Of a DNA stretch of 64,000 nucleotides, positions 1-64,000 are shown piece by piece (the stretch's first letter is position 1; the number at the start of each line of letters is the position of its first letter). The notes beneath the pieces were generated by a model. The model ran no database searches and was not told the origin of the DNA. It saw only the letters and a program-made list of their open reading frames with translations. The stretch comes from an uncultured Spirochaetota bacterium (lineage in GTDB: Bacteria > Spirochaetota > Spirochaetia > SZUA-6 > Fen-1364), in contig CAWGAA010000001.1 in the NCBI GenBank assembly GCA_963820525.1, positions 2,816,001 through 2,880,000 on the forward strand. Direction: 5' to 3'. The position numbers were made by a program, and so were the translations under genes.

Positions 1-1
1 A

Positions 2-550
2 ATACACTCGCAGTGGATCGCGCTTATCGACAGCTTCTATCGCAGCGGTTCGCTTGTCTTTGGTGGGGGACATGTGGTTCTGCCGCTTCTCCAGCGCGAA
101 GTAGTGCCCACAGGATGGATTTCGAATGAAAGCTTCCTTGCAGGATATGGGGCAGCCCAAGCTGTGCCTGGTCCACTTTTTACTTTCTCGGCATACCTTG
201 GGGTGCTTATGGCAACCGCGCCGAACGGCGTCCTTGGGGCTGTAGTGGCGTTGGCGGCCATCTATCTGCCTTCTTTTTTGCTCATCAATGGACTGCTTCC
301 ATTCTGGAATACCCTCCGGAATCAGGGGGTTGTGCGGTCAGCTCTCTCCGGGGTGAATGCCGCCGTAGTTGGGATTCTTCTCGCTGCGCTTTATACCCCG
401 ATGTGGACCAGCGCAATCTTACGTCCTGCTGATTTTGCCATCGGTCTGGCAGCCTTCCTGCTCCTGACGATATGGAAAGTGCGACCCTGGATCATTGTTG
501 TCGCAGGAGCCGTGGCGGGCGAAGCTCTTGAGCTTGCCCTGAAACTATAG
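2..550 (+). CDS. chrA: Chromate efflux transporter, C-terminal part (5' end outside window)
   Basis: Frame is open from base 2 and reads DSFYRSGSLVFGGGHVVLPLL and AQAVPGPLFTFSAYLG, the CHR-family motifs. Confidence 0.9.
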   Translation: MHSQWIALIDSFYRSGSLVFGGGHVVLPLLQREVVPTGWISNESFLAGYGAAQAVPGPLFTFSAYLGVLMATAPNGVLGAVVALAAIYLPSFLLINGLLPFWNTLRNQGVVRSALSGVNAAVVGILLAALYTPMWTSAILRPADFAIGLAAFLLLTIWKVRPWIIVVAGAVAGEALELALKL

Positions 551-622
551 CGGCGGCCGCGAATATGGACCTGCCAATCAGTCGTGCCGAGGATTAAACT
601 ATTGATAAGGGGAAGGTTCTCC

Positions 623-1804
623 ATGAAAAAGCCGATCTTGATTTGTTTTGTTTCCCTATTGATTGCGTATTCTGCGAGCAAGGACAATCAATCATCCGCG
701 TCCGGGAATGGTCTGATTCCATTTCGCAAGGGCGATAAATGGGGTTACTGTGACGCAAGAAAAAAAGTGCTTGTTGCGCTGAAATATGACTTTGCAGCGC
801 CATTCAGTGAAGGCTTGGCAGGGGTTGAGCTGGGCGGCAAGTGGGGATACATCGACAAGACCGGCATGGAAGTAGTCCCGCTGAAATACGACGCTGCAGC
901 GTTCTTCAGCGAAGGCTTGTCGCGGGTTGAGCTGAGCGGCAAGTGGGGATACATCGACAGAATCGGCATGGAAATAGTCCCGCTGAAATATGACTTTGCA
1001 GCACCCTTCCGCGAAGGCTTGTCGCGGGTTGAGCTGGGCGGCAAGTGGGGATACATCGACAGAATCGGCATGGAAGTAGTTCCGCCGGAATATGAAAGCG
1101 CATCGCCTTTCAGCGAAACTCTGGCACGGGTTGAGCTGGTGGGCAAGTGTGGATACATCGATAAGACCGGCACGGAAGTAATCCTGCTGAAATATGACAG
1201 TGCATCGCCTTTCAGCGAAGGTCTGGCAGGGGTTGAGCTGGGCGGCAAGTGGGGATACATCGACAAAACTGGCATGGAAGTAGTCTCGCTAAAATATCAC
1301 AGTGCATCGCCTTTCAGCGAAGGTCTGGCGCTTGTTGAGCTGGGCGGCAAGTGCGGATACATCGACAAAACTGGCACGGAAGTAGTTCCGCTGAAATATG
1401 ACGATGCATTGGCTTTTAGCGACGGCTTGGCGCTAGTTGAGCTGGGAGGCAAGTTTGGATACATCGACAAAACCGGCACGGAAGTAGTCCCGCTGAAATA
1501 TGATATTGCATACAATTTCATCGACGGCCTGGCGCCTGCAAATCTGGGCGACAAGTGGGGATACATCGACAAAACCGGCGCGGAAGCAGTCCCGCTGAAA
1601 TATGACGATGTATTGGCTTTCAGTGACGGCCTGGCGCTTATTGAGCTGGGAGGCAAGTGGGGATACATCGACAAAACCGGCATGGAAGTAGTCCCGGCAA
1701 AATATCACAGTGCATCGCCTTTCAGCCAAGGTCTCGCGCTTGTTGAGCTGGGAGGCAAGTGGGGATACATCGACAAAACAGGTACTGAATATTGGGAGAA
1801 TTAA
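623..1804 (+). CDS. WG (KWG) repeat-containing exported protein
   Basis: Signal-like N-terminus MKKPILICFVSLLIA followed by about 11 repeats of GLAxVELGGKWGYIDKTGxEVVPLKYDxAxxFSE. ATG at 623 follows GGGGAAGG. Confidence 0.9.
   Translation: MKKPILICFVSLLIAYSASKDNQSSASGNGLIPFRKGDKWGYCDARKKVLVALKYDFAAPFSEGLAGVELGGKWGYIDKTGMEVVPLKYDAAAFFSEGLSRVELSGKWGYIDRIGMEIVPLKYDFAAPFREGLSRVELGGKWGYIDRIGMEVVPPEYESASPFSETLARVELVGKCGYIDKTGTEVILLKYDSASPFSEGLAGVELGGKWGYIDKTGMEVVSLKYHSASPFSEGLALVELGGKCGYIDKTGTEVVPLKYDDALAFSDGLALVELGGKFGYIDKTGTEVVPLKYDIAYNFIDGLAPANLGDKWGYIDKTGAEAVPLKYDDVLAFSDGLALIELGGKWGYIDKTGMEVVPAKYHSASPFSQGLALVELGGKWGYIDKTGTEYWEN
737..1790 (+). repeat. Intragenic 102-bp (34-aa) tandem repeat, about 11 units
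   Basis: AAGTGGGGATACATCGAC-like core recurs at 839, 941, 1043 and onward to 1757 with a 102-bp period. Confidence 0.9.
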
Positions 1805-2020
1805 AATAGGTCTGGACCTTGGGAAACGCTCCGAGAGTGGCCGTAGTGCGTATTGTGGTGAAGAAGCCACTTTTTCACTTATGTCATCTCTCACACTTAA
1901 CTGCGTAGACCGCTCGAAAAAAGCCACATCTGAAAGCGCCGCGTTGTCAACCTTCATTGTGCAGGCGATCAGGCATGGGTATCCCGTCATGATTCATCAG
2001 TCCGCGGGCGCGTTTGGGGG

Positions 2021-2866
2021 TCAGGTGCGCGCGCCCATCCTGTTTCCGGACTCATAGACGCGAAGCCCCAGCCTGAACACGGCAACGGAGACTGCCGCAA
2101 TGAGGGCGTCTGCCGCCGTGACCATGAGGAGGGTGGCCGCATCAAAGGAGCGGAAAAGCCGCGCGGGTATGTAGGCCACAAGCGCCGCGGGGATGATGGT
2201 GTGAAGCACCCAGGATGCGGGTCCGTCAAAGATGCTTCCCGGGTACAGCATGAAGTTGAGCACAAGGTCTGATGCCGTGGAGGCGAACTCCTCGGCGTTT
2301 CCCAGGAAGAAAGACAGGCTGTGGTACAGGATCCGCATGCTCACAAGGACTACCGCGCCCAGGATGCTGAAAACGGCGAACAGGCCCAGGCGGGGGAGGG
2401 TGATCTGCTGGGTGAGGGCGAAAAGCACAAGGCCGAAAAGCAGGTCCCCCCAGCCGGAAATGCTCATGCGGGAGGACAGGAAATTGAACAGCACGGGCCT
2501 GGGCTGAAGCAGGTACACATCAAGCTCTCCCGTGGTTATGGCGCGGGACAGGTAGCGCGCGTTTTCCAGGAACACGGCGGCCAATCCGAAAGCAACGGAG
2601 GACAACGCCCAGAGGAACATGACGTCAGAAAACGCGTAGCCTTTGATGTCCTGGAGCCTGCCGTAGAGGATCCACCAAAAGACTATGAACGATGCGTTGT
2701 TCAGCACCATGCCGACAACCTGCATGAGGAACGATGCGCGGTATTCCATGCCGGCGCTCAGGTTGAAGCGCACGTAGTGTCCAAACAGGCCCAAAGAGCG
2801 GCCCGCCCGGCGCGCCGCCCTTTGGGCCATGAGCCTTGCGGAACTGCCGCCTGCGTCAGCCGCCAT
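2021..2866 (-). CDS. ABC-2 family transporter permease
   Basis: Six-TM pattern with MEYRASF and GELDVYLLQPRP. Start placed at the ATG at 2866, which overlaps the upstream stop. Confidence 0.85.
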   Translation of the reverse strand: MAADAGGSSARLMAQRAARRAGRSLGLFGHYVRFNLSAGMEYRASFLMQVVGMVLNNASFIVFWWILYGRLQDIKGYAFSDVMFLWALSSVAFGLAAVFLENARYLSRAITTGELDVYLLQPRPVLFNFLSSRMSISGWGDLLFGLVLFALTQQITLPRLGLFAVFSILGAVVLVSMRILYHSLSFFLGNAEEFASTASDLVLNFMLYPGSIFDGPASWVLHTIIPAALVAYIPARLFRSFDAATLLMVTAADALIAAVSVAVFRLGLRVYESGNRMGART

Positions 2867-3638
2867 TGGCGTGGATCCTCCGCTTGCCCAGACTGAAGAG
2901 CCCCACGGCCGCCGCGCCCAAAACAAAAATGTAGATGAAGGCGCCGGAAAGGCCGGTCAGGAACGTCTGGGTGCTGAACCTGACCATGGTGGCAGCCGGC
3001 CAATACGCTGAAAACGCAAAGGGCAGGAAACGCGCCACAGCGGCCAGCCCTTTGGGGAAGAGATCAATGGGGATGAACATCCCGCCCAGGATGAACACCA
3101 GCTTCTGCATTATCCAGAACATGGGGGAAACCTCCTCCGTCCAGAACGCCAGGAGGCCGATGGCCAGGACCCACAGGTTTCCGACAATGAGCCCGCACAG
3201 AATGAGGAGCAGGCCAAAGGGCAGGCTGTGGAAATATCCGGGCAGAGGTCCCACAAAGATCAGGGCCAGGATGAAGCCCAAGAGCATGATGGGGACCATC
3301 TTCACGGCGCTTTCCCCCATGGAGCGGAACAGGTGGAACGCCACGTAGGAATAGGGACGGCAGAGGTTTACGCTCACCGTCCCGTCCTTGACCTCCTCCT
3401 GGATCTGGATGTGCAGGCGGCTGCGGGAAAGCTCCACGGTCTCCGTGAAGGTCAGGTACCAGAGCGTCTGCGTGAGCGTGAACCCCTCCAGCGCTGCCCG
3501 GCCGGAGAAGATGACGCGCCACAGGGAGTAGAACGTGAACATGATGAAGACGAAAAGGACATTGCGCGCCAGGAAGGCGGGCATGTAGATGAGCTGGTCC
3601 CGCGCGGCATAGGCGAAGATGCGCAGGTATTTCTTCAC
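2856..3638 (-). CDS. ABC-2 family transporter permease
   Basis: Hydrophobic protein with EEVKDGTVSVNLCRPYSY and GGMFIPIDLFP. GTGA overlap with the ATPase stop. Confidence 0.85.
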   Translation of the reverse strand: MKKYLRIFAYAARDQLIYMPAFLARNVLFVFIMFTFYSLWRVIFSGRAALEGFTLTQTLWYLTFTETVELSRSRLHIQIQEEVKDGTVSVNLCRPYSYVAFHLFRSMGESAVKMVPIMLLGFILALIFVGPLPGYFHSLPFGLLLILCGLIVGNLWVLAIGLLAFWTEEVSPMFWIMQKLVFILGGMFIPIDLFPKGLAAVARFLPFAFSAYWPAATMVRFSTQTFLTGLSGAFIYIFVLGAAAVGLFSLGKRRIHANGG

Positions 3639-4343
3639 CGCCCGGCTCCATAGATCATGGTGATGATCTCTTCCATGGGGGGATTGGAAATGGTCATGTC
3701 TACGACCTTGTTGTCGCGCATGATGCGAGAAATGACCTCCTCCATGTCCGCCCGCTCCTGGTCCACCTCGAGCTTCGCGGAATACTCCCTGTTTTTCAGG
3801 ATCTACACGCCGGGGATGTCCAGGGAGAGGGGGGATTCCAGCTTCAGGTCTATGATCTTCCGCTTCAGGAACGAGTACTTCATGTTCTTGATGGAATCAT
3901 CCCAGACCACGCGGCCGTGGTTGATGACAATGGCGCGCCTGCAGATCTTTTCTATGTCTCCCGCGTCGTGGGAGGTGAGAAAGATCGTGGTCTTTTTTTC
4001 TTCATTGATGCGCCTGATCAGGTCCCGGATGGTCTGCCTGACCACAATGTCAAGGCCGATGGTGGGCTCGTCCAGGAACAGGATCTGAGGCTCGTGCAGA
4101 AGGGAGGCGGCAATCTCGCATCGCATGCGCTCCCCCAGGGAAAGCCTTCGAACAGGGGTTTTCAGATACTCCCGGATCCCGAAAAGCTCCGTCAGCTCCT
4201 CTATCCGTTTGCTCGCCTGCCGTGGGTCAACCTCGTAGATGTCCGCCAGGAGCTTCAGCGAATCAAGCGGCGGAAGGTGGAACCAGAGCTGTGACCTCTG
4301 GCCAAAGACGGTGCCGATCCTGTACGCCAGCGCGCGCCGCTTC

Positions 4344-5962
4344 GGGATATAACCGAATCTTGTGGGTGGACAGGGAATAAAAAGAGCGTATCCTTCGGTG
4401 AAACCAAGCACAACCAAGGAATCACCGATTGGAGGACACGCTCATGGACGAAACTATCACATCCGGGCTGAAAATCGAAGGGGGCAATTCCCAGGAATTG
4501 TTGGAGCAGTTGGTCCGCTCTGGCGCGCGCAGTGCCCTGCAGGCGGCGCTGGAGGAAGAAGTCAATCAGTTCCTGCAAAAGTTCACGCACTTGCGAGACG
4601 AGAAAGGGCACCGGAAGGCGGTGCGCAACGGCTACATGCCCCCGCGGACCATCCTCAGCGGGGTCGGGCCACTGCCGATCCGTCAACCGCGCGTGGACGA
4701 TCGCGGGCTTCGCGATATCGAAGGGGGCGAACGATTCTCCAGCAGGATCCTGCCGCGCTTCATGCGCAAGATGCCGAGCCTGGAGGGGTTGATCCCGGTG
4801 CTGTACCTGAAGGGCATCTCCACGGGGGACTTCAGCGAAGCTTTGGCTGCGATCCTGGGCGAAGGGGCCAAGGGGCTGTCGGCCTCGACGATCACGCGGC
4901 TGAAGGAGGGGTGGCTGGAGGAGCACACGCAGTGGAGCAGCCGGGGCCTGGAGGACAAGGAGTACGTGTACCTGTGGGCGGACGGCATCTACGTCAACGT
5001 GCGTCTGGATGACGAACGCAGTTGTCTGCTGGTGCTCATCGGGGCCACACGGGAGGGCAAGAAGGAGCTGGTGGCCGTCAGCGACGGCTATCGCGAGAGT
5101 AAGGCCAGCTGGCGGGAGATGCTGCTGGACCTGAAGGCCCGGGGGCTGAGAATGGCAGGAAAACTGGTCATTGGGGATGGGGCGCTGGGATTCTGGGCAG
5201 CGGCCGAGGAGGTGTTCCCGGGGATGAAGCACCAACGCTGCTGGGTGCACAAGACCGCCAACGTTCTGGACAAGCTGCCCAAGGGGGTTCAGTCGAAGGC
5301 CAAGGCGATGCTTCACGCCATGTATCAGGCCGAGACGAAGGAGGCGGCACTGAAGGCGTATCGTTTGTTCATCGGCTGCTTTAGGGACAAGTACCCCAAG
5401 GCCGTGGAATGCCTGGAGAAGGACGAGCAGGCCCTTTTCACGTTCTACGAGTTTCCCGCGGCGCACTGGCTTCACATACGAACGACCAACCCCATCGAGT
5501 CCACGTTCGCGACGGTGAGGCTTCGCACGGCGAAGACCAAGGGGTGCGGATCGCGGGCGGCCACCCTGTCGATGGTGTTCAAGCTCTGCCGGGAGGCGGA
5601 GAAGAGCTGGCGGGGTCTGGACGGGGCAAAGTGGATCCCGATGGTGCTGGAGGGCAAGCGTTTCATCGACGGAGAGCTCAAGGAGGACGTCGCGTAGCGG
5701 CATCCGTCAGCCACCCGGGGCTGGGAAGATCGGCGGCGAACAGGATGGCTGCAAATCGTCGTGAGGATGTTCGACGAGTCATCGACTGAAAAATCGTGCG
5801 TCGTGGTGGGCCTACAACGCATTTGCGAAGGCCAGTTGGTATCTGTACACCCCCTCTACGGCGCCCGGTCTCGAGGAAAGGAGGGCATAGGGGTCAACAG
5901 CAGTTTCGAAATCATCGTTGGATACGCTCGCAATCCTGATCCACAAGAATTGACAATATCCC
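4344..5962 (+). mobile_element. IS256-family insertion sequence, 1619 bp
   Basis: Imperfect terminal IRs GGGATATAACCGAATCTTGTGG and (reverse complement) GGGATATTGTCAATTCTTGTGG. 9-bp direct repeat CGCCGCTTC at 4335-4343 and 5963-5971. Confidence 0.93.
4429..5697 (+). CDS. IS256-family (Mutator-like DDE) transposase
   Basis: Motifs RNGY, LYLKGISTGDF, YLWADGIY, IGDGALGFW, QRCWVHK, IRTTNPIES. The start may be the ATG at 4444. Confidence 0.95.
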   Translation: MEDTLMDETITSGLKIEGGNSQELLEQLVRSGARSALQAALEEEVNQFLQKFTHLRDEKGHRKAVRNGYMPPRTILSGVGPLPIRQPRVDDRGLRDIEGGERFSSRILPRFMRKMPSLEGLIPVLYLKGISTGDFSEALAAILGEGAKGLSASTITRLKEGWLEEHTQWSSRGLEDKEYVYLWADGIYVNVRLDDERSCLLVLIGATREGKKELVAVSDGYRESKASWREMLLDLKARGLRMAGKLVIGDGALGFWAAAEEVFPGMKHQRCWVHKTANVLDKLPKGVQSKAKAMLHAMYQAETKEAALKAYRLFIGCFRDKYPKAVECLEKDEQALFTFYEFPAAHWLHIRTTNPIESTFATVRLRTAKTKGCGSRAATLSMVFKLCREAEKSWRGLDGAKWIPMVLEGKRFIDGELKEDVA

Positions 5963-6353
5963 CGCCGCTTCCTGTGCGGGTCCAACCCCAGCACCTCTAT
6001 TGACCCCGAGGTGGGGTAAAGAATCCCCGTGATGAGCTTGATGGTTGTGGATTTGCCCGCTCCGTTCGGCCCAATGAACGCAAGGATCTCTCCGGGCTCT
6101 ACGGAGAAGCTGATTCCGTCCACGGCGCGCACGGTCCGGTATGAGGGGGAGAAGATTGACTTTATGGAGCCTGATAATCCGGGCAGTTTTTCCTTGACGC
6201 GGAAGACCTTGGTCAGATCCCTGACTTTCAGCGCTGGTTCCATAGCGGATGATACAAGAGAAGAAAGGGGGGATCAAGCAGCTTGTGGAAGGGGCCTTTG
6301 CAATAGCTCTATAGCGGGCCTGGGTTTTACATATCTCTTGACAGACAGGGATT

Positions 6354-6387
6354 CTTATTATACTTTTCTCCTAAAAAGTATAATAAG
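6354..6387. promoter_or_regulatory. Perfect 14-bp inverted repeat (probable operator) in the fic promoter region
   Basis: CTTATTATACTTTT-CTCCTA-AAAAGTATAATAAG, with TTGACA at 6338-6343. Confidence 0.6.
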
Positions 6388-6416
6388 CAATGTTGATTGA
6401 TAATAAGGTATAACAA

Positions 6417-7571
6417 ATGCAGCCAAATGACTTTGCTCGTAGCACCAGCGGAAGGCTCATTCATTTGCCGCAGGATTATTGGGCATTCATTCCCAATCCA
6501 CTGGAACCTCAAATAACATTCAGCCTGCCGTTTGCGCAGGAGCTTTCTGAAGCCAATAGGGTGCTGGGTGAACTGGCAGGTATTGCCAGGACTCTTCCAA
6601 ATCTTCATTTATTGATTGGCCCTTTCATCCGCAGGGAAGCCGTGCTTTCAAGCAGAATTGAAGGGACGCAGGCTTCCTTGTCTGATCTTCTTTTCTTTGA
6701 AGCGGCAAACCTCAGGTTGAAAGAAGTACCGGATGTCAAAGAAGTCTCCAACTATGTCCAGGCTTTGACCTATGGCCTTGACCGTTTGAAAGACCTTCCC
6801 ATTTCCCTCCGCCTGATCCGGGAGCTTCATGAGCGCTTGATGCGGGATGTCCGGGGAGAGACGCAGACTCCCGGCGAGTTTCGACGCTCTCAGAACTGGA
6901 TTGGCCCGGCAGGGTGCCCGCTTTCAGATGCGGCTTTCGTACCGCCTCCAGTGGAAGAAATGAACGCGGCGCTTGATCTTTTTGAAAAGTATCTCCCTGC
7001 GTCCTCCGATATGCCTGAGCTTGTCAGGCTTTCCCTGATCCATTATCAGTTTGAGGCAATTCATCCATTTTTTGACGGAAATGGCCGGATTGGCAGATTG
7101 CTGATCACTCTCCTTATGTGCTCCTACAACCTGCTTTCGAAGCCCCTGTTGTACCTCAGCCCCTATTTTGAACAGCAGAGGGACGAGTATTACTCTCTTT
7201 TGCTTGCAGTAAGCCAGAAGGGCTCATGGGAAGATTGGATCAGGTTCTTTATTCATGCGGTTGCCGTGCAATCTCGAGACGCCATCAAAAGGTCGGATCT
7301 GCTTCTTCACCTCAGGCAAGAGTACCATTCGCGCATGCAGAAAGCCCGTGCTTCCGCATTGCTCCTCAGAATGGTGGACAAGCTGTTTGTCAGCCCCGCT
7401 TTGACGAATCCCGGCGTAGCGCGGGAGATGAAAATAACCCCCAGATCAGCCCAGCTGAATTTGGACAAGCTTGTTCGTGAAGGAATCATACGTGAGGCAA
7501 CAGGGCAAATGCGAAAACGTGTGTACGTTGCGCCACGGATCATTGAAATCCTTGAGAAGTTGGATGTGTAG
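6417..7571 (+). CDS. Fic family protein (class II, with probable C-terminal HTH)
   Basis: Canonical HPFFDGNGRIGR motif and N-terminal inhibitory motif SSRIEG. Confidence 0.92.
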   Translation: MQPNDFARSTSGRLIHLPQDYWAFIPNPLEPQITFSLPFAQELSEANRVLGELAGIARTLPNLHLLIGPFIRREAVLSSRIEGTQASLSDLLFFEAANLRLKEVPDVKEVSNYVQALTYGLDRLKDLPISLRLIRELHERLMRDVRGETQTPGEFRRSQNWIGPAGCPLSDAAFVPPPVEEMNAALDLFEKYLPASSDMPELVRLSLIHYQFEAIHPFFDGNGRIGRLLITLLMCSYNLLSKPLLYLSPYFEQQRDEYYSLLLAVSQKGSWEDWIRFFIHAVAVQSRDAIKRSDLLLHLRQEYHSRMQKARASALLLRMVDKLFVSPALTNPGVAREMKITPRSAQLNLDKLVREGIIREATGQMRKRVYVAPRIIEILEKLDV

Positions 7572-7593
7572 CCGCTGGTCAACGTGAGGAATG

Positions 7594-7819
7594 TGCCCAT
7601 CCAGGGGCGTTGCGGGGGCGGAGCCCCCGCAGAGGGGGTAGTGGAGGACGCAAGCCGGGGAGGTGCAAGGAGGGAGCTACCCTTCCGCTGCGGCCGCACT
7701 GCTGTGAAAGCTGCCCCCCCTGGCTTGCGGCCGGAGCGAGGGGGAGACTTCCCCCTCCTGCCCCCTGTCACAAACCGGTCCCACCATTCGTTATTACATT
7801 GGAGACGGCCCCTTGGGCA
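7594..7819. repeat. Highly structured intergenic element (REP/MITE-like or ncRNA)
   Basis: Nested inverted repeats: TGCGGGGGC-GGA-GCCCCCGCA, CGCAAGCC...GGCTTGCG, GAGGGGGA...TCCCCCTC, and imperfect outer TGCCCA...TGGGCA. Confidence 0.55.
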
Positions 7820-7861
7820 GCCAGATCATCTGGAGTGCGCCGGTTGGCAAGGAGAATGCGC

Positions 7862-8425
7862 ATGACAAGATTGAGTGTCTTCAACAGCATCACCTTGGAT
7901 GGATATTTCTGCGGCCCGGATGGCGATTTGAGCTGGGGTTATAGCCCGGATGCGGAATGGCAGAGCTTTGTGGAGGGGAACGCCAGGGGCGGAGGGGCTC
8001 TGCTCTTTGGCAGGGTGACCTAAGATCACATGGCAAGCTTCTGGCCGACGCCGGCCGCGGCCAAGTCATATCCGGTTGTCGCGGAGCGGATGAACAGCAT
8101 GCGGAAGTTCGTGTTCTCAAAAACCCTGGACAAGGCAACGTGGAGCAACACGACGCTTTTGAAGGGGAACATTTCCGCGGAAGTGCAGAAGATGAAAAAG
8201 GAATTTAAGGAAGATATTGCCATCCTGGGAAGCGGGAGCATTGTTTCCCAGTTGGCGCAGGAAGGGTTGATAGACGAGCTCCAGTTTGCCCTGTTCCCCA
8301 TTGTCCTTGGCAAGGGACGGTCGATGTTTGAAGGCGTCAAAGGGAAGCTTTCTCTAAAGCTGGTGCGGACCCGCACATTCAAGAACGGGAATGTCCTTCT
8401 AACCTACGAGCCGGTGAGGGCGTGA
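7862..8425 (+). pseudogene. RibD C-terminal/dihydrofolate reductase family protein with an internal stop
   Basis: Reads SITLDGYF...LLFGRVT*DHMASFWP...GSGSIV...PIVLGKG. TAA at 8021-8023 replaces the Tyr usual in GRxTY. Confidence 0.85.
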
Positions 8426-8430
8426 TCGAC

Positions 8431-8913
8431 CTAGAACCTTTTACGTATGAGAGCCGCCAGCTGCCCGGCCCGCTCTTCCACGCGGTCGTTTCTGGAGGCG
8501 GAGCTGACCGCGTCCACCTTGATGTCCGGCTTGGACCATTCAGGCATTGGATCTTCCGTGCCCCGCGTGAAGAAGACGATCACCTTCGCGTTCATGGGAT
8601 CTTTTCCCAAGAACCTGCTCACCCGTGCATCGATCCGGCCCGCCTTGAATGCGGTCACCAGGAGGACGGCCCCGTATTGCCCGGTTTCCTGCCCCTCCAA
8701 GCGATCCAGGCCGACGACTCTGAAATACCAATCCGTGGTCCCCAGCGTCCCGATCAGCTTTGCGACGACTTCTTCCTTGAATGCGCTGCTCTCTCCGGCT
8801 ATGAGCACTTTTTTCTGCGCGTCGCTATTGCCGCTTTCACGCGGCGTCATGTTTGACGTGCAGCCAAGAATCAGGAACAACCCGAAGAGACCCAAAGCCG
8901 CTACTTTCAGCAT
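8431..8913 (-). CDS. Hypothetical lipoprotein (possibly flavodoxin-like)
   Basis: Lipobox LILGC after a hydrophobic stretch; GAAGGAGG RBS. Confidence 0.7.
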   Translation of the reverse strand: MLKVAALGLFGLFLILGCTSNMTPRESGNSDAQKKVLIAGESSAFKEEVVAKLIGTLGTTDWYFRVVGLDRLEGQETGQYGAVLLVTAFKAGRIDARVSRFLGKDPMNAKVIVFFTRGTEDPMPEWSKPDIKVDAVSSASRNDRVEERAGQLAALIRKRF

Positions 8914-9021
8914 GAGAACGCCTCCTTCCCGCCGGCCCTGCGAGGTACAATCCTACAGCATGTCTCCGGCGCGGACAACCGGACGCTTGACTGTCCTGAA
9001 AAGGGGCGGGTATGGTGACGC

Positions 9022-9819
9022 ATGTTCCCGCCAGATTACCACATGCACACCCGCTTCTCTGGAGACAACACTTCAGAGATGGAGGAGATGTGTCGTGCCG
9101 CGATTGCCGCCGGGATTGCGGAGATCGCTTTCACCGAGCATTTCGACGTAAACCCCAAGGAGCCCCTTCACGGACGGTTTCCCCTGGAAGCATGGGCCGC
9201 TGAATTGAAACGGTGCCGCAGGCTTTTTGCCGGCAGGCTCGTCATACGCGCGGGCCTTGAAGCGGGAGAGCCGCATACCGCGCCGGAGGAAGTGGCCGCA
9301 CTCGTCGCGCGGTATCCCTTTGACTTCGTGATGGGGTCCGTGCATTGGGTCCGAGATCAGATTGTCTTCGATACCGGCTTCTTTCAAAGGCCCGCGGATG
9401 AAGCGTTTCGCGAGTACTTCCAGGAGACGGAGCGCATGGCGCGCACGGCAGATATCCAGGTCCTTGGCCACCTGGATGTCGCGGCCCGCGTTGGATATGA
9501 GGTGTACGGGGTGTATGATCCCCGCGCCTATGAAGAGCTGATCCGCTCCATCCTTCGCGCCTGCATCCAACGCGGCATTGTACCTGAAATCAATGCGGGC
9601 GCCGTGCGGCGCAGCCTTGGCCGTCTCATGCCCGGGCTGGAAACGCTCCAGTGGTATGTCGAGCTTGGCGGGGATCGGGTTGTCGTGGGCTCCGACGCCC
9701 ATAGACCCGAGCAGGTCGGGATGAGCCTGGACAAGGCCATGGAGGCGGCCCGGGCCGCGGGTGTGAGGTACCTTGTCAGGTTTGAAGGGCAACAGGCAAC
9801 CACGTTTCCCCTGAAGTGA
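9022..9819 (+). CDS. PHP-domain histidinol-phosphatase (HisJ family)
   Basis: DYHMHTRFSGD, AFTEH, GSVH, LGHLD, PEIN and GSDAH motifs. Confidence 0.88.
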   Translation: MFPPDYHMHTRFSGDNTSEMEEMCRAAIAAGIAEIAFTEHFDVNPKEPLHGRFPLEAWAAELKRCRRLFAGRLVIRAGLEAGEPHTAPEEVAALVARYPFDFVMGSVHWVRDQIVFDTGFFQRPADEAFREYFQETERMARTADIQVLGHLDVAARVGYEVYGVYDPRAYEELIRSILRACIQRGIVPEINAGAVRRSLGRLMPGLETLQWYVELGGDRVVVGSDAHRPEQVGMSLDKAMEAARAAGVRYLVRFEGQQATTFPLK

Positions 9820-10036
9820 AAAGCGGGGACCTGCAGCCGCGACCGCGGCACTTACGGCGGGGCAAAGGCGCGGCGGGCATTGCTGCCCGCCGCCACCTGC
9901 TTACAGTGATCCATGCATCGACTTGATGAGGTCCACTACGCTGACGTGATTCACCACCATGTGGATGGTCAGAAGAATCACGCAAGGCCGCGCCGTGCTT
10001 GTGCTTTTGCCAAAAAAGAGTCCCTCATCGATATTC

Positions 10037-10052
10037 TACTTGCGGGCAAGTA
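10037..10052. promoter_or_regulatory. Palindromic operator-like site
   Basis: TACTTGC-GG-GCAAGTA is a perfect inverted repeat upstream of the gene at 10105. Confidence 0.45.
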
Positions 10053-10104
10053 TTGGCCATGAAGCCGCGCGCTTCATTCATGGCCACACCGATCGGAGGG
10101 AGTA

Positions 10105-10683
10105 ATGAGAAAACTCGTTGTGACCATGTGGATCACCTTGGATGGTCGCATTGCAGGCCCGAATAACGACATGGGTTATGTGGGGGAGCTCTACGACGAC
10201 GCAATGGGCAAGTATGAGTATGACCTGGTAAGCCACGCGGACACCCTTGTTCTGGGGCGTTTGACGTATGAAAGCTTTGCCGGCTCCTGGCCAAAAGTCC
10301 CGGACAACCCTGCCGTATCAGATGGGGAGAAGGCCTATGCGCGCATCCTCAATGGCATGAAGAAGATCGTGTTTTCCAAAACGCTGCAGAAAGCCGATTG
10401 GGAACACTCGACCCTGGTGCGCGAGATTGTGGCCGCTGATGTAAAGAAGTGGAAACAGCAATCGGGCAAGGACATGGTCATCTATGGAAGCGCCAGCATC
10501 GTGCAGCAGATGACGAACCTTGGTTTGATTGATGAATACCAGCTGCTGCTCCATCCCTTTGTCTTGGGCGGCGGGAAAACTCTGTTTGAAAATATCATGG
10601 AGAAGGTCAAGCTTCGGCTGGCTGGTGTCAAAACGCATCCTTCAGGAGTCGTTTTGCTCACATACCAACCAGCCAATCCATAG
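10105..10683 (+). CDS. RibD C-terminal/dihydrofolate reductase family protein
   Basis: ITLDG, LGRLTYESF, YGSASIV, IDEYQL and GGGKTLF motifs; GGAGGGAG RBS. Confidence 0.88.
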   Translation: MRKLVVTMWITLDGRIAGPNNDMGYVGELYDDAMGKYEYDLVSHADTLVLGRLTYESFAGSWPKVPDNPAVSDGEKAYARILNGMKKIVFSKTLQKADWEHSTLVREIVAADVKKWKQQSGKDMVIYGSASIVQQMTNLGLIDEYQLLLHPFVLGGGKTLFENIMEKVKLRLAGVKTHPSGVVLLTYQPANP

Positions 10684-10698
10684 AGGGTGATGTCTGCC

Positions 10699-10734
10699 AA
10701 AAAAAGAAGGGGCAGCTCGGCTCGCTGCCCCTTC
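10699..10734 (-). terminator. Intrinsic terminator between convergent genes
   Basis: GAAGGGGCAGC-7nt-GCTGCCCCTTC preceded by A7 (U-tract on the minus strand). Confidence 0.75.
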
Positions 10735-10754
10735 AATCGTGGATGACCAGCAAG

Positions 10755-11168
10755 TTATGGATTCGGCTTCATGTGGGTGAGCATCCAGGTGAATCCGTAC
10801 CTGTCCGTCAAATCCCCGTAGTATCCGAAGAACTCCTCTTTCGGGGCGTGCAGTATCTTCCCTCCAGAGGCAAGCTTTTCAAAAATGGCGTCCGTTTCTT
10901 TATTGCTGCTGCACTCGACTGCAATGGTGAAATTGGTTCCCTTTTTGGCGGGTTCAGGGCCCATCATGTCGGCAGCCATGATCTGGAAGCTTCCACCCTT
11001 CAAAGAGGAGTGCATGATATTTTTCTTTTGCTCGGGCGGCACCTGGCTTGCCATTGGAGACTCTTCCATGCTCATCAAGGTAAGCTCTCCGCCAAAGCAT
11101 CCTTTATAGAATGTCATAGCCTCACGGCAGTTGCCGTTGAAGTGCAGGTAGGGACTGATTTGCGCCAT
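10755..11168 (-). CDS. VOC/PhnB-like glyoxalase family protein
   Basis: PYLHFNGNCREAMTFY, IMHSSL and LTDRYGFTW motifs. Confidence 0.88.
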   Translation of the reverse strand: MAQISPYLHFNGNCREAMTFYKGCFGGELTLMSMEESPMASQVPPEQKKNIMHSSLKGGSFQIMAADMMGPEPAKKGTNFTIAVECSSNKETDAIFEKLASGGKILHAPKEEFFGYYGDLTDRYGFTWMLTHMKPNP

Positions 11169-11287
11169 ACGGTTCTTTCCTCCTGCGCTAAAAGCTAATC
11201 CTCAGGTCTCATCGGGGTCAAACTTTCGCCGGCGGCTCCTGCACTGTGGACAAATTTTGTAGTAATTTTGATTCGTTGAGTACAAAA

Positions 11288-12169
11288 ATGAGATTTGCTG
11301 CAGTTTCTGTAGTGGTTGCCAACAGGCCCTCAAGCGCATCCGCGTCTTCAGAGGAGCAGTTTCTTCGGTCACCGAGAACCCGTTACCTCACTACCGACGA
11401 GGGGACCTTGGCTTATGACGATACCGGAGGCCAGGGGCCTGTCGTCATCTGCATGCCTGGCATGGGAGATCTTCGGTCGCAGTATCGGTTCCTGGCGCCT
11501 CTATTGGCCGCGGCAGGATATCGCGTCATCACCATGGATGTCCGGGGGCATGGTGACTCCTCGGTAAATTGGATGGGATGGGACGCCCGGGCAGTGGGCG
11601 GCGACATCCTATCCCTGATGAGCTTCATCGGAGTGGAGAGGGCCCATCTTGTCGGCAACTCTTTTGCGGCGGGGAGCGTCTATTGGGTGGCCGTTCATGC
11701 GCCCGAGCGCGCGATAAGCCTGACGCTTCTCGGCCCGGCCATGCGCGACAGCAAGGCCAACCCTCTGGTGAGCTTCGTTCTGAATGCGGGGCTCACGGGC
11801 TTTTGGGGCCCCGGTTTCTGGCTTGCATACTGGAATGGGCTCTTTCCCGTCAAGAAGCCCAAGGACTTCGCCGCTTATCGGGCCGCTCTCCGGTCCAACC
11901 TCGCGGAACAGGGGAGGCTCGCGGCGCTGAAGAAGATGGTCTTTGCGAGCAAGACGCCGATCCAGGAGATCCTGGGCAAGGCGAAGGTTCCCATCCTGTT
12001 GATCATGGGATCCAAGGACAAGGACTTCCCGAATCCGGCCTCGGAGGCGGCCATGCTCGGCGCCAGGACCGGCGCGCGCGTCGAAATGCTGGAGTCAGGT
12101 CACTATCCCCATGTCGAGCTGCCCGAGCAGACTGCCGCGCTGATGCTGCCCTTCTTGGGCTCCCCGTAG
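11288..12169 (+). CDS. Alpha/beta fold hydrolase (start uncertain)
   Basis: PGMGD, DVRGHGDS, nucleophile elbow GNSFA and GHYPH. Confidence 0.82.
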   Translation: MRFAAVSVVVANRPSSASASSEEQFLRSPRTRYLTTDEGTLAYDDTGGQGPVVICMPGMGDLRSQYRFLAPLLAAAGYRVITMDVRGHGDSSVNWMGWDARAVGGDILSLMSFIGVERAHLVGNSFAAGSVYWVAVHAPERAISLTLLGPAMRDSKANPLVSFVLNAGLTGFWGPGFWLAYWNGLFPVKKPKDFAAYRAALRSNLAEQGRLAALKKMVFASKTPIQEILGKAKVPILLIMGSKDKDFPNPASEAAMLGARTGARVEMLESGHYPHVELPEQTAALMLPFLGSP

Positions 12170-12304
12170 CGCATAGAGGGCCGAACGGCCAGCCAGGCAA
12201 TCTCCCGGGTACTCAATTAGCGCAGCCAGCGTTTCGCCAGCGTTTGACCGAGTCGAAGGAGTGGCCAACACCGAGTAGGGCTCTTTTTTGCAGCTTTTAG
12301 AATA

Positions 12305-12493
12305 TCATCCAACTTCAGGAATAGACAAAGAACGGCATATTTTGCGTGCAAGCAAGTTCGCGATCTCAGTATGTCTGGGGACTGCCTCCATGACGCCGGT
12401 TCGCGGGTTTACCCAAAGAGAGTGAGAGCGACCTTCCCGTTTGAGGACGCAACCATGAAAGCGTAGATGCCTGAGGAACTCAGTCCTCTTCAC
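12305..12493 (-). CDS. hicA: HicA-family toxin
   Basis: 62 aa with HGCVLKREGRSHSLW and VPRHTEI; overlaps the hicB stop. Confidence 0.85.
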   Translation of the reverse strand: MKRTEFLRHLRFHGCVLKREGRSHSLWVNPRTGVMEAVPRHTEIANLLARKICRSLSIPEVG

Positions 12494-12720
12494 GAGAGAC
12501 TGACAACATCCTGAATGGCATCGGCAGGCAACCCCCGGTGGGCATCCTCCCGCCTATCCTGCAAGATGAGGGCAATCGCCTCGGATAGGTTCTTCTTGCA
12601 TTCCTCAAGGGTTTCACCTTGGCCGTTCGCGCCGGGGATCTCCGGGCAATACCCGATGTACCACTTTCCGTCGCGCTCGATTATCGCGGTGAACTCGTTA
12701 TGCAGCGAATGCTTTGACAT
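12490..12720 (-). CDS. hicB: HicB-family antitoxin
   Basis: FTAIIERDGKWYIGYCPEIPGANGQGETLEECKKNLSEAI. Confidence 0.88.
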   Translation of the reverse strand: MSKHSLHNEFTAIIERDGKWYIGYCPEIPGANGQGETLEECKKNLSEAIALILQDRREDAHRGLPADAIQDVVSLS

Positions 12721-12769
12721 GATCATATACTACTGCGTGCCTCGAATGCGAACAAGAGGACAGCGAGCG

Positions 12770-12963
12770 CAGGTTCCGCCTATTCGGGGAGATTCCAGAA
12801 CATCGTCTGGGCGCAGGCGGTCTGGGATGTGTCGCGGGCGTTGGCCCTGAGCGCAGGTGCCAAGTACGTGAACAATCCGGGTCCCACGAGCGTCACCGAC
12901 AATGCGTCGAGGAGCAGTTTTTCCCTGCTGATGAGCCTCGGGTACAAAACGGGTATCGTCTGA
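12770..12963 (+). pseudogene. Orphan 3' fragment of a probable outer-membrane beta-barrel gene
   Basis: Frame with no start reads AYSGRFQNIVWAQAVWDVSRALALSAGAKYVNN...FSLLMSLGYKTGIV*, with amphipathic beta-strand pattern. Confidence 0.45.
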
Positions 12964-13081
12964 CGGTCAGGTCCCTGCAAGCTTTCCAAAGGCCGCGTCG
13001 AGGTCCCGGCATAACGAAAGCGCGGCTCGTAGAGTGAGGGCTCTCAGCCGGTATCACCCGGACGACGAACCCGGGGTCCGC

Positions 13082-14824
13082 TCACATCGGCTTCTTCCCG
13101 GCCAGCCAGAGGGTCTGGTACGGATCCATGGAGACGGATGTCCCGTTGATCGGCGGCGCGCCGAGAAGATCCTGGAGCGGACCGTGCAGGATCGTGGGCA
13201 GTGCCGCCTTTTCCAATACCAGCGTGCTTCTCTTGGGGCCCGTGTTGTGGATGCAGAGGACCGAATCGCGTTTGTCAGGGGAGGTTCGAAGCAGACAAAA
13301 CAGGGGTCCGTCCGTCGGCAGTACCTCCTGGCTCCCCTGGGGATGGAAGGCGGGGCGTGAGCTGCGTGCCCGCATACAGCTTGCAAGCCCGCCGTACACA
13401 CGGACCTGCAACCCTCCTTCCGATGCAAGGCTTTTCTCCACCTCCTCCAGGGAAAACTTCCGCCTGTTCACCGCCCGCTTGTTGCCTGTCTGCAAAGCTC
13501 TCCCGGGGTCTGCCGGCGCGCCGATGAGGCTGTTGGCCCATACGGCCGGCACCCCCGCGAGGCTCAGCATGATGCAATGCGAGGTGATGTATTTCCTGAG
13601 CCGAAGCCCTTCCTCCTCCCCGGGATCCGAGATCGCGTCCAACCACGTTGCATTCAACTCGTACGGGCTTTCCTTTTCAGCGCATGCCGCGGCATCGAAG
13701 CGATACGAGACCATGCCACCCCGCTCCCTCGTCATCCTGACGAGCCCCTCCACCTGCTCTTCCGTCAGGAAGTCTTTGGCCGGGACCAGCCCTATCCCGT
13801 CGTGGGATGAGAGGAAGTTCAGGAAGGCCGTGGCGCCCGGAGGCTGCTTCAGTGAGCTGGCCCACGCCCGCAGGGGTCCGGCGTCGCCGCGGCGAAAGGC
13901 GTCCAGGATGAGGGGCGGCAGGGTGAAGTTGTAGACCATGTGCGCCTCGTTTGAGCCATTTCCCAGGTAGGATATGTTCTGCTCATGAGGCACGTTCGTC
14001 TCCGTGACGATCATCACCCAGGGGCACAGCGCGTCCATGATGGCTCGTAGAAGCCGGACCACGGCATGGGTCCGCGGAAGGTGGACACAGCTCGTTCCGC
14101 TTTCCTTCCATAGGAATGCAACCGCGTCGAGACGGAGCACCTGCGCTCCCTGCACTATATAGCCCAAGAGCACATCCACCATCTCCAGAAGGACGGAGGG
14201 GTTTGCATAATCCAGGTCTGCCTGGTCCGCGCTGAAAGTGGTCCAGACGCGAATCTCCCCGCGGGAAGAATGAAAAGGCGTCAGCAGGGGATGGGTGCGG
14301 GGCCGGAATACCCGAGACAGGTCGGCGTTCTCCTCAGGCGTGATGAAGTAGCCGGCATATCTTGGGCTGCCCTTCAGGAACCCCCTGAACCAACGCCCCT
14401 GCGTGGAGGCGTGGTTGAGTACCAGATCCACCATAAGCCGGAAGTCCCCAGCAATGCGGCTCACATCCCGCCAGGTTCCCAGACGGGGATCCACACTGCG
14501 GTAATCCATGACGGAGAATCCCTCGTCGGAAGAGGAGGGAAAGAAGGGAAGAATGTGGACTCCTGAAAACGCCCCCGCCGCGAACCGCGTGAGGAAACGA
14601 TGGAGGCAGGACAACGGTACTGCCCCCCGGTTGCTGAAATGGTCTCCATACGCGATAAGGAACGCGTCTTTCTGGGAGAGCACCGCCGAGAAGCCGCCTA
14701 CAGCTCCGCGGGGGCGTCGTATGCGTTTCTCATACCGGCGCATTATCCTGGAGAGCCTCAGGGATGCCGTTTTTCCCTTTTCCCCGCCGTAGATGAAGCT
14801 CAGAAGCGCGCCGATTGTATCCAT
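13082..14824 (-). CDS. GH13_18 sugar phosphorylase, probably glucosylglycerate phosphorylase
   Basis: VHILPFFPSSSDEGF, DLVLNH, WTTFSADQADL, RLDAVAFLWK, TETNVPH, SHDGIG and PYELN motifs. Confidence 0.85.
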   Translation of the reverse strand: MDTIGALLSFIYGGEKGKTASLRLSRIMRRYEKRIRRPRGAVGGFSAVLSQKDAFLIAYGDHFSNRGAVPLSCLHRFLTRFAAGAFSGVHILPFFPSSSDEGFSVMDYRSVDPRLGTWRDVSRIAGDFRLMVDLVLNHASTQGRWFRGFLKGSPRYAGYFITPEENADLSRVFRPRTHPLLTPFHSSRGEIRVWTTFSADQADLDYANPSVLLEMVDVLLGYIVQGAQVLRLDAVAFLWKESGTSCVHLPRTHAVVRLLRAIMDALCPWVMIVTETNVPHEQNISYLGNGSNEAHMVYNFTLPPLILDAFRRGDAGPLRAWASSLKQPPGATAFLNFLSSHDGIGLVPAKDFLTEEQVEGLVRMTRERGGMVSYRFDAAACAEKESPYELNATWLDAISDPGEEEGLRLRKYITSHCIMLSLAGVPAVWANSLIGAPADPGRALQTGNKRAVNRRKFSLEEVEKSLASEGGLQVRVYGGLASCMRARSSRPAFHPQGSQEVLPTDGPLFCLLRTSPDKRDSVLCIHNTGPKRSTLVLEKAALPTILHGPLQDLLGAPPINGTSVSMDPYQTLWLAGKKPM

Positions 14825-15015
14825 GGAGCCTTTTCGAAAGTACTATATATCGGTGCGGCCAAGGCTGTCATGCCGCTGGTCCGCATGGATTCTGTCGGAG
14901 AGAAAGCCACCTTTGCCGCGGGAGCATCGGCTACTTTCAAGCCGATTTGTCACCCGGGGATAGGCCTTGAGGCCGGACAGGCAGCTATGGGCTCCAAGGC
15001 TGCCAGTCTCCTCCG

Positions 15016-15154
15016 CTACCGGCTTGAAGGGGCTGGAATCCCAAGAATCCTGCAAATCCCTCTGGCGGTCGCCCTCTTGATATTCGTGTGTCTTGGAACA
15101 GGTGCGTGTGATTGGGTACGAGCGGAGGTGCCTTTCAAGCGCCCTCCGATTCAT
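15016..15154 (-). pseudogene. hicA: hicA-family toxin with internal deletion and frameshift
   Basis: Begins MNRRALERHLRS. A second frame gives APVPRHTNIKRATARGICRILGIPAPSSR*. The central His-containing segment is missing. Confidence 0.75.
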
Positions 15155-15363
15155 GCTTTGATGCCGGCCAGTTTCTTGATCAGCTTTCGTCTGGATGCAG
15201 CAAGGGCAGACAGAGCGTCCCGCGCATTTTCGAAGGCTTCCTTGACGGTATCAGCCTCGGTGATGAGTTGGGGGTCAAGGGGAGACGTCACAACGTAGCA
15301 GCCCTCTTCGGCTTCCTGAAGAGTGAGAACGATCTTTCCATCGCTCACAGTGTATTGCTTCAT
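15151..15363 (-). CDS. hicB: HicB-family antitoxin
   Basis: EEGCYVVTSPLDPQLITEADTVKEAFENARDAL; ATGA overlap with the hicA remnant; TTGACG-N18-TATCCT promoter. Confidence 0.75.
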   Translation of the reverse strand: MKQYTVSDGKIVLTLQEAEEGCYVVTSPLDPQLITEADTVKEAFENARDALSALAASRRKLIKKLAGIKA

Positions 15364-15422
15364 CGCAACTAGGATATGCCTCAGTGGGCTTTTGCGTCAA
15401 TCACTCTCCTCGAACAGAGCCC

Positions 15423-15507
15423 GGCCAACACCGAGTAGGCCGGGCAATGCCCCATGTACCACTTCCCGTCGCGCTCGAAGATCGCGGTGGACTCGTAGGC
15501 CTCGAAT
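15423..15507 (-). repeat. Internally deleted copy of the 12263-12755 hicBA cassette
   Basis: GGCCAACACCGAGTAGG equals 12263-12279. 15440-15496 matches 12642-12698 with 6 mismatches in 57 bp. GCCTCGAAT equals 12739-12747. Confidence 0.85.
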
Positions 15508-15532
15508 CGCTATCAGTCCTGCCACCCTCCCG

Positions 15533-16204
15533 CTAGAACCGATACGCCGTACAGAAGTTGAAGTAAAACGGCACTGTCACAGGGTTGAACCCCTCTGTCA
15601 GGGTATAGCCTCCCCGCAGGTTGATCGAGAGACCTCCAAAAAGGCTGATTCCCCCCTGGATGCCGAACTTGAATCTGCCCGCAGTGCTCGCATACCAGCC
15701 GTCCTTCGCATCGGGATAGATGGCCTTATACAGGTCGCTGTTGGCGATATATGTGAAGAGATCCTTGTCGTATTCCGCTTCCAGGAACACATGGAAGCGC
15801 TCGCCCATATGCCCGATGAGGATGGTTTCCTTGAAGCCACTGGTAATGCCGGAGTACAAATCATTGTCCGTCGTCATCATGAAAAGACCCAGCCGGTTCA
15901 TAACCGATAGGAAGCCGATATCGAAGAGACGGACCCTCCCCGCGGCGTTGAGCTCCCAGTGTTTGAGGTCCATCAAAAACATGGGCACTGATGCATCTGC
16001 GGTGAAAAGGACATCCCGATCGATGAAATCCAGACGGAAGCTTTTTGCCATCCCTACGCCAAACGCAAACATGGGGTCTACGTCGAAGTTGAAATAGAGA
16101 CCGAAGGCCTCAGGCGCCACGCTGTTCAGCACCTCTTCCGCCCAAAGCGCGCCTGCTGCACATGCAAGGAACAGAACGAGCGCCAGTACTATCGTCTTTC
16201 TCAT
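15533..16204 (-). CDS. Exported protein, probable outer-membrane beta-barrel
   Basis: Signal peptide, alternating aromatic beta-strands and C-terminal YRF. Confidence 0.65.
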   Translation of the reverse strand: MRKTIVLALVLFLACAAGALWAEEVLNSVAPEAFGLYFNFDVDPMFAFGVGMAKSFRLDFIDRDVLFTADASVPMFLMDLKHWELNAAGRVRLFDIGFLSVMNRLGLFMMTTDNDLYSGITSGFKETILIGHMGERFHVFLEAEYDKDLFTYIANSDLYKAIYPDAKDGWYASTAGRFKFGIQGGISLFGGLSINLRGGYTLTEGFNPVTVPFYFNFCTAYRF

Positions 16205-16217
16205 GTGATCCTCCTCA

Positions 16218-17219
16218 TTATTGTAGAAAGTTCCTTATGGCCGCCTGAGTCTCGGCCGCTTTTACCCATACCTGGTCATGTCCGGCATCCGGGATGGTTA
16301 TGTACGTATTTGTGACGTGGGAGAAATAGCTTTCCATCACATGCCGCATGTAGGCGTCCGTCATGACACCGTTCAAGCCTCCCCGGACAAAAAGCACATC
16401 GCCACTGAACGCTCCAAAACCTGCGGTGAAGTCCCACGACGGCGAATTACCCTTGATCCCTTCCTCGGTCAACGTTTTATGAGCCACCGCCCCGTTTCTC
16501 CAGAACGGCATTCTGTCGGTTGTGCTCTCATGGTAATCCGGACAGAAGTTGAATGCTCCCAGCGCCCTTTCGTAATCAAGCCGTGCGTGGCCGTCCGGAG
16601 AGATGAAGTCCTCACCCCATACCCAATCGTTTACCCAGGGCTGAGAGAGATCGGTATCGAAAAAAGGCTTGAAGTAGGTTGTGAAATCTCCGCCTGTCAG
16701 GGGACCCGGATCAATGAGGATCATCCTCGACACTTTGGCCGGGTGCCTGGCGGCATACAGGACTGCGAACTGACACCCCCATGAATGGCCGAGCAGGATG
16801 ACCGTCCCCGTTCCCCTATAGGAGTCGACGATTTGATCCAGGTCGCGGCAATAGATCTCGACACTTATTTCATCAGGATTATGACGCTGGGAGAGGCCGC
16901 TTCCCCGCTGGTCGAACATGACCAGAAAATAGTCGTCCGAAAGCCCCTGCAATCTGGTCAAACCGCGGTAGTCGAATCCCGGTCCGCCGTGCAGGAAGAT
17001 AACGACTGGATTTGAAGGATTGCCAAAGGTCTCCAGGTGGAGTCTGGTCCCGTTGATGTCTTGGCTGGGAAGGGCAGAGTCCTCCATGACTGTCTTGGGG
17101 ACCAGGTTCCCCGGTTCATCCGGGTTCAAGATGCTGCACGCGGAGCAAAGAGCAGCCAATGCGCCGAGCAGCAGCCTCGCCGTGGTCTGTGTTGCCTTTA
17201 ATTTTCTTTTCATTTCCAC
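16218..17219 (-). CDS. Alpha/beta hydrolase lipoprotein (proline iminopeptidase-like)
   Basis: Lipobox-like LCSAC, plus LHGGPG, DQRGSGLS, GHSWG and DAGHD. Confidence 0.82.
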   Translation of the reverse strand: MEMKRKLKATQTTARLLLGALAALCSACSILNPDEPGNLVPKTVMEDSALPSQDINGTRLHLETFGNPSNPVVIFLHGGPGFDYRGLTRLQGLSDDYFLVMFDQRGSGLSQRHNPDEISVEIYCRDLDQIVDSYRGTGTVILLGHSWGCQFAVLYAARHPAKVSRMILIDPGPLTGGDFTTYFKPFFDTDLSQPWVNDWVWGEDFISPDGHARLDYERALGAFNFCPDYHESTTDRMPFWRNGAVAHKTLTEEGIKGNSPSWDFTAGFGAFSGDVLFVRGGLNGVMTDAYMRHVMESYFSHVTNTYITIPDAGHDQVWVKAAETQAAIRNFLQ

Positions 17220-17367
17220 TCCTCCGTTTGAGGATTCAACACGGCGGAGCAGAATATTTCGTATCGAACTTTGGATTGATTCTGAATATTTCTTCTACGC
17301 CTTTGGATTGAGAGCGGATCTTCAGTCGCTCGCCGGTCCGTGGTTCCTGTGATACAGTCTCATTCGA

Positions 17368-18297
17368 ATGGGGCACCTTCTGATCGCATACGATCTCTTC
17401 GTCCTCATGATCGGATTCGCGGCACTCACCTTCGCCCTGCTCCACGCTTTTCGTTCCCGCACGCCGGGGGCTCTGTATTTCAGCCTCCTGTATTTCCTGT
17501 TCACGGCCATTGTGGTCCTTACGGTCGTGGACAGGTATCTCCTCTTGAACGTGCGAGGCGTCTCCCTCCGTGCTATCTTCATCCTGCGCGGGGTCAAGGA
17601 AGTGCTCCACTTCGCGTTGGTGTACTCCGCCATTCTCTATCTGCAGGATGATCTGGCCTTGATATGGCGCTCCCACATCGCCCTCGGGCTGCTATTCCCA
17701 ACGGTTTTGAGCGCCGCGCTCGTGCTTCTGCCGGGCGGCGTTGTCTTCCGGGAGGAGGAGAGGCGCATCCTCTTCGGTACGGGGTATTTCCTCGCTTCGG
17801 GATGTTCCCTGCTCTTGTTCACCTACGCGATTTCGCTGGGAATCGCGAGCGTCCTGAAGGCAGCAAACGTGAAAACCCGCGGCTTCCGGCTGGGTTTGAT
17901 TCTCTTCGCCGGGGTCGGCTACTTCGAGACCATTGCGGGATTCGTGGCGAACATTATCCGCACCTACGACGTTCTTTCCATGGAACACGGAGGGTTCCTC
18001 TTGAGCTCGGTGCCGTACGCGCTCTATGGCGTTTTCCTGATCGGCTTTTTCGCCCGTTCGGGAGCGATGTCCGACTCGGAAGCGCAAAAACTGTCCGAAG
18101 CCTTCAGCGAGCGCTCAGGGATTACGGCCCGTGAGGAAGAAATTGTCCTGCTGGTCGTCCTCGGAAAAACGAATGGCGAGATCGCCGACGCCCTTAGCAT
18201 ATCCCTCGCCACCGTGAAAACGCATCTCCATAACGTCTTCCGAAAAGCCGGCGTCCGAAGCCGCTACGGCCTCATCCACAAGGCTCGCGGGCGTTGA
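17368..18297 (+). CDS. Membrane-anchored LuxR-family transcriptional regulator
   Basis: About 7 TM segments, then ITAREEEIV...GKTNGEIADALSISLATVKTHLHNVFRK. Confidence 0.85.
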   Translation: MGHLLIAYDLFVLMIGFAALTFALLHAFRSRTPGALYFSLLYFLFTAIVVLTVVDRYLLLNVRGVSLRAIFILRGVKEVLHFALVYSAILYLQDDLALIWRSHIALGLLFPTVLSAALVLLPGGVVFREEERRILFGTGYFLASGCSLLLFTYAISLGIASVLKAANVKTRGFRLGLILFAGVGYFETIAGFVANIIRTYDVLSMEHGGFLLSSVPYALYGVFLIGFFARSGAMSDSEAQKLSEAFSERSGITAREEEIVLLVVLGKTNGEIADALSISLATVKTHLHNVFRKAGVRSRYGLIHKARGR

Positions 18298-18305
18298 TTT
18301 TGGCT

Positions 18306-19451
18306 CTAGAAATGGTACTGCAGGGAGAAGCCGAACGGCGAGAATGCGCTTCCGTCCAGCTTTGTCATGTTCAGCGCCCAGCTCATGTATGCCGAAAGGT
18401 GCAGCTTGTTGAAGACGGCCGCCACAATTCCCGCGCCCGTTGTACATACGACCCCCTGGCTGCCTGAGTCCGTGTACCGGTAGTAGCCCGAATCGAGAAA
18501 GGCGAAAATCCCGGGAATGAGGTCCGGGTGAACGAGGGATGGGAAGAGCATGCGCAGCTCCAGGTTGTCCACCGCTTTCAGCTCCGCGTCGAAACGCCCC
18601 TTCTCGAGGCCCCTCACCCATCCGCCCAACCCGGGACGCTGCTGAAAACCCCCGATGCTCTGCCGGGCCAGGATGGGTATGTATGAGCCATACAGGTAAT
18701 CCACGATGAGATTGTTGCCCGCCGTGAGGCTCGCCCACGTGTATTCTGCGTCCTTCGGCACGACGAACAGAGGCAGGAAATAATCCACCCGAAGGGTGAG
18801 TCTCGAGAAATCGCTTTTCCCGACAACGGTATTGAAGAAAAACTCCGGGCTCCACTCCAGGGACGTTTCGACGAACAATCCGGATTTGCTCCCGCTCCTT
18901 TCATTTTCCTGGGCTACGTTGAGCGCAAGCTCCAGGAAAAGCGAGTTCTGAAGTATCCCGTAAGCATCGGGCGGTCTGCCCGATTGCCGGAGGAGCAGCG
19001 AGGCTCCGCCCGGGTTGTTGCTCGTGAGGATGCCGCGGTAGTAAAGCGTCGACTCCAGAATGTTGCGCGTGCGTTCAATGTCCCGGAGGAGCCCCTGGCT
19101 TATCCCGAGCCCCCAGCTCATTCCCGTAGTATAGAAGGAAAGAGCGTCGGAAGGCTCCGAATCCTGGCTTGTGACCTGCGTGCCGTCCGGTTTCCTCAGG
19201 TAGAAAGTCGGCTCATACGCGCCGCCGATGCCGATCCAGAGTGTGGTGTCCAGGCCGGGAACGAGGCGAAGCTCCCGATTCCCTATCCTTGCATCGACTC
19301 CGAACATCTTTGGCTGCGGCCTGATCACCCATGCAGGTCCCCCATCCGCCGCCGTGCCCAGCTCAATGCCCTGAAACTCCTGACCATGAAGGGTAAGGCT
19401 CGGGAAGACCGATACGATGGCCGCGAGGATCAGGCTTTTCATGCGCATCAC
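18306..19451 (-). CDS. Outer-membrane beta-barrel protein (Omp85/TamA-like barrel end)
   Basis: Signal peptide, GGWVRG (VRG-like loop), NLELR, FAFLDSG and terminal YHF. Confidence 0.6.
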   Translation of the reverse strand: MMRMKSLILAAIVSVFPSLTLHGQEFQGIELGTAADGGPAWVIRPQPKMFGVDARIGNRELRLVPGLDTTLWIGIGGAYEPTFYLRKPDGTQVTSQDSEPSDALSFYTTGMSWGLGISQGLLRDIERTRNILESTLYYRGILTSNNPGGASLLLRQSGRPPDAYGILQNSLFLELALNVAQENERSGSKSGLFVETSLEWSPEFFFNTVVGKSDFSRLTLRVDYFLPLFVVPKDAEYTWASLTAGNNLIVDYLYGSYIPILARQSIGGFQQRPGLGGWVRGLEKGRFDAELKAVDNLELRMLFPSLVHPDLIPGIFAFLDSGYYRYTDSGSQGVVCTTGAGIVAAVFNKLHLSAYMSWALNMTKLDGSAFSPFGFSLQYHF

Positions 19452-19891
19452 TTCAGCTCGACGAGGATGTCGTCCACGTCGCGGTCTACGGGAAACGCGA
19501 TGTCGGTGAATCGCGGTTTCCCGATCGCGGCAGCTCTTTTCCTGTAGGTGCTCATGGGCTCCGTCGGACCGAAAAGGCCCTTGTCCAGCACGCCGTTTCC
19601 GTTCGTGTCCAGGAAGCAGATGATGCAGTACATGCCCTCCGCCACTTCCTCCACCGTGAACGGGATGCGTACGGAGCCGGAGCCGCTCCCCCGCGCTGCC
19701 AGGGTCACGGTGTATGGCGCGCCGCGGCCCTCGTCCCGGCCGAAGGTCTCCTCGGTGTAGAGCATGAGCCGCACGGTGCCCTCGCGGCCCACCGAGATCG
19801 TTCCGCCTACGCTGTGCGTCCGGGTTTCAGCGCAGAGCGGAATCGTGGAGAGGAGAAGCAAGGCACAGGCAAGTGCATGCATGTATTTCAT
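19448..19891 (-). CDS. DUF2141-like exported protein
   Basis: GMYCIICFLDTNGNGVLDKGLFGPTEP and KPRFTDIAF. Confidence 0.75.
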   Translation of the reverse strand: MKYMHALACALLLLSTIPLCAETRTHSVGGTISVGREGTVRLMLYTEETFGRDEGRGAPYTVTLAARGSGSGSVRIPFTVEEVAEGMYCIICFLDTNGNGVLDKGLFGPTEPMSTYRKRAAAIGKPRFTDIAFPVDRDVDDILVELK

Positions 19892-19903
19892 TTCATTCCT
19901 CCA

Positions 19904-21154
19904 TCAGTAATGGAAATAAAGATCGAGCTCCGCCTGGAAGGGATTCGGCTTGGAGCCCATTTCGGAGCCGGCCGCTCCGTACTGGATCCGTGAGGTCAGG
20001 ACGGCCTCGAAGTTGTCGAACGGCGCGTAGGAGAAGGACGCGCTGCACGATAAGCTCAGGTCATCCAGGTTCCACAGCACCGAGAGCGATGGGGTGAAGT
20101 AGAGCAGGTCGAACGGCTCGGGCTGGGTTATTTTCACATTGATGTAATCCCGCATGACGGCCGGTTTTTCGAGCAGGGGCATGGACTGCCGGCGCGCCGT
20201 GCCGATGAGCTGCTGGTTACCCGAGCGCAGGATGTTTTCGTTGTACGCAAGGAAAGCCCCGTATTCCGAGGTTGAATAGCCGGCGCCGTTGTAGAAGTAT
20301 TCGACGACGGCGGTCGTATTCCAGGGGCTCAGGAACCGCATCCCCACAAGCGCCCGCTCTGAATCCTCCTGGAGGGTTGCGGGGAGGGGGCCGTCGAACG
20401 CGGTCTTCGGGGTTTGAAGACAGTACGCCGCTTCGCCGTGAAATTCGAGGTTCTCAAGAAGGTTGAAGGACACGTCCGCGCCCACCTTGTGCTGCCCGGC
20501 GGAGCTGTACAGGCCCATGACGTCCGCATCCACGCCTCCAATGAGAAATGTGAGTTTCAACGCCATGTCCGTGTCCTCGATGTCGAACGAATTGTCCCCC
20601 GCTATCGGACCGGGTATGACAAGCAGGCTTGCCGACGCGGTCTGGAAGAAATCGGATGGGAGGCTCACCAGGAACTCCGCGTCCAGCGAGACGATGCCCT
20701 GAGCGCGCTTCTCAGGGGTTCTCGGATCCTTCTCCGGGTTGACGAACCCGACGGCCGAGAAGGCGTACCCCTTGCCCCAACCGTAGATGATACGTCCGAC
20801 TCCGAGAGAGATGTTGTTCGATACATTGACCGTCCCCCGCAGCTCGTCGATGGTGAGCGAAACGAAATCGCCCGCGGTGTCGACCGTGCTCTTCAGGGAA
20901 AACGCCAGGTAGGGATTGCTATACTCCGCGTCGGCAGCAAGGAGGAATTCGAGCGCATTGGCGTAATGCGAAGAGGCGTATTGGTAGAGGTCGAGCAGGT
21001 ACTGGGGCGTGGACGGGGACACGTAGTATCCCTGGTACGCGCCTTGAAGGAAGCCGTTGATTGAGAGGCCGTCCCTCTCGGGAAGCGCGTCTTCCGGGAA
21101 AAGCGGCAACGCGATAGAGAGGACCAGGAGCGCGGGCATGAGCGTCGTTTTCAT
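19904..21154 (-). CDS. Outer-membrane beta-barrel protein
   Basis: Signal peptide, VGRIIYGWGKGYAFSAVGFVNP, VEYFYNGAG and an aromatic C-terminus. Confidence 0.65.
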   Translation of the reverse strand: MKTTLMPALLVLSIALPLFPEDALPERDGLSINGFLQGAYQGYYVSPSTPQYLLDLYQYASSHYANALEFLLAADAEYSNPYLAFSLKSTVDTAGDFVSLTIDELRGTVNVSNNISLGVGRIIYGWGKGYAFSAVGFVNPEKDPRTPEKRAQGIVSLDAEFLVSLPSDFFQTASASLLVIPGPIAGDNSFDIEDTDMALKLTFLIGGVDADVMGLYSSAGQHKVGADVSFNLLENLEFHGEAAYCLQTPKTAFDGPLPATLQEDSERALVGMRFLSPWNTTAVVEYFYNGAGYSTSEYGAFLAYNENILRSGNQQLIGTARRQSMPLLEKPAVMRDYINVKITQPEPFDLLYFTPSLSVLWNLDDLSLSCSASFSYAPFDNFEAVLTSRIQYGAAGSEMGSKPNPFQAELDLYFHY

Positions 21155-21900
21155 TTGGCGAGCCCCTTCAATTTCGACATGTATGCCAGCGTGAAAAATT
21201 CGTCGGGAAACTCCTTTGCCTGTATGCGCGTGAAGACCATCTTCGACGTGTAGCCTTCATGGAGCGAGCTTGTCGTGGTCATGACGGCAGGCCGTACGAT
21301 GCCGTTTCCGAAATCTTTCGTGTCCGAGAACTCGATTGTCTTCAGGAGCATTCTGCCCGCCGTGTGGCATTCGATTTTTTCCACGATCAGGCCCTTCTTC
21401 TGGACGTACATCCTGACGTACGCGTACGCGACGCTGTTCGAGCGGGCGCGCAGGTCGAGGACGAAGCGCCCTTCATCCTGCGAGGCGATGGACGGGGCGT
21501 ATTCGACCGAAAAGTCGAGGGCAAGGATGTCCGCGTTGTCGAATATCCCCCCTGTGACGGATTGGAGGCTCGTCTGGCGGATGGGGCGTCCCACGCTCGG
21601 AATGTAGAGCCACAGGTTGTCGCCCACCCTGAGCATGGAGCGATCCTTTTCGCTCGACGGCGCCAGGAAAAGAAGCGCTATCCTGTCCGTCCCTTTCTTG
21701 ATCATGTACACGTCGTGGGTTTTCTGCGTGCCGTTCGGTTCGATGTCGATGATCCTCCGAAACGCACCGTAGGAAGAGGGCATGAGATTCCGGTCAACCT
21801 GCCGGAGCAGGTCATCGGCATCCTGCCCGAAGGCGGCGGAGCAGAGGGAGACGAGAATGGCCGTGAGAACGGGCGTCAGACCACATGAAGCTGATTTCAT
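21151..21900 (-). CDS. LolA-like outer-membrane lipoprotein-sorting protein
   Basis: FLAPSSEKDRSMLRVGDNLWLYIPSVGRPIR, FDNAD and PDEFFTLAYM. Confidence 0.8.
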   Translation of the reverse strand: MKSASCGLTPVLTAILVSLCSAAFGQDADDLLRQVDRNLMPSSYGAFRRIIDIEPNGTQKTHDVYMIKKGTDRIALLFLAPSSEKDRSMLRVGDNLWLYIPSVGRPIRQTSLQSVTGGIFDNADILALDFSVEYAPSIASQDEGRFVLDLRARSNSVAYAYVRMYVQKKGLIVEKIECHTAGRMLLKTIEFSDTKDFGNGIVRPAVMTTTSSLHEGYTSKMVFTRIQAKEFPDEFFTLAYMSKLKGLAK

Positions 21901-21927
21901 ATTTGCGCAACCTCCATGGATTTCTTC

Positions 21928-23172
21928 CTACACGTGGCCAAGGGCGTCCACCGGGTCGAGTCGCGAGGCTTTGTGGGCCGGCTGCAGACTGGCCAGGATG
22001 GAAACCAGGATAACCATGACGGAAACGGAAGCGATGTCCGCCGGCGTGAGCCGCGTGATGAGCTGTAGGGTGAAGGGGCCCGCCTTGAAGTGGATGGCGG
22101 CCGCGTCGAGGATGACCAGAACGAGCCCCCCGACTGCAAGCCCGACGACGAGGCTCATGGCCCCCAGCGTGACCCCCTCCAGGAGAAAGAGCCTTCGGAT
22201 GCGGCGCGCCGGGGTGCCCATTGCCGATATGGTCCCGATCTCCTTGGTGCGCTCGTACACCGCCATCATCATGATGTTGAGAACGCTGATGAGGACGATG
22301 GCGATGAGCACGAACTTCACCACGTAGGTGACGATGCTGACGAGCATGAGGATGCTGGTGAACGGGCTCAAGCTTTCCCACGTGTCGACCTCGTAGACCG
22401 CCCCATCCAAAGCCCGTCCGCCGGGTCCCCCGGACAGAAGCGCCCCGTACACGCTCTTGAGGCGGTCGATGTCGCGCAGGCGGATCGCCACCTCCGATAT
22501 TTCAGGCTCATCCATTTGCAGCAGCGCCTCGGCGTCCGAGATGTGGATGTAGCCGTTTCTCAGGAACTCTCCGGCTGCGAAGCCTTCCAGGATTCCCGCG
22601 ACCGTGAAGACGGCGCCGTTCATGGAGCCGTGCCTGTTGGTGCAGACCAGAACGACGGAGTCGCCGATGGAGAGGTGGAATGCGGTCGCTATCAGGCCGG
22701 GAATGATGATTTCGCCGGGCTTGAGGAAGCGCTCCGTATCCTTGACCTCCGTGAGGCGGTCCGGAAGCGCCGGGCAGGTCCTCGATTCCCTTTCGGGATC
22801 AACGGCCGTAAGCTTCATCGTCGTCGTTTCTGTGTATATGCTGGCCATGGCCATGAAGTTGATCCGCGGGCTGTACGCCTCCACGTCGGCGTTGTTGTCC
22901 AGCGCCTCCCGAAGGTGTTCCATCTCCTTGCCGTCCAGATAGAGGTTGAGGGGGCTGGCATTGATGATTTTCGTGTATCCCTTCTTGTGGACCTGCACGT
23001 GGGAGAGCATCGTGTCCGTCAGGATGCTCGTGACCGAGTACCTGAATCCGCCGACGAACCCCGATGTGACGACGACGAGCATGACCCCGATGACGATGAG
23101 CATCGAGGTGAGGAGCGTCCTCCGCCTGTAGCGGAACAGGTTCCTGAGAGCGATCTTAGCGAGATTGCGCAT
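21928..23172 (-). CDS. LolC/E-MacB/FtsX-type ABC permease
   Basis: ALRNLFRYRRRTLLT, ERTKEIGTISAMG and PAHKASRLDPVDAL. Confidence 0.88.
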   Translation of the reverse strand: MRNLAKIALRNLFRYRRRTLLTSMLIVIGVMLVVVTSGFVGGFRYSVTSILTDTMLSHVQVHKKGYTKIINASPLNLYLDGKEMEHLREALDNNADVEAYSPRINFMAMASIYTETTTMKLTAVDPERESRTCPALPDRLTEVKDTERFLKPGEIIIPGLIATAFHLSIGDSVVLVCTNRHGSMNGAVFTVAGILEGFAAGEFLRNGYIHISDAEALLQMDEPEISEVAIRLRDIDRLKSVYGALLSGGPGGRALDGAVYEVDTWESLSPFTSILMLVSIVTYVVKFVLIAIVLISVLNIMMMAVYERTKEIGTISAMGTPARRIRRLFLLEGVTLGAMSLVVGLAVGGLVLVILDAAAIHFKAGPFTLQLITRLTPADIASVSVMVILVSILASLQPAHKASRLDPVDALGHV

Positions 23173-23865
23173 TGCCGTTGCCTCCCTGCCTGCGGTCGAC
23201 GAGCCGGCCGTCCTCCAGGACGTATATCCACTCGGCTTCTCCTACGATCTTCTGATCGTGCGTAGAGAAGATGAAGGTCGTGCCGAGGCTTTCCTTCATC
23301 GCCTTCATGACCGCGATCACCTTCAGGGCCGTTTGGTGATCGAGGTTGGCAGTCGGCTCATCCGCCAGAACCACCTTCGGGTTCGTCACCAGGGCGCGGG
23401 CCACCGCAACGCGCTGTTTCTGCCCCCCGAAATTTGGGACGGGAGCTTATCCTTCTGGTCGGACATCCCTACACGGCTCAGGAAATCCATTACGCGCGCG
23501 GCGCGCTCCTTCTTCCTGACATTGCTCACCATGATCAACGGGTATTCGACGTTTTCGAAAACGGTGAGAACCGGGATGAGGTTGAAGTCCTGGAATATGA
23601 ACCCGAGGTGCTCGCTTCGAAAGCGTACGGTCGCCTCGCGGCAGAGCGATTGGATCTGCTGTCCCGCGATCGTGATGCTGCCTGCAGTCGGCCGGGCCAG
23701 GCAGCCGAGAAGGTTCAGCAGAGTGGTCTTTCCGCTCCCCGACGGTCCTATGAAGCTGACGAACGATCCCGTGTCGATGCCCAAGGTCACGCCCCTGAGG
23801 GCATGCACTTCGATGTCTCCATTTTTGTATACCTTGCTTACCTCTCTCATCTCGATCACTTTCAT
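23156..23865 (-). pseudogene. LolD-like ABC ATP-binding protein with a one-base deletion frameshift (real or sequencing error)
   Basis: Walker A GPSGSGKTT. The signature ISGG/QKQRVAVARAL breaks at a G6 run (C6 at 23423-23428) that needs G7. LADEPTANLD follows in the shifted frame. Confidence 0.85.
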
Positions 23866-23902
23866 CAAAACATCTCCTCCATGCACGCGGTGTCATAGAA
23901 CA

Positions 23903-23918
23903 ATCAAGAAGCGTGCCA
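23903..23918 (-). promoter_or_regulatory. Probable sigma54 (-24/-12) promoter
   Basis: Minus strand reads TGGCAC-GCTTC-TTGAT against consensus TGGCAC-N5-TTGC(A/T); adjacent to a GAFTGA activator locus. Confidence 0.65.
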
Positions 23919-24008
23919 AGACGGGAGTTGGCGGTGGGATGAAAAGCCGGGAAAACTGTGAATATTTGCCTTTTTTCGATGTCCGATCCCGGCCTTCGGC
24001 GGACCCGG

Positions 24009-24025
24009 TGCGTAATGATTACGCA
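24009..24025. promoter_or_regulatory. Candidate upstream activator sequence
   Basis: Perfect palindrome TGCGTAAT-G-ATTACGCA about 90-105 bp upstream of the -24 element. Confidence 0.55.
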
Positions 24026-24123
24026 ATGCCCGAATCTGATTCCTTTTTATGCATCGCCGCCGGTGGCTTGACACTTGGCCCACTCCGGCAAATAAAATGG
24101 CTTTGGGGTGCGGTGAGGCACGA

Positions 24124-25341
24124 ATGAAAATCTTCAGGGAAGAGGCCCTGTTCGTCCTGGCGCTGATAGTCCTTTTTCTATTTACGATCGGGCTGGTCGT
24201 TTTTTACTCCACCATCTTCAGCAACACCAACCTTGGCATGGTGAAAAAGGGAATAGGTATCGTCGCCGGCGACCTGATCCTCCGCTATAGGGAGAGGAAG
24301 GAGCTGGTCCCCGACGGCTTCGGGGAGTTGTTGGGCGCCGGCATCTATGGGGAGAACGGCCTGCTCCTGGCCGGGTTCGGAAGCGCCCCTTCTCGCCTGG
24401 AAAAAGCCGCGGGGGAATCGATGGTCGTCGATAATCGACGCCAGAGCATCAGGGCGATCCTTTTCAGGAGCGTGCAGCTCTCCGACGGGCGGACGGATGG
24501 GCCGTATCGTGTTTTCGCGGAGGTGGATATCCACGAACAGCTCCGGAGATTCACCTTCATCAAATACACGAGCCTCATGGGCCCCATTCTCCTTGCCGTC
24601 GTCATGGTCACCATGGTCGCGCTATACACCCGCAACGTGAAGTACCGCAGAAAGATATCGCTCCAGGAGCAAATGGTGCACCTGGGGGAGGCGGCCCGGA
24701 CGCTGTCCCACGAGATCAAGAACCCCTTGAGCGCGATCAGGCTCCAGACGGCGTACCTCAGGCGGGTCTCCCCCGACGTGAACCTCACGTCGATAGGCAT
24801 CATCGAAGAGGAGGTGGATCGGCTGGCCAACCTGAGCAAACAGGTGGCCAACTTCATACGGGATCCCCGGGGTACTCCCGAGGACATCGATCTGTGCGAC
24901 TTCATCGAGAAGCTGTGCTCCCGGTTCCATCATCCCGTCGTCTTCGACGGCTTGCGGAAGGGCTCCCTGTATATTTCTGCGGACAGGGAAAGGCTCAGGT
25001 CCGTCTTCGAGAACATGCTACGGAATGCGGACGAGAGCATGCTCCCCGAAACCGAGGGGGGCGCGGAGGCGTCAGGTCTTCAGGCGCCTATTGAGATCCG
25101 TTTCCGCACCGAAAGGGAGAACGTCGTGGTGGAAGTCCTCGACAGGGGCTGCGGCGTCGCGGGCGGGAAGTCCGAAAGGCTCTTTGATCCCTTCGTCACG
25201 ACAAAAGTGAAGGGCTCGGGCCTGGGGTTGTTCATCGCTCGAAGTTTTGCCGAAGCGGCGTCGGGTTCCATCCGGCTGGGAAACCGCTCGGGCGGCGGCA
25301 CCGCGGTAGCCGTCTCCTTTCCCCTGAGGAAGAAGAAATGA
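24124..25341 (+). CDS. Sensor histidine kinase
   Basis: Two TM segments, H box LSHEIKNPL, N box ENMLRNA, DRGCG, FDPFVTTK and GSGLGL. Confidence 0.92.
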   Translation: MKIFREEALFVLALIVLFLFTIGLVVFYSTIFSNTNLGMVKKGIGIVAGDLILRYRERKELVPDGFGELLGAGIYGENGLLLAGFGSAPSRLEKAAGESMVVDNRRQSIRAILFRSVQLSDGRTDGPYRVFAEVDIHEQLRRFTFIKYTSLMGPILLAVVMVTMVALYTRNVKYRRKISLQEQMVHLGEAARTLSHEIKNPLSAIRLQTAYLRRVSPDVNLTSIGIIEEEVDRLANLSKQVANFIRDPRGTPEDIDLCDFIEKLCSRFHHPVVFDGLRKGSLYISADRERLRSVFENMLRNADESMLPETEGGAEASGLQAPIEIRFRTERENVVVEVLDRGCGVAGGKSERLFDPFVTTKVKGSGLGLFIARSFAEAASGSIRLGNRSGGGTAVAVSFPLRKKK

Positions 25342-26657
25342 AAGTGCTCGTGGCGGACGACGAACGCAACATCCGCAACACGATAGCAGACTTCCTGAAG
25401 CTTGAGGAAATCGAGTCCATGAGCGCGGAGAACGGGCTCTCCGCACGGCGCCTCCTGGAGAGCCAGTTCTTCGACGCGGCCGTCGTCGACCTCCGCATGC
25501 CGGGGATGGACGGCCTGTCGCTCCTCCATTGGATACGGGAAGAGGGACCCGAGATTCCCGTGATCATCATATCGGCGTATGGCGAAATAAAAGATGCCGT
25601 GCAGGCGATGAAGCTCGGGGCGGCGGACTACATCGTGAAACCCTTTGATCCTGAAGAGCTGGTGATGCGCCTGAGGAAGATCCTCCAGCTCCGTTGGCTG
25701 CAAGAGGAATGCGAGACGGGGCGCCGCGCGTTCGACGGTGAATCTGAGGTCATCGGAGTGACGAAAGCCATGGGGGACATCAAGGAGCTCGTCAAGAAGG
25801 TGGCCTCCACGAGCTCGACGGTCCTCATTACCGGAGAGAGCGGCACGGGCAAGGAGGTCATTGCGAGGCTCCTCCACCGGGAGGGCCGGGGTCCGCAGAC
25901 TCCTTTCGTTGCGCTGAACGTCGGCGCCATCCCCGAAAGCCTTCTGGAGAGCGAGCTCTTCGGGCACGAGAAAGGGGCTTTCACCGGGGCGGAGGCGCGC
26001 AAGCTGGGGATGTTCGAGCTGGCTTCCTCGGGGACACTCCTTCTGGACGAGATAGGGGAAATGCCTCTTCACCTGCAGGTGAAACTGCTTCGCGTGGTCC
26101 AGGAGAACAGGATCCAGCGCCTCGGCGGGACCCAGCAGATTCCCATCAACGCGCGTCTTCTGGCGGCCACCAACAGGAACCTTCACGCGATGGTGGAGGA
26201 GGGCGGCTTCAGGCAGGACCTCTATTACAGGCTCAACGTCATACACATCCACCTTCCTCCGCTGAGAGAGCGGCGGGAAGACATTCCCCTTCTCGCCGGG
26301 AGCCTGCTGAAGAAACTGGGCAGGAAACTGGAAAGGCCCGTCGCGGACCTGAGCCCCGAAGCCCTTCAGGCCCTCCAGTGCTATGACTTTCCCGGGAACA
26401 TACGCGAGCTGGAAAATATGATCGAACGCGCCCTCATTCTCTGCGAAGGGAGCGTTATCACGTGCTCGGATCTGGGCATGAAGCCGGCCGCAACACCGTA
26501 CCGCGAGGCTCCGCGCGGGACCCTACGGGACATCGAAAAATGGGCCGTTCGGCAGGCCCTGCAGAGATGGGAGGGAAACCGGACGCGGGCTGCCGAGGAG
26601 CTTGGCTGCAGCCGGAAGACTCTTCAGAACAAGATCAAGGAATACGGGCTGGAATGA
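25338..26657 (+). CDS. Sigma54-dependent response regulator (NtrC/AtoC/ZraR family)
   Basis: Receiver DLRMPGMDG, GESGTGKE, GAFTGA, FPGNIREL and a Fis-type HTH. Confidence 0.95.
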   Translation: MKVLVADDERNIRNTIADFLKLEEIESMSAENGLSARRLLESQFFDAAVVDLRMPGMDGLSLLHWIREEGPEIPVIIISAYGEIKDAVQAMKLGAADYIVKPFDPEELVMRLRKILQLRWLQEECETGRRAFDGESEVIGVTKAMGDIKELVKKVASTSSTVLITGESGTGKEVIARLLHREGRGPQTPFVALNVGAIPESLLESELFGHEKGAFTGAEARKLGMFELASSGTLLLDEIGEMPLHLQVKLLRVVQENRIQRLGGTQQIPINARLLAATNRNLHAMVEEGGFRQDLYYRLNVIHIHLPPLRERREDIPLLAGSLLKKLGRKLERPVADLSPEALQALQCYDFPGNIRELENMIERALILCEGSVITCSDLGMKPAATPYREAPRGTLRDIEKWAVRQALQRWEGNRTRAAEELGCSRKTLQNKIKEYGLE

Positions 26658-26699
26658 CGCCCGGGAGGCGCCCTATGCGGTGCGGCCTCCCGAGAGCCG

Positions 26700-26834
26700 G
26701 ATAATCTTGTAGAATTCGACCCTGGAGAGGAGCCGGGCCTAATCGGTCTGGCTGAAATGGAAGCTGAGCTGTCAACCTTGCTCGATGGGCGTCCTGTTGA
26801 TATGCGCACGCCTAAAGATCTTAGCCGCTACTTC
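26700..26834 (+). pseudogene. Fragment of a minimal nucleotidyltransferase (MNT, HEPN-MNT TA type)
   Basis: [45 protein letters not shown] resembles the C-terminal half of MNT proteins. Confidence 0.7.
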
Positions 26835-27332
26835 CTGGGGCTGCTTTTCCCGCTGGCCGTAGCGATACTTCCCCTCTACCTGCAGGTGCACGCAACGGGT
26901 CTCCTGGACACCTACATGGGGGTGGTCCTTCCCCAGGTGGCGTTCCAGATTCCCCTGCAAGTGCTCCTTTTGCGCGGGTTCTTCAAGGCGGTTCCGATGG
27001 AATTGCAGGACGCCTGCGAGATCGACGGCTACGGCCCCCTGGGTTTTCTCTGGTTCATAGTGGTGCCGCTTTCCACCCCCATTCTCGCCACCTCGGGAAT
27101 TCTTACCCTTGTGGCAAGCTGGAACAATTTCTTCCTGCCGCTCCTGGTGTTCAACAACCCCGCCAGGTTTACCCTTCCACTGGGCGTCATGGCCTTCCAG
27201 GGCCAGCATGCCTCGGACTGGAATCTCATCCTCGGCTACTTGACTCTCGCCATGCTCCCCGCCATCGCGCTTTTCATCCTGGCTCAAAAATATATAGTCG
27301 CGGGACTGACGGGGGGCGCGGTTAAAGGCTGA
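26829..27332 (+). pseudogene. C-terminal half of a carbohydrate ABC permease (MalG-like), 5' end lost
   Basis: EAA-like [19 protein letters not shown] and [15 protein letters not shown]. No partner genes nearby. Confidence 0.8.
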
Positions 27333-27364
27333 AACATCGGCTGCCGTGCGGCCGATTCACCCCC
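27255..27364 (+). repeat. 110-bp direct repeat, copy 1 (permease 3' end plus flank)
   Basis: Matches 28020-28129 with 8 substitutions. Confidence 0.92.
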
Positions 27365-27365
27365 C

Positions 27366-27475
27366 AGGGCTCCGCGTATTTTGCAGCAATAGACAAAGAA
27401 CGGGAAATCTTCCGTGCAAGCTGATTCGAGATTTCGGTATGCCTGAGATATGCTTCCATGGCGCCAGTTCGGGGG
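27366..27475 (-). pseudogene. Remnant of the 12.3-kb hicA and its flank (third cassette copy)
   Basis: PRTGAMEAYLRHTEISNQLARKISRSLSI versus PRTGVMEAVPRHTEIANLLARKICRSLSI. Flank motifs AGGGCTC and TTTTGCAGC are shared with 12277-12294. Confidence 0.8.
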
Positions 27476-27511
27476 TGTGCTGGTGACGGTAGGCATTTGT
27501 AGAGCATCACA

Positions 27512-27751
27512 CTAGAATAGCGATATGACCTCATCCTTTTCGACATGCTTGTGCGACGCAACAGCACTGAAAATGGCGTTTAGCGTTCCCAAACGAAGGC
27601 TCTTATGATCTGGAATAGCGATTCTCTGATGGGAGGGCTCGTCGGTTTCGAGCACGATATGACTTCCCATTTCGTGAACTAACTGGTAATTGAGCTTTCT
27701 TACAAGAGTAGCCGCGACTTCGCGTCCGCTTAAGCCCCGGGGAATCCTCAT
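27512..27751 (-). CDS. hicA: HicA-family toxin
   Basis: GSH motif and IAIPDHKSLRLGTLNAI. Confidence 0.82.
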   Translation of the reverse strand: MRIPRGLSGREVAATLVRKLNYQLVHEMGSHIVLETDEPSHQRIAIPDHKSLRLGTLNAIFSAVASHKHVEKDEVISLF

Positions 27752-27969
27752 GCCACAGTGAAGACTTCATCACGAACCAGATGGAGTCGAACTCGTGCCG
27801 GCGGTGTATTGTCAAAAAAGAAAGCCGACACCGCTTCAGTCACGTTCTTTCGGAGTTCCTCCCAGCTATCTGCTTCGGTGATGATGCTTTCACTTAGACA
27901 TTCTGCGACAAATCCGCCATCCTGCTCTTGAAGTACTTCGAAAACGAGTTCAGTGTTTCGGGTCTCCAT
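27748..27969 (-). CDS. HicB-like antitoxin
   Basis: ELVFEVLQEQDGGFVAECLSESIITEADSWEELRKNVTEAV; ATGA overlap with hicA; TTGAAA-N17-TAAGAT promoter. Confidence 0.75.
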   Translation of the reverse strand: METRNTELVFEVLQEQDGGFVAECLSESIITEADSWEELRKNVTEAVSAFFFDNTPPARVRLHLVRDEVFTVA

Positions 27970-28019
27970 ACGCTAATCTTACTGGACTACTGCCCCGTTT
28001 TCAAGTCGAACGTCCGAAT

Positions 28020-28129
28020 CTCCCCGCCATCGCGCTTTTCATCCTGGCTCAAAAATATATCGTTGCGGGACTGACGGGGGGCGCGGTCAAAGGTTGAAGC
28101 ATCGGCTGCTGTGCGACCGATTCGCCCCC
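28020..28129 (+). repeat. 110-bp direct repeat, copy 2
   Basis: Second copy of the permease 3' end, offset 765 bp from copy 1. Confidence 0.92.
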
Positions 28130-28147
28130 TGCGGCGAGGCTTGGGAC

Positions 28148-28175
28148 AAAAAGAAGGCCGCCCCTGCGGGCGGCC
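28148..28175 (-). terminator. Intrinsic terminator of the MBL-fold gene
   Basis: GGCCGCCC-CTGC-GGGCGGCC preceded by an A-rich tract. Confidence 0.6.
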
Positions 28176-28198
28176 GCCAATCATTCGCTCCGGAACCG

Positions 28199-28888
28199 TT
28201 ACATCTTCTTCAGGCGGAGCGCCTGGACGCCCTTCTCCTTGAGGGCTGCGATAAAGGTGTCCGCGTCCTTCTCGGTTCCCTCGTACATGGCGTAATGGAC
28301 GGGGATTGCGATCTTCGCCTTTACATCCAGGGCGGACTGGACCGCGTCGTCCACCGAGTTCATCGTGTAGGTCTGGCCCAGGGGCAGGAGCGCGATGTCG
28401 CAGGAGATGTCCTTCATCTCGGGGATCCGCTCCGTGTCTCCCGAGTCGTAGATCCGCACCCCCTCCGCGGAGAGGATGAAGCCGCAGAAGCCGGCGGACT
28501 TGGGATGGAACTGGGTCTTTTTAATGTTGTACGCGGGCACCGCCTCTATGGTGAGCTCGTCCATCTTTTTCACGTCTCCCGGCTTGATCCGCGCCAGGAC
28601 CGCGCTGTCAAAGGCGGCCAGGACCACGGTGGCGGGACCGGAGAGCTTCTTGATGTCAGGCATGGAGTAGTGGTCGCCGTGGTTGTGGGTTATTAGGATG
28701 ATGTCCGCCTTCTCGGTGGCCTTTACCCCCACGGGATCTATCCAGATCAGCTCTCCTCCCAGCTCGATGCGCAGGGAGTTCTGCCCGTACCAGGTAATCT
28801 TCTGCACAGCCTCCTGGGGCGTGAGCGTGAAGCCCCCCACCGCGGCTCCCAGAAGAAGAGTAGCCAATAAGACCTCGATCTTTTTCAT
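28199..28888 (-). CDS. Exported MBL-fold metallo-hydrolase
   Basis: Signal-like N-terminus, IWIDP, THNHGDH, SGDT and PVHY; AGAGGAGG RBS. Confidence 0.85.
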   Translation of the reverse strand: MKKIEVLLATLLLGAAVGGFTLTPQEAVQKITWYGQNSLRIELGGELIWIDPVGVKATEKADIILITHNHGDHYSMPDIKKLSGPATVVLAAFDSAVLARIKPGDVKKMDELTIEAVPAYNIKKTQFHPKSAGFCGFILSAEGVRIYDSGDTERIPEMKDISCDIALLPLGQTYTMNSVDDAVQSALDVKAKIAIPVHYAMYEGTEKDADTFIAALKEKGVQALRLKKM

Positions 28889-29076
28889 GAAACACCTCCT
28901 CTTGAAATGATCACTGAGAGTAGCCAGGGGACGGCCCGGCAAGAAGAGCAGGGATGCAGGAACAACTGGCTTTAGTGGATGCCGGCCCCAAGCGGTAGTT
29001 CTCCTTCGACTGATAGGAGTTTATTGATAGGAATTTGCTGATTCAAGTCCGATTGAGCCAGCTAAAGAATGCCACG

Positions 29077-30483
29077 CTACCCGGGATGCTTTAGCATCTC
29101 CGCCAGCCTCTTGATGGCGTTTCGAACGCCGAGGTTCCAGCTTCCGGCGTTGATCCGCATGCAGTTTGAGAATCCACCCTTGCGGCTGAAGAGGCATCCC
29201 GGGGCGATAAGGATGTTCTCCTCCAGGGCCCGGAAGTAGAGGTCCATGGTGTCGTATCCCTCGGGAAGGGTCACCCAGAGGAGAAACCCACCCTGGGGGT
29301 TTGAGACCGTGGTTCCCGCCGGAAAGCTTTCTAGAATCTCGCGCCGTGTCGCCTCAACCGTTTCCTTGAGACCCTGTCGGATCTTCCGCAGGTGCCGCTC
29401 GTAGCCGCCTTCTTGGAGAAAAATCGAGATGGCGATCTGGTTAACCGAAGGACATCCGATATCCAGTATGCGCTTGAAGCCGATCACATCGTCGTAGTAG
29501 CGCCCCGGCGCCACCCAACCCAGGCGAAGCCCCGGAGAGATGGTCTTGGAGAAAGAGGAGCAGAGCACCACGCGGCCGTCCGTGTCGTAGGCCTTGCAGG
29601 TGTCGGGCCTGCTTCCATGGGCGAGATCCCCATAGACGTCATCATCCACGAGCGGAACGTCGAAGCGCCGCAGGAGCTCGAGGAGCCTTTTTTTCTTCTG
29701 TGTCGGCATCACGGTTCCCGTGGGGTTGGTGAAGTTGGAGATGACGAAGACCGCCTTGATGGAATTATGCTCCAGCGCAAACTCAAGCACTTCGAGGTTG
29801 ATTCCTTCCCCCTCCACGCTGGGGATCTCGATGGGTGTGATTTGAAGCCGATCCAGGAGGGAGAGGAAATTGAAATACACTGGGCTCTCGATGGCCACTG
29901 CATCCCCCGGCTTGCAGATGGCCATGAGGCTGAGGAACACCGCCTCCTGGCAGCCATTGGTCACGATGAGGTCGTCCGGCGATAGCTGAAGGCCCGAGTG
30001 CAGCCCCAGCAGGGCAATCTGTTCACGCAGGGGAGGGTAGCCCGGGGGCATTATGTAGTCGAACGCCTCCGCGGGGTGACGCTGGATCGCCTCCTTGAAG
30101 AAGTGGGATATCTTCTGCTTTGGCCAGTAGTCACGATTCAACAGGGCCACGCCGAGCTGAACGATTTTCTGGCCGGCCTCCGCCGCCTTCAATGCGCTAT
30201 AGACCTGGCAGATGCTCACCTCCCTCGGGTCAAGATCCGCGGGCTGGACTTCCTTGGCGCGCTCGGCGGGGGCGGGCAGGGGCCGGACGTAGTAGCCGGA
30301 TTGGGGCACCGCCTCGATGTAGTTCTTGTTCTCCAGCTTCCAGTACGCCTCGCGGACCGTGTTCATGCTCACGTTGAGCTGCTCGCTCAAGCTTCGAAGC
30401 GGCGGGATCTTCTGTCCTTTCTTGAGCACACCGCTCTCGATCAGGGACATTATCCTCTGGGCAACCTGCTCGTTGGCCGTCAT
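29077..30483 (-). CDS. MocR/GabR-type GntR regulator with PLP-dependent aminotransferase-like domain
   Basis: N-terminal wHTH (PLRSLSEQLNVSMNTVREAY), NPTG, DDVY and SFSKTISPGLRLGW. Confidence 0.92.
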   Translation of the reverse strand: MTANEQVAQRIMSLIESGVLKKGQKIPPLRSLSEQLNVSMNTVREAYWKLENKNYIEAVPQSGYYVRPLPAPAERAKEVQPADLDPREVSICQVYSALKAAEAGQKIVQLGVALLNRDYWPKQKISHFFKEAIQRHPAEAFDYIMPPGYPPLREQIALLGLHSGLQLSPDDLIVTNGCQEAVFLSLMAICKPGDAVAIESPVYFNFLSLLDRLQITPIEIPSVEGEGINLEVLEFALEHNSIKAVFVISNFTNPTGTVMPTQKKKRLLELLRRFDVPLVDDDVYGDLAHGSRPDTCKAYDTDGRVVLCSSFSKTISPGLRLGWVAPGRYYDDVIGFKRILDIGCPSVNQIAISIFLQEGGYERHLRKIRQGLKETVEATRREILESFPAGTTVSNPQGGFLLWVTLPEGYDTMDLYFRALEENILIAPGCLFSRKGGFSNCMRINAGSWNLGVRNAIKRLAEMLKHPG

Positions 30484-30653
30484 GGACGGAATTTCAACCA
30501 TTTTAAGGGTTTTGGGCAAGACACAGATGTGCCGCGCGGAAGGGGCACAGTGCCGCCTCATTCATGTTCTGTGCGGCCGACTTTCCGCTTTCCTAGTCCT
30601 TACCCGCCCGCCCTGCATTATGGAAGCTTAAGGAACATCAGGAGGATTGAGAC

Positions 30654-30935
30654 GTGGGAAAAGGGTTGTTGATGAAAAAGGCCGTGCGATACCTGAGGGT
30701 AAGCTGCCTGAGCGGGGCATGCTGGATAACGTGGCAGGGAAGCGAGGACATAATCCTCCAGGCCGGAGAGAGCCTGGAGGTTCGCGACGTGAAGAGGTTC
30801 TGCCTGGAGTTCCTGAAGGAAGGCGAAGCGTGCCTGCAGGAGGGCGGGGAAAAAACCAGGACCGTTTCGCGCTTCTTTAGCTCGGGGAGGGCCGCGTCGT
30901 TTGCAATTGCGCCCCCTGTTGGGGCACGGTCCTGA
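30654..30935 (+). CDS. DUF2917-like small protein
   Basis: LRVSCLSGACWITWQGSEDIILQAGESL; divergent from the MocR gene; AGGAGG upstream. Confidence 0.6.
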   Translation: MGKGLLMKKAVRYLRVSCLSGACWITWQGSEDIILQAGESLEVRDVKRFCLEFLKEGEACLQEGGEKTRTVSRFFSSGRAASFAIAPPVGARS

Positions 30936-31097
30936 TGTTGGCCGCGTCCGCCGTCGGAGCGTCGAGCACGATGTCGGGCGCGGCACCCATCGGAGCGCTG
31001 CTTTGACGTTCGGCTGCGCCGAGCGCCTCCACGGAGAAGGATCGAGGCTCTTCGCCTCCGTTGACCGGAGGGAGGCTTTTGGAGAGAATCCATCGCA

Positions 31098-32025
31098 ATG
31101 GACGTGCTTGGCTTGGGCGCCGTGGCCGTGGACGACCTCGTCTACGTGGAGGAGTTTCCCCAGCCGGATTCCAAGGTGATCGTCTCCGGCAGGGAACGGC
31201 AGAGTGGAGGGCTTGCGGGGACCGCCCTTGTCGCGGCAAGCCGCCTGGGGTGCTCGTGCGCTTATGCAGGCACCCTTGGGGACGACGAGCTTTCCCGCTT
31301 CGTCATCGAAGGGCTAAAGGCAGAAGGCGTCTCCGCGGAGTGGATAGTCCACCGTGATGAAGCGCGTCCCTTTCACGGAACCATAATCGTAGACACGAAG
31401 GCAATGACTCGGACCATCCTTGTGGACTCCAGGGGAGCCATCGGTGCCGACAGCTCGCTGCCCGAGGCGTCGCTTATCCGGTCTGCCCGGGTGCTCCTTG
31501 TGGATGCTCACGGCCTCCCCGGAATGCTTCGGGCAGCCCGAATCGCGCGTGAAGCCGGGATTCCCGTTGTGGGCGATTTCGAGAAACCCAAGCCCCCGCC
31601 CTTCGAGGAGCTTCTTTCTCTTGTGGACCACCTCATCATTCCCCGGGAGCTGGCCCGGGAAGCTCAGCGGCAAGAGCGGCGAATCCGAAATAGTTCGAGC
31701 TCTCTTGCATCCATCGCGTTCCGTCGTGGTTGTGACCGCCGGGGAAGAGGGCTCGTGGTATGCGTCCGCGGAAACGGGGCAGAGCGTGTTCCATCAGCCC
31801 GCCTTCGGTATTGATACCGTGGACACAACGGGGTGTGGAGACGTTTTCCACGGCGCCTACGCGGCGGGCCTCGTCTGGGGAACCGCCGTTTCGGTAAGGG
31901 TTCGATTCGCCTCCGCCGTGGCGGCGCTCAAGGCCACCTCTCAGGGCGGGCAGAAAGGAATTCCCACCAGGGAGCAAACGCAGGAGTTTCTCCAGCGCCG
32001 CTCGAGTGAAGCGATAGAGCTATAA
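31098..32025 (+). pseudogene. PfkB-family carbohydrate kinase with a one-base insertion frameshift
   Basis: GGLAGTALVAASRLG in the first frame. VVTAGEEGS and DTTGCGDVFHGA in another frame. Switch at CCCGGG 31654-31659. Confidence 0.82.
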
Positions 32026-32047
32026 TGACCGGTGGAGGCGGGCATTA

Positions 32048-32578
32048 ATGAAACTTGCCATCTTTGGCGCATCTGGCGCAACAGGTAAGCAGATCATTGA
32101 GCAGGCGCTTGCCGCGGGAAACCAGGTGGCCGCCTTCGCTCGAAACCCATCAAAAATCGGCGCGAGTCATGAGCGTCTGACGATTGTGCAGGGCGAATTA
32201 TCCGACACGGCGGCAATTGAGCGCGCAGTGGGCGGTGCGGATGCGGTCAACAGTTCATCCACCCCGAGTGCCAGTGACCCCAATGACTTGCCGGATTTCA
32301 AATTCAAAGTCCTGGTTGCCATCGTCAAATCCGTGATGCGCCCAGCATACGAAGAAATCGTCAACGTTGCGCGGATTGTTCGCGAGTCGGATACCGATTG
32401 GATTATCGTGCGTGCGTCTCTGCTGAACAACAATCCCGGGTCGGGGAGAATCAGGGCCGGCTATTTGGGCAAGAAACAGGTAGGCACAAACATTTCCCGC
32501 GCGGATTTGGCGGCGTTCATGCTCAAGCAGGCACAGGATACAACCTATCTGCGGCAAGCGCCCGCCATCAGCAATTGA
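32048..32578 (+). CDS. NAD(P)H-binding (flavin reductase-like) protein, apparently with an internal deletion
   Basis: IFGASGATG, DWIIVR and ISRADLAAF. The segment expected between ADAV and STPS seems absent. Confidence 0.7.
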   Translation: MKLAIFGASGATGKQIIEQALAAGNQVAAFARNPSKIGASHERLTIVQGELSDTAAIERAVGGADAVNSSSTPSASDPNDLPDFKFKVLVAIVKSVMRPAYEEIVNVARIVRESDTDWIIVRASLLNNNPGSGRIRAGYLGKKQVGTNISRADLAAFMLKQAQDTTYLRQAPAISN

Positions 32579-32589
32579 GAACGACTTCC

Positions 32590-33864
32590 ATGAAAATCAC
32601 CATCCTCGCCTATGGTTCGCGCGGCGATGTGCAGCCTTTCACCGCCCTCGCGCTCGGGCTGCAAAAAGCCGGGCACAGCGTGCGCCTGGCTGCTCCGAAT
32701 CGTTTTGCCGATCTTGCAGCCCAGTACAATATACCCTTCACGCCCCTGCCGGGCGATCCGGGAAAGATGAGCGCCCTCGCCAACAACATCCGGCGTGATG
32801 CGTTTGGCGCAATCAAATCCATGGCCCAATACGTCTTCTCCATCACCGCCCCGGTCCTCCGCGCCGCCCTGGCCGCCTGCGACGATGCCGACCTCATCGT
32901 CCACTCGTTCTTCTTCACCACTATTGCGGGTTCGCTGGCGCGCGCCCTCCGCATCCCGGATGTCTCTGTGCAACTCCTTCCCCTGTTCATACCCACACGC
33001 GCCTATCCGATGGTTGCCATGCCCAACATGCCGCCCGGCGTGCTGAGCTACTTTACCCACTGGCTTACCACACAGATTTTTCGACGCGTTGTGCAGATGG
33101 GATTGGGGCACCTGCGCCGCGCCGAGCCGGGGATTTTCAATCTGAAGCTATCCTGGCCCTTTGACGCTTCTCACCCCGTTCAGACCCCCCTTCTCTTTGC
33201 ATATAGTCCGACCATTCTTCCCCAACCGCTGGACTGGAAAGCGCCCCACATTCACGTCACCGGCTACTTCTTTCTCGATGCCTCTGAAACGTACCGACCG
33301 CCGCGGGAACTTTTAGACTTCCTCGCCGCCGGGGATGCCCCGGTGTGCGTGACGTTTGGGAGCATGGTCAGCCGCGAGTCCGAGCGGATAGACGCTCTCG
33401 TGCGCGCCGCCCTCGCCCGGACCCGCCAGCGCGGCATCATCCTCACCGGTTGGGGCGGGAGGAAACCCGCCGAACACATAGATGATCTGTTCTATTTCGA
33501 TGCTGTACCGCACGACTGGCTTTTCCCCCGCTGCAAATCCGTCATCCATCACGGCGGAGTGGGGACGACAGCCGCCGGTCTGCGTGCCGGGATTCCCAAC
33601 ATCATCGTCCCTCACACAATAGACCAGCCGTTTTGGGGGAAACGCGTCGCGGCCATTGGGGCAGGCCCAGCGCCCATTGATTTGGCGCATCTGTCCGTTC
33701 CGAGGCTGGCCGCCGCTCTCGCTCAGGCACACAGTCCAGCCCTTCGAGCGCGCGCCCACGAGTTAGGGTATCTGATCAGAGCCGAAGATGGTGTCGGAGA
33801 AGCAGTGCGCCTTATCGAACAGCATGCCGCCAACCCGTATTATCGAAATCGACCGGACGCTTAA
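32590..33864 (+). CDS. GT-B glycosyltransferase (sterol 3-beta-glucosyltransferase-like)
   Basis: GSRGDVQPF, VTFGSM, VPHDWLFP, HHGGVGTT and DQPFW. Confidence 0.9.
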   Translation: MKITILAYGSRGDVQPFTALALGLQKAGHSVRLAAPNRFADLAAQYNIPFTPLPGDPGKMSALANNIRRDAFGAIKSMAQYVFSITAPVLRAALAACDDADLIVHSFFFTTIAGSLARALRIPDVSVQLLPLFIPTRAYPMVAMPNMPPGVLSYFTHWLTTQIFRRVVQMGLGHLRRAEPGIFNLKLSWPFDASHPVQTPLLFAYSPTILPQPLDWKAPHIHVTGYFFLDASETYRPPRELLDFLAAGDAPVCVTFGSMVSRESERIDALVRAALARTRQRGIILTGWGGRKPAEHIDDLFYFDAVPHDWLFPRCKSVIHHGGVGTTAAGLRAGIPNIIVPHTIDQPFWGKRVAAIGAGPAPIDLAHLSVPRLAAALAQAHSPALRARAHELGYLIRAEDGVGEAVRLIEQHAANPYYRNRPDA

Positions 33865-33922
33865 AGCTGCATGTTTCTATCTAAAGGCCGCCGCCGGGAG
33901 CGGACCCTCCAGGCTCGGGGCC

Positions 33923-34390
33923 TCAGCCGTTCTGCGTGCTGAGGAAGACCTGGATGCCCATGTGCTGGATCTGGTCCAGCCGCTCCTCGATCGAGTCTAT
34001 GTGATGGTCCTCGTCGTGGAGGATCGCCTCCAGGATCTCCCGGGTGGCGAAGTCCGCCACGTCTCCGGCCTGCTTGATGGCGGCGTTGTATTCCTTGACC
34101 GCCTGGGCCTCCAGGGCATGATCGTTGGCCAGCTGCTTGGGAACGTCTGAGCCGATGTGCATGGCAAGCAGATTGGAGACGACGGGGATTCCTTCCAGGA
34201 AAAGGATCCTCCCGATCAGCTTCTCGGCGTGCTTCATCTCGTCCTTGGCCTGCTTGTCGAAATGGTCGCGGAGCTTCTTGTATCCCCAGTTCTCGCTCAT
34301 CTCGGCGTGCACCATGTACTGGTTGATTGCGGTGAGCTCCTCGGCGAGCAGAGTGTTCAGGGTCTCGATGAGTTTTTCGTTTCCTTTCAT
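33923..34390 (-). CDS. bfr: Bacterioferritin
   Basis: ELTAINQY, DEMKHAE (heme-ligand Met), RILFLEG and DEDHHID. Confidence 0.93.
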   Translation of the reverse strand: MKGNEKLIETLNTLLAEELTAINQYMVHAEMSENWGYKKLRDHFDKQAKDEMKHAEKLIGRILFLEGIPVVSNLLAMHIGSDVPKQLANDHALEAQAVKEYNAAIKQAGDVADFATREILEAILHDEDHHIDSIEERLDQIQHMGIQVFLSTQNG

Positions 34391-34503
34391 TCCTTCCTCC
34401 ACGTTCTGATGGTTTTTCCGCTTAAGAAAATACAGCCGTGGAGGATCGAAGAAAAGAAAAACTCGTCGTGGGCGAGCGCCGGGCCGGGCGCGTTGTGCCG
34501 GGA

Positions 34504-35097
34504 CTAGGCGCCGGTCGCCGTTGGACTTCCTTCCAGCCCTATCTCTTTTGCCGCGGTGCGCATGCCCAGGATCGTGTCGGTGATGAGCTCCTCCAGGTCA
34601 ATGCCGAGCATCTCTCTTCCTTTCTCTATCACCTCGCGGTTCACGCCGGCGGCAAAGCTCTTGTCCTTCCACTTCTTTTTCACGGATTTCGCCTCCGTGT
34701 CCAGGACGCTCCGCGATGGGCGCATGAGCGCAACCGCCTTGATCAGGCCCGTAAGCTCGTCCACGGCATAGAGGGTCTTCTCCAGCGCCGAGACCGGCTC
34801 CTCCTGGGAGCAGATCCCCCAACCGTGGCTCACCACGGCCCGGATATATTCCTCGGGCCACCCCGCCTCCCGGAGGATCTCCGGGCTTTTCCTGCAGTGC
34901 TGCTCGGGAAACCGCTCGTAGTCGATGTCGTGGACGAGGCCGATGACGCCCCACTTCTCCTCGTCCTCCCCCTTCTTTTTCGCGATGGAGCGCATGACGG
35001 CCTCGACGGACAGGGCATGCTTGATGAGGCTGTCGTTGGAGTTGTATGCCAGGAGAAGCTGATACGCTTCCTGGCGGGTTGGTGTATGGGTTTCCAT
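34504..35097 (-). CDS. HD/HDIG-domain phosphohydrolase
   Basis: KHALSVEAVM, GLVHDIDYE, DELTGLI and KDKSFAAGVNR. Confidence 0.88.
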   Translation of the reverse strand: METHTPTRQEAYQLLLAYNSNDSLIKHALSVEAVMRSIAKKKGEDEEKWGVIGLVHDIDYERFPEQHCRKSPEILREAGWPEEYIRAVVSHGWGICSQEEPVSALEKTLYAVDELTGLIKAVALMRPSRSVLDTEAKSVKKKWKDKSFAAGVNREVIEKGREMLGIDLEELITDTILGMRTAAKEIGLEGSPTATGA

Positions 35098-35237
35098 GCG
35101 TTGGAGAGTACCGTCGCTTCGCCTTTCCAACAAGGGGAACGCGGCGGCTTTGGTGCGCTGCGCATGACCGCCGCCGACGGAGATTCGCCGCGGCAACATC
35201 GAGTGAGTATATTCATGACGAGGGAAGACAGTAGCAC

Positions 35238-35591
35238 GTGGATACAGAGAAAAAGCAACAGCTTCCTCAATCTTTCCTGGAGCTGATCCGGATCTGGGAG
35301 CTGCCCGTGCTGGTCGACTTCTGGGCCGAATGGTGCGGCCCCTGCCGCATCGTCTCTCCCGTGGTCGAGCGTCTTGCCAAAGAGTTTTCAGGAAAGCTCC
35401 TCACGGTCAAGGTGAACGTTGACAGGCGGCCCGCCATTGCAGAAACCTTCCAGGTGCAGAGCATCCCTACCATCATGCTGTTCTGGAAAGGCGAGTCTCA
35501 CATGCGCCTCACCGGGGCCTATCCCTATGAGGCCATCAGAAAGTCGATCCTGGAGAACTGGCCCCGGGAAGCGGGGCAGGCCATCGCATAG
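35238..35591 (+). CDS. trxA: Thioredoxin
   Basis: VDFWAEWCGPC and SIPT. Confidence 0.92.
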   Translation: MDTEKKQQLPQSFLELIRIWELPVLVDFWAEWCGPCRIVSPVVERLAKEFSGKLLTVKVNVDRRPAIAETFQVQSIPTIMLFWKGESHMRLTGAYPYEAIRKSILENWPREAGQAIA

Positions 35592-35595
35592 GAAC

Positions 35596-38253
35596 CTATA
35601 GCACCAGGTCCAGCACTTCGATGACCGCGCCCGCCGATGCGCGGGGGTTGGGGAAGCGTGAAAAGAGCGCCCCCGCCTCCAGCTTCGGCCCGGCGGCAAG
35701 CTCCAGCCGCAGGCTCTCCCCATTCATCCGATAGCGGGCATCCAGAAGGCCCTTCCGTTTTTTCGCCTTTTCGGAAACGATCATTCTATAGCCGTCAACG
35801 GACCGTTCGGTGGTGAAGGCCGTGTGCGTGGCGCGGAGGGCTTCCCCGATGGCCTCATCGGCTTTGGGGAAAAGCTCAAGGGGAAGCTCCAGGGCAAGGG
35901 CGATTGAAGAGAAGCTTCCGGCGGATATCTCACCGGGGGCGAGGAGCTGGAAGCGAGGCGCGGACGGGTTCCCCTGAGCGCCGAACGGCACACTCAGCGC
36001 CGCTTCGAGCTTCTGCCGGTCCCACGCCACGATCTCCACGATTCCGCATCCGAACCAGGACCCCGCAAACGCGGGCCCAAGCCAGGGAGAAACCACTACC
36101 TCGCGAACCCTGAGCACGTTTTCTAGCTCGCGAGGGCAGAGATCCAGAAAGCCGCGGAGGAGGACTGCATTCAGCCATTCGGAGCGCGCGGCGGCTGCTT
36201 CTCGTGGGATTGTCACGCGCGCGAACAGGGGATTCAGGCGCGCCTTTTGGCGCTCGAGGGCGGCCAATGCCTCGGCCGCTCGGACGGGGCGTGACGCGTG
36301 GAAGGCGGCGGTGGGCGGGGCACCCGGCGCGCGAGAGTTGCCCGCGAAGCCCGCAGGGGCCGCTTTGATGGGGCGGGCCGCGGCGCCCGGCGTGCGTGAG
36401 TCGCCTGAGGCGGCCGCCCGTGTGGCGCCACCCGCCCCGCCCGATGCGCCGGTCCTGGCGGCCTCTTTGGGTCTGGATGGGCCGCTCATGGTGCACCCCA
36501 GGCACTGCGCGCATCCCCTGGGGTTTCCGCGGCGGCAATAGCCCTCGTCGATTCCCGCCTTTGCCTGCTGGTAACGCTCGTAGAGGGATGACCGCTCCCG
36601 CTCTGTCTCCAGGAAGCCGAAGGCAAAGGGGAACCCTTCCGGCTTTTCGGCCTGGAGATCTTTCGCTTCCTCCCCGTTGCGTGAAAGCCATTCGTCGAGG
36701 ATCTCTCCGGCCTGGGGCGGAAACCGCCCGTCATAGACCGCTCCGCGTGATGCAAGCCGCTCCACGAGCCGCGTGACGGCGTATCCGCCCGCGGCAAGCA
36801 CCTGAGTGAGCCTGTAGTCGAGCATGCCCGCGGCCAGGCGGAACTCGAAGCCGTTGGTCTGGCAGATCGACTTTGCCCTTCCGATCCGGGGCCGCCATTC
36901 CTTCTCTTCGAGGATGAGCCCGTCGTAGCGCAGGGGGGTGAAGGGCATCCGCACCAGGAGCCCGAAGCTGAAGATGAAGCGGGGCGCGCGCTCCGCGGCC
37001 CGGCAGAGATCCTTGAGCCGGCGTACAAAGGCTGAAAGCTCTTCGAAGTCCTCCGTGGTTTCCCGCCCCGTGAGGAGGTAGAAGAGCTTCACCTCCCGCA
37101 CCTTCTTTTTCACAAGCGCCTCGACGATCCGGCTGATGTCCTTCTCCTCCAGGCTCTTGTGAAGGAATCTCCGCTTCGCCTCGCTCACCCCCTCGATCCC
37201 GATCGTGTAGCTCCTCTTGCCCGCGGCCGTCTCGACGTCCAGCAGGCCGGAGGTCCTGGCCAGGATGTCCGCCCTCTGGCTCATCGCGTTCACGCGAAGG
37301 AAGATCCTGCTCAGCCCGAGGAGAAGCTCGACGAGCCCTTCGTGAGTGTTGAAGTTGAAGCTTGAAACCTCAAGCGTCTCCGCGCCGCCTGCCGCCTTGA
37401 GCTCCCTGGCCTCCGCCAAAAGCGCCTCCACGGGAAGCTGGCGGAACGGCTTTCTGTCGAAGCCTTCGAAGCAGAAGGAGCATAGGCACGGGCAGCCCTT
37501 GGTGATCTCCAGCCGCGCGGATCCCGCCTCCTGGCCTGGAAGAAGGGGATACGGAAGGCCCGCGGCCGCCAGGGGGGGTTCCGAGCTGACCGCCCTCTTC
37601 ACCGTGCGCGAGAGGTCCCCGGCCGGCCACAGCCCATCGATCTGCCCGGCAATGGCCGAAAGCCGCTCGGCCTTGGCCAGGGCCGACATCTCCTTCCAGA
37701 GGGAGACGATCCTCGCCACGGCCCCTTCTCCCTCGCCGAAGAACAGGGCATCGGCCATGCAGTCGCCGTTCTCCTTCACCACCCCGTGCGCCGCGGCGCT
37801 GCTGGAACCGCCCAGGATGACCGCCGGCCACCGCGCCCCCCGCTCGCTGGCCCAGAGGGGAACCCCCGAGTGGAGGAAGAGGTAGGGAAGGTTCACCAGC
37901 TCTGGGACGCAAGAGTTGGACACCAGAAGAAGATCGAAGTCCGACAGGGGGCGATGAGACTGCGTCCCGATAATGAGGGGAAGCCCCGACTCCTCGAGGG
38001 CGGCCCTGTCGCCCGCCGGGGGAAGGAATGCCGTGTCCACGAACGAGCCGGGAACCCCGCGGCGGACCTCGCGGGAAAGGAAGAGGTGGGGGGTGGAGCG
38101 TTCCACGTCCTTGAAAGGAGACAGGCGCAGGATGAGCACGCCCAGAGCGCGCGCCTCCCATTGCGGGTTTCCGTAGGTCGGGTTGGGCCTGTAGAGCGGG
38201 GCATCGCGAAGGGAGGGGAGGCTCCCGCGAAAGAACTCATCGAACGGGGGCAT
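35596..38253 (-). CDS. Large radical SAM protein with extra C-terminal domain
   Basis: CxxxCxxC motif EITKGCPCLCSFC, second Cys cluster CRRGNPRGCAQCLGC, Ala/Pro/Arg-rich linker. Confidence 0.82.
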   Translation of the reverse strand: MPPFDEFFRGSLPSLRDAPLYRPNPTYGNPQWEARALGVLILRLSPFKDVERSTPHLFLSREVRRGVPGSFVDTAFLPPAGDRAALEESGLPLIIGTQSHRPLSDFDLLLVSNSCVPELVNLPYLFLHSGVPLWASERGARWPAVILGGSSSAAAHGVVKENGDCMADALFFGEGEGAVARIVSLWKEMSALAKAERLSAIAGQIDGLWPAGDLSRTVKRAVSSEPPLAAAGLPYPLLPGQEAGSARLEITKGCPCLCSFCFEGFDRKPFRQLPVEALLAEARELKAAGGAETLEVSSFNFNTHEGLVELLLGLSRIFLRVNAMSQRADILARTSGLLDVETAAGKRSYTIGIEGVSEAKRRFLHKSLEEKDISRIVEALVKKKVREVKLFYLLTGRETTEDFEELSAFVRRLKDLCRAAERAPRFIFSFGLLVRMPFTPLRYDGLILEEKEWRPRIGRAKSICQTNGFEFRLAAGMLDYRLTQVLAAGGYAVTRLVERLASRGAVYDGRFPPQAGEILDEWLSRNGEEAKDLQAEKPEGFPFAFGFLETERERSSLYERYQQAKAGIDEGYCRRGNPRGCAQCLGCTMSGPSRPKEAARTGASGGAGGATRAAASGDSRTPGAAARPIKAAPAGFAGNSRAPGAPPTAAFHASRPVRAAEALAALERQKARLNPLFARVTIPREAAAARSEWLNAVLLRGFLDLCPRELENVLRVREVVVSPWLGPAFAGSWFGCGIVEIVAWDRQKLEAALSVPFGAQGNPSAPRFQLLAPGEISAGSFSSIALALELPLELFPKADEAIGEALRATHTAFTTERSVDGYRMIVSEKAKKRKGLLDARYRMNGESLRLELAAGPKLEAGALFSRFPNPRASAGAVIEVLDLVL

Positions 38254-38360
38254 GAGGCGCGCTCACTATACCCTCAAGTCGGGGGGAAGGGAAGGGGATG
38301 GGAGCGGGCGCCGCGCCGGGATGCAGGGCCGCGCCGGGGTCCGGGGCCGCTCGATTTTTC

Positions 38361-38389
38361 TTGACGGCTTTGAAAGGTGAGCGTATCGT
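38361..38389 (+). promoter_or_regulatory. Sigma70-type promoter
   Basis: TTGACG-N17-TATCGT upstream of the GTG at 38415. Confidence 0.55.
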
Positions 38390-38414
38390 AAAAGGGAAGG
38401 GAGCCCGCACGGCC

Positions 38415-38942
38415 GTGATCCTCCTGATCCCCATCGGCGAGATCGATCGCGCGGTCCTGGAAAGCCTCAGGCATTCCATTTCCGAGGTATTTCACGAGCA
38501 GACGGATGCGGCAGGCGCCATACCGCTTCCCGCGGAGAGCTGGAACCGGCGCCGCGAGCAATACGACGCCGACATCGTGCTTGGCGGCATCCCCCTGCCC
38601 GCGGAAGGCATGAGGGTCCTCGCGGTAGCCGGCGTCGACCTTTTTTCTCACGGGGTGAACTTCGTCTTCGGAGCCGCCGATGCGCTGAAGCGCAGGGCGG
38701 TCATCTCGCTGTTCCGCCTCAGGCAGGAAATCTACTATCTCCCCCACGATGACGCGCTCTTGAAAAAACGGGCTCTTACGGAAGCGGTGCACGAGCTCGG
38801 CCACACCTATGGCCTGGGCCACTGCGCTTCGCAATCCTGCGTGATGCATTTCTCCAACAACCTCGCGGAGACCGACACCAAGGGATGGAAGCTGTGCCGG
38901 GACTGCAGGGAGAACCTGGAAAAGGGCAGCGAGGCGCGGTAA
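38415..38942 (+). CDS. Archaemetzincin family Zn-dependent metalloprotease (M54)
   Basis: RREQYDA, NFVFG and HELGHTYGLGHC...CVMHFSN...LCRDC. Confidence 0.9.
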   Translation: MILLIPIGEIDRAVLESLRHSISEVFHEQTDAAGAIPLPAESWNRRREQYDADIVLGGIPLPAEGMRVLAVAGVDLFSHGVNFVFGAADALKRRAVISLFRLRQEIYYLPHDDALLKKRALTEAVHELGHTYGLGHCASQSCVMHFSNNLAETDTKGWKLCRDCRENLEKGSEAR

Positions 38943-38960
38943 GCCTTCCGCCCGTTCGAG

Positions 38961-40205
38961 CTACCCCCAGACCCCGGAATCGGGGCACCATCCGTCCTCG
39001 CCCACAAGGGGAATCTCTTTTTCCGTCATCTCGATTCGCTTGCAGCCCGACAGCTCCCGCTTGATGGCCTCTGAAACATAGAGCTCGCCGATGTGGAGGG
39101 TGTCGCGGATGCGGATGATCCTCTCTTCGCCTTCCTCCCGGGGACCGCACGCGCGCATACAAAACTCGAGGGCCCGGCCGTCGTCCTCCGCAACGACCGG
39201 CACCTTGGCTCTTTCCAGGAAAGTGCTGGTGTAGACGTTCTCGTACATCGGATGGTAGTCGATCTTGGAGAAGAGCCTGCGCGTCGTCACCTCCGCGAAT
39301 CCGACCCCGAGCGCGTTTCCGTGCGAGCCGGGAGTGAGGTCCCGTGCCATGATGGCCCCGATGCGGGGCCGCTCGGGCTCGGGCTCTCCCCTGATTGCGA
39401 GCCTGCCGATGACATTGGGATCCATCCCGGTCCCGCTGATGTCCTTTCCAATGAAATCGACAATGAGGATGTCCGCTTCATCCACCGGAAGGGAAGGCAT
39501 GAGGAGGCGGGCCGTGTCCAGGAGGCCGGGCTCGGCGTCCATGATCCGGCCGGCGGGGAGGGCCGTGATGACGGCCGGACTGTCGAAGGCGTTCTCCACG
39601 ATGGCAATCCCGCCGATGACCTTGCCGGTCTTCAGTATCCTTCGGGCGCACTCCGGCATGAGCTCCTTCAGGCCCCTCACCCCGAAGCGGTGGATCTCCA
39701 GGGCCTGGGCGTGCTTTCCCAGCCCCAGAACGCACATCTTGGCCAGGCCGCTTTCATAGCGGCCGTGGAAGTCGGTATGGGGCTTCACCCGGTTAATGAG
39801 GATCACGCCGTCGGAGCTCCACGCCTGGGCGTCCATGAAAAGCTTCAGGGGAAGGCCTCGAGAGTCAAGCTCCACCGTTTCCATGGACGAGCGGACCGGC
39901 GCGCCGGTTCTCCGCTCGTCTATTCCGTAGGAGGCGAGGATCCCGCTCTGGCCCTCGGCGGTCGCCCCGCCATGGCTTCCCATCGCGGGCACGATGAAGG
40001 GCCGGCATCCGGCCTGGAGGAGCCACTGCACCGCGGCGCGGACCATCGTGTCGATGCCGCAGATCCCGCGGCTTCCAATGGCGAGCGCGATGGAGGAGCC
40101 GGGCTTGATGAGGGGGCCGAGCTTCTCAAGCTCTTTCCGCACCGCGGACGCCGCATCGGATATGGCGGTTGGATCGAAGCGCTGGATCACCTTCGTGAGC
40201 TTCAT
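38961..40205 (-). CDS. LarA-superfamily (lactate racemase domain/DUF362-like) protein
   Basis: GSRGI, PAMGSHGGAT, NRVKPHTDF, GKDISGTGMDPN and SHGNALGVG. Confidence 0.75.
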   Translation of the reverse strand: MKLTKVIQRFDPTAISDAASAVRKELEKLGPLIKPGSSIALAIGSRGICGIDTMVRAAVQWLLQAGCRPFIVPAMGSHGGATAEGQSGILASYGIDERRTGAPVRSSMETVELDSRGLPLKLFMDAQAWSSDGVILINRVKPHTDFHGRYESGLAKMCVLGLGKHAQALEIHRFGVRGLKELMPECARRILKTGKVIGGIAIVENAFDSPAVITALPAGRIMDAEPGLLDTARLLMPSLPVDEADILIVDFIGKDISGTGMDPNVIGRLAIRGEPEPERPRIGAIMARDLTPGSHGNALGVGFAEVTTRRLFSKIDYHPMYENVYTSTFLERAKVPVVAEDDGRALEFCMRACGPREEGEERIIRIRDTLHIGELYVSEAIKRELSGCKRIEMTEKEIPLVGEDGWCPDSGVWG

Positions 40206-40285
40206 ACGCCGGGGTAGTATGCCCCGCGAGGGCATGCTTCGCAAGCAACTTTACTTTCCCAAACCCTCTTTCTATACTCCGCGCA

Positions 40286-41398
40286 GTGCCGTTGTCGATT
40301 TTTCTCACCTCGGATCTCCACCTCGGAATGAAGTTCGCCGGCCTGCCCGAGGTCCGGGAGGAGCTCTGTGAAGCCCGCTTCGCATGTCTCCAGCGGCTTG
40401 TTTCCCTGTCAAACCAGCGCCGCTCGGATCTGCTGGTAATCGCCGGAGACCTCTTCGAGAGGATCTCGGTCTCCCGGCGCGACGTGGAGCGGGCGGCCGA
40501 GATGCTCCGCGATTTTCAGGGCAGGCTCGTCGCGGTCCTTCCCGGAAACCACGATTACCTCTCACCCGAGGACGAGTTGTGGAAGCGTTTCCGGCAGGCG
40601 AGCGGAGACGCCGTCCTCCTCCTGGAAGAGCGAAAGCCCTACGGCCTGGCGCACTTCGGCATCGACGCCTGCCTATATCCGGGCACCTGCTTCTCCAAGC
40701 ATTCCAAGGCCAACGCCATCGGGTGGGTGGGGACGATCCAGCGGGACCGCTCCCTGGCGCGCCATATCGGCGTGGCCCATGGAAGCCTGGAAGGGTTCTC
40801 CCCCGACTTCAACGGCGATTACTATCCCATGAGCTCCGCGGAGCTCATGGGAAGCGGATTGGACCTCTGGCTCCTGGGCCATACCCACGTGCTCTTCCCC
40901 CGGAAGCCGGGATCGAGGGACCGGATCTTCTATGCCGGTACTCCCGAGCCCGACGGCTTCGACTGCGCTCACGAGGGGTATGCATTGTCCATTTCCATTG
41001 GAGATGACGGCGCGCTCTCCTCCGAGGCTCTTCCCACGGGCGCCTACAGGTTCCTGCATGAAGAGGCCGAGATCCGTGACGCGGGCGGGCTTTCAGCCAT
41101 CGAGAAGCGCTACTCAGGCCCCGAGGCGAAACGCGTGCTGCTGAAGGCCGTCCTGAGGGGGCGCCTTCCCCCCGAAGCGCATCCCGAGCTTGAGCGCGTG
41201 CGTGAAAGGCTCTCCAAGAGGCTCATGCATCTGGAGTGGGACGCGGACGGGGTGCGGGAGGAGATATCCCGGCAGGCCATCGATGATGAATATCCCGAAG
41301 GTTCCTTCCCCCATCGCCTCCTGGTTGAAATCTCCGGCTCGGCGGATACGGAGGCACTCCAGCTCGCCTATGAGCTTCTCCACGAGGCCCGAAGATGA
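40286..41398 (+). CDS. SbcD/Mre11-like metallophosphoesterase nuclease
   Basis: DLHLG, AGDLF, PGNHD, AHGS and LGHTH. Confidence 0.9.
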   Translation: MPLSIFLTSDLHLGMKFAGLPEVREELCEARFACLQRLVSLSNQRRSDLLVIAGDLFERISVSRRDVERAAEMLRDFQGRLVAVLPGNHDYLSPEDELWKRFRQASGDAVLLLEERKPYGLAHFGIDACLYPGTCFSKHSKANAIGWVGTIQRDRSLARHIGVAHGSLEGFSPDFNGDYYPMSSAELMGSGLDLWLLGHTHVLFPRKPGSRDRIFYAGTPEPDGFDCAHEGYALSISIGDDGALSSEALPTGAYRFLHEEAEIRDAGGLSAIEKRYSGPEAKRVLLKAVLRGRLPPEAHPELERVRERLSKRLMHLEWDADGVREEISRQAIDDEYPEGSFPHRLLVEISGSADTEALQLAYELLHEARR

Positions 41399-43815
41399 TC
41401 GTGCGAAGGCTGCGGGTGAGCCCATTCGGCTTTTTCGCCGACAGAGAGGTCCGGTTTCTTCCCGGATTGAACGTGGTGGTGGGTCCCAACGAGGCGGGAA
41501 AGTCCACTCTCTTTCATGCCATTCGAAGCTCCCTGCTCAGGACCAAGATGCCCCGGAACAAGTTTGCCCAGCTCTTGGAGAGGTTTCTCCCGGCAGGCGG
41601 AGGGGACACCCTTCGGGTGGAGCTTGAGTTCGAGGCTCAGGGAGGCGCGTACCTCCTGCGGCGAAAGTGGGGGCCCCATCCCGCCTCCGAGCTCACGCTT
41701 CCCGGCGGAGGATCTCTCACCGACGAGGACGCCGTGAGCGCGAAGCTCGAGTCCATCCTTCCGGCAAGGCCAGGCACCTTCTGGAAGGTCCTCATGACGG
41801 GACAGGCCGAGCTCATGGCCACGATAGATTCCCTGAAGAAGGAAGCTTCCGACAGCCTTTCAGATCTGGACAATACGCTGCGCGCCGCGGTCCTGGAAAC
41901 GGGGGGCGTATCGGTTGACCGCTTCCGGGAGCTTCTCTCGCGGGAGCTTGCGCGGTCTGACAGCCGTTGGGACGCGGCCCGAGGAGCCCCCGAAGATGGG
42001 CGCGGCATCGAGAGGCCCTGGAAGAAGGAGGTGGGCGAGATCCTCGCCGCCTGCTATGCCAGAGAGACCGCCACGGCGGCACACCGGGCGGCGCGCCGCC
42101 ATGAAGACGAGCTGGACGGTCTCAACGCTGCCCTCCGGCAGGCATCGGCCGATGCGGCCGATGCCCAGCGCTTCCTCTCGGACAACGGGAAGGCGGCGGG
42201 AGACGCACGGGAAAGGATCATCCTCGAGGCAAGGCTCCAGGCCATCCGGGCCGGGGCGGAGAAGCTGAAGAGGGCGGGCAGGGAGTGGCCCGTTTCCGAG
42301 AGCCGGGCGGCGGAGCTCCAGAAGGCCATCGCATCCCTGGAGGAGCGAAGACCTGTGCTGGAGCGGGAAAGAGACGACGCCGCCAGGGCGGAGAAGGCGA
42401 GAAAGCTTGCGGAGAGGCTCCAGAGGATCTCCCGCCGCGCGGCGGCCCTCAAGAAGGCGCGGGAAAAGCTCGCCGGTTTTCCAAGCCTCGATCGAAAGGA
42501 GCTGGAGAAGATCCGTGAGGCATCGCGCGCAGTGGAGCTTCTCCAGAAGGGAGCCGAATCCGGGAGGCTGTCCGTAACCGTCACCGCCAAAGAGGATCTC
42601 GTCGTGAGCGTTCAGCAGGACAACCTGCCGGCGGGCAGGCGGGAGCTTCAAAAGGGAAAGACGGAGAGCTTCGAGGCCGCCGGAAGGCTGCGCATCACCC
42701 ATCAGGCGATGGAGATGGAAGTGAGATCCGCAGATGCAGATTCCGAGCGCCTCCGCAGGGAGCTTGCCGACGGCAGGCGGCGTCTGGAGGCCCTCCTGGC
42801 GGCCAAAGGGGTAAAGGACCCCGCCGAGGCCGAAGAGCGGTGCTGCCGGGGAGAGCTTCTGGGCGCCGAGCTTGAGGCCGCGGAGCGCGGCCTTGAGGAA
42901 GAGCTCGCCGGCGAAACGCTTGACAGCATGGAGAAGCTCTCTCTTTCACTCGGCCCCGTGGTGGAAACGCGGGCTTCCGCGGAAATCGAAAAGGACCTGG
43001 CGCGCCTGGAGGCCGAGATCGAGGGAAAGAAACGGGAGCGGGAAGAGCTTTTATCCCGCATTGCGGAATGGAGGTCGGAGTACGGGACCGCTGAAAAGCT
43101 CATCGATGCGCTGGCGGATTCGCGGCGCGGTGAAAGCGACCTGTCCGCCCGGATCGCCGCGTGCGCTCCTCTTCCCGACGGCTTCCCCGACGCTTCCTCC
43201 CTCATCCGTGAGTTCGAGAAGATGCAGGCCCAGGCCGAGGGGCATGCGAGTCGGAGAACCGAGCTTCTCTTGAAAAAAGCGGAGCTGGAAGGGAGGGCTC
43301 CCGACGTCTCCGCCGAGGAGCTCTCCGCGCAGGTGGAGGAGGCGAATGCCCGCTTTCTTCAGGCGTCCCGGCGTGGGGAAGCGCTTCGAAGGGTTTCCGC
43401 GGTGGCAGGCAGGCTTCTTGAAAAAAGCGATTCGGCGGTCTTTGCGGGCCTTCGGGGAGAGCTGGAGCGCATCGTTTCGAGCATGACGGCTGACAGATAC
43501 AGGAAGGTGCCGATGGACGGCTCCCTGCCCAGCGGCCTGGAAGCGGAGAGCGGCACGCGGCTCTCGTGGGACATGCTTTCCGCGGGAACCAAGGACGTCC
43601 TCGCCCTCGCTCTCCGGCTCGCCATGGCCGCTCATTTTCTCGGTGAGGCGCCGGGGTTCCTCATGATGGACGATCCGCTGGTGGACATGGATCCCGTTCG
43701 CCAGGAGGCGGCCGCTCGGGCGCTCTCCCTCTTCGCGCAGAAAAGGCAGCTCCTGCTTTTCACCTGCCACCCCCGCCACGCCGAGCTATTCGGCGGGAAC
43801 AGGATCGAACTCTAG
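41395..43815 (+). CDS. SbcC/Rad50 (YhaN-like) coiled-coil ABC ATPase
   Basis: GPNEAGKST, long coiled coil, LSAGT, MMDDP and FTCH; ATGA overlap with the nuclease gene. Confidence 0.88.
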   Translation: MIVRRLRVSPFGFFADREVRFLPGLNVVVGPNEAGKSTLFHAIRSSLLRTKMPRNKFAQLLERFLPAGGGDTLRVELEFEAQGGAYLLRRKWGPHPASELTLPGGGSLTDEDAVSAKLESILPARPGTFWKVLMTGQAELMATIDSLKKEASDSLSDLDNTLRAAVLETGGVSVDRFRELLSRELARSDSRWDAARGAPEDGRGIERPWKKEVGEILAACYARETATAAHRAARRHEDELDGLNAALRQASADAADAQRFLSDNGKAAGDARERIILEARLQAIRAGAEKLKRAGREWPVSESRAAELQKAIASLEERRPVLERERDDAARAEKARKLAERLQRISRRAAALKKAREKLAGFPSLDRKELEKIREASRAVELLQKGAESGRLSVTVTAKEDLVVSVQQDNLPAGRRELQKGKTESFEAAGRLRITHQAMEMEVRSADADSERLRRELADGRRRLEALLAAKGVKDPAEAEERCCRGELLGAELEAAERGLEEELAGETLDSMEKLSLSLGPVVETRASAEIEKDLARLEAEIEGKKREREELLSRIAEWRSEYGTAEKLIDALADSRRGESDLSARIAACAPLPDGFPDASSLIREFEKMQAQAEGHASRRTELLLKKAELEGRAPDVSAEELSAQVEEANARFLQASRRGEALRRVSAVAGRLLEKSDSAVFAGLRGELERIVSSMTADRYRKVPMDGSLPSGLEAESGTRLSWDMLSAGTKDVLALALRLAMAAHFLGEAPGFLMMDDPLVDMDPVRQEAAARALSLFAQKRQLLLFTCHPRHAELFGGNRIEL

Positions 43816-43862
43816 GTGACAGTTATGCGCCCTTTGCGTGTTTCATAGCAGAGGGTACAGCA

Positions 43863-44657
43863 ATGAAGAGATCTATTATCGTTTCAGTAATGGCCGCGGC
43901 AGTTCTGTTTCTCGCCGCAGGCTGCGACTTATTCAAGGTAGTGAGAGGGTCGGGATTCCTGATCACCAGGAGCTACGAGTTTTCCGGCTTCTCCAAGATC
44001 GAAGCGGATGAAACCTTTACGGTGCACATCGTGCCCGATACGGCATACTCGGTCCAGGTGACCTGTGACGACAACCTCCTGGAATACCTCGAGGTCTCCC
44101 AGGAGTATGACAAGGTGCGGCTGAGCCTTCAGCCCTTCATCAACTACCGCAACATCACCGTGTCCGCCGAAGTGCACATGCCCATGCTTTCCGGTCTCGT
44201 GGTTTCCGGCGCCTCCCTGGCAAAGATCGATTCGGGGTTCGCGGCCCCTTCCCAACCCTTGAGCGTCAACGTTTCGGGGGCGAGCACGGTCCAGGCTGCG
44301 CAGATCAGCTGCGGGGCGCTGTCGATGGACGTCTCGGGTGCAAGCGATGTATCGGTCACCGCCCTCGGCGCGGCTTCTCTCTCCGCCGACGTGTCGGGCG
44401 CGAGCACGCTCACCATGGGAGGAAGCATCGGGGGCGAGACCCTGCACGTGTCGGGGGCGAGCGGCGCTAACCTGCTTGCGTGCCTTGCAAGCGGGGCAAA
44501 CGCGTACATCAGCGGGGCGAGCAAGGCCTGGGTGAACGTGGGAAGCGGCCCCATCTCCGCTTCCGTGAGCGGCGCCTCGACGCTCTATTATACGGGAAGC
44601 CCGGCAATCATCGTCATGGAGCTTTCCGGAGAATCCCATATCGTCAAAGTGAACTGA
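43863..44657 (+). CDS. DUF2807 (GIN domain) lipoprotein
   Basis: Lipobox LAAGC, VRGSG, DDNLL and repeated VSGAS turns. Confidence 0.85.
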   Translation: MKRSIIVSVMAAAVLFLAAGCDLFKVVRGSGFLITRSYEFSGFSKIEADETFTVHIVPDTAYSVQVTCDDNLLEYLEVSQEYDKVRLSLQPFINYRNITVSAEVHMPMLSGLVVSGASLAKIDSGFAAPSQPLSVNVSGASTVQAAQISCGALSMDVSGASDVSVTALGAASLSADVSGASTLTMGGSIGGETLHVSGASGANLLACLASGANAYISGASKAWVNVGSGPISASVSGASTLYYTGSPAIIVMELSGESHIVKVN

Positions 44658-44706
44658 AGAATAATCCCGGTGGCGGGGAGGTGGCAGTCGGGCGATCGCG
44701 ACGTGG

Positions 44707-45615
44707 TCACTTCCCCGCTTTTATGAAGGTCCCGTTATAGTATTCGTCGAACGCGACGCGAAGCTCTTCCTGGGTGTTCATCACGATGGGTCCGTACCAC
44801 GCCACCGGCTCGCCGATCGGCCTTCCTGAAAGCAGCAGGAACCGGACAGGCTGATCCTCGGTCGTGACGGCGAGCTCTTCCCCGTCCTCGAAGAGGATGA
44901 CGCTCCCGTCGGTCACGAACGCTTCTCTCTGCAAATCGAAGTAGTTGGCCCCTTCCACGTCGTAGCCGAAAGGGTTTTCCTCCCGGCAGAAGCGCGCCTT
45001 GCCGTCGATCACGTAGGCCAGCACGGTATTTCCCGGCCTGGTTGCCCGGAGGAACTCGCTCGCCGGCGGCACCGTGATGTCGAGGTACTCCGGCTCGATC
45101 ACTACGTCGCGCACCGGGCCGCGCACTCCATCGACCTCCCCCGAGATGATCCCGATGGCGGCTCCGCCGGACTCCACGCGCGGAATGCTTTCGGCCTTCA
45201 CGTCCCTGTAGCGGGGGTCCATCATCTTGTTGGAAGCGGGCAGGTTGGCCCAGAGCTGGAATCCGCCCATCACGCCCTTCCCGTCTCCCTTGGGCATCTC
45301 CTGGTGGATGATTCCGCTTCCGGCGGTCATCCATTGGACGTCTCCCGAGTCGATGGTGCCCGCATTGCCCAGGCTGTCGCCGTGCTCCACCCGTCCCGTA
45401 AGAACGTAGGTGATCGTCTCGATGCCGCGATGGGGATGCCAGGGAAAACCCTTGAGGTAATGCCGGGGATTGGTGGAGCGGAAATCGTCGAGGAGCAAAA
45501 ACGGATCGAATGCCGGCGCCTCGCTGAAGCCGAACGCCCTCTTCAGATAGACGCCGGCTCCCTCGATCGTGGGCTTGCTTTTTATGACCTTCCGGATTCT
45601 GCGACTTTTCGCCAT
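44707..45615 (-). CDS. Pirin family protein
   Basis: DPFLLLDDF, HPHRGIETITY, MTAGSGIIHQE and YGPIVMNT. Confidence 0.93.
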   Translation of the reverse strand: MAKSRRIRKVIKSKPTIEGAGVYLKRAFGFSEAPAFDPFLLLDDFRSTNPRHYLKGFPWHPHRGIETITYVLTGRVEHGDSLGNAGTIDSGDVQWMTAGSGIIHQEMPKGDGKGVMGGFQLWANLPASNKMMDPRYRDVKAESIPRVESGGAAIGIISGEVDGVRGPVRDVVIEPEYLDITVPPASEFLRATRPGNTVLAYVIDGKARFCREENPFGYDVEGANYFDLQREAFVTDGSVILFEDGEELAVTTEDQPVRFLLLSGRPIGEPVAWYGPIVMNTQEELRVAFDEYYNGTFIKAGK

Positions 45616-45698
45616 CTGTCCATCCCCCCTTTTTTCATGCTTTCATAAAAAATACTCACTTCCCGCCTCCCGCGCCAACAAACACGTTCCCGCCGGCA

Positions 45699-48491
45699 TC
45701 AGACCCGCTGCATGCCGCAGAGAACCTGGAAATCGCAATAGGAGCAGGCCCGCTTTCCATTGGCGGCGGGAAGGAAGGGAACCTCCGGGGAGACGATCTC
45801 ACGCATGAGGGCGAGGATCACCTCTTCCAGCTCCGGCATCCGCCTCCGCGCTTCCCCCGCATCCGCGAAGAGGGGAACCTCGATTCCCTGGTCGAGAACC
45901 GGACGGCCCAGCAGGAGGAACATCGCGTTTTCCGCCCGCGGCTCGAGCATGAGGTAGAAGGGGAGCTGGAGCGTGGGGATGGCGGCGCTCCAGGTCTCGC
46001 GGTCAGCGGGATCGAGGCGGTCGAATCTGATCCTGTGGGTCTTCGGGTTCGACGACGATTTGTAGTCGACGATCCATCGAAGGCCGTCCCGCTGCTGGAT
46101 CGCGTCGAGCCGGCCCGTAATCTGAAACCCATCCCGCGTCGAAGCCGCCCTCTTTTCCAGCTCGTCCAGTGTTACGCGGTGATCGCGGACGAGATGGGCG
46201 AAATACCCCGAGATGAAGTCCCCGAGGTGGGAGGAAAGCTGCTTTTTCAAGAGCCGCGCCGCGCCGCTTTGCCCGTCCCCGAATCTTTCCCGGAAGAGCT
46301 TTTCCACGAGGGAGTCCATGGCCGGACGATCCGCGTCGGCGGGGGTGAGCTGCCTTCCTTTTCGCGAATCGAAGTAGCGCAACAGTGCTTCGTGGACGAA
46401 CAGCCCGATGTCTGCCTGCTCGATCTCACCCGATGGAGATTCCCGCCTGCCCAGGCCGAGGACGTGGCGGTAATAGAAGGAGAGCGGACAGCGGAGGTAT
46501 GCGTCGAGCGCCGTTGCGCTGAGCTCGCGGCCGCGAAGCCAGGCCGCCACCTCAGCCGTCTTCGTGACGGCCTCCGGCGCTCTTTCCTGGAGGGAGACGG
46601 AGTACTGGATGGGGCGCACCACCGCGCCTGCGTCAACGCTTCCCGCTTCCCTTTCCCTCTCCCACAACAGCCGCTCGGCGAAGCGGGACCTCTCCCGCTC
46701 CCCGCTTTCCACGGAGAACAGGGAAAGCTCGCGGGCCCCGCGGGAGAGGACGTGAAAGTGGTAGGCCGTTATCTCGTCCCTGTCCCTGTAGGTCGGCAGG
46801 CCGAGGGCCGCGCGGACCGCAAGCGGCAGGAGGGTGTCCTCGGCGCCGGAGGCGGGAAGCGATCCCTCGTTGGCGTCCAGAACGAACACGCGTTGGAAGC
46901 GCAGGCACCTCGTCTCCAGGGCTCCGAGGACCTGGAGCCCCCGAAGCGGCGTGCCGGGGAAGGGATGGTAGCGCGTGCTCAGGTAGCGGCGGAACAGGAT
47001 GAAGTAGCCCGTCGAGTCGGAGAAGGATTTGTCGGCGATGAGGGAGCGGGAGATCGTCTCCAGAGACCTGACGAACTCCTCGGAGAACTGGGAGAAGAAC
47101 GGGTGCACGGGAGCCGTGCTCGACTCGGAGATCCACGCGATGAGCTCGATGCACCGCGAGGCAAACTCCTTCACGGTGGGAAACGAGCGGAATCGACGCA
47201 CGGTCCGGTCATGGATGTCGGCCAGGTGCGCGGCGAGCTCCTCGGCGGTCGGGCTCCCCGGTTCCCCTCCAAGGCTGGCGGCCGCCGCGCGCATGAGCTT
47301 TGCGTCCGACTCGATCTCCTCCAGCGATGCGAAGGACATCGTGCGGGACGCTGCCAGACGGTCCTCGATGGCATGGAACAGGACGCGCGTGGTCTCGGCC
47401 GAGCCGCGGTGTCGAATGTTCTTCGTGTAGGGGTGGAGCACGAACGTCAGGTAGTCGGGAATGTAGACCCGCTCCTCATCCATGGAGCCGATAAGCGTCA
47501 TGAGATTCTGGAAGAATCCGTAGAGGGGAGTCCGGTCGAGGGGGTAGCCGAGGGAAACGTTGTAATCCTCCTCGGGGAACCGGCTGAGACAGTGCCTGAG
47601 CAGAGGGAAAAGCGTTTCCGGGGCCGGCAGGATGACGGCAGTCCCCTCATCGGGCGGCGGAAGCGCCGCGCCCAGGGCAAAGACCTGTCCATGGGCGTCC
47701 GGGCTGGAGAAGAAGCGGACCTCGGGCCGGGAGCTTTCCTCAGGGGCGGGATTGCATGCAATGCCGAGCCCGGAAAGTTTCTCCTTCATTCCCGGGCCGT
47801 CCTGGAAGATGAATTGCGAGCCGGGCCATCCCCCCACCCTCTGAAACAGCGCCTTCTCGGCGGCCGTGAGTGAATAGAAGCCGGCCAGGATCACGAACGT
47901 GAATCCCTTCAGGTCTCCGATCTCGATCGTACGGCAGACGGAGGCATAGCGGGACGAGCGCGTGGAAAGCCCCTTCTTCTGCGCGAGGGGGTAGAACTCC
48001 TGGTAGAACCGTGCAAGCTCCCGCAGGCGGTCACGGGAACGGGCCGGAACCTCCGCCTCGATGAGCGGCTGCACCTCCGCCACTTTCCGGTCCTCCACTC
48101 CCTCGATCGTGAGCTCCTCCAGGTCCTGGAAGATCTTCACGCCCAGCGGGAAAAAACTGTCCAGGGACATGAAGCCCGAGCCGCCGATGGGGCGGGGAGC
48201 GGCGAGCTGGATCTCGTGCAGCAGGGCCACCGCGTCTATGTCCTCCATGAGGGGCGCCGCCGCGCCGGTGCGCTCGTCGAAGATGGAGTGAACGAGCTCG
48301 TCCATGGAGAGGATGCGGGGAGGGATGAAGCCCGTCCCGATGGCGCGCGCAAGGCTGCGGCGCAGGAAGTGGGCGGGACGCTTGCCCGGAAAGACCACAA
48401 GAACGTCGGAGAGGTCCTGGCCGCGTCCGTCCATGAGGGAGGCGACCTCGTCGATCAGGTCCGCCGCGGCGGGGATCAGGGTGGCGTTCAT
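45699..48491 (-). CDS. addB: AddB-like PD-(D/E)XK nuclease subunit with probable Fe-S cluster
   Basis: VFPGKRP, LQVLGALETR, YLRCP, GRLDAI...VDYKS and CSYCDFQVLC. Confidence 0.85.
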   Translation of the reverse strand: MNATLIPAAADLIDEVASLMDGRGQDLSDVLVVFPGKRPAHFLRRSLARAIGTGFIPPRILSMDELVHSIFDERTGAAAPLMEDIDAVALLHEIQLAAPRPIGGSGFMSLDSFFPLGVKIFQDLEELTIEGVEDRKVAEVQPLIEAEVPARSRDRLRELARFYQEFYPLAQKKGLSTRSSRYASVCRTIEIGDLKGFTFVILAGFYSLTAAEKALFQRVGGWPGSQFIFQDGPGMKEKLSGLGIACNPAPEESSRPEVRFFSSPDAHGQVFALGAALPPPDEGTAVILPAPETLFPLLRHCLSRFPEEDYNVSLGYPLDRTPLYGFFQNLMTLIGSMDEERVYIPDYLTFVLHPYTKNIRHRGSAETTRVLFHAIEDRLAASRTMSFASLEEIESDAKLMRAAAASLGGEPGSPTAEELAAHLADIHDRTVRRFRSFPTVKEFASRCIELIAWISESSTAPVHPFFSQFSEEFVRSLETISRSLIADKSFSDSTGYFILFRRYLSTRYHPFPGTPLRGLQVLGALETRCLRFQRVFVLDANEGSLPASGAEDTLLPLAVRAALGLPTYRDRDEITAYHFHVLSRGARELSLFSVESGERERSRFAERLLWEREREAGSVDAGAVVRPIQYSVSLQERAPEAVTKTAEVAAWLRGRELSATALDAYLRCPLSFYYRHVLGLGRRESPSGEIEQADIGLFVHEALLRYFDSRKGRQLTPADADRPAMDSLVEKLFRERFGDGQSGAARLLKKQLSSHLGDFISGYFAHLVRDHRVTLDELEKRAASTRDGFQITGRLDAIQQRDGLRWIVDYKSSSNPKTHRIRFDRLDPADRETWSAAIPTLQLPFYLMLEPRAENAMFLLLGRPVLDQGIEVPLFADAGEARRRMPELEEVILALMREIVSPEVPFLPAANGKRACSYCDFQVLCGMQRV

Positions 48492-51400
48492 GTCACCTTC
48501 CTCACGTCCCCGAGGTCGGTGTAGACCAGATGGGCCTCGATGCTCTTCCCCGGATACACGGCTTCAAGGATTGCGGCGTACACGCGCATCTGCTCGTCGT
48601 GCTCCGCTTCCGCGCCCCTCTCCGTTCCCGTCTTGAAATCCAGGAGCGTCACGCGGTCCGCATCGATCACCAGGCGGTCCATCCTGTACAGCCTGCCCGC
48701 CGCGTCGGAGAACTCCCGCTCCGCGAAAACCGACCTCCCTGCCCGCCGCTCGAAAAAGGGGGAAAGCCGAGGGGCCCGGATCAATTTCGCCATGCTCGGG
48801 AGCAGCCCCTGCTCCACCTCCTCCATCCGGGCTTCCCGAACGGCCCGCAGGGCAGCCTGCCGGAGCTTTTCATCGAGATCGCCATCGGCGTACGGGATGA
48901 GCGAAAAGATGCGGTGCACGAGCTCTCCCCGCCCGCGCTCCTTCAAAGCCAGATGCGCCCTTCCCGGCGACGGCTGGATGGGACGGATGTCGTGGAGCAG
49001 GGGCGCCCTCTGCTCGGCGAGCGCCGGCTCGCTTCGGGCGGGTCCCTTCTCCGCCTTGGGCGCGAAGAGCGACTCGGGAAGGAGGTCGAAGGGATAGGTA
49101 TCGCCGTCTCTCTTGACGCCGATCACGTACAGCTCGCTCATTGCCCTGGTGAGGGCCACGTAGAGGGCATTGAGGCGGTTGACCTTTTCCCGCGTCGCCT
49201 CATCCTCGTAGAGGGAGGCGAGCTCGGGATCCCGAGCCGCTATCTCACGGCTGAGCTTCACAAGGCCGAGCCCCTGCGCATCCCTGATCGGCGTATAGGC
49301 GAATCCCTTGGCGCGCTCCCCGTAGAGAAGCACCACAGTGACGGGGAAGCCCAGCCCCTTTGCCTTGTGGATGGTCATGGCGCGCACCGAGTCGGCCTCC
49401 CGCGGCACATCGATGGCCCATTGTCCCGCCTCCGATGTCGGCTCCGAGGCGGTGGCCAGGAAGTCGCGAAGGCTGTTCGAGCCGGAGCCTTCGAAGTCCT
49501 TGACCGTCTCCAACAGCTTGGCGAGCGTCGCCTCCTCCTCCGGCGCCAGGTCGAACATGCCGAACACGCAGAAGATCTCGCTTGCAAGATCGTAGAGGGG
49601 AAGGTAGCCGGCGGAGCGGAAAAGCCCGGAGAAGTATCGGCCCCAGAGCTCGGGATACGTCCTCTGGAAGCTCTTGTACAGCGGCCGCTCTTCCCTGGCC
49701 TGGAAGAGCAGGAGGTGGAGGGGATCATTGGCCGGCCAGCCCTCACGGCGGAGGCATCTCAGGAAAAGCTCTCCCAGGATGAACGAGGCGAATGCAAGGT
49801 CGTCCGGCGGGGAATCGAGAAAGCGAAGGAGGGAGATGATCTCCCCTGAAATCCTTCTGCGGCGCACATCGAGGCTGCTGAAGGAGATGAAGGGGATCTG
49901 CTCTTCGTTCAGCCAGGAGGTGGCGCGCAGCACGTCCTCGTTTCGGGGAGCCAGGAGCGCAATGTCCCCCCAGCGGTAGCCCCTGGCGTGGAGCTCGCGC
50001 ATGACGGACTGGAGCTTGACGCGCTCGGGGGGATCCTCGTCGTCACGCGGCAGAACAACCACCTCCGCGTATCCCGGGTCTTCAGTTTGCCGGGCCTCCT
50101 GGGTCCAGTGGTCCAGGCCGCTCGCCGCGGCCGCCCGCCGGTAGCAGTCCATGGCCGGCGCGTTGCGCTTGAAGATCTCCTCGGAGAGCCTGATGATCCG
50201 CGGGCGGCTCCTGTAGTTGACCTCGAGCTCCCGAACCTCGTGGCGCGCCGAGGGGAAGCGGCTTTCTGTTTCCAGCATCCTCATGATGGTGTAATCGGCC
50301 TGCCGGAACCCGTAGATAGCCTGCTTGGTGTCCCCCACCACGAAGAGGCTTCCCCCTTCGGAGAGGGAGTTCTCGATCAGGGGAAAAAGGTTCCGCCATT
50401 GGATGGGCGAGGTGTCCTGGAACTCGTCGATGAGGAAATGGCAGATCCTTTCGCCCAGGCGGAAGTAGATTTCGGGCACGATCTCGGCGCCGAGGTATTC
50501 CCCGAGCCTGCGGCTGATGTCCCCGATGAAGACCCTGGCCTGGTTCCTCTTCACCCGCTCGAGGGTTTCGCCCAGCCCCGCGTGGAGGCGGAGGTAGGGC
50601 AGGTAGTAGGACCGCGCCCATAAACCCGCATAGCGGCTGACAAGGAGGTCGACCTCCTCCCAGGCCGCCTTGATCCGCTGGTAGGCATCGAGGCGGTCCC
50701 GGGCCGAGGGCTTTTTCACCGGGGCAAGCTTCATTCCCTTCGCGATGAGCTCGCCGAAGCGGCCCGCCCGAGCGGCTGCCAGAGACGCGGGGAACGTGGA
50801 CTTCACGGTCGGCTCCAGGCCGGATGCGTCCACCTGGCGCTTGAGATCCTCCAGGCTGCCGAGAACCCGCTCTTCCGCCTCGCGCATGTCCCCGGAGAGG
50901 TCCACGGGGCGGACGCTTCCTTCCAGGGCGGAAAGCTTGCCCTCGAGCGCTCTCATCTCCTCCAGGAGGGGCCGGGTGGGATCCCAGGGAAACCGCTCGC
51001 CCTCGGTCTGGAACGCCAGGACCATGGAGATGACCTGGTCCAGGAGCGCCGCGCGCTCGCTTCCTTCCCGTGCGTCGCGCAGGTAGAGGCTGAAGGCATA
51101 GTCGATGAGGGGGTCAGGATCCAGGAGGATCTCGAACTCGGGGCTGAAGCCGAAGTCGAGGGCCGAGGAGCGGAACACCGTGGCCATGAAGCTGTCGATG
51201 GTTCGGATCTGAAAGTCGCTGTAGCGGTCGAAGATCTCCTCGATGAGCTCCGTGGAGCGCCGCCGGGCGAACTGCTCGCCCCCCGTGGTGATGGAGGTGA
51301 TATCGGCCGTGCGCCCGGCATCCGCGAGGGAGAGGAGCTTCAGCCACTCCAGGACCTTTTCCTTCATTTCGCGGGAAGCATTGTTTGAAAAGGTTATCGC

Positions 51401-51556
51401 CAGGGTGTTTAGAAGGTCGTTCTTGGGGATCTCGCGCGAGAGGAGAAACTGAACGCAGCGCCGGGTGAGGGTATAGGTCTTTCCCGAGCCGGCGGAGGCT
51501 TTTATCACGGTGACTGCGGGGAGGCGGATCAGGGTATCGGGCTCGAGCACGGACAC
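48488..51556 (-). CDS. addA: AddA-like UvrD helicase/nuclease
   Basis: ASAGSGKT, IDEFQD, VGDTKQAIYGFR, NYRS, TIHKAKGL, YVALTRA and nuclease motif RMDRL...DFKTG. Confidence 0.9.
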   Translation of the reverse strand: MSVLEPDTLIRLPAVTVIKASAGSGKTYTLTRRCVQFLLSREIPKNDLLNTLAITFSNNASREMKEKVLEWLKLLSLADAGRTADITSITTGGEQFARRRSTELIEEIFDRYSDFQIRTIDSFMATVFRSSALDFGFSPEFEILLDPDPLIDYAFSLYLRDAREGSERAALLDQVISMVLAFQTEGERFPWDPTRPLLEEMRALEGKLSALEGSVRPVDLSGDMREAEERVLGSLEDLKRQVDASGLEPTVKSTFPASLAAARAGRFGELIAKGMKLAPVKKPSARDRLDAYQRIKAAWEEVDLLVSRYAGLWARSYYLPYLRLHAGLGETLERVKRNQARVFIGDISRRLGEYLGAEIVPEIYFRLGERICHFLIDEFQDTSPIQWRNLFPLIENSLSEGGSLFVVGDTKQAIYGFRQADYTIMRMLETESRFPSARHEVRELEVNYRSRPRIIRLSEEIFKRNAPAMDCYRRAAAASGLDHWTQEARQTEDPGYAEVVVLPRDDEDPPERVKLQSVMRELHARGYRWGDIALLAPRNEDVLRATSWLNEEQIPFISFSSLDVRRRRISGEIISLLRFLDSPPDDLAFASFILGELFLRCLRREGWPANDPLHLLLFQAREERPLYKSFQRTYPELWGRYFSGLFRSAGYLPLYDLASEIFCVFGMFDLAPEEEATLAKLLETVKDFEGSGSNSLRDFLATASEPTSEAGQWAIDVPREADSVRAMTIHKAKGLGFPVTVVLLYGERAKGFAYTPIRDAQGLGLVKLSREIAARDPELASLYEDEATREKVNRLNALYVALTRAMSELYVIGVKRDGDTYPFDLLPESLFAPKAEKGPARSEPALAEQRAPLLHDIRPIQPSPGRAHLALKERGRGELVHRIFSLIPYADGDLDEKLRQAALRAVREARMEEVEQGLLPSMAKLIRAPRLSPFFERRAGRSVFAEREFSDAAGRLYRMDRLVIDADRVTLLDFKTGTERGAEAEHDEQMRVYAAILEAVYPGKSIEAHLVYTDLGDVRKVT

Positions 51557-51689
51557 GGCGGCTCATGATAGTCGCCCCGCTCTCCGTTGACAAGCGAAAA
51601 GGAGCGGGCTTGAATCAAAAAGCTCCGCAAACCCTGACATAATGGTGTCAAGCCGCCGTGCGATACTGGCGCGAGAAAGGAGAATCGAT

Positions 51690-52274
51690 ATGTCTCGGGC
51701 TCTCTACCAGATCCAGGAAATCGGCCGGAACGTGAAAAGGATTGCCGGCGTGGAAGTTGAAAAGAAGGTAATGGAGGGAAGCGAAAAGCTCGGCGCCTCG
51801 GCGAAGCCGCCGAAGCCGGCGCAGTGGGCCAAAGGAGCCATGGAGAGGCTGGATGCCTCCGTGGACGGGGAGACGAGGAGCCGGATCATGCGGGAGTGCG
51901 GCCGCAACTGCGCCAAGAAGAACAAGCTCTCCATCCAGAGGGGCAAGGCTCGACGCAAGAAGTTCGCAAGCGAGGAGGAGTTCCTTGCGGCCGAGCAGGA
52001 GAACCCCCAGAAGGGCACCCGCCTGGAGAGAAAGGGCGAACCCCTGATCCAGGTCTACACGCCGCGAGAGTATACGCGGCCCATGAGGTGCTACTGCGGC
52101 CTGATGTCGGGCCTGCCGGAGAGCGAGACGGTGTCTCCAACCTACTGCCAATGCTCATGCGGCTTCGTTGAAGCGTACTGGGAAGGCGTTCTGGGGCGGT
52201 CCGTGGATGTAGCGCTCCTCCACTCCGCCGTTTCCGGCGCCAGGGAGTGTGCGTTCAGGATCCGCCTGTCCTAG
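51690..52274 (+). CDS. Cys-rich hypothetical protein (DUF6144-like)
   Basis: CGRNC, CYC, YCQCSCG and ECAF; AAGGAG RBS. Confidence 0.65.
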   Translation: MSRALYQIQEIGRNVKRIAGVEVEKKVMEGSEKLGASAKPPKPAQWAKGAMERLDASVDGETRSRIMRECGRNCAKKNKLSIQRGKARRKKFASEEEFLAAEQENPQKGTRLERKGEPLIQVYTPREYTRPMRCYCGLMSGLPESETVSPTYCQCSCGFVEAYWEGVLGRSVDVALLHSAVSGARECAFRIRLS

Positions 52275-52334
52275 CCGGCGGGGCCGGGCGCCTCGCCCCA
52301 TCGCGATGCCCATTCCCGCGATCACGCGGAGGAC

Positions 52335-52727
52335 TCAATCCTTGAGCAGGCGGAAAACGAGCTCTTGAGGGACGTCCTCCCTGCCCGTGTAGCCGAGATC
52401 CGCCCAATCGGCAATCGCCTTCAGCTTGGTCTGCACAGGGGTGCTGGGAAGAAGCCGGGGCGAACCCGATGCCCTCCCCTCGATCTCGGCCTGATAGGCT
52501 TCTATCCACGATTGGAGGAGCACCTCCACAGCAAGCCCCTTCCGGCGTGCCACCTCTTCCAGGACGCGGCTGTGGAAATCGGGCAGGTCTATCTGAACGA
52601 GACGGCGGCTCTGCTTCCGCCATATCGGCGAGGGATCCACCACGCTGAGCTCAGAGCGCAGGGTGACGAACATCCGCTCGGCCGCTGGAAGAATCGTGTT
52701 GGGCAGGAGGAGGCGATAGGACTTCAT
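52335..52727 (-). CDS. Hypothetical protein
   Basis: 130-aa ORF starting 4 bp after the CDF stop, with a GAGG RBS. Confidence 0.55.
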   Translation of the reverse strand: MKSYRLLLPNTILPAAERMFVTLRSELSVVDPSPIWRKQSRRLVQIDLPDFHSRVLEEVARRKGLAVEVLLQSWIEAYQAEIEGRASGSPRLLPSTPVQTKLKAIADWADLGYTGREDVPQELVFRLLKD

Positions 52728-52731
52728 GGCG

Positions 52732-53643
52732 CTACCTCGCCCGCCATGCTGCCGGGCGCGCTGCCTCCGTCGGACCCTGCTTGTGCGACGGCTCGATGTG
52801 GATGGTGGGTTCAGCCCCGAGATCCCTTCGGATCGCCTCTTCCAGGCGGGAGGCCAGGAGGTGAGCGTCGTTCAGCGGCATGTCGGGCGGAAGGTCCAGG
52901 TGGAAGGTGAGCTCCGTGTGCTCGCCGTAGGTATGCACGTGGAGGTGATGGAAGTTGGTGGCTAAGGGAGTCACGGCAAGGATGATCTGGTGCAGCCGCT
53001 GCTCGAGATCCGGTGAGGGCCTTTCCCCCAGAAGAGACGTGGCGGCGCTGCGCAGAATGTCGACAGCCGCGTAGAGGATGAGAAGCGATACCGCGATGCC
53101 CATGGCGCCGTCTATCCACCAGATCCATTTTCCGAACAGGGCGCCAACCACGATGAGGCCGGAGGCGACGGCGTCGCTCCTGTGGTGCCAGGCGTCGGCC
53201 TTGAGAGAGGAGGAGTTGATCTTGCGCCCCGCCCAATAGGAGAACTGCGCAAGGGCTTCCTTGATGAGGACTGAAGCCGTGAAGACAATGATGGCGGACA
53301 TGCCGAAGCTCGCGGCCTGGAAGTGGCGGAGCCGAATGATGGATTCACGGATGAAATCGGCGCCCACGACTGCTAGGAGCACGGCGATGATCACCGCGCC
53401 GATGGGTTCCGCGCGGCCGTGGCCGAAGGGATGGCCGGTATCCGCCGGGCGCGAGGCGATGAAGAATCCCACGATGACCACGATGGACGTGAGGGTGTCG
53501 GAGAGGGTGTGCCAGGCGTCGGCGATCATTGCCACGGAGCCGAAACGGCTTCCGGCCCAGTACTTGATGCCGAAGAGAGCGGTGTTGATGACGACGGACG
53601 CCCACCCTTCGATGTAGCCGAGGGAGCGTGAGCCCGCTTTCAC
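52732..53643 (-). CDS. Cation diffusion facilitator family transporter
   Basis: ADAWHTLSD, HPFGHGRAE, ADAWHHRSD and IHIEP; GTG start after AAGGAGG. Confidence 0.92.
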   Translation of the reverse strand: MKAGSRSLGYIEGWASVVINTALFGIKYWAGSRFGSVAMIADAWHTLSDTLTSIVVIVGFFIASRPADTGHPFGHGRAEPIGAVIIAVLLAVVGADFIRESIIRLRHFQAASFGMSAIIVFTASVLIKEALAQFSYWAGRKINSSSLKADAWHHRSDAVASGLIVVGALFGKWIWWIDGAMGIAVSLLILYAAVDILRSAATSLLGERPSPDLEQRLHQIILAVTPLATNFHHLHVHTYGEHTELTFHLDLPPDMPLNDAHLLASRLEEAIRRDLGAEPTIHIEPSHKQGPTEAARPAAWRAR

Positions 53644-53746
53644 AAAACCTCCTTGAAAAAAACGAATCCGACGATGATAGGCCGCCCGGCATTGGCTGTC
53701 AAGCGCGCCGGCATGGTATATAGTGGTGCTCTCGGGGGAGGAAAAC

Positions 53747-54385
53747 ATGGCGATGAAGTCTGATGGCAGGGCCCTTCTCGTCATAGACATGCAGAACGAT
53801 TTCTGCCCCGGGGGCAGCCTCGCCGTGGAGCAGGGTGACGAGGTGGTGCCCGTGATCAACGCTCTCATGGCGGGATTCTCCCGCGTGGTGGCGACCCAGG
53901 ACTGGCACCCCGCGGACCACGTTTCCTTCGCCTCCAGCCACGAGGGCAGGAAGGTTCTGGATACCATCGAGGCAGAAGGCATCCGCCAGGTGCTCTGGCC
54001 GGACCACTGCATTGCGGGCACGCGCGGAGCGGAGCTGCATCCCCGGTTGGACACGCGCGGGATCGGGCTCATGCTCAGGAAGGGCATGCGGCGCGGCCTC
54101 GATTCGTACTCCGCCTTTTTCGAAAACGACAAGAAAACGGAGACGGGGCTCGCGCACTACCTCAAGGGCTTCAAGATCAGGGAGGTGTTCGTCTGCGGTC
54201 TTGCCACGGACTACTGCGTGTTTTCAACCGCCATGGATGCGAGGAGGCTGGGTTTCACCGTCACCGTGATACCCGATGCCTGCCGCGGCGTGGACTTCCC
54301 CCGGGGCAATATCGAGCTGTCCCTGGCTGAGATGAGGAAGGCCGGAGTGCTTTTAAAGGAATCCACGAAGCTCGACGGGCGGTAA
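53747..54385 (+). CDS. pncA: Nicotinamidase/pyrazinamidase
   Basis: IDMQNDFCPGGSL, QDWHP, WPDHC, DSYSAF and GLATDYCV. Confidence 0.93.
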   Translation: MAMKSDGRALLVIDMQNDFCPGGSLAVEQGDEVVPVINALMAGFSRVVATQDWHPADHVSFASSHEGRKVLDTIEAEGIRQVLWPDHCIAGTRGAELHPRLDTRGIGLMLRKGMRRGLDSYSAFFENDKKTETGLAHYLKGFKIREVFVCGLATDYCVFSTAMDARRLGFTVTVIPDACRGVDFPRGNIELSLAEMRKAGVLLKESTKLDGR

Positions 54386-54415
54386 AAAAAGGCGGCCGGC
54401 AGGGCGCCGGCCGCC
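54384..54415 (-). terminator. Intrinsic terminator between convergent genes
   Basis: A7 followed by GGCGGCCGGC-AGGGC-GCCGGCCGCC. Confidence 0.72.
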
Positions 54416-54422
54416 TGGGTTC

Positions 54423-54851
54423 TCATGCCTTTTGCTCTTTCGGGCCTTCCTCCTCGCTTTTTCTCTTCTCCACGTAGCGGTCGAACGCCTCTTTGCCCTC
54501 TTTTTCCCAGAAATCGCGATAGTAGCGCCACCTGTTCTTTTCATCCTGGGCATCCCAGGGTCCGTGCCGCCTCCAGGGTCCGTGCCCGCCCCCGGGACCA
54601 TGCCGGCCGGGGCCGATGGCCCCGAAGATCAGCTTGGCCAGGATGATGATGCCGAACGCCTGCCAGAAGCCGATCTCCACCAGATGGAATATCGAGGGCA
54701 TCAGCCAGTTCCACAACAGCATCACGAACCAGCCGAAGGCCAGGGCGAATACGGCCGCGCCAACGACGCCGAGAAGCACGAAGCCGATGATGCGCAGCGC
54801 TCTCTGCCCCGGGGCATGGCCGTGCCAAATGAATTTCGAATCGCTCATCAT
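54423..54851 (-). CDS. Small membrane protein coupled to the ECF sigma factor
   Basis: LLWNWLMPSIF...FWQAFG...AKLIFG; AAGGAGG RBS and ATGA overlap. Confidence 0.7.
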   Translation of the reverse strand: MMSDSKFIWHGHAPGQRALRIIGFVLLGVVGAAVFALAFGWFVMLLWNWLMPSIFHLVEIGFWQAFGIIILAKLIFGAIGPGRHGPGGGHGPWRRHGPWDAQDEKNRWRYYRDFWEKEGKEAFDRYVEKRKSEEEGPKEQKA

Positions 54852-55408
54852 AATCCTCCTTGAGTTTCCATTTCTTCCAAGAGCGTGGAGCGCAGGGAAT
54901 GCATGGCTCTGTGCTTGCGCGCCAGAAGCGTTCCGATCGGCGTCCCCCACTGCTCCGAGAGCTCGCGGAACTTCCTCCCCTCCAGCTCCGTGGCAACCAC
55001 AACGGCCCGCTGGTCCGAGGGAAGTCCTTCGATGGCGGCGAAGATCATCTCGCGGATCTCGGCCTTCTCTTCCTCCGCCGAGGCTTCGAAGCGCAGGTCC
55101 TCGATCACGTCGAGGAGGCTCTCACCCTCGTCGTCGGCTCCTCTGGCATCCAGCGACACCGTGCGCCGCGAGGCGCGGTAGCCGTCCACGATGCGGTTTC
55201 GAAGCGCGCGGTACACGTACGCGGAAACGTCCGCGATCGGATCCGTCACGTCGGCCCTCTCGAAGATGCCCGCGATCACGTCCTGCACGATGTCTTCCGC
55301 GTCCCTGTCCGCCTCGTCGGAGATCCAGGCCCGCACGTACGCTACAAGCCTTCCCCATTCGCGGGAGAGGAACTCGGAGAACCGTTTTCTCTGCTTCTCC
55401 GCGCTCAC
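54848..55408 (-). CDS. ECF RNA polymerase sigma factor
   Basis: DAEDIVQDV, RNRIVDGYR and region 4 LPSDQRAVV...GTPIGTLLARKHRA. Confidence 0.88.
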   Translation of the reverse strand: MSAEKQRKRFSEFLSREWGRLVAYVRAWISDEADRDAEDIVQDVIAGIFERADVTDPIADVSAYVYRALRNRIVDGYRASRRTVSLDARGADDEGESLLDVIEDLRFEASAEEEKAEIREMIFAAIEGLPSDQRAVVVATELEGRKFRELSEQWGTPIGTLLARKHRAMHSLRSTLLEEMETQGGL

Positions 55409-55492
55409 GCATTCAATGACGATAAAGCGCGCCCTTTATTGCAAGGGCTCCGGCTCTTGCCTCTGCGGCTCCGGCGGGGCACTATCGGGGGC

Positions 55493-56548
55493 ATGTACGC
55501 GGGATTGATCGACATGAGATCCGACACCGTCACCCGGCCGACCGCCGAGATGCGAAAGGCGATGTACGAGGCCGAGGTTGGAGACGACGTCTATGGGGAA
55601 GACCCGACCGTGAACGAGCTGGAACGATGCGCCGCCCAGCTCATGGGAAAGGAGGCGACCCTCTTTGTCGTCTCGGGCACCATGGGCAACCAGGTCGCCC
55701 TCTTTGCCCACTGCCTCAAGGGCGAGGAGGTGATCGTCTCGGAAGAGAGCCATATCGTTCAGCACGAGGCGGGGGCGGGGGCCCACATTGCGGGGGTTCA
55801 GCTCAGGACGGTGGACACGGGGATGGGGTGGCTCACGTGGGCCGATATCGAGCGGCGCATCCGCGACGACTCCGACATTCATGCTCCCCGCACCGGCCTC
55901 ATCGAGATCGAGAATCCCGTGGCGTGCGGCAGCGTGATTCCGATTGCAGTGCTGGATGAGATCTATCGCAATGCACAGGCTCGAAGGATTCCCGTGCACA
56001 TGGACGGCGCCCGCATCTTCAACGCCTCCTCCTTCCTGGGCGTCAAGGCAGGCGAGCTGGCCCGGAGGTGCGATTCGATCATGTTCTGCCTGTCCAAGGG
56101 GCTGTGCGCGCCGGTGGGCTCGATGCTGGCGGGAAGCGGAGAGTTCATTGAGCGCGCGCGCAGGCGACGGAAGATCATGGGGGGCGGCATGAGGCAGGCG
56201 GGGATCCTGGCGGCCGCGGGCCTCGTGGCTCTTCGAAAGATGAGCCTGCGCGTCGAAGAGGACCGCGTGAAGATGGAGCGCCTCTCGCGGGCCGTGGCGT
56301 CATCGGGCGAGTTCGAGGTATTTCCCGAGGAAGTCCAGGCCAACATGTTTCTGGCGCGGTTCAAGAAGGGGGTATGCGTCGGCAGGGAGACGAGCTTTGC
56401 CGAGGCTCTCAAGCGCCATGGGATCTTGATCGGAGTGCGCGAGGACGGCTGGATACGGTTCGTCGGGCACAACGACGTGAGCTTCGAGGATATCGAGACC
56501 GTATGCGCCACCCTCGAGCGGGCGCTCGAGGAAACGCGAAAAAACTAG
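55493..56548 (+). CDS. ltaE: Low-specificity L-threonine aldolase
   Basis: DMRSDTVTRP, GDDVYGEDPT, HMDGARIFNA, CLSKGLCAPVGS and GGGMRQAG. Confidence 0.93.
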   Translation: MYAGLIDMRSDTVTRPTAEMRKAMYEAEVGDDVYGEDPTVNELERCAAQLMGKEATLFVVSGTMGNQVALFAHCLKGEEVIVSEESHIVQHEAGAGAHIAGVQLRTVDTGMGWLTWADIERRIRDDSDIHAPRTGLIEIENPVACGSVIPIAVLDEIYRNAQARRIPVHMDGARIFNASSFLGVKAGELARRCDSIMFCLSKGLCAPVGSMLAGSGEFIERARRRRKIMGGGMRQAGILAAAGLVALRKMSLRVEEDRVKMERLSRAVASSGEFEVFPEEVQANMFLARFKKGVCVGRETSFAEALKRHGILIGVREDGWIRFVGHNDVSFEDIETVCATLERALEETRKN

Positions 56549-56607
56549 GCGGCGGTGTTGACTATTTTCATGGAATGTATATTTATACATTCCCAAAAGG
56601 AGATCCG

Positions 56608-57918
56608 ATGGCCAGCGAAAAGTCACCGTTCAAGGGCGAAACGGCAAAGCTTCTTGTCGATGGCAAGGAGTTCGAGCTTCCCGTGCTCCGCGGCACGGAA
56701 GGAGAGAAAGCCATCGATATTTCAACCCTCAGAAAGGTGACGGGCTACGTCACGCTCGACAAGGGCTACGAGAACACGGGCTCCTGCAAGAGCGCCATCA
56801 CCTTCATCGACGGCGAGAAGGGGATCCTGCGCTACCGCGGATATCCCATCGAAGAGCTTGCCGAGAAATCCACGTTCACCGAGGTCGCCTACCTTCTCCT
56901 CTACGGGGAGCTTCCCACGATCAAGCAGCTGGAAGAGTTCTCCACCTTCCTCAACGAGTCGTCGCTGATCCACGAGGACATGCTGCACTTCTTCGTCGGA
57001 TTTCCCCGCGGCTCGCATCCCATGGGGATCCTGGCCACGATGGTCGCCTCTCTTTCCACCTTTTATCCAATCCCTGAAGTGCTCACCGAGACGGCGGAGA
57101 AACAGATCCTTGCCAATCTCATCTCCCAGGTCAGGACAATCGCCGCGATCTCCTACAAGGAATCCATCGGAGAGCCGATCGTCTACCCTTCTTACAAGCT
57201 GCGCTATGTGCCCAACTTCCTCAGCATGATGTTCTCCTCCCCGGTGAAGGAGACGCGGCTGGACGACGACATCGTTCGCGCCATAGACCTGTTTCTCATC
57301 CTCCACGCGGACCACGAGCAGAACTGCAGCACCTCCACGGTGCGCATGACGGGCTCGAGCCTCGCCAACGTCTATGCCGTCATCTCCGCGGGAATCTCCG
57401 CCCTCTGGGGGCCGCGCCATGGCGGTGCCAACCAGGAAGTTATCAACATGCTGAAGAAGATCCGAGACGAGGGAGGAGACGGAACCGAGTTCGTCCGGCG
57501 GGCAAAGGACAAGAATACCCCGGACCGGCTCATGGGCTTCGGGCACCGGGTGTACAAAAACTTCGACCCCCGCGCAAAGATCCTCAAAGCCCACTGCCAC
57601 AAGCTGTTGAGGAAGCCGGGAATGACGGACCCCCTGTTCGACATCGCCCTGCGCCTGGAGGACATAGCGCTGAAGGACGAATACTTCATCTCGCGAAACC
57701 TCTACCCCAATGTGGACTTCTACTCAGGGTTGATCCTCAGAGCTGCGGGAATTCCCTACGACATGTTCACCGTGCTCTTCGCCATCGGCCGCACCCCGGG
57801 GTGGCTGGCCCACTGGCGGGAGATGTACCACGGCGAAGACTTCAGGATCATGCGCCCGCGGCAGATCTACGTCGGCAGCACCGCCCGGCATTACACGGAA
57901 AGGTCGGCTCGAAAGTAG
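56608..57918 (+). CDS. gltA: Citrate synthase
   Basis: LHADHEQNCST, HGGAN, GFGHRVYK and YPNVDFYSG; AAGGAG RBS. Confidence 0.95.
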   Translation: MASEKSPFKGETAKLLVDGKEFELPVLRGTEGEKAIDISTLRKVTGYVTLDKGYENTGSCKSAITFIDGEKGILRYRGYPIEELAEKSTFTEVAYLLLYGELPTIKQLEEFSTFLNESSLIHEDMLHFFVGFPRGSHPMGILATMVASLSTFYPIPEVLTETAEKQILANLISQVRTIAAISYKESIGEPIVYPSYKLRYVPNFLSMMFSSPVKETRLDDDIVRAIDLFLILHADHEQNCSTSTVRMTGSSLANVYAVISAGISALWGPRHGGANQEVINMLKKIRDEGGDGTEFVRRAKDKNTPDRLMGFGHRVYKNFDPRAKILKAHCHKLLRKPGMTDPLFDIALRLEDIALKDEYFISRNLYPNVDFYSGLILRAAGIPYDMFTVLFAIGRTPGWLAHWREMYHGEDFRIMRPRQIYVGSTARHYTERSARK

Positions 57919-58886
57919 TGTTTCTCACGAATCTTCTCGCGACTCTTGGATTGCGCCGCGGCGGGATTCCCGCCGGCCGCTCCTCTGCACATGGCATGCT
58001 GGTCATGGCGGCTTCAAGCGTCATTTTCTCAGCCATGTCGCTCCTGGTCCCGTTCGCCAGGCCGGTGAGCACGTACGTGGTGGCATCCTCCCGCTTCATC
58101 ATCGGAGGCACCGCGATCCTGGCCCTTGGGCTCTTCGGCGCCCTGAGCCTCAAGGCGGTGAACCTCTGGTGGCTCATCATCAGGGGTCTGTTCGGCGCGA
58201 CGTCGGTCTACCTCTATTACCGGGGAATCGTGACCCTCGGGCTGGGCATGGGCACCGTGCTGAACTACACCTACCCCGTGTTCGCCGCTATACTGGCGCC
58301 AATTATATTGAAGGAGAAGCTCGCGCCTGATGTGATCGCGGCGGTGGCCGTGTCTTTCGTCGGGATCTACCTCGTCGTGAACCCCGACGGCATCATGCGC
58401 CTGCTGAGCGGATCCAGCGCCGGCGGCCGGGCCGGGATCTCGGCGTTCTTCGACCTGAGCGTCAATGGGCTTCTTTCGCTTCTGGGGGGAGTGCTTGCCG
58501 CCGTGGCCGTGGTGGCCATCAAGAAGCTTCGCGAAACCGATTCCTCCTCGGTCATCTACCTGGCCCAGTGCATATTCGGCGTCGTGGTGATCGGCTGGCC
58601 CACGGCAACCAGCTCCTTCGCCTTCGCGCCGTCACTATGGATCATTCTCCTCGCCATCGGGGTTCTGGCAACCGTGGCGCAGCTTCTCATGACATACGCG
58701 TACAAGCACGTGCCGGCAACCGAGGGGAGCCTCCTGGCATTCCTGGTGCCCGTGCTGAACGTGGCCCTGGGAGTCCTGGTGTTCGCAGAGCGGATGGGCC
58801 TTCCGGCCGTGATCGGCTCCGTGCTGGTGCTTCTCTGCTGCGCCTGGGTTGCGCTTCGGGAGCGATTCGTGAAGGCGGTGCAGTAG
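57918..58886 (+). CDS. DMT/EamA family transporter
   Basis: About 10 TM segments in two repeats; LNYTYPVFAAILAPIILKEK. Confidence 0.85.
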   Translation: MFLTNLLATLGLRRGGIPAGRSSAHGMLVMAASSVIFSAMSLLVPFARPVSTYVVASSRFIIGGTAILALGLFGALSLKAVNLWWLIIRGLFGATSVYLYYRGIVTLGLGMGTVLNYTYPVFAAILAPIILKEKLAPDVIAAVAVSFVGIYLVVNPDGIMRLLSGSSAGGRAGISAFFDLSVNGLLSLLGGVLAAVAVVAIKKLRETDSSSVIYLAQCIFGVVVIGWPTATSSFAFAPSLWIILLAIGVLATVAQLLMTYAYKHVPATEGSLLAFLVPVLNVALGVLVFAERMGLPAVIGSVLVLLCCAWVALRERFVKAVQ

Positions 58887-58899
58887 CCCTCCCTGGGGG

Positions 58900-59901
58900 C
58901 TACAACATCCCTCTGAAGATCAGCGCGGCGACGGAGACCCCCAGCCCGATGCGATACCACCCGAACGCGAGAGGGCTGTTCTTGTTGAGATAGGAGACCA
59001 TCCATCGCGCCGCAAGAAAAGCGGTGATTGCCGCCGCGGCAAGGCCGACGAGCGGGCCCACCCAGCCCAAGATCGAAACGATTTGCTGTCCCCGGACCGC
59101 GGCCTCAAAGATCGTGGCGGCTCCCAGGCTGACCATTCCCAGGAGGAAGCTGAACTCCACGGCCGCGGGAACGCTCAGGCCCAGAAGGATGCCCCCCGCG
59201 AGGGTCACCAGGCTCCTGCTCACCCCCGGCCAGAGCGCGGCGCACTGTGCAAGCCCGATGACCAGCGCCTTCTGCCACGTGAGGCCTTCAAGCGGAAGGC
59301 CGCCCTCACTGCCTTTCCTGCGCATCGCGAGAAGGATGAACGCCCCGCCCACCACCCACGCGATCGCGATGTGCCAAGGATCGAAGAGGTATTGCTTGAT
59401 CCTGTTCTCGAAGACAAGCCATATCGCGGCCGCGGGCACGGCCGCGACGGCCAGCGCCCCCGCCAACCGCAGCCCCTGGGGATCCCTGCCGGCGATGCCC
59501 CGCGCCATCGCCTTGATCCTGCCGAAGGACACGAAGAGCACCGCGAGGATGGCGCCGAGCTGGATAATGATCGCATAGGCGTCCGCCGCATCGCGGGAGG
59601 CCTGGGTACGCGTCAGGCCGAGGAGGCGCTGGACGAGGAGAAGGTGCCCCGTGGAGCTCACGGGCAGAAACTCGGTGATCCCTTCAACCGCCCCGAGGAT
59701 GAACGCCTGGGGCAGGCTCAGGGCGGGCCTTGCGGGAGCGGGGGGAGCCGGAGCAGTGCCGGCGTAGAAGGAGGGGAGCTCATCGGCGGCCCCCGGGGAA
59801 GATGCGCCGACCGATGGGGCGGCCGAGGCCTCGGCCGAGGCGGTCTGGACGGCCAGCGCAAGAAAGAGCGCGAATACGATGGGGCTCAGTCGTTTTGTCA
59901 C
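58900..59901 (-). CDS. uppP: Undecaprenyl-diphosphate phosphatase with N-terminal extension
   Basis: VEGITEFLPVSSTGH, IQLGAILAV and PGVSRS. Confidence 0.92.
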   Translation of the reverse strand: MTKRLSPIVFALFLALAVQTASAEASAAPSVGASSPGAADELPSFYAGTAPAPPAPARPALSLPQAFILGAVEGITEFLPVSSTGHLLLVQRLLGLTRTQASRDAADAYAIIIQLGAILAVLFVSFGRIKAMARGIAGRDPQGLRLAGALAVAAVPAAAIWLVFENRIKQYLFDPWHIAIAWVVGGAFILLAMRRKGSEGGLPLEGLTWQKALVIGLAQCAALWPGVSRSLVTLAGGILLGLSVPAAVEFSFLLGMVSLGAATIFEAAVRGQQIVSILGWVGPLVGLAAAAITAFLAARWMVSYLNKNSPLAFGWYRIGLGVSVAALIFRGML

Positions 59902-60144
59902 GATAGTCCGGAGGATACCATGCGGGGGGAAGGCGTGTCAGGCGGCGGATCGGTGCGGCCGAACCCGGCGCTTGCCTGTCAGTGCGGCCGGCGTCCTTCC
60001 CGGCGCTCCTCGCGGTATTGACCGCGTCGAGGCGCAGGCTGTAGATTCGACGGGACCATCGGTCTTCTCGAAGTCAGCGGCCATTGGCTCGGGCTTTTTG
60101 GGCCTGTGCCCTGACTCACCGCGGGTCAAAGGGGAGGTCGGCAG

Positions 60145-61146
60145 ATGGGCGCGCGCCTGATAGGCCTGGCCTTTGCCGCGTGGCTCATCTTTTTCGCCGC
60201 TCTCGACGGCTGCTCCCGCACAGCGGGCGCGTCGCGGGAGAAGGCGAAACCCAGCGTGCTCGCGGTGGAGAACTTCCTGGCCGATATCACGTCGGAGGTG
60301 GCGGGAGACACTCTTGCAGTCCAATCGCTTCTGCCCGAAGGAGCCGACCCCCACACCTACGAGCCGACGCCTCGTGACATTGCCAGCGTAGCCGGCGCCG
60401 ATCTGGTCATTATAAACGGTTCCGGGTTGGAGGGGTTCATTCAGAAGCTCATCGAGAATGCGCGGGGAGGCGCTGCGGGGAAGGGACTGCACGTGGTGGA
60501 GGCTTCGGCAGGGCTCAAGGGACGGACGGCGCGGGAGGGGGAAGCCGTCGAGCTGGGGCAGACCGCCGGAAGCTCCGGCGCGCCCGTTGAAATCGACCCT
60601 CATTTCTGGCTTGATCCAGTTCTGGTAGTTCATTACGTACAGAACATTCGAGACGCATTGAAAGTGCTCGATCCTGCTGATACTGCAACTTTCGAAAAGA
60701 ACGCAGCTTCCTATATCGCGAAGCTCGACGGGCTTGACCGATGGATTTCCAAGGAAGTGAGCGCGATTCCGCCTGCCGACAGGAAGATCGTGACCAATCA
60801 CGAGAGCTTCGGCTATTTCGCCGACCGTTACGGATTCCAGGTGATCGGGACGGTCATCCCGGGCGTGAGCTCGGACGCTGCACCAACCGCACGACAGCTC
60901 GCGCGCCTTGTGGACCGGCTCAAAGCGGCGCACGTCAAGGCGATCTTCCTGGAAACAGGCACGAACCAGAAGCTCGCCCGCCAGGTGGCGATGGAAGCGG
61001 GAGTCATGGCCGTTCGCACCCTCTACGACCATTCGCTTTCAGCTCCGGACGGCCCGGCCCCCACGTATATCGATATGATGCGCTACGACGCGAAGAGCGT
61101 CGTGGACGCGCTGAAAGACCCGCCGCGGGGTCAGGAGGCGCCATGA
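60145..61146 (+). CDS. Zn/Mn ABC transporter substrate-binding lipoprotein
   Basis: Lipobox-like LDGC, DPHTYEP, DPHFWLDP and HESFGYF. Confidence 0.9.
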   Translation: MGARLIGLAFAAWLIFFAALDGCSRTAGASREKAKPSVLAVENFLADITSEVAGDTLAVQSLLPEGADPHTYEPTPRDIASVAGADLVIINGSGLEGFIQKLIENARGGAAGKGLHVVEASAGLKGRTAREGEAVELGQTAGSSGAPVEIDPHFWLDPVLVVHYVQNIRDALKVLDPADTATFEKNAASYIAKLDGLDRWISKEVSAIPPADRKIVTNHESFGYFADRYGFQVIGTVIPGVSSDAAPTARQLARLVDRLKAAHVKAIFLETGTNQKLARQVAMEAGVMAVRTLYDHSLSAPDGPAPTYIDMMRYDAKSVVDALKDPPRGQEAP

Positions 61147-62012
61147 TTTCCTGGCTTGCCGCTCCGCTTGCCTACGGTTTCATGCAGCGGGGAATGCTTG
61201 CGGCGATCATCGTCGGGATCGTCTGCGCCGTGATCGGCTGCTACGTGGTTCTTCGCTCCATGGCGTTCATCGGAGACGCCATGGCCCACTCCATTCTCCC
61301 GGGGATCGCGGTCGCGTATCTGCTGAAGGGCAACCTCCTGGTGGGCGCCTTGGTCGCGGCGGTTGTCATTGCCCTGGGAATCGGCGCCTTCTCCCGTCAT
61401 GGGACGATCAGAGAGGATACGGCCATCGGAATCCTCTTCGCGGCGGCCCTCTCGCTGGGGATCGTCCTGATAAGCTCCATCCGGACGTACGCGCTGGATT
61501 TGAGCCACATCCTGTTCGGAGACGTTCTGGGCGTGAATGTCCGCGACCTCGTTCTGACGGGGGGAATCGCCGTCGTCGTGCTCGGGGCCATCCTCCTCCT
61601 GTACAAGGAGCTTCTCGTCGTGTCCTTCGATCCCGTGCTCGCCCGGACCCTCAGGCTCCCCGCCGAAAGGCTTCGGATCGTGCTTCTTGTCCTCCTGGCC
61701 CTCACGGTCGTCGTGTCGCTTCAAAGCGTGGGGATCGGGCTCGTGTCGGCAATGCTCGTGACGCCCAGCTCCACCGCGTACCTGCTCACCCGGAGGCTCC
61801 CCCGCATGATGGCGCTCTCCGCCGCGTTCGGCGTAGCCTCGAGCGTGATCGGGCTGTATGCAAGCTTCTATCTCAACGTGGTCTCTGGCGCGGCGATCGT
61901 GCTCACGGCGACCGCCTTCTTCATGATCGCGTTCCTGCTGGCTCCCGAACGGGGGCTTCTTTGGAGGCTGGCGAGCAGCCGCAGAGGGGGCGCGGACCCC
62001 GCGGGGCGGTGA
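61143..62012 (+). CDS. Zn/Mn ABC transporter permease
   Basis: [26 protein letters not shown] and SFDP; AGGAGG RBS. Confidence 0.9.
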
Positions 62013-62028
62013 GTCTCCGGCCTTCGGC

Positions 62029-63213
62029 TCAGCCCGCAAACTTTCGAAACGCCTTCTCGAATCCGGCGAACGACCGTTCGATGACATCGGTGTCCACGCA
62101 GAAGGCGATGCGGAAATACCCGGGCAGGGCGAAGCCCCGTCCGGGGACCGCCAGAACGAGGTCTTCCTGGAGCGCCTGGATGAAGGCCAGATCGTCTCCG
62201 CCGGGGGCTTTCGGAAAGATGTAGAAGGCGCCCTGGGGCTTTACCAGCTCGTAGCCGATTTCCTGGAGCGCGGCGCAGAAGAGGTCCCGCTTGGCCCTGT
62301 AGACGCTCACATCGACGCCGACTCCCTGCAGGCGCGCCACGACCCGCTGCATGAGCGCCGGAGCGTTCACGAAACCCAGGATCCGCGTGCAGAGGATGAC
62401 CCCATCGACGAGGGCGCGGCTGTCCTCCGCCCCGGGGCTCACGGCAACGTAGCCGATGCGCTCTCCGGGGATGGAGAGATCCTTGGAGGAGGAGGAGACC
62501 ACGATGCTGTGGGGATACAGCCTCATGACCCCAGGAACCACGATGCCGTCGAAGACGAGCTTCCTGTACGGCTCGTCGCTCACGATGGTGATGGTGCGCC
62601 CGATCCTGCGGCTCGCCTCCGAAAGCATCCGGGCAAGCTCCTGCAGGGTTTCCTCGGGGTACACCCTGCCGGTGGGGTTGTTCGGCGAGTTGATGATAAG
62701 CGCGGCCGTGTTCCTTGTTATTTTCGATTCGATGGCCGCCACGTCCAGGTTGAAATCCCTGGCGCTGGGCGCCATGACGAGCTTTCCTCCGTGGTTCTCC
62801 GCGTAGAAGCTGTACTCCACGAAGCAGGGAGCGCTCACGATGACCTCGTCCCCGGGATTGAGGATGGTCTTCAATGCCGCGTTCAGCCCTCCTCCGGCTC
62901 CGCACGACATGACGATGTTTTCACCGCCGAGCGCCACCCCCTGTTCCTTCGATACGTACTCCGCCACCCGGGCCCGCGCCTCGGGGTAGCCGGCGTTGGC
63001 CATGTAGCCGTGCTTGTGGGGGACCTTCGCCTCCACGACGTCGCGGAGGGCCGCCTGGAACTCCGCCGGGGGCTCCACGTCGGGGTTTCCCAGGCTGAAG
63101 TCGCAGACCTTGTCGGCGCCGTACCTGGCGCGAAGCTGGTTTCCCGTCTCGAACATCCTCCGGATCCAGGAGGAGCTCTCCATCATCTGCCTGATCCTCG
63201 CGCTAGCCGCCAC
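62029..63213 (-). CDS. Class I PLP-dependent (aspartate-type) aminotransferase
   Basis: DFSLGNP, NSPNNPTG, SDEPY and SSKDLSIPGERIGY. Confidence 0.9.
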   Translation of the reverse strand: MAASARIRQMMESSSWIRRMFETGNQLRARYGADKVCDFSLGNPDVEPPAEFQAALRDVVEAKVPHKHGYMANAGYPEARARVAEYVSKEQGVALGGENIVMSCGAGGGLNAALKTILNPGDEVIVSAPCFVEYSFYAENHGGKLVMAPSARDFNLDVAAIESKITRNTAALIINSPNNPTGRVYPEETLQELARMLSEASRRIGRTITIVSDEPYRKLVFDGIVVPGVMRLYPHSIVVSSSSKDLSIPGERIGYVAVSPGAEDSRALVDGVILCTRILGFVNAPALMQRVVARLQGVGVDVSVYRAKRDLFCAALQEIGYELVKPQGAFYIFPKAPGGDDLAFIQALQEDLVLAVPGRGFALPGYFRIAFCVDTDVIERSFAGFEKAFRKFAG

Positions 63214-64000
63214 GGCATTCCTCCTCGATCGTCTTGGAGAGGGATTCCATGTTCTCCTCGGAACCGATGCTGATGCGAAGCCCGTCGGAGATCTCGGCCG
63301 CGGTGAAGTAGCGAACGAGGAAGCCCCGGGCCAGGAGCCGATCCGACAGGGTCTTTGCGTCCATCCCCGCGGGAGGAACGGCGAAGATGAAGTTGGCGTC
63401 GGAGTGGGGAACCGCGAATCCCCCGTCTCTGAGGCGCCGGGAAAAAGCCTCGCGGGTGGCCACGATCCTGTCCCGCGTCCGCTTAAGGTATTCCCCGTCT
63501 TCCAGCGCCGCGCGCCCCGCTTCCTGGGCCAGACGGCTCACATTGTAGCTGTCCTTCACCTTCATCATCTCTTCCACCAGCCTCTCGTGAGCGAAGGCGA
63601 AGCCGATGCGCATCCCGGCGAGCGAGAAGGTCTTCGAGAGGGTGCGAACGATGATGAGCCGCGGGTTGTCGGCCAGGAGGGGAAGGCTCGATTCGGGGGC
63701 GAAGTCGATATATGCCTCGTCCGCCACCACGATGCCGGGAAAGCCCGCCAGAAGGCGTGCCACCCATTCCGTGGGGAACGCGAATCCATAGGGGGAGTTG
63801 GGCGTGGTGAGGAAGAAGACCTTGGCCCGCGGCGAGGGAACCGGGAGGCGGCCGGCATCGGTCGCGGAAGCGACGCGCTGGAGGGGAACTTCCACCGTGC
63901 GGGCTCGGGCGAGAGCGGCCAGCACGGGGTAGAGGGAATAGGAGGGGCGATGGAAGCCGATCGTGTCCCCCTCCGAGACGAAGGCGCGCATGATGAGGGA
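63203..64000 (-). CDS. hisC: Histidinol-phosphate aminotransferase (5' end outside window)
   Basis: PNSPYG, DEAYIDF, RTLSKTFSLAGMRIG, SDANF and LRISIG. Confidence 0.88.
   Translation of the reverse strand, partial: SLIMRAFVSEGDTIGFHRPSYSLYPVLAALARARTVEVPLQRVASATDAGRLPVPSPRAKVFFLTTPNSPYGFAFPTEWVARLLAGFPGIVVADEAYIDFAPESSLPLLADNPRLIIVRTLSKTFSLAGMRIGFAFAHERLVEEMMKVKDSYNVSRLAQEAGRAALEDGEYLKRTRDRIVATREAFSRRLRDGGFAVPHSDANFIFAVPPAGMDAKTLSDRLLARGFLVRYFTAAEISDGLRISIGSEENMESLSKTIEEECRGG

Follow-up and report, generated by a model that had tools for sequence, protein, structure and literature searches.

How one type of hicBA pair comes to lie in three copies within 16 kb, with each decayed copy beside a different pair, is the question raised by this locus of a sediment spirochaete, whose 5.05-Mb genome is the only one of its genus. 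The type is represented by one intact copy (12305-12726) and two relics, of 85 nt (15423-15507) and 111 nt (27366-27476). Bare positions refer to the window, i.e. the whole 64,000-nt stretch of DNA that was analysed, and positions elsewhere in the same genome are given as C1: or C2: coordinates. A first-pass annotation had read the three copies as small cassettes that move in trans as defined units and stack at preferred sites, and had proposed them as an undescribed system. In our analysis the pattern resembles the usual process by which selfish gene pairs are gained, stacked and deleted, rather than a mobile system of a new type.

Results

Copy A is intact in that both of its genes are open on the minus strand. 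The toxin gene hicA1 (12305-12493, 62 aa) matches Pfam HicA_toxin (PF07927) with an E-value of 2.1e-5 and 25 bits, under the cut-off of 27, and is 84-90% identical to the hicA of the related loci L013, L057, L050 and L063. The antitoxin gene hicB1 (12490-12726, 78 aa) is predicted to encode the N-terminal HicB fold only; its product matches Pfam UPF0150 at 29 bits, above the cut-off, and has PDB sequence matches to TTHA1756 and to HicB chains (E 2.6e-4 to 4e-3). The annotation had also given this copy a promoter. A consensus scan found no sigma-70-like promoter for copy A and one each for pairs 2 and 3, and the putative promoter (12727-12757, minus strand) is read from the last block conserved with relatives in an upstream alignment. 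At the other end, the 3' flank (12246-12304, minus strand) comprises the 12-mer GACCGAGTCGAA (12246-12257), a 17-mer (12263-12279), AGGGCTC (12277-12283) and a T-run, and is probably a decayed terminator or junction module, its fold being no better than that of shuffled sequences. The 12-mer is identical to the sequence directly after the genome's tRNA-Asn gene, and GAGTCGAA lies 55 nt from the hicA stop codon in copy A, compared with about 59-64 nt in L013 and L057. Homology to relatives is limited to a stretch that begins shortly before the -35 box and runs to about the stop codon, and in this the cassettes behave as promoter-to-terminator units.

Copy B (15423-15507, minus strand) joins the 17-mer directly to codons ~10-32 of hicB1 and lies beside pair 2. 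The 17-mer (15423-15439 = 12263-12279, 17/17) occurs exactly twice in the genome, and 15440-15496 is 89% identical to 12642-12698 (BLAST E 2e-14, whole genome); relative to copy A, copy B carries an internal deletion of 362 nt. The 17-mer and the 57 bp of hicB are thus as annotated, but the assignment of GCCTCGAAT to the promoter side is ambiguous, as 15496-15507 is also collinear with 12699-12710 (9/12). Nor is pair 2 the whole hicBA pair that it had been taken for. Alignment with its own paralogue at C1:1121.6 kb and with G008, where the homologue reaches 30.6 bits against HicA_toxin, shows hicA2 (15016-15154, minus strand) to be a pseudogene that has lost 56 nt internally and is frameshifted. 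Its partner hicB2 (15151-15363, minus strand, 70 aa) is an intact HicB-like antitoxin gene whose product has PDB sequence matches to HicB 6u0i and 6hpb (E 1e-3 to 3e-3) and no Pfam family above cut-off, and the consensus scan places a promoter-like site (TTGACG, 18 nt, TATCCT) at 15371-15400 on the same strand.

Copy C (27366-27476, minus strand), beside pair 3, consists of AGGGCTC, a T-run and the last ~31 codons of hicA1, in agreement with the first-pass reading. Positions 27384-27476 are 78% identical to 12316-12408 (BLAST E 6e-15, whole genome); AGGGCTC (27366-27372) and TATTTTGCAGC (27377-27387) align with 12277-12294, and 25 nt present in that region of copy A are missing. Copy C is as distant from copy A as are the copies in other genera (72-80%), and identities to A of 89% for B and 78% for C imply that these copies are old. 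Beyond the three copies, the genome contains only short hicB1-like pieces of this type (C1:1143398, C1:2132514). Pair 3 itself comprises an intact toxin gene, hicA3 (27512-27751, minus strand, 79 aa; HicA_toxin 27.4 bits, at the cut-off of 27), and a candidate antitoxin gene (27748-27969, minus strand, 73 aa) assigned by position and size, whose product has no Pfam match and only a weak PDB match to TTHA1756 (E 0.55). A promoter-like site (TTGAAA, 17 nt, TAAGAT) was found by consensus scan at 27976-28004 on the minus strand. Relatives and a contig of run X3 are homologous to pair 3 as far as 28010-28015. Judged by the scores of hicA3, of the hicA2 homologue in G008 and of hicA1, the toxins can be assigned to the HicA family, and the hicBA pairs are putative toxin-antitoxin systems with predicted neutralisation and RNA cleavage.

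Relic C and pair 3 are bracketed by a 110-nt direct repeat. Its left copy (27255-27364, plus strand) consists of the 3'-terminal 78 nt of the permease gene and a further 32 nt, and its right copy (28020-28129, plus strand) is 93% identical. The copies differ at 8 sites, and the 4 differences in the coding part are all at synonymous third positions; a pure deletion model does not predict this, and it points to a recombination event involving foreign DNA. The sequence to the right of the repeat has no exact match in the metagenome contigs scanned.

Erosion at the locus extends beyond the cassettes, and relics of unrelated genes are present at all three sites. Between copies A and B lies what is left of a sugar kinase gene of the FGGY type, its final 14 codons (12964-13012, minus strand), 86% identical to the 3' end of the open reading frame C2:320181-320699, which we take to encode such a kinase. 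Towards copy C, the relic of an MNT-type nucleotidyltransferase antitoxin (26664-26834, plus strand) has 74% amino-acid identity to the open frame C1:2131926-2132228, presumably MNT-like, and is followed by the remnant (166 C-terminal codons) of the permease gene of a sugar ABC transporter (26835-27332, plus strand; Pfam BPD_transp_1); in relatives this permease gene is complete (278 aa) and stands inside a transporter operon. Truncated or frameshifted hicA beside a whole hicB was likewise seen at L016, L058, L051, L030, L031, L035, L042, L038 and L050, and L067 shows a fusion in which hicA1 breaks off near codon 44 and continues into the -10 box of pair 2.

A close strain lacks the segment 12338-15017, which holds most of cassette A, the kinase relic, an amylase-family gene and 190 nt of spacer. 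In one contig each of runs X3 and X4, wetland metagenomes from two studies, 12337 is joined to 15018, so that the final 33 nt (11 codons) of hicA1 abut the stop codon of hicA2. Backbone contigs of this strain are 0.4-3% different from the window, and the X4 contig has the window's letters at most listed sites of pair 2 (15160-15220). Because an insertion that exactly rebuilt hicA1 is implausible, the 2.68-kb difference is best read as a deletion. No other strain polymorphism was found. The deletion results in the same architecture as that of site C and illustrates that deletion between neighbouring cassettes can yield the pattern of a relic beside another pair. Since 12170-12284 is also replaced by 19 other letters, the strain is not explained by one simple deletion. 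Among species-level relatives, which are 72-80% identical, no empty site could be defined, for the matched abhydrolase and permease genes stand among other neighbours there. In contigs, where rare variants stay invisible, neither an empty and an occupied version of one site nor a circular junction nor a target duplication attributable to one cassette was observed. X4 depth is absent in the 27312-27865 bin and present in both flanking bins; with no listed joint across the gap, this is uninformative on an empty site.

Elsewhere, relatives of the cassette are found in a distinct setting. A tRNA-Asn 3' half (at most 4 mismatches in 23 nt) is present at 8/89 loci encoding a HicB1 relative, and all eight are among the 13 closest loci. 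Both in close relatives and in other parts of the own genome, single toxin-antitoxin units lie between such repeats with no integrase beside them, and both-sided bounds are present for units in L063, L064, L057 and C1:1101-1103 kb. L063 has one A-type unit between two halves and their junctions 673 nt apart, L064 has the order pair 2, tRNA-Asn half, A-type, and the halves at C1:1101241, 1102263 and 1103188 of the own genome delimit units of ~1 kb, one with a RelB-like antitoxin gene and one with a brnTA pair. Units of different cargo (A-type hicBA, the pair 2 type, the RelB-like antitoxin gene, brnTA and a 120-aa open reading frame in L057) share a conserved junction, in which GTCCTCGATCA is followed by GTGTTAAC, the T arm and acceptor end, and GAGTCGAAC with a hairpin. 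ARAGORN and Rfam found no tRNA or tmRNA gene beside the relatives' cassettes (L011-L018, L050, L052), these sequences being 3' halves. The order of A-type unit and pair 2 in the window and L067 differs from that in G011 and L064.

The window contains no tRNA-Asn half at up to 4 mismatches to the 23-nt core. A profile of 8 junctions found in relatives detects 9 copies elsewhere in the own genome (E 0.002 or better) and gives no match at the three window sites, the 3' flank of cassette A included, even at E 100. Pairwise comparison of the left flank of copy A with junction modules gave scores reached by 3-42% of shuffles. With profile and pairwise scores both non-significant, that flank was set aside as a junction homologue and is kept as a lead only; what links the window to the tRNA-Asn arrays is a single 12-nt motif whose distance from hicA is as expected.

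As had been claimed, none of the pairs adjoins a transposase or integrase gene: these families are absent among 36 open reading frames covering window positions 74-43812, and the 12 matches to PF00589 (tyrosine recombinase) in the genome lie outside the window, none of them linked to the tRNA-Asn arrays (nearest to the own-genome array, C1:1155438). A nhmmer search with a profile of 63 attC sites of the genome's own integron array, which represent one attC family, found no attC at the cassettes (best window match E 3.2, at 17109), and integron cassettes were rejected on this ground. A naive scan for RYYYAAC/GTTRRRY pairs found none in the window and is uninformative, as it recovers only 4 pairs per strand in the integron array itself. 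Terminal inverted repeats, target-site duplications and a transposase, as expected of a transposon or insertion sequence, were not found at the cassettes, and the only repeat, direct or inverted, that the repeat finder listed on both sides of a cassette is the 110-nt one. TCGAAC was considered as a recombination core at cassette ends and dropped: in pair 3 it falls in the conserved surroundings of the -35 box, shared with relatives, and its other instances are the same module and thus not independent.

Discussion

We consider it probable that toxin-antitoxin pairs have been turning over here in the ordinary way, in chromosomal gaps poor in genes and rich in relics, and that the locus is what this has left behind. 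Each hicBA unit would be a self-contained operon of promoter, antitoxin, toxin and terminator, gained horizontally. In this spirochaete family, such units would typically stand in tandem by tRNA-Asn or copies of its 3' half, deposited by site-specific integration through an integrase that is now elsewhere or lost. Neighbouring units would then erode, in that either the toxin gene breaks first or one deletion takes toxin and antitoxin up to the next unit, and the outcome would be a short relic pressed against a different, still working pair. Copy A would thus be a surviving unit, and B and C what deletions have left of older copies of this type, now diverged. The copies and relics themselves, the strain deletion and the relatives' arrays are direct observations; that the window copies originated in an array of the tRNA-Asn type, and the order of events, are the parts of this scheme that we infer.

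Turnover is favoured by the breadth of the erosion, namely the 56 nt lost from hicA2, the 362 nt lost from copy B, the broken hicA genes of relatives and the unrelated relics, and further by the X3/X4 deletion, the L067 fusion, the divergence of copies B and C from A, the tRNA-Asn arrays, the absence of a recombinase from the window and the match to a published model. The missing tRNA-Asn half, the null junction profile at the three sites, the non-significant pairwise scores of copy A's left flank, the replaced letters of the variant strain and the 110-nt repeat count against it. If turnover is correct, the locus details how a chromosome loses toxin-antitoxin pairs, i.e. by the safe routes only, in which the toxin is broken or both genes are deleted at once. 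A natural strain pair captures such a deletion, which collapses one cassette onto its neighbour, and relics beside working pairs would be explained without a dedicated mobility system.

The stacking that the first-pass annotation described is real, as hicBA units adjoin far more often than chance allows, here, in G011, in L064, in L067 and in the X3/X4 strain. Its mechanistic proposal would in our view turn the units of ~0.7-1 kb into mini-elements that lack an integrase, are moved in trans by a recombinase specific to tRNA-Asn and encoded elsewhere, and stack like cassettes, with the window copies as strays at secondary sites by earlier cassettes. The junction common to units of different cargo, the bounded A-type unit of L063, the variable order of A-type unit and pair 2, and an own-genome array without adjoining integrase in a genome with 12 tyrosine recombinase matches elsewhere are all in keeping with it. 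Movement as defined units agrees with the promoter-to-terminator limits of homology but not with the endpoints, since A, B and C end at different bases (leftwards, the match of A with B reaches 12263 and that of A with C stops at 12277); movement in trans agrees with the integrase-less units elsewhere but not with a window that has no junction element and whose sole polymorphism is a loss. As the copies are moreover 78-89% identical, none of them recent, and as decay of larger islands to the addictive pair would equally leave small units between halves, we hold this explanation to be doubtful. Similarly doubtful is an integron-like array at tRNA-Asn, in which single toxin-antitoxin operons (~0.7-1 kb), each ending in a ~130-nt conserved pseudo-tRNA-Asn junction, are shuffled by a recombinase encoded elsewhere, the window copies having escaped to secondary sites beside earlier cassettes and the 110-nt repeat being the scar of a circular intermediate integrated by homology. 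If true, the family would have a second, tRNA-Asn-based system of cassette capture next to its classical integron.

Segmental duplication within the genome, in which a block comprising an MNT-HEPN pair, A-type hicBA and perhaps pair 2 gave rise to copies that decayed differently, would account for the MNT relic 530 nt from copy C, for the open MNT-like gene at C1:2132 kb, which is 91% identical to that relic over 129 nt and has a C-terminal relic of hicB1 about 290 nt away, and for paralogues of pair 2 (89%) and hicB3 (87%) at C1:1.10-1.12 Mb; MNT also occurs near A-type hicBA in G009 and L064. Yet homology among A, B and C never reaches flanking genes, and the orientation and spacing of MNT relative to hicBA vary by locus. 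The identities (78-91%) are unequal among the pieces, a misfit with a single event, and we regard duplication as improbable. Chimeric joins at repeated hicBA sequence are scarcely credible. The assembly does contain at least one error of 1 nt, a C being inserted after 23422 in contigs of all four runs. Contigs of runs X1 and X2 nevertheless agree with the window at 0-1 differences over 12405-13441, 26050-26758 and 27402-28387, thereby covering the joins of relic C with pair 3 and of pair 3 with the 110-nt repeat (those at 15423-15440 and 27364/27365 fall outside the listed matching pieces), and the relics are too diverged (78-89%) to be collapsed repeats. X1 and X2 may derive from the source sample, so their support is not independent.

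Among known systems, the pairs resemble HicAB in the match of the toxins to Pfam HicA_toxin, in the sequence similarity of antitoxins 1 and 2 to the N-terminal domain in solved HicB chains, and in an antitoxin gene that precedes the toxin gene and overlaps it; the antitoxins here have 70-78 aa and no match to a DNA-binding family in Pfam or NCBIfam. With the toxin-antitoxin cassettes of integrons they share small size, own promoters, a single orientation and stacking, but the profile of the genome's own attC sites has no match at the cassettes, and ordinary genes lie between them. In tandem accretion at tRNA genes and in the cis-mobilizable elements (CIMEs) of the ICE and IME families, units without an integrase lie between attachment-site copies, stacked head to tail at one tRNA gene, and would need an integrase in trans to move. 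The relatives' units are similarly bounded by tRNA-Asn 3' halves, whereas they measure only ~0.7-1 kb with a single toxin-antitoxin operon, and the three window copies are without any attachment-site copy.

The closest parallel, and the reason why the system can hardly be called undescribed, is the work of Belot, Payelleville, Jurenas, Rocha and Van Melderen on Photorhabdus (Mol Biol Evol 2026; PMC13617665), the available text of which already covers clustering, erosion and repeated acquisition at the same spots. Type II pairs there cluster in small spots, often alone and without a mobility gene, with 14 co-localised pairs compared with 2.67 expected; erosion removes the toxin first, or both genes, and independent acquisition recurs at one location. 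Duplicated pairs occur without an adjoining recombinase, short palindromes mark sites, and pairs are linked to Tn3-type transposons and to res-like palindromes. Our locus matches that model of acquisition, clustering and two-step erosion as far as this text sets it out (PMC13617665). The same text draws no particular attention to relics that directly abut another pair of their superfamily, and the present case extends the comparison to a spirochaete, to hicBA and to a footprint that, in relatives, is the 3' half of tRNA-Asn.

The hicBA pairs of the window and two relics of the first

The genome that carries the window (G000:C1:2816001-2880000) measures 5.05 Mb in four contigs, and the window holds three hicBA-type pairs, all on the minus strand with the antitoxin gene ahead of the toxin gene. 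Pair 1, or cassette A, consists of hicB at 12490-12726 and hicA at 12305-12493; HicB1 passes the Pfam cut-off for UPF0150, and hicA1 scores 25 bits against HicA_toxin, for which the cut-off is 27. Pair 3 comprises a hicA (27512-27751) at 27.4 bits and an antitoxin candidate (27748-27969) for which family and solved-structure sequence searches returned no significant match. The middle pair had been described as a hicBA pair in its own right, and this has to be corrected: its hicB-like gene (15151-15363) encodes a product that, as HicB1 does, resembles solved HicB N-terminal domains (E 3e-4 to 3e-3), and the remains of its hicA (15016-15154) lack 56 nt, including the conserved core, when set against a paralogue at C1:1121.6 kb of the same genome and against the relative G008. 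A promoter scan found promoter-like sites at pairs 2 and 3 and none at cassette A. For each cassette type, homology to relatives stops near the toxin stop codon and just upstream of the -35 region, and a contig of wetland metagenome run X3 follows pair 3 over 27491-28015 before continuing as unlike sequence. Judged by these limits and by the break in the contig, the conserved unit is the minimal operon.

Both relics of cassette A reported in the first-pass annotation were seen again by a repeat finder and by whole-genome BLAST, with whole-genome E-values of 2e-14 and 6e-15, so that the matches are not due to chance. In copy B, a 17-mer (15423-15439) identical at 17/17 positions to 12263-12279 abuts 15440-15496, which is 89% identical to 12642-12698; a whole-genome search found the exact 17-mer in copies A and B and nowhere else. 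A 9-mer assigned to the promoter side of copy B fits equally well as hicB1 sequence that simply runs on collinearly (9/12). In copy C, the stretch 27384-27476 matches 12316-12408 at 78% identity, the same distance as that of cassettes in other genera (72-80%), and the AGGGCTC and T-run ahead of it align with 12277-12294. Copy B sits upstream of hicB2 at a distance of 60 nt, and copy C follows the hicA3 stop codon after 36 nt. Protein searches located about a dozen hicA- or hicB-like places in the 5 Mb, and by a rough estimate the position of two relics, each less than 100 nt from another pair, is far beyond chance. Common endpoints of the three copies were not borne out: on the left, A and B share sequence to 12263 and A and C merely to 12277, and the right ends of copies B and C are both gone. 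The reported absence of a nearby transposase or integrase holds, with no such family among 36 ORFs spanning window positions 74-43812 and none of the genome's 12 PF00589 matches falling in the window.

A deletion allele in a close strain

Logan contigs of four metagenome runs were aligned to 11800-28400. Those of X1 and X2, from freshwater sediment that may be the source sample, show 0-1 differences from the window over 12405-13441, 26050-26758 and 27402-28387. Contigs of all four runs have an extra C after 23422, which makes the frameshift in the LolD-like ABC ATPase gene (23159-23886, minus strand) an error of assembly; this assembly should not be relied on for single-base frameshifts, large deletions being a separate matter.

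X3 and X4 were sampled in wetlands by two studies and contain a close strain, with long contigs that are 0.4-3% off the window. In each run, one contig leaves the window's sequence after 12169, has 19 other letters, resumes with 12285-12337 and jumps from there to 15018; the X4 contig agrees with the window at most listed sites in 15160-15220, within pair 2. This strain is without 2,680 nt, namely most of cassette A, a sugar-kinase gene relic (the last 14 codons, 12964-13012, between cassette A and the amylase-family gene) and the amylase-family gene itself, and its hicA2 stop codon abuts the last 11 codons of hicA1. We read the difference as a deletion, since it is implausible that an insertion would have rebuilt hicA1 exactly. 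A relic beside another pair had been taken as a sign of targeted stacking, and the deletion gives exactly that architecture. L067 shows the same, with hicA1 broken off near codon 44 and joined to the -10 box of a unit of the pair 2 type, and a truncated or frameshifted toxin gene beside a whole antitoxin gene is common in relatives (9 loci seen).

Contigs of X3 and X4 that cover the amylase-family gene (13031-14830) differ by about 5%, as against 0.4-3% for the backbone, and run into 450 nt of unlike sequence past 14830, which places the gene in another context in a related population. Over 25650-26203, the summed contig depth of X3 and X4 rises to about 440, with many short joints and loose ends; here the conserved ATPase domain of a sigma-54 activator attracts contigs of many organisms, and the jump is no feature of the locus.

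Decayed surroundings of pair 3

The site of copy C is made up of an MNT-antitoxin relic (26664-26834) and a sugar ABC permease relic (26835-27332), followed by relic C, pair 3 and a repeat of the final 110 nt of the permease region. The permease relic retains the C-terminal 166 codons of what in relatives is a full 278-aa gene within an operon. The 110-nt direct repeat (27255-27364/28020-28129, 93% identical) flanks the block of relic C and pair 3, and all four of its eight differences that fall within 78 coding nt are synonymous third positions (p about 0.0065 under random mutation). It follows that both copies were functional alleles of a single gene while they diverged, and were brought together afterwards. 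The repeat points to recombination with DNA of another lineage, possibly through a single crossover with a circular piece. An exact-match scan of metagenome contigs found no empty site for the block, and the contig alignment of X1-X4 lists no joints spanning it.

Toxin-antitoxin arrays at tRNA-Asn

Elsewhere in the genome, the tRNA-Asn(GTT) gene (about C1:1095126-1095198) is followed on its 3' side by a hairpin (-29.5 kcal/mol, z -5.7) and then by a hicB3-type relic. Copies of its 3' half occur at C1:1101241, 1102263, 1103188, 1120787 and 2132859 and at C2:200714, and among the units of about 1 kb between halves one carries a RelB-like antitoxin gene and another brnTA. No integrase was found beside this array. 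In C1:1095100-1103300 and 1119600-1122100 (L059, L060), the order is the tRNA-Asn gene, the hicB3-type relic, a TOTE-type primase/helicase defence locus, a hicB2-like relic and then the 1-kb units between half copies, and the pair 2 paralogue has a further junction copy on its upstream side. About 100 nt separate the end of an IS110-family transposase gene (C1:1118366-1119642; L060:8366-9642) from a truncated junction element of which the acceptor end and the module are left and nothing else; a half copy of tRNA-Asn may have been the target of this insertion sequence. Similarly, the half at C2:200675-200726 is adjoined by an IS630-type DDE gene. At C1:2131926-2132890 (L052), an open MNT-like gene precedes a DUF86/HEPN-like reading frame that switches frame, an opposite-strand 29-codon relic of the hicB1 C-terminus and a tRNA-Asn 3' half with a strong hairpin of its own; together they make up a further decayed stack of toxin-antitoxin units.

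Among 89 loci with HicB1 relatives (80 from metagenomes and 9 from relatives), eight contain a tRNA-Asn 3' half, and all eight rank within the 13 closest. In L063 one A-type unit is enclosed by two halves at a distance of 673 nt, the order in L064 is pair 2, half, A-type, and in L013, L014, L057, L063 and L068 an A-type hicA is followed by the hairpin, GAGTCGAAC and a half. The junctions have conserved sequence on both sides regardless of cargo. Half-bounded units are what serial site-specific integration at a tRNA gene leaves behind, in other words the tandem accretion of CIME-like units. A single contig of a relative (L050; G008:C92:4900-13250) carries a frameshifted Gp49/HTH pair, a pair 3-type unit, a DUF433 gene, a BrnA-like gene, a pair 2-type unit, katG with a Fur-family gene, and an A-type unit; the unit order A, 2, 3 is that of the window.

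Origin of the window copies

Some traces link the window to these arrays: GACCGAGTCGAA at 12246-12257 recurs without a mismatch just 3' of the tRNA-Asn gene and stands at the expected spacing from hicA1, and the 17-mer aligns by eye with the loop of the hairpin module. No tRNA-Asn half was found in the window, and a profile of eight relatives' junctions, which recovered nine copies elsewhere in the same genome at E 0.002 or better, left the cassettes of the window unmatched even at E 100. Pairwise flank scores against the junctions were equalled by 3-42% of shuffles, and the fold of the copy A flank was not better than shuffles. The array model therefore applies to the window only weakly, and that its copies derive from such an array is an inference. 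The boldest reading, in which tRNA-Asn carries an integron-like array of toxin-antitoxin cassettes that is operated in trans and the window copies are strays from it, we consider unlikely. A profile from 63 attC sites of the genome's own integron gave no match at the cassettes, and integron cassettes were rejected.

Segmental duplication inside the genome finds some support in the MNT relics that accompany A-type relics at two of its places as well as in the relative G009 and in L064; however, copies A, B and C share no homology reaching into flanking genes, and their identities vary from piece to piece. What had been observed in the first reading stands, and its interpretation, that cassettes move in trans and stack at preferred sites, stands in part.

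Comparison with known toxin-antitoxin turnover

According to Belot et al. (2026; PMC13617665), the toxin-antitoxin pairs of Photorhabdus cluster in small spots, often without mobility genes, and co-localise in excess; the same location acquires pairs repeatedly, loss is toxin-first or complete, and duplicated pairs occur without a recombinase nearby. The natural deletion allele of X3 and X4 shows how a relic ends up beside another pair, and the spirochaete hicBA locus is a further example, from another phylum, of the turnover set out in that study, with the footprint of tRNA-Asn where Photorhabdus has that of Tn3.
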